Source: an uncultured virus (IMG/VR IMGVR_UViG_3300030118_002929)
Lineage: Duplodnaviria; Heunggongvirae; Uroviricota; Caudoviricetes
IMG/VR virus record: IMGVR_UViG_3300030118_002929
Strand: one strand, 5' to 3'
DNA: 20,000 bases
The position numbers and the translations under genes were made by a program. The notes beneath the pieces were generated by a model. That model saw only the letters and a list, made by a program, of their open reading frames with translations. It was not told the DNA's origin and did not search any database. Below, one piece after another: positions 1 through 20,000 of the stretch; position 1 is the first letter of the stretch; each line of letters begins with the position of its first letter.

Positions 1-66
1 ATGTTAGGATGCTATTTATTCCTAGTTTTTCTGATTTATTTTGCCGCCTTTGTTGCAAATATTTTA

Positions 67-93
67 TAAATCGTTGATTTTACTAGGTTTTTT
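67..93 (-). promoter_or_regulatory. IHF consensus binding site
   Basis: Minus strand reads AAAAAA-CCTAGTAA-AATCAACGATTTA, i.e. A-tract + 8 bp + WATCAANNNNTTR. It ends about 15 bp upstream of a TTGACA -35. Confidence 0.55.
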
Positions 94-107
94 AATGCAT
101 TTTTTTC

Positions 108-137
108 TTGACATATAAAACTGTTTCGTGCTAATAT
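108..137 (+). promoter_or_regulatory. sigma70-type early promoter (extended -10)
   Basis: TTGACA (108-113), 18-bp spacer ending TGn, TAATAT (132-137), with a T-rich upstream tract. Confidence 0.7.
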
Positions 138-146
138 GATTATATA

Positions 147-2456
147 ATGATGATAAAGAGTGAAAATATGAATATACAAAATACCAAATCAAGTCTAGCA
201 AAATTACTTGCTACAGAAAATATTACTGTAGAATTTGCTAATGTGCAAACTGCACAATTCGATGTAAAAAACAGAATTTTAGTCTGCCCTCAATATAAAG
301 ATATGACTAATGAGATGTACGATTTATTCGTAGGGCATGAAGTTTCTCATGCTTTATATACTCCTTCAGATGGTCATGAGCAATATCCAGTTAAAGACAA
401 AAACTTTCACTCTTTTGTCAATGTAGTTGAAGATGCTAGAATTGAGAGATTTATTCAAGATAAGTATCCTGGTCTTAAAAAAGATTTCTACAAAGGTTAC
501 TCTCAGTTAAAAGAAAAAGATTTCTTCAGCATTAAAGATAAAGATGTTAATTCTTTATTGCTTATTGATAGATTAAATCTTAAAGCAAAATTAGGTACTC
601 AAATTGATATTGAGTTCAATGAAACTGAACAAAAGTTTTTTGATGCTATGATGACTAGCAAAACTTTTGATGAAGTTCTAAAAATTTCTAAAGACCTTTT
701 TGACTATTGTGGTAAAGAGTTAGAAGAAAAAGAAAAAGAAGGTAAAGATGTTTCCGCTTATACTATTAAGCAAGATGAGAATGGTGTCGAAGTAGAGCAA
801 TCAGAAACTTCTACACAAGAAGAAAATCAAGAAGAAGAAAAAAATAATATGGGTGCTGGCGATAGTACCGATAACGATACTACTGAAACTGACCAAGAAG
901 AAAAAGCAGATACTACTAGCAACGAAAATTCAGATGATGAAAAATCAGATGATGATAGTTCTAAAACTGCTACCGAAGATAATAAGAACAAAGGCAAACA
1001 ATCAGATACCGATGAGGCAACTAAACCAGGTGCTAAGTCGATTACTGATACTGCAAGTCAACAATCTCTAAAAGAACAATTAGAAGATGATGAAAGCAAG
1101 ATTTTTGACTATTGCGATTTCCCTAAAACTTTAGATTATAAAAAGTTCATTGTTGACAATGCTACAGTTATTAAAGAGTTAACTCAATATTGGGCACAAA
1201 CTAACAATGATTATAAAAGCATTCTTCAGAGAAATGCTAAGAAATTTAAAGATGACAACCAAAAAGTTGTTAATTACTTGCACAAAGAATTTGAAATGAA
1301 AAAAGCGGCAGATAGTTATGCCAGAGCAAGTGAGAGTAAAACTGGTGTTATCAATACTAACAAGTTATTTTCTTACAAGTACAATGAAGACTTGTTTCAA
1401 AAAGTAATGACTACTCCTGATGCTAAAAATCACGGTATGATTTTCTATCTTGATTGGTCAGGCAGTATGCATGATAATATGAAAGGTACTATTATGCAGT
1501 TGTTGAACCTAGTTCTATTCTGTAAAAAAGTAAATATACCTTTTAGTGTTTATGCATTTAGTTCTCATTATAGAAAATATTCTAGTGAGTTTGCAAATAT
1601 TAATAATACTAATGCACAATCTAAAAACTTGAATGAGATGATTATTCACCCTTACAAGTTTTCACTTCTAGAGTTGATTACTAGTGATTGTAAAACTGCT
1701 CAATTCAACCAAGCATTTGAGTGTTTAGTTGCTTTAATGAATATCTACTCACACGATAAAAGATATGAAGGCGACTTTTGTTATTTCGATTTGCCTAGCA
1801 GTTATTACCTAGGGCAGACACCTTTGAATGATGCAATCGTATGTTCTAAGTATATGATACAAGATTTTCAATCTAAGCATAAAGTTCAAATTATGAATGC
1901 AGTATTCTTAACTGATGGTTCTAGTCATTGTCTAGAAGGTAAGTTCGCTATTGAGAACGGCACGATGACCGCTAAAGATGTTGGGTATACTAATGCAGTT
2001 ATCAGAGATAAAAAGTCTAGAGTTGAGATATCTGATTTATCTAAAGGCAAATATTATAGAAGAGCAGATTTTACCAAGAAGTTGTACCTAGCAGTAAAAC
2101 AAGTTACTGGTGCTAATATGATTGGTTTCTTTGTTGCCTCTAGAAGAGATTTAGAATATGCATATTGGGATGCTCAGAGTTGCCCTAATATGAAAAAAGC
2201 AAAAATCAGATATTCAGATGATTTCAAAAAGTATGTTAAGAAAAACAAATTTTTTGCTTCTACTGTTAGCGGTCTTGATACCTTGTTTGTAGTGCAAGGG
2301 GGTAAAGATTTGCATGTTGATAATAGTTCAGTTCTAGATGAATTACAATCAGATGCTAAAAAAAGTCAGATCCAAAGTGCCTTCAAAAAAGCAAGTAAAG
2401 GCAAATTGCAATCTAGAATTATGCTAAACAAGTTTATTGAGAATATTGCCGCCTAA
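147..2456 (+). CDS. CobT-like protein: N-terminal zincin-like peptidase domain, acidic linker and C-terminal VWA domain (start may be the ATG at 168)
   Basis: GHEVSH (HExxH) and NVVEDARIE; long D/E/T/S linker; MIDAS motif LDWSGSM, TPL, LTDG; adjacent to a MoxR-type AAA+ gene. Confidence 0.85.
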   Translation: MMIKSENMNIQNTKSSLAKLLATENITVEFANVQTAQFDVKNRILVCPQYKDMTNEMYDLFVGHEVSHALYTPSDGHEQYPVKDKNFHSFVNVVEDARIERFIQDKYPGLKKDFYKGYSQLKEKDFFSIKDKDVNSLLLIDRLNLKAKLGTQIDIEFNETEQKFFDAMMTSKTFDEVLKISKDLFDYCGKELEEKEKEGKDVSAYTIKQDENGVEVEQSETSTQEENQEEEKNNMGAGDSTDNDTTETDQEEKADTTSNENSDDEKSDDDSSKTATEDNKNKGKQSDTDEATKPGAKSITDTASQQSLKEQLEDDESKIFDYCDFPKTLDYKKFIVDNATVIKELTQYWAQTNNDYKSILQRNAKKFKDDNQKVVNYLHKEFEMKKAADSYARASESKTGVINTNKLFSYKYNEDLFQKVMTTPDAKNHGMIFYLDWSGSMHDNMKGTIMQLLNLVLFCKKVNIPFSVYAFSSHYRKYSSEFANINNTNAQSKNLNEMIIHPYKFSLLELITSDCKTAQFNQAFECLVALMNIYSHDKRYEGDFCYFDLPSSYYLGQTPLNDAIVCSKYMIQDFQSKHKVQIMNAVFLTDGSSHCLEGKFAIENGTMTAKDVGYTNAVIRDKKSRVEISDLSKGKYYRRADFTKKLYLAVKQVTGANMIGFFVASRRDLEYAYWDAQSCPNMKKAKIRYSDDFKKYVKKNKFFASTVSGLDTLFVVQGGKDLHVDNSSVLDELQSDAKKSQIQSAFKKASKGKLQSRIMLNKFIENIAA

Positions 2457-2517
2457 AAAATGACGGAATATATAGGGAAAATGACGAAAAAAAAATTAAA
2501 AAAAACCGGAATAACCC

Positions 2518-2547
2518 TTGACAAACTCAATATAAAAATGTTAATAT
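2518..2547 (+). promoter_or_regulatory. sigma70-type early promoter (extended -10)
   Basis: TTGACA (2518-2523), 18-bp spacer ending TGn, TAATAT (2542-2547); A-tract UP-like element upstream; same layout as the promoter at 108. Confidence 0.7.
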
Positions 2548-2593
2548 GAATTATATGATGAAAAAAGAAAACAATGTGAAAGGTGATATCTAT

Positions 2594-3778
2594 ATGATGT
2601 TAGATGATAAACAAAAATCCTTTGTTGACTTAGCAGTATCAGAATACGGTACTCAGTTAAAAAGGTCTGAACTGATTGCAGTACATAAAAAGCATAAAGT
2701 TCCGTTCCCATATTGGTTAGTTAATAGTGACCAATTTAAATTAGGCAAAGGTCTTTATCAGATGCCTGTTGAGGGTACTCCTCTTCAAGCGACTGGTCAT
2801 GAAGTTGCCAACTCTCCTATAAATACTGTAGAAGAGGCACCTGCTATGAAGAAAAAAATATCAGTAGCAGATACTACTATCATGAATTTGATACCTAGCA
2901 AATATACTAACTATGTTCCTTTCGGGCAGTTTAGTGATGTTAAGAGTATCGTAAAATCTAAAATGTTCTATCCTGTCTTTATTACTGGTCTCTCTGGTAA
3001 TGGTAAGACTATGATGGTTGAGCAAGTATGTGCCCAACTCAATAGAGAGTTTTTTAGAGTTAACATAACTATTGAAACCGATGAAGATGATTTACTCGGA
3101 GGTTACAGATTGCAAGATGGTGAGACCGTATGGTTTGATGGTCCCGTTGTTCAAGCAATGAAGAAAGGTGCCGTACTTCTTTTAGATGAAGTTGACTTAG
3201 CATCTAATAAGATTATGTGTATTCAACCTATCCTCGAAGGTAAGGGTGTTCTTCTTAAAAAGATAAATCAGTTTGTAGAACCAGCACCTGGTTTTCAGAT
3301 TATCGCAACTGCTAATACAAAAGGTAAAGGTAGTGAAGATGGTAGATTTATCGGAACGAATGTACTTAATGAAGCATTCCTTGAGAGATTTCCTATCACA
3401 ATCGAACAAGAGTATCCTTCAGTTGCTATTGAGAAAAAAATTCTCACTAAAGAATTAGCATCTGCTGGGAAACCTGATGAAGATTTTGCCGACAAGTTAA
3501 CCAAGTGGGCAGACATTATCAGAAAAACTTTTCTAGATGGAGGCATTGATGAAATCATTGCCACTAGAAGACTTGTTCATATCGCTAAGGCATATGCCAT
3601 GTTTGGCAATAAAATGAAAGCGATTGAATTGTGCATTAACAGATTTGATGACGAAACAAAGTCATCATTTAAAGACCTTTACACAAAGGTCGATGCCGAT
3701 GCCATTCAAACTGATCCATCAGTTGATGGCGAAAGTGTAGTCAATCCTAAAGTAGAGATTGACAAAGCACCGTTTTAA
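2594..3778 (+). CDS. cobS: CobS-like MoxR-family AAA+ ATPase
   Basis: Walker A GLSGNGKT, Walker B LLLDE, sensor TAN, LERF. SD AAAGGTG precedes the ATG at 2594, whereas the ORF-track start 2546 overlaps the promoter. Confidence 0.88.
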   Translation: MMLDDKQKSFVDLAVSEYGTQLKRSELIAVHKKHKVPFPYWLVNSDQFKLGKGLYQMPVEGTPLQATGHEVANSPINTVEEAPAMKKKISVADTTIMNLIPSKYTNYVPFGQFSDVKSIVKSKMFYPVFITGLSGNGKTMMVEQVCAQLNREFFRVNITIETDEDDLLGGYRLQDGETVWFDGPVVQAMKKGAVLLLDEVDLASNKIMCIQPILEGKGVLLKKINQFVEPAPGFQIIATANTKGKGSEDGRFIGTNVLNEAFLERFPITIEQEYPSVAIEKKILTKELASAGKPDEDFADKLTKWADIIRKTFLDGGIDEIIATRRLVHIAKAYAMFGNKMKAIELCINRFDDETKSSFKDLYTKVDADAIQTDPSVDGESVVNPKVEIDKAPF

Positions 3779-3787
3779 GTTTATTAT
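3759..3787 (+). promoter_or_regulatory. sigma70-type promoter
   Basis: TTGACA (3759-3764), 17 bp, TATTAT (3782-3787). Confidence 0.65.
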
Positions 3788-3800
3788 GAACTTGAATATA

Positions 3801-3822
3801 GCGAGGAGGACAACCTCCTCGT
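3801..3822 (+). promoter_or_regulatory. GC-rich 5' leader hairpin / inverted repeat
   Basis: GCGAGGAGG-ACAA-CCTCCTCGT, no U tract, located between the promoter and the SD of the HTH gene. Confidence 0.6.
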
Positions 3823-3843
3823 TCAACATTATAAAGGAGCATT

Positions 3844-4098
3844 ATGATGCCAGCAAAAACAAAAAGTCAACTTAATAAGTTGCTTAATTTCTTTCAAAAA
3901 GGTGGAACTCTAACTGCCGCTCAGGCAGAGAAGAAGTTCGGTGTAAATCGAATGTCTGCTAGGGTTTACGATTTGAGAGACCAAGGTTACTGTATCTACG
4001 GTAATACTAAGAAGGGTAGCAATGTCGTTTCATATAGACTTGGTACTCCATCAAGAGAAATTATCAAAGCAGGTTTTAAAGCATTAAGAACTGCATAA
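3844..4098 (+). CDS. small winged helix-turn-helix protein
   Basis: LTAAQAEKKFGVNRMSARVYDLRDQGYCI is an HTH-like pattern followed by a wing (YRLG); strong SD AAAGGAG. Confidence 0.7.
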   Translation: MMPAKTKSQLNKLLNFFQKGGTLTAAQAEKKFGVNRMSARVYDLRDQGYCIYGNTKKGSNVVSYRLGTPSREIIKAGFKALRTA

Positions 4099-4125
4099 GA
4101 TAAAAGTATCACCTTTATCATCATA

Positions 4126-4154
4126 GGGAGGGTGCAATGCCCTCCCACTTTTTT
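4126..4154 (+). terminator. rho-independent terminator
   Basis: GGGAGGG-TGCAATG-CCCTCCC followed by ACTTTTTT. Confidence 0.85.
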
Positions 4155-4171
4155 AATATGAGGTTATTAAT

Positions 4172-4450
4172 TTGAAAAAATTACAAGATAAAATTGAATA
4201 TAAGTTTAGTGAAGATAAGATATTCGAAGATATAATGGAACATATTAATGGAACTTACGATGCCCATTATTCTAAAAACAAATTTCAATCTACCGAGTTC
4301 ATTGTAGATTGCGGTCATGCTGAAGGTTTCTGTATAGGTAATATTATTAAGTATGCACAAAGGTTTGGCAAAAAAGAAGGAATGAACAAAAAAGACTTGT
4401 ATAAGATAGTACATTATTGTATTATCTTACTATCAACTTTAGAAAACTAA
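4172..4450 (+). CDS. DUF3310-like protein (SaV / T7 gp1.7 nucleotide kinase-like), TTG start
   Basis: HY..., GFCIGNIIKYAQRFGKK, DLYKIVHY; SD GAGG. Confidence 0.7.
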   Translation: MKKLQDKIEYKFSEDKIFEDIMEHINGTYDAHYSKNKFQSTEFIVDCGHAEGFCIGNIIKYAQRFGKKEGMNKKDLYKIVHYCIILLSTLEN

Positions 4451-4463
4451 TGAGGACTATATT

Positions 4464-5126
4464 ATGCAAATAAGCAAAAACACTTTTGAAGTTTTGAAAA
4501 ACTTCTCAGAGATAAATGAGAACTTACTGATTAAACCTGGTAATGAACTCAAAACTATTTCTGTAATGAAAAATGTATTAGCGAAGGCGACTATAGAAGA
4601 AACTTTTGATAAAGAGTTTGCTATCTATGATTTGAACTCCTTCTTAAATGTATTATCACTATATGATAATCCTGAGATTACACTAAATGATGATTATCTT
4701 ACTATATCAAAAGGTAACTCATCTACAAAATTCTGGTATGCTGATCCTAGTTTAGTAGTAGCACCTACTAAAGATATCAATATGCCTAGTAAAGATATTG
4801 AAGTAAACATTACACAAGGTAATTATACAGACCTATTGAAAGCATCTAATATCATGCAACTACCTGATATCGCACTAGTGAGTGAAGAAGGTAAAATCAA
4901 AATGGTTGCTACAGATAAAAAGAATAAAACTAGTAATGTTTATGAAGTAGAAGTAGGAACAACGACTTCTAAATTCAGTATGTATTTCAAAAGAGATAAT
5001 TTGAGAATGATACCTGGCGATTATGACCTAGCGATATCACACAAAAATATATCTCATTGGTCTAACAAAAATAAATCTCTACAGTATTGGGTAGCATTAG
5101 AAACCGATAGTAAGTTTGAGGGTTAA
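4464..5126 (+). CDS. gp45: DNA polymerase sliding clamp
   Basis: MQISKNTFEVLKNFSEIN, FAIYDLNSFL, YWVALE; T4 gene order 45-44-62-regA-43. Confidence 0.95.
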   Translation: MQISKNTFEVLKNFSEINENLLIKPGNELKTISVMKNVLAKATIEETFDKEFAIYDLNSFLNVLSLYDNPEITLNDDYLTISKGNSSTKFWYADPSLVVAPTKDINMPSKDIEVNITQGNYTDLLKASNIMQLPDIALVSEEGKIKMVATDKKNKTSNVYEVEVGTTTSKFSMYFKRDNLRMIPGDYDLAISHKNISHWSNKNKSLQYWVALETDSKFEG

Positions 5127-5128
5127 TA

Positions 5129-6076
5129 ATGAATAAACTTAATGATGAATATTTGTGGGTTGAGAAATATCGACCTCAAACTGTAAGTGATTGTATCTTA
5201 CCTAAACATCTAGAAGATACATTTTTAAACTTTGTAGAGAACGGCGAGATACCTAATTTGTTACTATGTGGTACTGCAGGTGTTGGTAAGACAACGATTG
5301 CAAAAGCACTATGTCAGCAAATGGGTTATGACTGGATAATCTTAAATGGTTCTAGTGAAGGTGACATTGATACCTTACGAACTAAGATAGTTAACTTTGC
5401 ATCTACTGTATCCTTTTCAGGCAAAGGTAAAGTTGTTATCTATGATGAGGCAGATTACTTAACTGCAGTAACACAACCTGCACTAAGAAATTTTATTGAA
5501 GAGTTTAGTAAGAATTGTAGATTTATATTTACATGTAACTATAAGAATAAAATTATACCTGCTCTCCATTCTAGATGTTCAGTTATAGAGTTTTCTGTAC
5601 CTAAGAATGAGAAACCTAAAATAGCAACTAGGTTCTTAAACAGATTAGAAGATATTTTTAAAGAAGAAAAAATAAAGTATCAAGAACAATCTATTGCAGA
5701 GGTTGTTACTAAATTTTTTCCTGATTTTAGAAGAACATTAAACGAGTTACAAAAACTTTCTATCGGCGGCAGTATAGATGCTGAGGCAATCAAAGGTGCT
5801 GGTGATGTAAGTATTAAAGAGGTCATTGAATATTGTAAAGTTAAAGACTTCAAGAATATGAGAAAGTGGGTAGCAGATAATATCCATGTAAACGATGCGA
5901 ATACTATTTTCAGAAAGATTTACGATACAATGTATGAATATCTTAAACCACAATCTGTACCTGTTGCAGTTTTAAAGATTGCAGACTATCAGTACAAGAA
6001 TGTGCATGTAGCAGACCCAGAGGTCAATCTAACTGCCTTCTTTACTGAAATAATGGTCGATTGTGAGTTTATGTAA
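5129..6076 (+). CDS. gp44: clamp loader large (AAA+) subunit
   Basis: LWVEKYRP, GTAGVGKT, DEAD, SRC motifs. Confidence 0.96.
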   Translation: MNKLNDEYLWVEKYRPQTVSDCILPKHLEDTFLNFVENGEIPNLLLCGTAGVGKTTIAKALCQQMGYDWIILNGSSEGDIDTLRTKIVNFASTVSFSGKGKVVIYDEADYLTAVTQPALRNFIEEFSKNCRFIFTCNYKNKIIPALHSRCSVIEFSVPKNEKPKIATRFLNRLEDIFKEEKIKYQEQSIAEVVTKFFPDFRRTLNELQKLSIGGSIDAEAIKGAGDVSIKEVIEYCKVKDFKNMRKWVADNIHVNDANTIFRKIYDTMYEYLKPQSVPVAVLKIADYQYKNVHVADPEVNLTAFFTEIMVDCEFM

Positions 6077-6777
6077 TGCCTACACCTTATCTACACCACG
6101 AATTATTTGAACCTAATAAAGTTATCGAAGTTCAAGAGCATTCTAATAGTTTAGGAAAGTATCTTGTCATTGATAATTTTTATCAAAGACCTGATGATAT
6201 AGAGTACATGTTAGAGACTTCTTGGTCTCAAATGTGGAAATATAAACCAGGTTCTAGAAATACAATAGACTATCATGATTGTAGATTAACAATACCATAT
6301 AACATGACCAGACATGTAAGAGAGTTTGAAAGTCAAAAATTGATATGGGGTATGGTACAACAAAAACTTAATTATACAATTAAACAAGCAGTACAAAATT
6401 ATGATTTTAATTTGTTCAAATGGATTAATATACCTGAACATAATATACAATCATATCCTCACCAAGATGATGCAGGCAAACAAAGTATGATTGCCTCTGT
6501 AATATATCTTAACAAAGATAAAGATTGTAATGGTGGTACTGCATTTTATGAAGAAGATAATCTAAATGAATTTGTTGGTCATATGGAAGATGATAATATA
6601 CAGGTAGATATATCGCAACACTATACCCTTATAGATGTAGTGAAAGCATCATTTAACAAGTGTGTTATATACCCAGGTTGGTGGGTACATGGCGCATATA
6701 TAGATGACCATTCTTTCTATTCAGGCAATAGATGGAGAAAGAACCAAGTTTATTTTTTTGAATTAGCAGGATTTTAA
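6076..6777 (+). CDS. 2OG-Fe(II) oxygenase superfamily protein (DUF6445-like)
   Basis: VIDNFY, PHQD (HxD), SVIYLN, GGTAFY, distal H in WVHGA, R in RKNQVYF. Confidence 0.8.
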   Translation: MPTPYLHHELFEPNKVIEVQEHSNSLGKYLVIDNFYQRPDDIEYMLETSWSQMWKYKPGSRNTIDYHDCRLTIPYNMTRHVREFESQKLIWGMVQQKLNYTIKQAVQNYDFNLFKWINIPEHNIQSYPHQDDAGKQSMIASVIYLNKDKDCNGGTAFYEEDNLNEFVGHMEDDNIQVDISQHYTLIDVVKASFNKCVIYPGWWVHGAYIDDHSFYSGNRWRKNQVYFFELAGF

Positions 6778-6778
6778 T

Positions 6779-7159
6779 ATGACACCATTTGATTATGTAA
6801 AAGCGATTAATTATACAAAAAGCAATTTAATCGTAGATGATTTAACAGAAAAAGAATATAACCCATTTATCGTTAATCGTGCCTTGAGTATGGGCATGGA
6901 TACCGTTCTACAAGCGAATGAGATGAATAGAAGTCCTCATCTAGAAAAGCGGTTACAATTCGACTTTTTACTAAATAGTATTAGTAAGCGAAAGCGATTT
7001 GATAAATGGCAAAAAGCAGAGAAGAGTGAAGACTTAGAATATGTTAAACAATACTTCAATTACTCTTATCCTAAAGCAGTTCAGGCATTATCAATACTTT
7101 CACCGAAACAATTAAATGAAATAAAAACTATATTAAATAAAAAAGGTGGAACAAAATGA
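6779..7159 (+). CDS. gp62: clamp loader small subunit
   Basis: PFDYVKAIN, YNPFIVNRALS, ANEMN, QFDFLLNSI, KRKRF; gene position. Confidence 0.93.
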   Translation: MTPFDYVKAINYTKSNLIVDDLTEKEYNPFIVNRALSMGMDTVLQANEMNRSPHLEKRLQFDFLLNSISKRKRFDKWQKAEKSEDLEYVKQYFNYSYPKAVQALSILSPKQLNEIKTILNKKGGTK

Positions 7160-7587
7160 GTGAATGGAATGTAGAGAACATGGTTGAGATTAAATTAAAG
7201 CAACCAGATGATTTCCTAAAAGTTAGAGAGACATTATCTAGAATAGGTATTGCCTCTAAAAAAGATAAAAAATTATATCAATCTTGCCACATACTTCATA
7301 AGCAAGGTAGATACTTCATAGTACACTTCAAAGAGTTGTTTGGATTAGATGGTAAGAAAACCAACTTCTCAGATGAAGATATTCAAAGAAGAAATACAAT
7401 AGTTAAACTCTTAATTGATTGGGGTCTAGTTGAAATAGTCGATGTTACTAGAATAGAAAAACAAGCACCTCTATCTCAAATTAAAGTGATATCTTTCAAA
7501 GAAAAGAAAGATTGGATTTTAGAGACAAAATATAATATTGGTAAAAAGAGACAAACTGAAGATGTGGGAAATAAACCAGCAAATTGA
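7156..7587 (+). CDS. regA: translational repressor RegA
   Basis: PDDFLKVRETLSRIGIAS, LYQSCHILHKQGRYFIVHFKELF. Confidence 0.97.
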   Translation: MSEWNVENMVEIKLKQPDDFLKVRETLSRIGIASKKDKKLYQSCHILHKQGRYFIVHFKELFGLDGKKTNFSDEDIQRRNTIVKLLIDWGLVEIVDVTRIEKQAPLSQIKVISFKEKKDWILETKYNIGKKRQTEDVGNKPAN

Positions 7588-8227
7588 GTATGCTAACGAA
7601 GGTATAGAATTAGTAAGACCTTTCGGTCCTTTTATCTATAAGCATAAGATAACAAGTTATTTGCATCATCAATTAACTGAATGGAGTAAAGACCTATCAG
7701 ATAAAAAAGAGGTAGGTGGTAAAAGAAGTGGTGCAAATTATCAATCAGATTTGTTTCATGAATTTCAAGATACCGCTAATGATGAAATTACAAAATCTTA
7801 TAATTTATTAGGTCATATAGACCTCGATAGTTTAAAAGAAATTAAAGAGCATTGTTCAGGTTATGTAAATGCCTATTGTAAACATCCTGTACAGGCAAGA
7901 ACACATTTAAGAGAACGAGTTAGACTAACACACTTCTGGATTAATATACAACAAGAACGACAATGGCAACCAAAACATAATCACACAGGTGATTTATCCT
8001 TTGTCATTTATGTCAAACAACCTAAGTCTAATAAATCTGCAGTAGGTAATATTACCTTTTCATATGGTGAGACTATGAACTGGAGTGTCGATGATATGCA
8101 GATAAAACCAGAAGAAAAAGATATTTTAATATTCCCAGCATGGTTAAAGCATCAAGCATTTCCATTTGTTGAGAATAATCAAACAAGGATTACTGCCGCA
8201 GGTAATGTGGCAATAATGAATAAATAG
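7562..8227 (+). CDS. 2OG-Fe(II) oxygenase (TIGR02466 / 2OG-FeII_Oxy_5-like)
   Basis: WINIQ, HNH (HxH), LSFVIYV, IFPAWLKH, RITAAGN. The first ATG is at 7562 and overlaps the end of regA. Confidence 0.8.
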   Translation: MWEINQQIEYANEGIELVRPFGPFIYKHKITSYLHHQLTEWSKDLSDKKEVGGKRSGANYQSDLFHEFQDTANDEITKSYNLLGHIDLDSLKEIKEHCSGYVNAYCKHPVQARTHLRERVRLTHFWINIQQERQWQPKHNHTGDLSFVIYVKQPKSNKSAVGNITFSYGETMNWSVDDMQIKPEEKDILIFPAWLKHQAFPFVENNQTRITAAGNVAIMNK

Positions 8228-8259
8228 TATTGAAATTATGAGAATGATGATTATATATT
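8220..8259 (+). promoter_or_regulatory. possible hsp20 promoters: T4 late-like ATAAATA and TTGAAA-N18-TATATT
   Basis: ATAAATA at 8220-8226; TTGAAA at 8230-8235; TATATT at 8254-8259. Confidence 0.4.
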
Positions 8260-8265
8260 ATATTA

Positions 8266-8320
8266 GCAGATGCCTAATGGGTCTGCAGAAAATAACTTTG
8301 CTTAATAAGGAGGTTTAACC
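8266..8320 (+). promoter_or_regulatory. ROSE-like RNA thermometer leader of hsp20
   Basis: Hairpin 8266-8286, then AACUUUGCUU-AAU-AAGGAGGUU (8294-8315), in which UUGCU with a bulged G pairs with the AGGAGG SD. Confidence 0.7.
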
Positions 8321-8743
8321 ATGAATAGCAATCTATCTATTTTCAATCAATTAAGACCATTCACAATCGGGTTCGATGATGTATTTGACCATTTCGAAAA
8401 AATGGCAGATTACTCATTTCAATCTACTTCATACCCACCATACAATATCGTAAAGACAGGTGATTTCACCTATGATATTGAAGTGGCATTAGCAGGGTAT
8501 GGTAAAGACGATGTGTCCGTGGATTATGCTGATAGTGTATTAACTATTAAGTCAGTTCACGAAGATAAAGACGATAAAGATACCATTCACAAAGGTATAT
8601 CTAGAAGAAAGTTTACAAAATCATTTACAGTTGCCGATGATGTAGAAGTCAAAGGTGCTGAATTGAAAGACGGTCTTTTAAGAGTATCGTTGGAAAAAAT
8701 AGTTCCTGAGAGTAAAAAACCAAGAACTATTAAAATTAAGTAA
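8321..8743 (+). CDS. hsp20: small heat shock protein (Hsp20 / IbpA-like)
   Basis: IGFD, SYPPYNIVK, IEVALAG, HKGISRRKFTKSF, AELKDGLL, PESKKPRTIKI. Confidence 0.95.
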   Translation: MNSNLSIFNQLRPFTIGFDDVFDHFEKMADYSFQSTSYPPYNIVKTGDFTYDIEVALAGYGKDDVSVDYADSVLTIKSVHEDKDDKDTIHKGISRRKFTKSFTVADDVEVKGAELKDGLLRVSLEKIVPESKKPRTIKIK

Positions 8744-8756
8744 CTAAATAAATTAC

Positions 8757-8787
8757 AAGGGGGTAGAGGGAGACTGAAACCCCCTTT
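8757..8787 (+). terminator. structured hairpin after hsp20 (weak terminator or RNA motif)
   Basis: AAGGGGGT / ACCCCCTT stem, purine internal loop, GAGA tetraloop, short U run. Confidence 0.5.
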
Positions 8788-8804
8788 AATATAATGGAGA
8801 AATC

Positions 8805-9044
8805 ATGGCAGAAAAACCAGTTACAGAGAAACTAGAGAAGATGCAAATCAAAGTTGCAGATGCAGAGCAAAGGCGAACACAATTAGAAGTTGACTTGCAA
8901 AACATCAAAAACAAAATCGTAGATTACAATAAAACAATTAAGAAATTAGAGGCAGATGCAAATGCCACTATCGGTGCTATTACCGTTCTTACAGAATTGA
9001 TACAAGGAGCGACAAGTGGTAATACAGAATCCGATGAAGGTTAA
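8805..9044 (+). CDS. small coiled-coil hypothetical protein
   Basis: 79 aa, heptad-like pattern, SD GGAG. Confidence 0.65.
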   Translation: MAEKPVTEKLEKMQIKVADAEQRRTQLEVDLQNIKNKIVDYNKTIKKLEADANATIGAITVLTELIQGATSGNTESDEG

Positions 9045-9330
9045 ATATATCAAGTTACTCAATGCCGAAGAACTAGTTGCAAAGGTAGTTGAAGAAACTG
9101 ATACAATTTTAGAAATCAAAGATCCAGCAATCATCATGTTAAGACCTGCAGAAAAGCAAGGTAACATGGCAGTTCAAATGGGACACTATTGTCCTCACAC
9201 AAAAGAGAATTTAAAACTTAATAAAGCACATGTTTTATACATGGCAGAACCACATACAGATTTAGTTAACGGTTATCAGAAAATATTTGGTAGCGGCATA
9301 GTTATGCCTAATGTGCAATTAAATGGTTGA
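9034..9330 (+). CDS. hypothetical protein, possibly Sm-like fold
   Basis: MKVKYIKLLNAEELVAKV...YQKIFGSGIVMP resembles small proteins upstream of gp43 in marine T4-like phages; ATG at 9034. Confidence 0.65.
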   Translation: MKVKYIKLLNAEELVAKVVEETDTILEIKDPAIIMLRPAEKQGNMAVQMGHYCPHTKENLKLNKAHVLYMAEPHTDLVNGYQKIFGSGIVMPNVQLNG

Positions 9331-9356
9331 CAAACCTGATTGTTATGTGTTATATT
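9327..9356 (+). promoter_or_regulatory. sigma70-type promoter for gp43
   Basis: TTGACA (9327-9332), 18-bp spacer ending TGn, TATATT (9351-9356). Confidence 0.65.
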
Positions 9357-9407
9357 GTTTTAAATTTAAACGAATAACAATGATTATAAGATTGCGGGAT
9401 AAACGAT

Positions 9408-11909
9408 TTGAAATTTTACACTAATGTTCAACAATGGGGTAATAATCTATTAGTCAGAGGTGTGGACTCTTCAGGTAGAAGAGTTATGCAACGATACAAA
9501 GATTATTCACCTACACTTTTTATATCATCACCTAAACCTTCTAAGTATCAAACTTTAGATGGTAAGTATGTTGATGAATTTAAACCTGGTAGTATTAAAG
9601 AGAGTAGAGAGTTTTTAGAACGATATAAAGATGTTCCTAATCATGCTATCTATGGTCAAACTCAATTTGTTTATCAATGGATATCTGATAACTTTATAGA
9701 CGAAAGAGAAATACCTTTCGATACTTCTAAAGTATCAATCATGTCTTTAGACATTGAGACTAGTTCTGAAGAAGGTTTCCCTAATATTGAAACTGCAAAT
9801 GAGCAAGTTTTATTAATTACAGTTAAAGAAAGTACCTCTAAGATGTTTGTATCTTGGGGTCTTAAACCTTTTGATAACAAATATAAAGATGTCGAGTATA
9901 GATATTTCGAAGATGAAAAAGATATGCTTAGAGACTTCATTAAGTTTCTAAATCAAATAAAACCTGATGTTATTACAGGTTGGAATACAAAGTTCTTTGA
10001 TATACCTTATATTGTAAACCGAGTTGAAAGATTACTAGGCGAAGAACAAGTCAGATTAATATCACCTTGGAAAATTGTCAAAGGTGGTAAAGTAAACATC
10101 AAAGGTAGAGACCAACAATATTATGATATATTCGGTATGGCATCTCTTGACTATATGGACTTGTATCGAAAGTTTACTTATACAGTTCAAGAAAGTTATG
10201 CACTAAATCATATCGCTAATGTAGAACTAGGCGAGAAAAAACTATCTCATGATGAATATGAAAACTTTGCAACATTCTATAAAACAGATTGGCAGAAATT
10301 TGTCGAGTATAATATTAGAGATGTAGAACTTGTTTCTATGTTAGAAGACAAACTAGGTCTCATTGATTTATGTCTAACAATGGCATATGACTTTAGAGTG
10401 AATTATGAAGATGTATATTCACAAGTTAGATGTTGGGATATGTTAATCTACAATCATCTAAGAAGAAAAAATATTGTTATCCCACCTAAGAAACAAAACT
10501 TAAAAGATACTGCCTATGCTGGTGCATATGTAAAAGATCCTATTGTAGGTCAACATAACTGGGTTATGTCATTTGACTTGAACTCTTTGTATCCTCATTT
10601 AATTATGCAGTATAATATTTCACCAGATACGATTGTCGATAATAGACTAGATGTTTCTGTAACTAAGTTGCTCAACAAAGAAGTAGATACATCATCATTA
10701 AGTGAACAAAATTTATCTATGGCGGCAAACGGTCAATGTTTTACAAAAGAGAAACAAGGTTTTCTACCTGCAATGATGGAAGAAATCTATGAAGGTAGAA
10801 CTTATTTCAAAAAGAAAATGATTGAAAAGCAAAAAGAATATGAATTAAGTAAAGATAAAAATCTGATTAAAGATATATCGAGACTTAATAATATTCAAAT
10901 GGCGAAGAAGATTGCATTGAACTCTGCCTATGGTGCTTTAGGTAATCAGTATTTTAGATACTTTGATGTGAGACAAGCAGAAGGTATTACTTTATCAGGT
11001 CAACTTAGCATCAAGTGGATTGAAAAAGCATTAAACAAATATTTTAATGACCTACTTAAAACAAATACAGAATATGTGATTGCCTCTGATACCGATAGTG
11101 TCTATATCAATATGGCACCTCTAGTTAAGTCTGTATTCAAAGATGAAACTGATAAGAATAAAATAGTAAGTTTTCTAGATAAAGTAGCATCACAAAAGAT
11201 AGAACCTTTTATCGAAAATTCTTATCAAGAACTTGCATCTTATGTAAATGCATATCAGCAAAAGATGGTTATGAAAAGAGAAGTTATTGCAGATAAAGGT
11301 ATCTGGACTGCCAAGAAAAGATATATTTTAAATGTTCATAATTCTGAAGGTGTTCAATATGCAGAACCTAAATTAAAGATTATGGGTCTTGAAGTCGTAA
11401 AATCTTCAACCCCTGGGTATGTTAGAACAAAATTAAAAGAGGCAATCAAAGTTATTGTTACACAAGATAATGATGCATTATTTAAATTCATAGAAAATAC
11501 AAAAGAAGAATTTGACAAACAAGAACCTGAAGATGTTGCTTTTCCTAGGTCAGTAAATGGTATTCAAAAGTACAAAGACAATATGCATATATATTCGAAA
11601 GGCACCCCTATGCATGTACGAGGTACTTTGTTATACAATCACCTAGTCAAAAAGCATAGCATTGATGGTAGATATCCTGTTGTCAAAGATGGTGAAAAAA
11701 TAAAATTCTTACATGTTAAAGTACCTAATCCTATTCAAGAAAACATTATTAGTTTTCTTGTAACTTTGCCTAAAGAGTTTGGGTTACACAAATATGTAGA
11801 TTATGATTTACAGTTTGAGAAGTCTTTCTTAGAACCTTTAAAGTTTATTGTAGAGAGTATTAACTGGAAAATCGAAAAGACAAATGATTTAACGGCATTC
11901 TTTGAATGA
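9408..11909 (+). CDS. gp43: family B DNA polymerase, TTG start
   Basis: Exonuclease motifs DIET, GWN..FD, YNIRD; polymerase motifs SFDLNSLYP, KIALNSAYG, SDTDS, KKRY. Confidence 0.98.
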   Translation: MKFYTNVQQWGNNLLVRGVDSSGRRVMQRYKDYSPTLFISSPKPSKYQTLDGKYVDEFKPGSIKESREFLERYKDVPNHAIYGQTQFVYQWISDNFIDEREIPFDTSKVSIMSLDIETSSEEGFPNIETANEQVLLITVKESTSKMFVSWGLKPFDNKYKDVEYRYFEDEKDMLRDFIKFLNQIKPDVITGWNTKFFDIPYIVNRVERLLGEEQVRLISPWKIVKGGKVNIKGRDQQYYDIFGMASLDYMDLYRKFTYTVQESYALNHIANVELGEKKLSHDEYENFATFYKTDWQKFVEYNIRDVELVSMLEDKLGLIDLCLTMAYDFRVNYEDVYSQVRCWDMLIYNHLRRKNIVIPPKKQNLKDTAYAGAYVKDPIVGQHNWVMSFDLNSLYPHLIMQYNISPDTIVDNRLDVSVTKLLNKEVDTSSLSEQNLSMAANGQCFTKEKQGFLPAMMEEIYEGRTYFKKKMIEKQKEYELSKDKNLIKDISRLNNIQMAKKIALNSAYGALGNQYFRYFDVRQAEGITLSGQLSIKWIEKALNKYFNDLLKTNTEYVIASDTDSVYINMAPLVKSVFKDETDKNKIVSFLDKVASQKIEPFIENSYQELASYVNAYQQKMVMKREVIADKGIWTAKKRYILNVHNSEGVQYAEPKLKIMGLEVVKSSTPGYVRTKLKEAIKVIVTQDNDALFKFIENTKEEFDKQEPEDVAFPRSVNGIQKYKDNMHIYSKGTPMHVRGTLLYNHLVKKHSIDGRYPVVKDGEKIKFLHVKVPNPIQENIISFLVTLPKEFGLHKYVDYDLQFEKSFLEPLKFIVESINWKIEKTNDLTAFFE

Positions 11910-11930
11910 TGGTAAAAGTTATTTTCTTTG

Positions 11931-11959
11931 TTGACAAATTAAGCATGTTCAATTATAGT
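11931..11959 (+). promoter_or_regulatory. sigma70-type promoter for uvsX
   Basis: TTGACA (11931-11936), 17 bp, TATAGT (11954-11959). Confidence 0.65.
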
Positions 11960-11979
11960 GATAGAAATACGAGGTAGCA

Positions 11980-13002
11980 ATGACAGATTTTTTAAAGAGT
12001 ATAATAAAAGAAAGCAAAAATGAATTTGCATCTTTAGTAGAAGATGGTATTCAAGCAGGCGATGTAGCGAGTTACATTGATACAGGTTCTTATGTATTCA
12101 ATGCTCTACTAAGTGGTAGTATGTATGGTGGGTTGCCATCTAACAAGATTACTGCAATAGCAGGTGAGAGTGCAACAGGTAAAACCTTCTTTGCATTAGG
12201 TATCTGTAAACACTTCTTAGATAAAGACCAAGATGCAGGTGTCATTTATTTTGAAACAGAGAGTGCATTAACAAAAGATATTATAGAAGAACGAGGTATT
12301 GATAGCAAAAGAATGGTTATCATGCCAGTAACTACAGTTCAACAATTTAGAACTGAAGCAATCAGAATTATTGATAAGTATCTAGAACAACCTGAGGCAG
12401 ATAGAAAACCTATCATGTTTGTATTAGATAGTTTAGGTATGTTATCAACTACAAAAGAAATAGAAGATACTGCATCAGGTTCTGAAACTAGAGATATGAC
12501 AAGGGCACAACTTGTTAAAGGTACATTTAGAGTATTGACTTTGAAACTAGGTCAAGCAAAAGTACCTATGATTGTAACTAATCATACTTATGACCAGATG
12601 GGTTCTATGTTCCCTCAGAAAGTTATGGGTGGTGGGTCAGGTTTACAATATGCCGCATCTACTATTGTCTTCTTATCGAAGAAAAAAGAAAAAGAAGGTA
12701 CTGAAGTTGTAGGTAATATTATTCATTGCAAATTACAAAAATCAAGAATAACTAAGGAAAATTCTATGGTTGATGTATCACTTAGATATAAAGGTGGTCT
12801 CAACAAACATTATGGTCTATTAGAACTTGCTGAACAGGCAGGAGTATTTAAAAAAGTATCAACTCGTTTTGAACTACCTGATGGTTCGAAAAGATATGGT
12901 AAAGAAATACTTCATAATCCTGACCAGTTCTTTACTGAAGAAGTAATGCAACAAATAGAAGAATATGCGAAAGAGAAATTTTCCTATGCCGGCGAAATAT
13001 AA
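11980..13002 (+). CDS. uvsX: RecA-like recombinase UvsX
   Basis: [34 protein letters not shown]. Confidence 0.96.
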
Positions 13003-13270
13003 ATTTGTAGAAAACGGAAAAGAAATAGCAGTTAGAATACTTGAAGGTCAATTTGATGAAGTTACTCTTCAGTATTTTAGAGTGCAGTTTGGTGATGTCA
13101 ACGAAGACGGCACTAGACCTATGAGATTTCAATACAAGATTATAGATAATCCCAGACTTACTCCTATAGAAGAAAAAGAGTTTCTACCTGTAGCAGGTGA
13201 TATACTTGTCGATTGCATAGAAAAACAATTAGAAAAGAATGAGGTGATATATACAAATGGTACGGATTGA
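12986..13270 (+). CDS. probable gp40-like head vertex assembly chaperone
   Basis: Position between uvsX and gp41 as in T4, similar size; start at 12965 or 12986. Confidence 0.55.
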
Positions 13271-14672
13271 ACGAACAATATTAGCAAACTTAATTACAAA
13301 CGAACCTTTTGTTAGAAAAGCATTACCTTTTATCAACGAAAAATATTTTCATGACAGTTCAGAAAAGATAATATTTCAGGTTATTAATCAACATATCAGA
13401 GAATACAATACACTACCTACAAAAGAAGTTACCTCTATTGCTATTCAGAATGTAGAAAATTTAGGCGAACCTGAGTATAAAAAAGCAACTGACATTGTAA
13501 ATAGTTTAGAAAATAGTAAAGCAGATATTGATTGGTTAGTCGATACTACTGAAAAGTTTTGTCAAGATAAAGCAATCTATAATGCAATCGCAGATAGTAT
13601 AGAAATAATCGAAGGTAAGAATAAGAAACAAACTACAGGTGCTTTGCCTGAGATACTATCAAATGCTTTATCTGTTACATTTGATCCTAATATAGGTCAT
13701 GATTACTTCGGTCAATCAGATGACCGTTTTGAATTTTATCATACTAAAGAAACTAAGATACCTTTTAATCTAAGATATTTTGATACGATTACAAAAGGTG
13801 GGTTACCTAATAAAACACTCAATGTTGCCATTGCAGGTACAGGTGTAGGTAAGTCGTTATTCATGTGTCATCTAGCGGCGAACTATTTGATGCAGAATAA
13901 AAATGTATTGTATATCACTTTAGAAATGGCAGAAGAGAGAATAGCAGAAAGAATAGATGCTAACTTAATGAACCTAGATGTTCAATCTGTTCAAGAACTA
14001 CCTAAGTCGATGTTCGATAACAAGATAGAACAAGTTAGAAAAGAGACTACAGGTAAGTTAGTAGTAAAAGAATATCCTACTGCCTCTGCACACAAAGGTC
14101 ATTTCTCATCTCTATTAAATGAATTAGCATTAAAGAAATCTTTCAAACCTGATGCAATCTTTATTGATTATTTAAATATATGTGCATCACAAAGATTTAA
14201 AGCAGGTGCTAATATTAATTCATACACATTAATTAAATCTATTGCTGAAGAACTAAGAGGTCTCGCAGTAGAATATAATTTACCTATTATCTCAGCAACA
14301 CAAACTACAAGACAAGGTTTCAATAGCACCGATATAGGTTTAGAAGACACTTCAGAATCCTTTGGGTTACCTGCTACAGTTGATTTCATGTTTGCATTGA
14401 TATCTACTGAAGAGTTAGAATCCCAAAATCAAATAATGGTCAAACAATTAAAAAATCGTTATAACGATCCAACTAAGTTCAAAAGGTTTTTACTAGGAAT
14501 TGATAGGTCAAGAATGAAAGTTTATGACCTCGAGGAATCTGCACAAGCAGATATTATAAACCCACCTAAAGCACCTACTATGGTTGAAGTTGTAGAGACT
14601 AATGCTTTTGACAAACTAAAGGAGAAACGAAGTGAAACGAAATACAAAGACTTCTCAAACTTCAAGGTCTAA
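13257..14672 (+). CDS. gp41: replicative DnaB-like helicase
   Basis: GTGVGKS, LYITLEMAEERIAERIDAN, KEYPT, IDYLNIC, SATQ, SESFGLPAT, QLKNRY. Confidence 0.97.
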   Translation: MVRIERTILANLITNEPFVRKALPFINEKYFHDSSEKIIFQVINQHIREYNTLPTKEVTSIAIQNVENLGEPEYKKATDIVNSLENSKADIDWLVDTTEKFCQDKAIYNAIADSIEIIEGKNKKQTTGALPEILSNALSVTFDPNIGHDYFGQSDDRFEFYHTKETKIPFNLRYFDTITKGGLPNKTLNVAIAGTGVGKSLFMCHLAANYLMQNKNVLYITLEMAEERIAERIDANLMNLDVQSVQELPKSMFDNKIEQVRKETTGKLVVKEYPTASAHKGHFSSLLNELALKKSFKPDAIFIDYLNICASQRFKAGANINSYTLIKSIAEELRGLAVEYNLPIISATQTTRQGFNSTDIGLEDTSESFGLPATVDFMFALISTEELESQNQIMVKQLKNRYNDPTKFKRFLLGIDRSRMKVYDLEESAQADIINPPKAPTMVEVVETNAFDKLKEKRSETKYKDFSNFKV

Positions 14673-14874
14673 GAAACGATTTAAGTATCAATATGACGGC
14701 GAAAATAACACTTATCAGATATTCGATACTAAGTTCGAACAAGTCGTAATTCACAAATCCACGAAGAAATACGCAGTTCTTACATCGGCAAGTATGAACA
14801 AAAACCCACCTTTTGGTGATTTTGAGATACCTAGATTTCTGAGAATTGACAATACCGACAAAAAATTTTCATAA
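14632..14874 (+). CDS. hypothetical protein, GTG start
   Basis: SD AAAGGAG 7 nt before the GTG; 80-aa ORF that overlaps the end of gp41. Confidence 0.55.
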   Translation: MKRNTKTSQTSRSKKRFKYQYDGENNTYQIFDTKFEQVVIHKSTKKYAVLTSASMNKNPPFGDFEIPRFLRIDNTDKKFS

Positions 14875-14877
14875 ATA
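14870..14877 (+). promoter_or_regulatory. T4-type late promoter-like element
   Basis: CATAAATA, one mismatch to TATAAATA, upstream of the putative virion-protein block. Confidence 0.5.
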
Positions 14878-14890
14878 CTTATAATAACCC

Positions 14891-14919
14891 TTGACTATTG
14901 CCACTATATGATGTATTAT
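14891..14919 (+). promoter_or_regulatory. sigma70-type promoter
   Basis: TTGACT, 17 bp, TATTAT; shares ATAACCCTTGAC with the promoter at 2518. Confidence 0.6.
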
Positions 14920-14943
14920 AATAGTAGTATTAAAGAGGATTCT

Positions 14944-15624
14944 ATGTATAAGCATTTAAGACAAGTCAAGCAAGATATAGACCAGAGTTTCGAAGGTTTA
15001 CTACCTAGAGAAACTATGAGTGTCCATACTATCGCTAGAAAATTAGCGAAGAGAATGGGTGCGAAACATGGTATGCGTTTTGTTAGTGTCAACGAACCTA
15101 TAGGTAAGCGACATGCAGATGGCGAGTTATTTTGTGGTGGTTCATTCTATCCTTGGTATGCAGATGAAAATGATTGGTATGATAGTGAAGTTTGTTTAAA
15201 TTATAAAACTAAAGATATAAATTTAGGTAGATGGTGGGTGTATAAAACTTTTCATCAACAAATGACTGCCGCTATATTACATGAATTAAATCATAGACAA
15301 CAGTATTTAAGTAGAGGTAAAAAAGAAAGAAAAAATGAAATCTTTAAATCCTCTCATAGAAAAAAGAAAGTTGCGATAGAAGAAAATTATTATGGGTCAC
15401 TTGATGAGATACAATCTTATGCAATAGATGTTGCCCTAGAGTGTCATTACAATGATGTTACACCAAGACAAGTGTGGAAACATATAGATGGTCGTATAAG
15501 TAGACCTAAATATACTACACTACATATATACAAGAACATGTTTAAAGATAAGGATCATCCTGTAATGAAAAAATTAAAGTATTATTCTTACATGGCATAT
15601 AATCAGATATTAAAACCATGCTAA
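14944..15624 (+). CDS. HExxH zincin-like hypothetical protein
   Basis: AAILHELNHRQQY plus downstream YYGSLDEIQSYA; SD GAGG before the ATG at 14944. Confidence 0.65.
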   Translation: MYKHLRQVKQDIDQSFEGLLPRETMSVHTIARKLAKRMGAKHGMRFVSVNEPIGKRHADGELFCGGSFYPWYADENDWYDSEVCLNYKTKDINLGRWWVYKTFHQQMTAAILHELNHRQQYLSRGKKERKNEIFKSSHRKKKVAIEENYYGSLDEIQSYAIDVALECHYNDVTPRQVWKHIDGRISRPKYTTLHIYKNMFKDKDHPVMKKLKYYSYMAYNQILKPC

Positions 15625-16862
15625 GATTTTCAGATTACGAACAATTAGACGAAGCATCTAAAAATCTTCACTTAACTCATATTGAGGAAACAATAATTAC
15701 TGAAGGTTCTGAAGGTGCAAACAATGCCTTAGGTTTTCTAAAAGGTGTTCGTGATATGTTATCAGGTTCAACTAGAAGTTCGGTTAACATCACAACAAAG
15801 TGGGACGGTGCACCTGCAATTTTTTGTGGCATAGATCCTGCAGATAAGAAATTTTTTGTAGCAACTAAATCAGTATTCAATAAAAGTCCTAAGTTAAATA
15901 AAACAACTGCCGATATTCGTAAAAATCATACGGGTGGATTAGTATCTAAATTAGAGGTATGCCTAAAAGAACTACCTAAATTAGGCATCAAAGGTGTCTT
16001 ACAGGGTGACTTAATGTTCACAAAAGGTGATTTAAAAACTTCTAATATTGAAGGTGTAGACCATTATACATTTCAACCGAACACGATAGTTTACGCAGTA
16101 CCTAAAGATGATCCTTTCGGCAAGTTTATAAACAAGGTAAAACTAGGCATTATATTTCATACAGAATATAAAGGTGCTAAATTAGAGGATATGAAGGCAT
16201 CATTTAATATAAATATAAAGAAGTTGCGTAAAAGCAATTCTATATGGTTCGATGATGCATCATATAAAGATGTATCAGGCATGATTACTTTGACTAAAAA
16301 TGAGACAGATAAACTTGATAAAATGATTGATAATGTGGAAAGTCAAGTTGGTAAGTTGTCTTCATTCTTAGATAAAATGTCAGAGGAATTTGACGAAAAA
16401 AATAGATTTGCGATACCTACGAACTTCAAAGTTCATTTGAACTCTTACTTTAAAGGAACAGGTGAACTTAAAGATGCATCTAAAACTATAGATGACTTTG
16501 TTACATATTGGGAAGACAAGATGGACAAAGAAGTAGATAGTAAAAAAACAGATGCCGCTAAAGATAAGTACCGTGCAATGAAAGAAGACGGACTTAAAAA
16601 AATTGAAAGCACAAAGACTAAACTTGTGCAAACAGTTGATATGTATATTAATATAATGGATGCAAAAGACTTATTAGTGAAGAAATTGTCTAAAGTGAAG
16701 AGCATAGGGACATTTCTGCAGACAAATGATGGATTAAAGACTACGGCACCAGAAGGTTTCGTAGCAGTAGATAGAGTTAAAGGTAATGCAGTTAAGTTGG
16801 TCAATCGACTTGAATTTAGTAGAGCAAACTTTACTGCAACTAAAAATTGGGTGAACGGTTAA
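15618..16862 (+). CDS. DUF6267-like protein with ATP-dependent ligase-type nucleotidyltransferase motifs
   Basis: TTKWDGAP (KxDG), VLQGDL, EGFV, AVKLV; N-terminus MLRFSDYEQLDE|A resembles a capsid-targeting tag. Confidence 0.7.
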   Translation: MLRFSDYEQLDEASKNLHLTHIEETIITEGSEGANNALGFLKGVRDMLSGSTRSSVNITTKWDGAPAIFCGIDPADKKFFVATKSVFNKSPKLNKTTADIRKNHTGGLVSKLEVCLKELPKLGIKGVLQGDLMFTKGDLKTSNIEGVDHYTFQPNTIVYAVPKDDPFGKFINKVKLGIIFHTEYKGAKLEDMKASFNINIKKLRKSNSIWFDDASYKDVSGMITLTKNETDKLDKMIDNVESQVGKLSSFLDKMSEEFDEKNRFAIPTNFKVHLNSYFKGTGELKDASKTIDDFVTYWEDKMDKEVDSKKTDAAKDKYRAMKEDGLKKIESTKTKLVQTVDMYINIMDAKDLLVKKLSKVKSIGTFLQTNDGLKTTAPEGFVAVDRVKGNAVKLVNRLEFSRANFTATKNWVNG

Positions 16863-19800
16863 ATGACTATAAAATTCACAGACCTTTCTAAAAGGTTATC
16901 AGAGCAAAAAAGCGACACAGTTGTTTTTGCATTCGGTAGGTTCAATCCTCCTACCATAGGACACGAAAAACTTTTCAAAAAAGTTGAAAGTGAAGGAAAG
17001 AGAGCAAAAGACCATTTTGTCTATGCATCTCATTCTGAAGATAACAAAAAAAATCCACTTAATCCACGATTAAAGCAGAGAATACTGAAAAAGGCATTCC
17101 CACGAAACAATGTGGTTATCTCCTCGAAACAAATGCCTACTGCTCTTCACATTGCATCCGCATTGTATGAAAAAGGTTATAAAAACCTAGTGATGGTTGC
17201 AGGTAGTGATAGAGTACAAGAATTTAAAAAATTACTAGACAGATACAACAACGAAAAATCAAGACATGGTTTTTACAACTATGAAACTATTAATGTTGTA
17301 TCATCAGGTGAAAGAGATGCCGATGCTGAAGATGTATCAGGTGCATCAGGAACTAAAATGAGAATGTATGCCGCTAAAGGCGACTACGAAAGTTTTAAAA
17401 AATATTCACCTAGCAAATTATCAGATAGAGAAGTCAAACAAACTTTTGATGCAGTAAGAAAAGCATTACCTAATTTACAAGCAACAATGAACTTTCCTGT
17501 TATTAGTGTAAGAGAGCAATATCTCTTAGGCGAACTATTTAATGTAGGAGATATTATTGTTGATTTAAACGAAGAACAAGAATACGAAATCGTAGAGCAA
17601 GGTCCTAATTTTGTTTATGTTAAAGATGAACAAGGTACAGTATATACAAAATGGTTAACTGATATATCGGAGAAGAAAAAAGATGACGAAAAAGACCGAA
17701 CTGAAATACCCCAAGATAGAGATATCAAAGATAAGAAAGGTACCCAACCTGCGAAATATTACAAAGGAATGTCCAAGTCAACAAAAGATGCCAGACATGC
17801 ATTCTTTAAGAAACAAGATAAATCACCAGATAGCGACCCCTCAACTTACAAACCAGCACCTGGCGATGCTACAGGAAAAACAAAACCTTCAAAGCACACT
17901 AAGAAATTTAAACAAATGTTCGGCGATGAAAGTATACCAGAAAAATCAAATCCTAGGATACCTAGAAAACCAGGTCAACCAGCAAACAGTAAAAAACACT
18001 CAGACTTATACACCGATGAAAATCCTAAAGGAACTATTCAAGGTCTCGGTTTCAAAGATGTCGAAACTGCAAAAGCAAGTGTAAACAAAATAGAAAAATC
18101 TGGTAAGACACATGCTCATAAAATTCAAGCGGCAATCGCCATGGAACAAAGAGCAAAAGTCATGGGTAAAAAAGCAGAGGCGGCAGTATATAGAGAATAT
18201 ATCGAGAAGATGAAAAAGAAAACCAAAGAGATGCAAAAAGAAAGTCTTTGGGATAATATTCGTAAAAAGAGAGAAAGAATTAAAAGAGGTTCAGGCGAGA
18301 AGATGAGAAAAGTTGGTGACAAAGGTGCACCAACACCAGCACAAATGCAAAGAGCAAAAGCGGCGAGTGAAGATACAGATGAAGATTTAGATAAGTTCAT
18401 AAAAGACTTAGAAGATAATACACCTAACGAAAAACAATTCGATGAGAAAGCACCTAATACTGCAGATGCTATGAAAAGATATAAATCAGGCAAAGCAGGA
18501 TTTACAGATATCGCACATTTAAAAGCAAAAGGTTTAATTAAAAGAGCAGACGGCACTAAAAAGAAGTCACCTAAGTATGAAGAAGTAAACGAAGACTTTG
18601 GTCATTATCCGGCGCAGGCATCTGATGCAAAGTCAAAGAATAAAGATGATTGGGTTGCTGGTGATCCTGATGCTGATTACACCGTACAAGGTTTCAATGG
18701 TTCAAATGCTGGTGCAGTTCTTGATGCACTAAACAAGCAAGTTGAAAATGAACGTGGACTTACACTTAAAAGTTTTATTGATAGACAAGAAATCACAGAA
18801 AGAAGTTTAACACCTGACGAAAAGAAAAAATTAAGAAAATATGAAAAAGATGTGCCTATGAAAGATTTCATAGACAGATATGGTAAAGACGAAGGTCCTT
18901 CAATCTATTATGCTACAATTACTAAAATGGCAAAAGGTGAAGAAGTTGACTTAGAAGAACTACCTAAAGGCACATATTTAAGAAAAGATCCTAAATTACC
19001 TAATCTTAAAATACAAGTTAAGAGAAGAAGAGGTAAGATTATTAAAAGTAATTTTGCAGAATTTGTTGAGAGTTATGAGATAGGTAAAGATTACGCAAAG
19101 CATACTGCAGATATGACACCTGGTCAAAATTACAAAGAGATTATGGGTGAGAAGAAATCTAAAGTAAAATTAAAAGTAGCAAACATAGACGATTTGTATG
19201 AAGATGAATACGATGATAATCCTGCAGACGATCCACCATCAATAGATTCCTATGATGAACCTATACCTTATGGTGAACCTATCGAAGTACCTGATACTGC
19301 AGACTTAGAAAAAGAATTATTTAAGCAAGTAGATAAGATAGATGACTTAGAAGACATTGCATATCTTTATCAAGAAGATGATGATGCAGAGTTTGTTGAT
19401 GAAAAAGATTTTCTAGCGGCGGCACTAACACCTTCTCAAAGATTTAAGAGAGCGGCGATTATGAAAAGACTAGCAAAGAAAATTGCTAGACGAAGAGCAT
19501 TAGCATTAAAAAGACCATCTTCAAATGAAAAGTTAAAACAGAAATCAAGAAAACATGCTATTAACTTATTGCGTAAAAAGTTTGCTAGAGGTAAACCTTA
19601 TAACGAATTAGGTTTTGCACAAAGGGCGAGAATAGATGATATCATTCGAAAAAAATCAGCAGTAGTTGGTAAGATTGCAGTTAGACTACTTCCTAAAATT
19701 AAAAAGATGGAAATGGAAAGAATTGCATCGAACAGAAAATCACAAGCAAAAACTGAAGAAGTTCAGTTCGAACAGATAAATCTTAAATCATTCTTAGGTG

Positions 19801-20000
19801 AGGCATTCGACCAAGGTATCAACGCACCTGACCAAGATAGCGAAGATTTAAATAAACTTGTTACCTTCTTGCAAAGTATAAGAGGTGATGAGTTAGTAAT
19901 GGTTGCAAACGAAAAAGGTAAAGTAAAAATACGAAGATCCTTTGAAGGTGATAAAGAAAAGATAGATGACTTTATTGAAAAAGAAGGATTAAAGATTAAT
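16863..20000 (+). CDS. large multidomain protein with N-terminal cytidylyltransferase-family (HIGH) nucleotidyltransferase domain; runs off the window
   Basis: Hand-translated: ATG at 16863, no stop in 1046 codons. Motifs FGRFNPPTIGH, KNPL, VAGSDR, SGTKMR, followed by many small modules. Not in the ORF track because it has no stop. Confidence 0.88.
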   Translation, partial: MTIKFTDLSKRLSEQKSDTVVFAFGRFNPPTIGHEKLFKKVESEGKRAKDHFVYASHSEDNKKNPLNPRLKQRILKKAFPRNNVVISSKQMPTALHIASALYEKGYKNLVMVAGSDRVQEFKKLLDRYNNEKSRHGFYNYETINVVSSGERDADAEDVSGASGTKMRMYAAKGDYESFKKYSPSKLSDREVKQTFDAVRKALPNLQATMNFPVISVREQYLLGELFNVGDIIVDLNEEQEYEIVEQGPNFVYVKDEQGTVYTKWLTDISEKKKDDEKDRTEIPQDRDIKDKKGTQPAKYYKGMSKSTKDARHAFFKKQDKSPDSDPSTYKPAPGDATGKTKPSKHTKKFKQMFGDESIPEKSNPRIPRKPGQPANSKKHSDLYTDENPKGTIQGLGFKDVETAKASVNKIEKSGKTHAHKIQAAIAMEQRAKVMGKKAEAAVYREYIEKMKKKTKEMQKESLWDNIRKKRERIKRGSGEKMRKVGDKGAPTPAQMQRAKAASEDTDEDLDKFIKDLEDNTPNEKQFDEKAPNTADAMKRYKSGKAGFTDIAHLKAKGLIKRADGTKKKSPKYEEVNEDFGHYPAQASDAKSKNKDDWVAGDPDADYTVQGFNGSNAGAVLDALNKQVENERGLTLKSFIDRQEITERSLTPDEKKKLRKYEKDVPMKDFIDRYGKDEGPSIYYATITKMAKGEEVDLEELPKGTYLRKDPKLPNLKIQVKRRRGKIIKSNFAEFVESYEIGKDYAKHTADMTPGQNYKEIMGEKKSKVKLKVANIDDLYEDEYDDNPADDPPSIDSYDEPIPYGEPIEVPDTADLEKELFKQVDKIDDLEDIAYLYQEDDDAEFVDEKDFLAAALTPSQRFKRAAIMKRLAKKIARRRALALKRPSSNEKLKQKSRKHAINLLRKKFARGKPYNELGFAQRARIDDIIRKKSAVVGKIAVRLLPKIKKMEMERIASNRKSQAKTEEVQFEQINLKSFLGEAFDQGINAPDQDSEDLNKLVTFLQSIRGDELVMVANEKGKVKIRRSFEGDKEKIDDFIEKEGLKIN

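Follow-up and report, generated by a model that had tools for sequence, protein, structure and literature searches.

What allows a phage that has removed the palindromes GATC and GANTC from its genes to keep a few of them beside one particular base? The question is raised by a 20,000-nucleotide stretch of DNA from an uncultured virus (IMG/VR record IMGVR_UViG_3300030118_002929), hereafter the window, in which both words seemed to survive only where they overlap GG or CC. GATC is a specificity of the MboI/DpnII/Sau3AI type and GANTC one of the HinfI type, and avoidance of palindromes is known in phages: Staphylococcus phage K is devoid of GATC and Bacillus phages are devoid of GGCC.

The window phage and its relatives

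We assign the window to a marine T4-like myophage belonging to the pelagimyophages. In the major capsid protein, identity to Melnitz (OM43 host), HTVC008M and Mosig (SAR11 host) is 64-67%, and S21 shares 58% of its residues with the HTVC008M version. The host is probably SAR11-like; the original prediction had remarked that GANTC is the alphaproteobacterial CcrM site, which fits a likely SAR11-type host. A bacterial MAG sampled via S21 (G011, GC 24%) shows no avoidance of GATC or GANTC words and is probably not the host of this phage. The window lineage was extended by the overlapping contigs L001, L084 and L167, and the comparison genomes included the cultured Pelagibacter phage HTVC008M, G009 (complete, 170 kb) and G007 (126 kb, about 70% complete).

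Surviving GATC and GANTC sites in the window

The 14 GATC sites that had been claimed were recovered exactly (13 GATCC and one GGATC, at 15553), as were the seven GANTC (four GANTCC and three GGANTC) and the two GCGC, both within GGCGC. Every GATC (14/14) and every GANTC (7/7) of the window carries a 5' G or a 3' C, and Asp-Pro pairs make up 11 of the 13 GATCC:

1..20000, no strand assigned: whole window, a T4-like replication module with every gene on the plus strand; no unflanked GATC or GANTC
2369..2373, minus strand: GATCC (GGATC on the minus strand), codons CAG-ATC-CAA
3713..3717, minus strand: GATCC, Asp-Pro GAT-CCA
4743..4747, minus strand: GATCC, Asp-Pro GAT-CCT
9027..9032, minus strand: GAATCC (GGATTC on the minus strand)
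9121..9125, minus strand: GATCC, Asp-Pro
9464..9469, plus strand: GGACTC, in the orientation that is tolerated, its G flank being on the GACTC strand
10536..10540, minus strand: GATCC, Asp-Pro, within the DNA polymerase gene
13683..13687, minus strand: GATCC, Asp-Pro
14355..14360, minus strand: GAATCC, Glu-Ser GAA-TCC
14418..14423, minus strand: GAATCC, Glu-Ser GAA-TCC
14466..14470, minus strand: GATCC, Asp-Pro
14534..14539, plus strand: GGAATC, Glu-Ser GAA-TCT after G
14937..14942, plus strand: GGATTC, Asp-Ser GAT-TCT after G
15552..15556, plus strand: GGATC, the sole one on the plus strand, Asp-His GAT-CAT after G
15834..15838, minus strand: GATCC, Asp-Pro
16110..16114, minus strand: GATCC, Asp-Pro
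18663..18667, minus strand: GATCC, Asp-Pro
18987..18991, minus strand: GATCC, Asp-Pro
19230..19234, minus strand: GATCC, Asp-Pro
19245..19250, minus strand: GATTCC (GGAATC on the minus strand), Asp-Ser GAT-TCC
19936..19940, minus strand: GATCC, Arg-Ser AGA-TCC

The loss exceeds what protein and codon usage predict

We compared the window with 500 synonymous-codon shuffles in which the protein and the codon usage of each gene were preserved. Unflanked GATC is absent where the shuffles give a mean of 36.6 (range 23-48), and unflanked GANTC where they give 37.3; for neither word did any of the 500 shuffles reach zero. The flanked sites are close to expectation, with 14 GATC observed for 16.1 expected and seven GANTC for 10.0. 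The loss therefore goes beyond protein and codon usage, and these counts confirm that the observation is real and stronger than first noted.

The claim that Asp codons are chosen so as to avoid GATC also holds. Before CCN, Asp is encoded 11 times by GAT and twice by GAC, whereas before CAN, CTN or CGN it is encoded once by GAT and 25 times by GAC (Fisher p = 5e-7). Only 1 of 81 ATC codons follows a codon ending in G. Ser after Asp or Glu is encoded by AGY 34 times, by TCC three times and by TCT three times, and in all three TCT cases a G precedes the GAN codon.

We have considered that the pattern might be a by-product of coding or of a competing avoidance, such as that of CCC in GAC-CCN or a general codon-pair bias. 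Indeed, species A (29 kb in the shuffle tests) is mildly depleted in CCC (44/64) and GGG (101/137), and the window GATCC are mostly Asp-Pro. Such an origin is nevertheless hardly credible, given the numbers of unflanked sites that the shuffles expect with protein and codon usage fixed. The GAT:GAC ratio of 11:2 in Asp-Pro matches the genome-wide 355:100, so that GATCC is neutral rather than forced; the surviving GANTC take the rare TCC codon or require a G before them; and podoviruses readily lose the same flanked sites (see below). An explanation by CCC avoidance or codon pairs was thus rejected on codon counts, shuffles and the podovirus comparison.

Related myophages follow the same rule

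Unflanked sites number zero in all four tests carried out with species A and its sister species B (32 kb), and the 70%-identical sister lineage follows the same flank rule. With the same kind of shuffles, unflanked GATC and GANTC are observed 0/243.5 and 1/227.8 times (observed/expected) in G007, and 0/195.9 and 0/201.4 times in HTVC008M, where the flanked sites reach 83/124.1 and 43/59.0. G009 obeys the rule for GATC only (unflanked 3/225.7 versus flanked 131/170.4) and shows no avoidance of GANTC. The rule is also found in genomes where GATC alone is selected: G009, Mosig, L134, L142, L144, L161 and L164. One flank rule covers two different palindromes, and restriction-site avoidance, taken as a deficit against a null preserving protein and codons, amounts to 0-3 unflanked sites observed versus 36-243 expected. 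The observed/expected ratios for flanked GATC form a continuum: the window lineage stands at 0.9, G007 at 0.30 and Mosig at about 0.2.

The rescuing word is GGAH, read on one strand

GANTC sites with a central C or G distinguish the two strands. When the G flank lies only on the GACTC strand (GGACTC), sites are tolerated (35/29.5); when it lies only on the GAGTC strand (GGAGTC), they are purged (1/26.6). Scaling by a GGAGT[AGT] control (198/287.3) lowers the latter expectation to 18.3, and the deficit then has a Poisson P of 2e-7. The exemption is strand-specific and, since GGACTC is tolerated and GGAGTC purged, the rescuing word is GGAH (complement DTCC) and not GG/CC. Exempt sites are those in which GGAH, read 5' to 3' on one strand or on both, spans the start of the site (GGATC, GGAATC, GGATTC, GGACTC). 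The original prediction was right that the purge is conditional, but its GG/CC dinucleotide has to be replaced by GGAH/DTCC as the context. A motif longer than GGAH was rejected: the base ahead of GG tracks the general GGA context.

The flank also acts in a dose-dependent manner, double flanks being safer than single ones and single ones safer than none. GGATCC, which is flanked on both sides, exceeds expectation in HTVC008M (28/11) and alone survives in Mosig (19/7), while singly flanked GATC classes in HTVC008M range from 0.25 to 0.69. The vulnerability of singly flanked GATC varies with the other flank, A being the worst. This dependence resembles an enzyme's own flank preference, and as such counts against reading the exemption as a mark.

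Podoviruses of the same hosts purge flanked sites too

Five SAR11 podoviruses contain no GATC whatever (single-flanked GATC 0/136.3, summed), and in these five flanked GANTC is as depleted as unflanked GANTC; the six GANTC that survive in HTVC019P are all unflanked. Three of the five (HTVC011P, HTVC019P and HTVC031P) were isolated on HTCC1062, the strain used to isolate HTVC008M, although podoviruses and myophages that share an isolation strain need not face the same nucleases in nature. Since podoviruses of the same SAR11 hosts purge flanked sites as well, the exemption is lineage-specific and confined to the T4-like myophages. The exemption behaves like the context-specific protection that had been proposed: the survivors are explained neither by chance nor by codon pairs, one flank rule serves both palindromes, the effect is dose-dependent and strand-specific, and podoviruses of the same hosts lack it.

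The converse pattern also exists. Taken together, L097, L115 and L162 avoid GGANTC alone (2/22.9), with GGANTD, HGANTC and GGANVC near expectation; since some T4-like lineages avoid the flanked word only, flanked sites form a class that is genuinely recognised. The podovirus HTVC200P has 6/35.9 flanked versus 44/53.8 unflanked GATC, and L108 has 0/9.2 flanked GATC.

Other avoided words

A modification of the GG/CC dinucleotide itself, by C methylation or a 7-deazaguanine, had been suggested. We observed that GGCC, GGCT and AGCC are fully purged despite the presence of GG or CC at the critical base, and a generic GG/CC modification was rejected. GCGC, which had been counted as part of the rule, does not belong to it: in the window its flank bias is not significant (unflanked 0 versus 3.5 expected, flanked 2 versus 4.4), and in larger relatives avoidance of CGCG, TGCGCA and AGCGCT is sufficient to account for the bias.

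Search for a modifying enzyme

The original prediction proposed looking for DpdA/QueC/FolE or methyltransferase genes in the rest of the genome; searches of relatives turned up no modifier. In HTVC008M, which obeys both rules, six-frame searches gave no match to the six DNA methyltransferase families PF01555, PF02086, PF00145, PF02384, PF05869 and PF05063 or to PF01702; a gene of these methyltransferase families was thus not detected in every exempt genome. A Pfam scan covering 117 of the 150 HTVC008M ORFs of at least 95 aa that fit within one locus (192 ORFs called) found only small-molecule-type methyltransferases. The TGT/DpdA family PF01702 was matched in 0/5 genomes (HTVC008M, Mosig, Melnitz, G009 and the roughly 70% complete G007), while the same search was positive in 14/14 reference genomes used as controls.

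Near the window, the sole gene resembling a DNA methylase is a member of the family that we call P0001, 79% identical and situated about 1.5 kb upstream (L167:6766-8310). This family matches PF01555 just above the cut-off (30.4 versus 26.7 bits), and FTSPPYF (motif IV) and DPSxGWGGR (AdoMet motif I) are invariant in 26/26 homologues. However, its fold best matches the tRNA m2G methyltransferases Trm11, Trm14 and TrmN (Z 14.6-15.5, with an rmsd of 2.7-3.0 over about 177 aligned residues), followed by generic class I methyltransferases, with no DNA methylase among the matches listed. It is found in the window lineage, G007 and G009, and a profile search did not detect it in HTVC008M, Mosig or Melnitz. 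Furthermore, L105, L113 and L114 carry it and have zero GATC of any class, hence no rescue. Its fold, its absence from HTVC008M, Mosig and Melnitz and the lack of rescue all weaken P0001 as the protector. Further candidates are a 227-aa class I methyltransferase adjacent to the P0001 gene and the 2OG-Fe(II) oxygenase paralogues.

At the syntenic position HTVC008M has a DruA-like gene, which shows no similarity to P0001 and occurs elsewhere only in Mosig. By gene content, apart from a weak 157-aa ORF, nothing shared by the myophages that obey the rule is lacking in both Mosig and Melnitz. Only one pair of genes, peptidase-like and CobS-like, is absent from Melnitz but occurs in the window as well as in HTVC008M, Mosig, G007 and G009. 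Neither this pair nor the 157-aa ORF is convincing as a protector.

Discussion

We infer that the selection is exerted by restriction, and that the exemption reflects a covalent modification of the DNA, produced by the phage and not by its host. Selection would purge GATC and GANTC as in ordinary restriction-site avoidance, and the myophages would carry a strand-specific protective mark at GGAH (complement DTCC), carried by either base of the GA half-site or by the C of the TC half-site. A mark on one strand would leave a site largely safe and marks on both strands fully safe; an unmarked site would be lethal and be removed through synonymous changes. Restriction avoidance combined with such a myophage-specific mark is the reading that we favour, by a little over even chances. 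Both the mark and the enzyme that would make it are putative. We advance more tentatively, at somewhat short of even chances, the proposal that T4-like pelagimyophages including HTVC008M bear an unrecognised strand-specific GGAH (DTCC) modification giving hemi- or full protection of GATC and GANTC; its enzyme would be non-canonical, because HTVC008M has no gene of the Dam, C5, N4/N6, MT-A70 or TGT families.

As the main alternative, the nucleases themselves could be selective, without any modification of the DNA: host enzymes would be inefficient at GATC and GANTC sites whose GA half-site is preceded by G, flanked sites would be slow sites under weak selection, and podoviruses would meet other nucleases or a stronger exposure. 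The failure to find a modifier gene in HTVC008M, the continuum of flanked GATC ratios and the graded depletion, in which the benefit of a single G flank shrinks if A stands on the other side (AG class: 2/43 in G007, 13/51 in HTVC008M), are in keeping with this possibility. Moreover, related nucleases may share half-site contacts with 0 or 1 central base, as do NgoMIV, Ecl18kI and PspGI. We nonetheless regard it as unlikely, for it demands at least two nucleases, and effectively three for GASTC, sharing one unusual exclusion, and we know of no enzyme of HGATCD or HGANTCD specificity. Neither the complete purge of flanked sites in podoviruses from the isolation strain of HTVC008M nor the six unflanked GANTC of HTVC019P agrees with it, and tolerance of GGACTC with purge of GGAGTC is not what would be expected of a symmetric nuclease that leaves the central base unread. 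Still less probable, in our opinion, are two complementary sets of host agents, one directed at GGATC/GGANTC (asymmetric, Type IIS-like) and one at the remaining GATC/GANTC, with each lineage's footprint reflecting its host's set and the myophages unexposed to the GG-specific one. GGATC is a known Type IIS specificity, that of AlwI, and flanked-only avoidance does exist, as seen above for GGANTC, HTVC200P and L108. However, an agent sparing exactly the GG-flanked subset would still be required, which leads back to selective nucleases or to a mark, and the GGAG exception is left unexplained.

The near-total loss of restriction-type palindromes, achieved by synonymous codons and lineage-specific, is similar to known palindrome avoidance in phages; the difference is that here the loss is conditional on a one-strand context of 1-2 bases (GGAH), within which sites occur at neutral frequency. 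Protective phage methyltransferases include Dam of T4 and P1, the multispecific m5C methylases of Bacillus phages and the chlorovirus enzymes M.CviQII (RAG) and M.CviPII (CCD). As with these, a short asymmetric word overlapping restriction sites would give partial cross-protection, and only uncovered sites would need purging; unlike them, the rule is obeyed in HTVC008M without a canonical DNA methyltransferase. Among hypermodification systems, Mom of phage Mu acts at (C/G)A(C/G)N(C/T) and DpdA-dependent 7-deazaguanines act at GA/GGC in phage CAjan. A partial, motif-dependent mark of that kind would likewise block several restriction enzymes together, but the five related genomes contain no DpdA match, and the purge of GGCC and GGCT contradicts a generic modification of the second G in GG.

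We found no report of context-conditional avoidance in the literature searched, including the parts covered of Seong et al. 2022 (PMC9516812) and Hiraoka et al. 2022 (PMC8919816). The covered part of the former reports that GANTC is depleted in about half of pelagiphages and that R-M systems were not identified in any of its SAR11 MAGs. In the covered part of the latter, marine Myoviridae-like vMAGs have m4C motifs in common; GGAH/DTCC is not among the motifs given there, the nearest being GATCC (gammaproteobacterial MAG) and m4C CTCC (Marinimicrobia MAG).

Restriction-site avoidance is textbook knowledge; avoidance whose boundary coincides exactly with a strand-specific context of four bases is not. 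If the mark exists, the most abundant marine myophage group has an undescribed modification system whose enzyme is not recognisable, and whose recognition word would have been revealed by sequence statistics alone. If the selectivity instead lies in the nucleases, uncharacterised SAR11-associated enzymes of HGATCD- and HGANTCD-type specificity are predicted, in a clade whose SAR11 MAGs showed no R-M systems in the covered part of PMC9516812. Both HTVC008M and its host, Ca. P. ubique HTCC1062, are in culture, so the question is directly testable. The k-mer signature derived from the rule separates T4-like pelagimyophages from podoviruses of the same hosts and, if the GGAH modification is real, would be a signature for recognising uncultured phages with such protection.

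Unflanked GATC and GANTC sites are removed from the window

The site list of the original prediction was reproduced exactly: the window has 14 GATC sites (13 GATCC, 1 GGATC), 7 GANTC sites (4 GANTCC, 3 GGANTC) and 2 GCGC sites (both GGCGC). Hereafter a GATC or GANTC is called flanked when it has a 5' G and/or a 3' C, doubly flanked when it has both and unflanked when it has neither; a/b denotes observed/expected counts. For the window, expectations were obtained from 500 synonymous shuffles preserving every protein and the codon usage of each gene; because this codon usage was itself already shaped by the avoidance, they are conservative.

Site counts in the window (500 shuffles)
GATC: unflanked, observed 0, expected 36.6; flanked, observed 14, expected 16.1
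GANTC: unflanked, observed 0, expected 37.3; flanked, observed 7, expected 10.0

Zero unflanked sites were reached in 0 of 500 shuffles for either class. The claim that the choice of Asp codons avoids GATC also holds: before Pro we counted 11 GAT and 2 GAC, matching the genome-wide 355:100, and before His, Gln, Leu or Arg 1 GAT and 25 GAC (Fisher p = 5e-7). After Asp or Glu, Ser is encoded 34 times by AGY, 3 times by TCC and 3 times by TCT, each TCT with a G preceding the GAN codon, and by no other TCN. The codon shuffles and codon-level counts therefore indicate that unflanked sites have been removed from the window and that flanked sites are neutral; they also exclude a codon-pair or CCC-avoidance artefact.

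Gene content and affiliation of the phage

The window (32.5% GC) carries a T4-like replication module, with 20 of 20 genes, called as greedy longest ORFs, on the plus strand. It encodes sliding clamp, clamp loader, RegA, family B DNA polymerase, UvsX and a gp41-type helicase, together with a CobS-like AAA protein, Hsp20, a 2OG-Fe(II) oxygenase, DUF6267 and a long cytidylyltransferase-like ORF.

Features of the window
147-3778, + strand: pair of a 769-aa peptidase-like gene and a 410-aa CobS-like AAA gene
15618-16862, + strand: DUF6267 gene, preceding the >1045-aa ORF
16863-20000, + strand: very long ORF (>1045 aa), open at the window end, with an N-terminal cytidylyltransferase-like domain and an uncharacterised remainder

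The peptidase-like/CobS-like pair is present in the window, in the SAR11 phages HTVC008M (cultured, T4-like) and Mosig and in the relatives G007 and G009, and is missing from Melnitz, a phage of an OM43 host. We found no close cultured relative of the window phage, whose DNA polymerase shares no more than 55% identity with cyanophage polymerases. IMG/VR records are fragments; in G007 (126 kb, about 70% complete), the major capsid protein shares 64-67% identity with its counterparts in Methylophilales phage Melnitz and in the Pelagibacter phages HTVC008M and Mosig, and the ribosomal protein S21 is nearest to that of HTVC008M. Its auxiliary genes (S21, PhoH, PstS and MazG, photosystem genes being absent) are compatible with the pelagimyophage group; the window phage probably has a SAR11-like host. 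It is a common phage: of the words sampled from window 9001-19000, 57% or more occur in each of 18 runs belonging to 10 studies.

The rule recurs in relatives

In the same phage, all sites are flanked in 9.4 kb more downstream (L084; 8/8 GATC, 4/4 GANTC) and in 9.9 kb more upstream (L167; 7/7 and 2/2). The same is true of a sister species of about 70% nucleotide identity (G003 and part of L007, 32 kb), with 19/19 GATC and 33/33 GANTC flanked where the shuffles predict about 61 and 53 unflanked sites; pooling both species, 85/85 sites are flanked. In the contigs of the window phage, the only unflanked GATC (156, 221) and the only RGCY (193, 309, 346) lie in L001:1-470; these first 470 bases or so do not align to the window and are probably a chimeric or recombinant end.

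Observed/expected counts over the whole records of relatives
G007 (125,860 nt): GATC unflanked 0/243.5, flanked 35/118.3; GANTC unflanked 1/227.8, flanked 107/85.3
G009 (170,261 nt, complete): GATC unflanked 3/225.7, flanked 131/170.4; GANTC unflanked 389/329.5, flanked 139/133.7
HTVC008M (147 kb, cultured): GATC unflanked 0/195.9, flanked 83/124.1; GANTC unflanked 0/201.4, flanked 43/59.0

G009 follows the rule for GATC alone and does not avoid GANTC. The flank matrices are clean, with no cells occupied outside the row for 5' G and the column for 3' C. In remoter polymerase relatives (at most 59% identity), GATC is not avoided and flanked sites make up about 30-50% of the total.

The rescuing word is GGAH on one strand

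Singly flanked GATC classes stand at about 1.0 of expectation in the window lineage (27/28.1) and at 0.25-0.69 in HTVC008M, where doubly flanked GGATCC is enriched (28/11). In Mosig (MT647606.1), GGATCC is the sole surviving GATC class (19/7), every singly flanked class being 0. GANTC sites with a non-palindromic centre are rescued when the G flank lies on the GACTC strand (GGACTC[AGT] 35/29.5) but not when it lies on the GAGTC strand (GGAGTC[AGT] 1/26.6, or an expectation of 18.3 after scaling by the control GGAGT[AGT], 198/287.3; P = 2e-7). The 4 GGAGTC of HTVC008M all have a C on the opposite side, so that the opposite strand reads GGACTC. This strand asymmetry identifies GGAH, read on one strand (complement DTCC), as the rescuing word; we saw no further preference for the base preceding GG.

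The proposal that GG/CC itself is the rescuing context was not borne out: GGCC, GGCT and AGCC number 0 in the window, versus 13.5, 27.5 and 28.5 expected from base composition, RGCY as a whole is 0/92.7 by codon shuffle, and GGGCC/GGCCC is 0/17 in G007. Nor does GCGC belong to the rule: the flank classes that it lacks all contain CGCG, apart from TGCGCA and AGCGCT.

Other restriction-type words are avoided

RGCY, ACGT, CGCG and GAATTC are also absent or nearly so in the window lineage. RGCY (AGCT, AGCC, GGCT, GGCC) is fully absent from the window, its avoidance is also seen in L084, L167, G003 and G007, and cyanophage-like relatives are 5-10 fold depleted in it. ACGT is 1/23.3 in the window and 0/233 in Mosig; in the 29 kb of the window species, GAATTC is 0/10.4 and CGCG 0/7.8. 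G007 avoids GCWGC (1/140), CGWCG (2/81), TTTAAA (0/77), GGAATT (10/70), AACGTT, CACGTG, TACGTA, CTTAAG and GTGCAC, and G009 avoids GCWGC (2/206), CGWCG (2/86), ACTAGT, ATCGAT, TCATGA, CAGTG and GACGC; both avoid CGCG. GATC is the specificity of enzymes of the MboI/DpnII/Sau3AI type, GANTC that of the HinfI type and GGATC that of the Type IIS enzyme AlwI; BamHI, CviJI, TseI and Hpy99I are further restriction enzymes of relevance to the avoided words.

The exemption belongs to T4-like myophages

We read 8 podoviruses of SAR11 strains, complete or over most of their length. In HTVC011P, HTVC019P, HTVC031P, HTVC109P and Bylgja, GATC is wholly absent (singly flanked GATC summed, 0/136.3), and flanked GANTC is depleted at least as much as unflanked GANTC (HTVC019P: unflanked 6/54.7, flanked 0/16.0; HTVC109P: 46/62.0 and 9/23.0). 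GATC avoidance was not found in HTVC010P or HTVC119P, and in HTVC200P avoidance is confined to flanked GATC (unflanked 44/53.8, singly flanked 6/35.9). HTVC011P, HTVC019P and HTVC031P share their isolation strain, HTCC1062, with HTVC008M and lack the exemption, which therefore goes with the T4-like myophages rather than with the host strain, although natural host ranges may differ.

In the related myophage Melnitz we did not see the rescue (GATC unflanked 10/225.5, singly flanked 10/135.9, doubly flanked 3/9.7). Among T4-like contigs, L105, L113 and L114 have no GATC of either kind; L108 has fully lost flanked GATC (0/9.2) and partly unflanked GATC (6/20.9); L097, L115 and L162 avoid only flanked GANTC (GGANTC 2/22.9, GGANTD 125/148.9, HGANTC 118/142.0). 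L097, L115, L162, L108 and HTVC200P present the opposite pattern, with avoidance directed at the G-flanked words; all of them except L108 keep their unflanked sites.

Search for a modifying enzyme

No modifying enzyme was found among the genes of the window. A conserved DNA-methylase-like family, P0001, is encoded just upstream.

Candidate genes
L167:6766-8310 and L085:13367-14920: P0001-family protein, 515-518 aa, about 1.5 kb upstream of window base 1
L085:12715-13395: class I methyltransferase, 227 aa, following the P0001 gene
HTVC008M NC_020484.1 86044-87255: DruA-like gene (PF14236), just upstream of the peptidase-like/CobS-like pair, the position of P0001 in the window lineage
HTVC008M NC_020484.1 145437-145808: DUF1599 ('nucleotide modification associated domain 1') protein, near the genome end; also in Melnitz

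P0001 is amino-methyltransferase-like, with invariant DPSxGWGGR and FTSPPYF motifs, a marginal PF01555 match and a 260-aa N-terminal domain of unassigned fold. The SPPY motif is associated with N4-cytosine. Among the matches listed for its predicted structure (pLDDT 82.8), the best are tRNA m2G methyltransferases, Trm11/Trm14 being closest. The family is encoded on >146 IMG/VR contigs; contigs L087-L166 were selected through this protein, so all carry it and they are uninformative on its absence. We found no close homologue in cultured phages, and a profile search shows it absent from HTVC008M, Mosig and Melnitz.

Six-frame searches covered these three genomes, the incomplete G007 and G009. 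PF01555 matched only in G007 and G009 (the P0001 family), PF00145 only in Melnitz and PF05063 only in Mosig, as a fragment at one end of the record; PF02086, PF02384, PF05869 and PF01702 matched in 0 of the 5. In Mosig, an MT-A70 fragment lies at the very start of MT647606.1, and the gene is probably split by linearisation of the record. The Pfam scan of HTVC008M, covering 117 of the 150 ORFs of at least 95 aa that fit within one locus (192 ORFs called), returned many 2OG-Fe(II) oxygenases, two carbamoyltransferases, a radical SAM protein and small-molecule-type methyltransferases, besides the DUF1599 and DruA-like proteins; in a gene-content comparison among related myophages, none of these is distributed so as to track the rule.

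Probable restriction avoidance and a possible protective mark

According to the accessible part of PMC9516812, about half of pelagiphages are GANTC-depleted and SAR11 is GANTC-methylated. The accessible part of PMC8919816 describes CcrM homologues specific for GAWTC, an under-representation of GANTC in Alphaproteobacteria, a gammaproteobacterial MAG with a novel GATCC motif, and m4C motifs RGCY/CCWGG/GGWCC in marine Myoviridae-like vMAGs; some lineages would thus methylate RGCY where the window lineage avoids it. No report of a flank-conditional avoidance rule was found in the accessible portions of the literature on phage GATC under-representation or HTVC008M.

The purge of GATC and GANTC is probably restriction-site avoidance; many other restriction-type words are missing, or almost missing, from the same genomes. 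As for the exemption, the main alternative to a protective mark is that the nucleases themselves refuse G-flanked sites, which would require no modifier and would be consistent with the gradation that the second flank produces. We consider this unlikely, however, since several enzymes would have to share one odd exclusion, and neither the GGACTC/GGAGTC asymmetry nor the behaviour of the podoviruses is predicted. A protective modification, as originally proposed, would be right in kind, with GG/CC as the wrong context and GCGC as a wrong extension. One rule for two palindromes, the dose dependence, the need for a suitable base on one particular strand (GGAH, not GGAG) and the absence from unrelated phages that infect the same hosts all argue for protection at GGAH. 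From these sequence patterns, we thus lean, by a modest degree, towards T4-like myophages carrying a strand-specific mark at GGAH that would protect their DNA.
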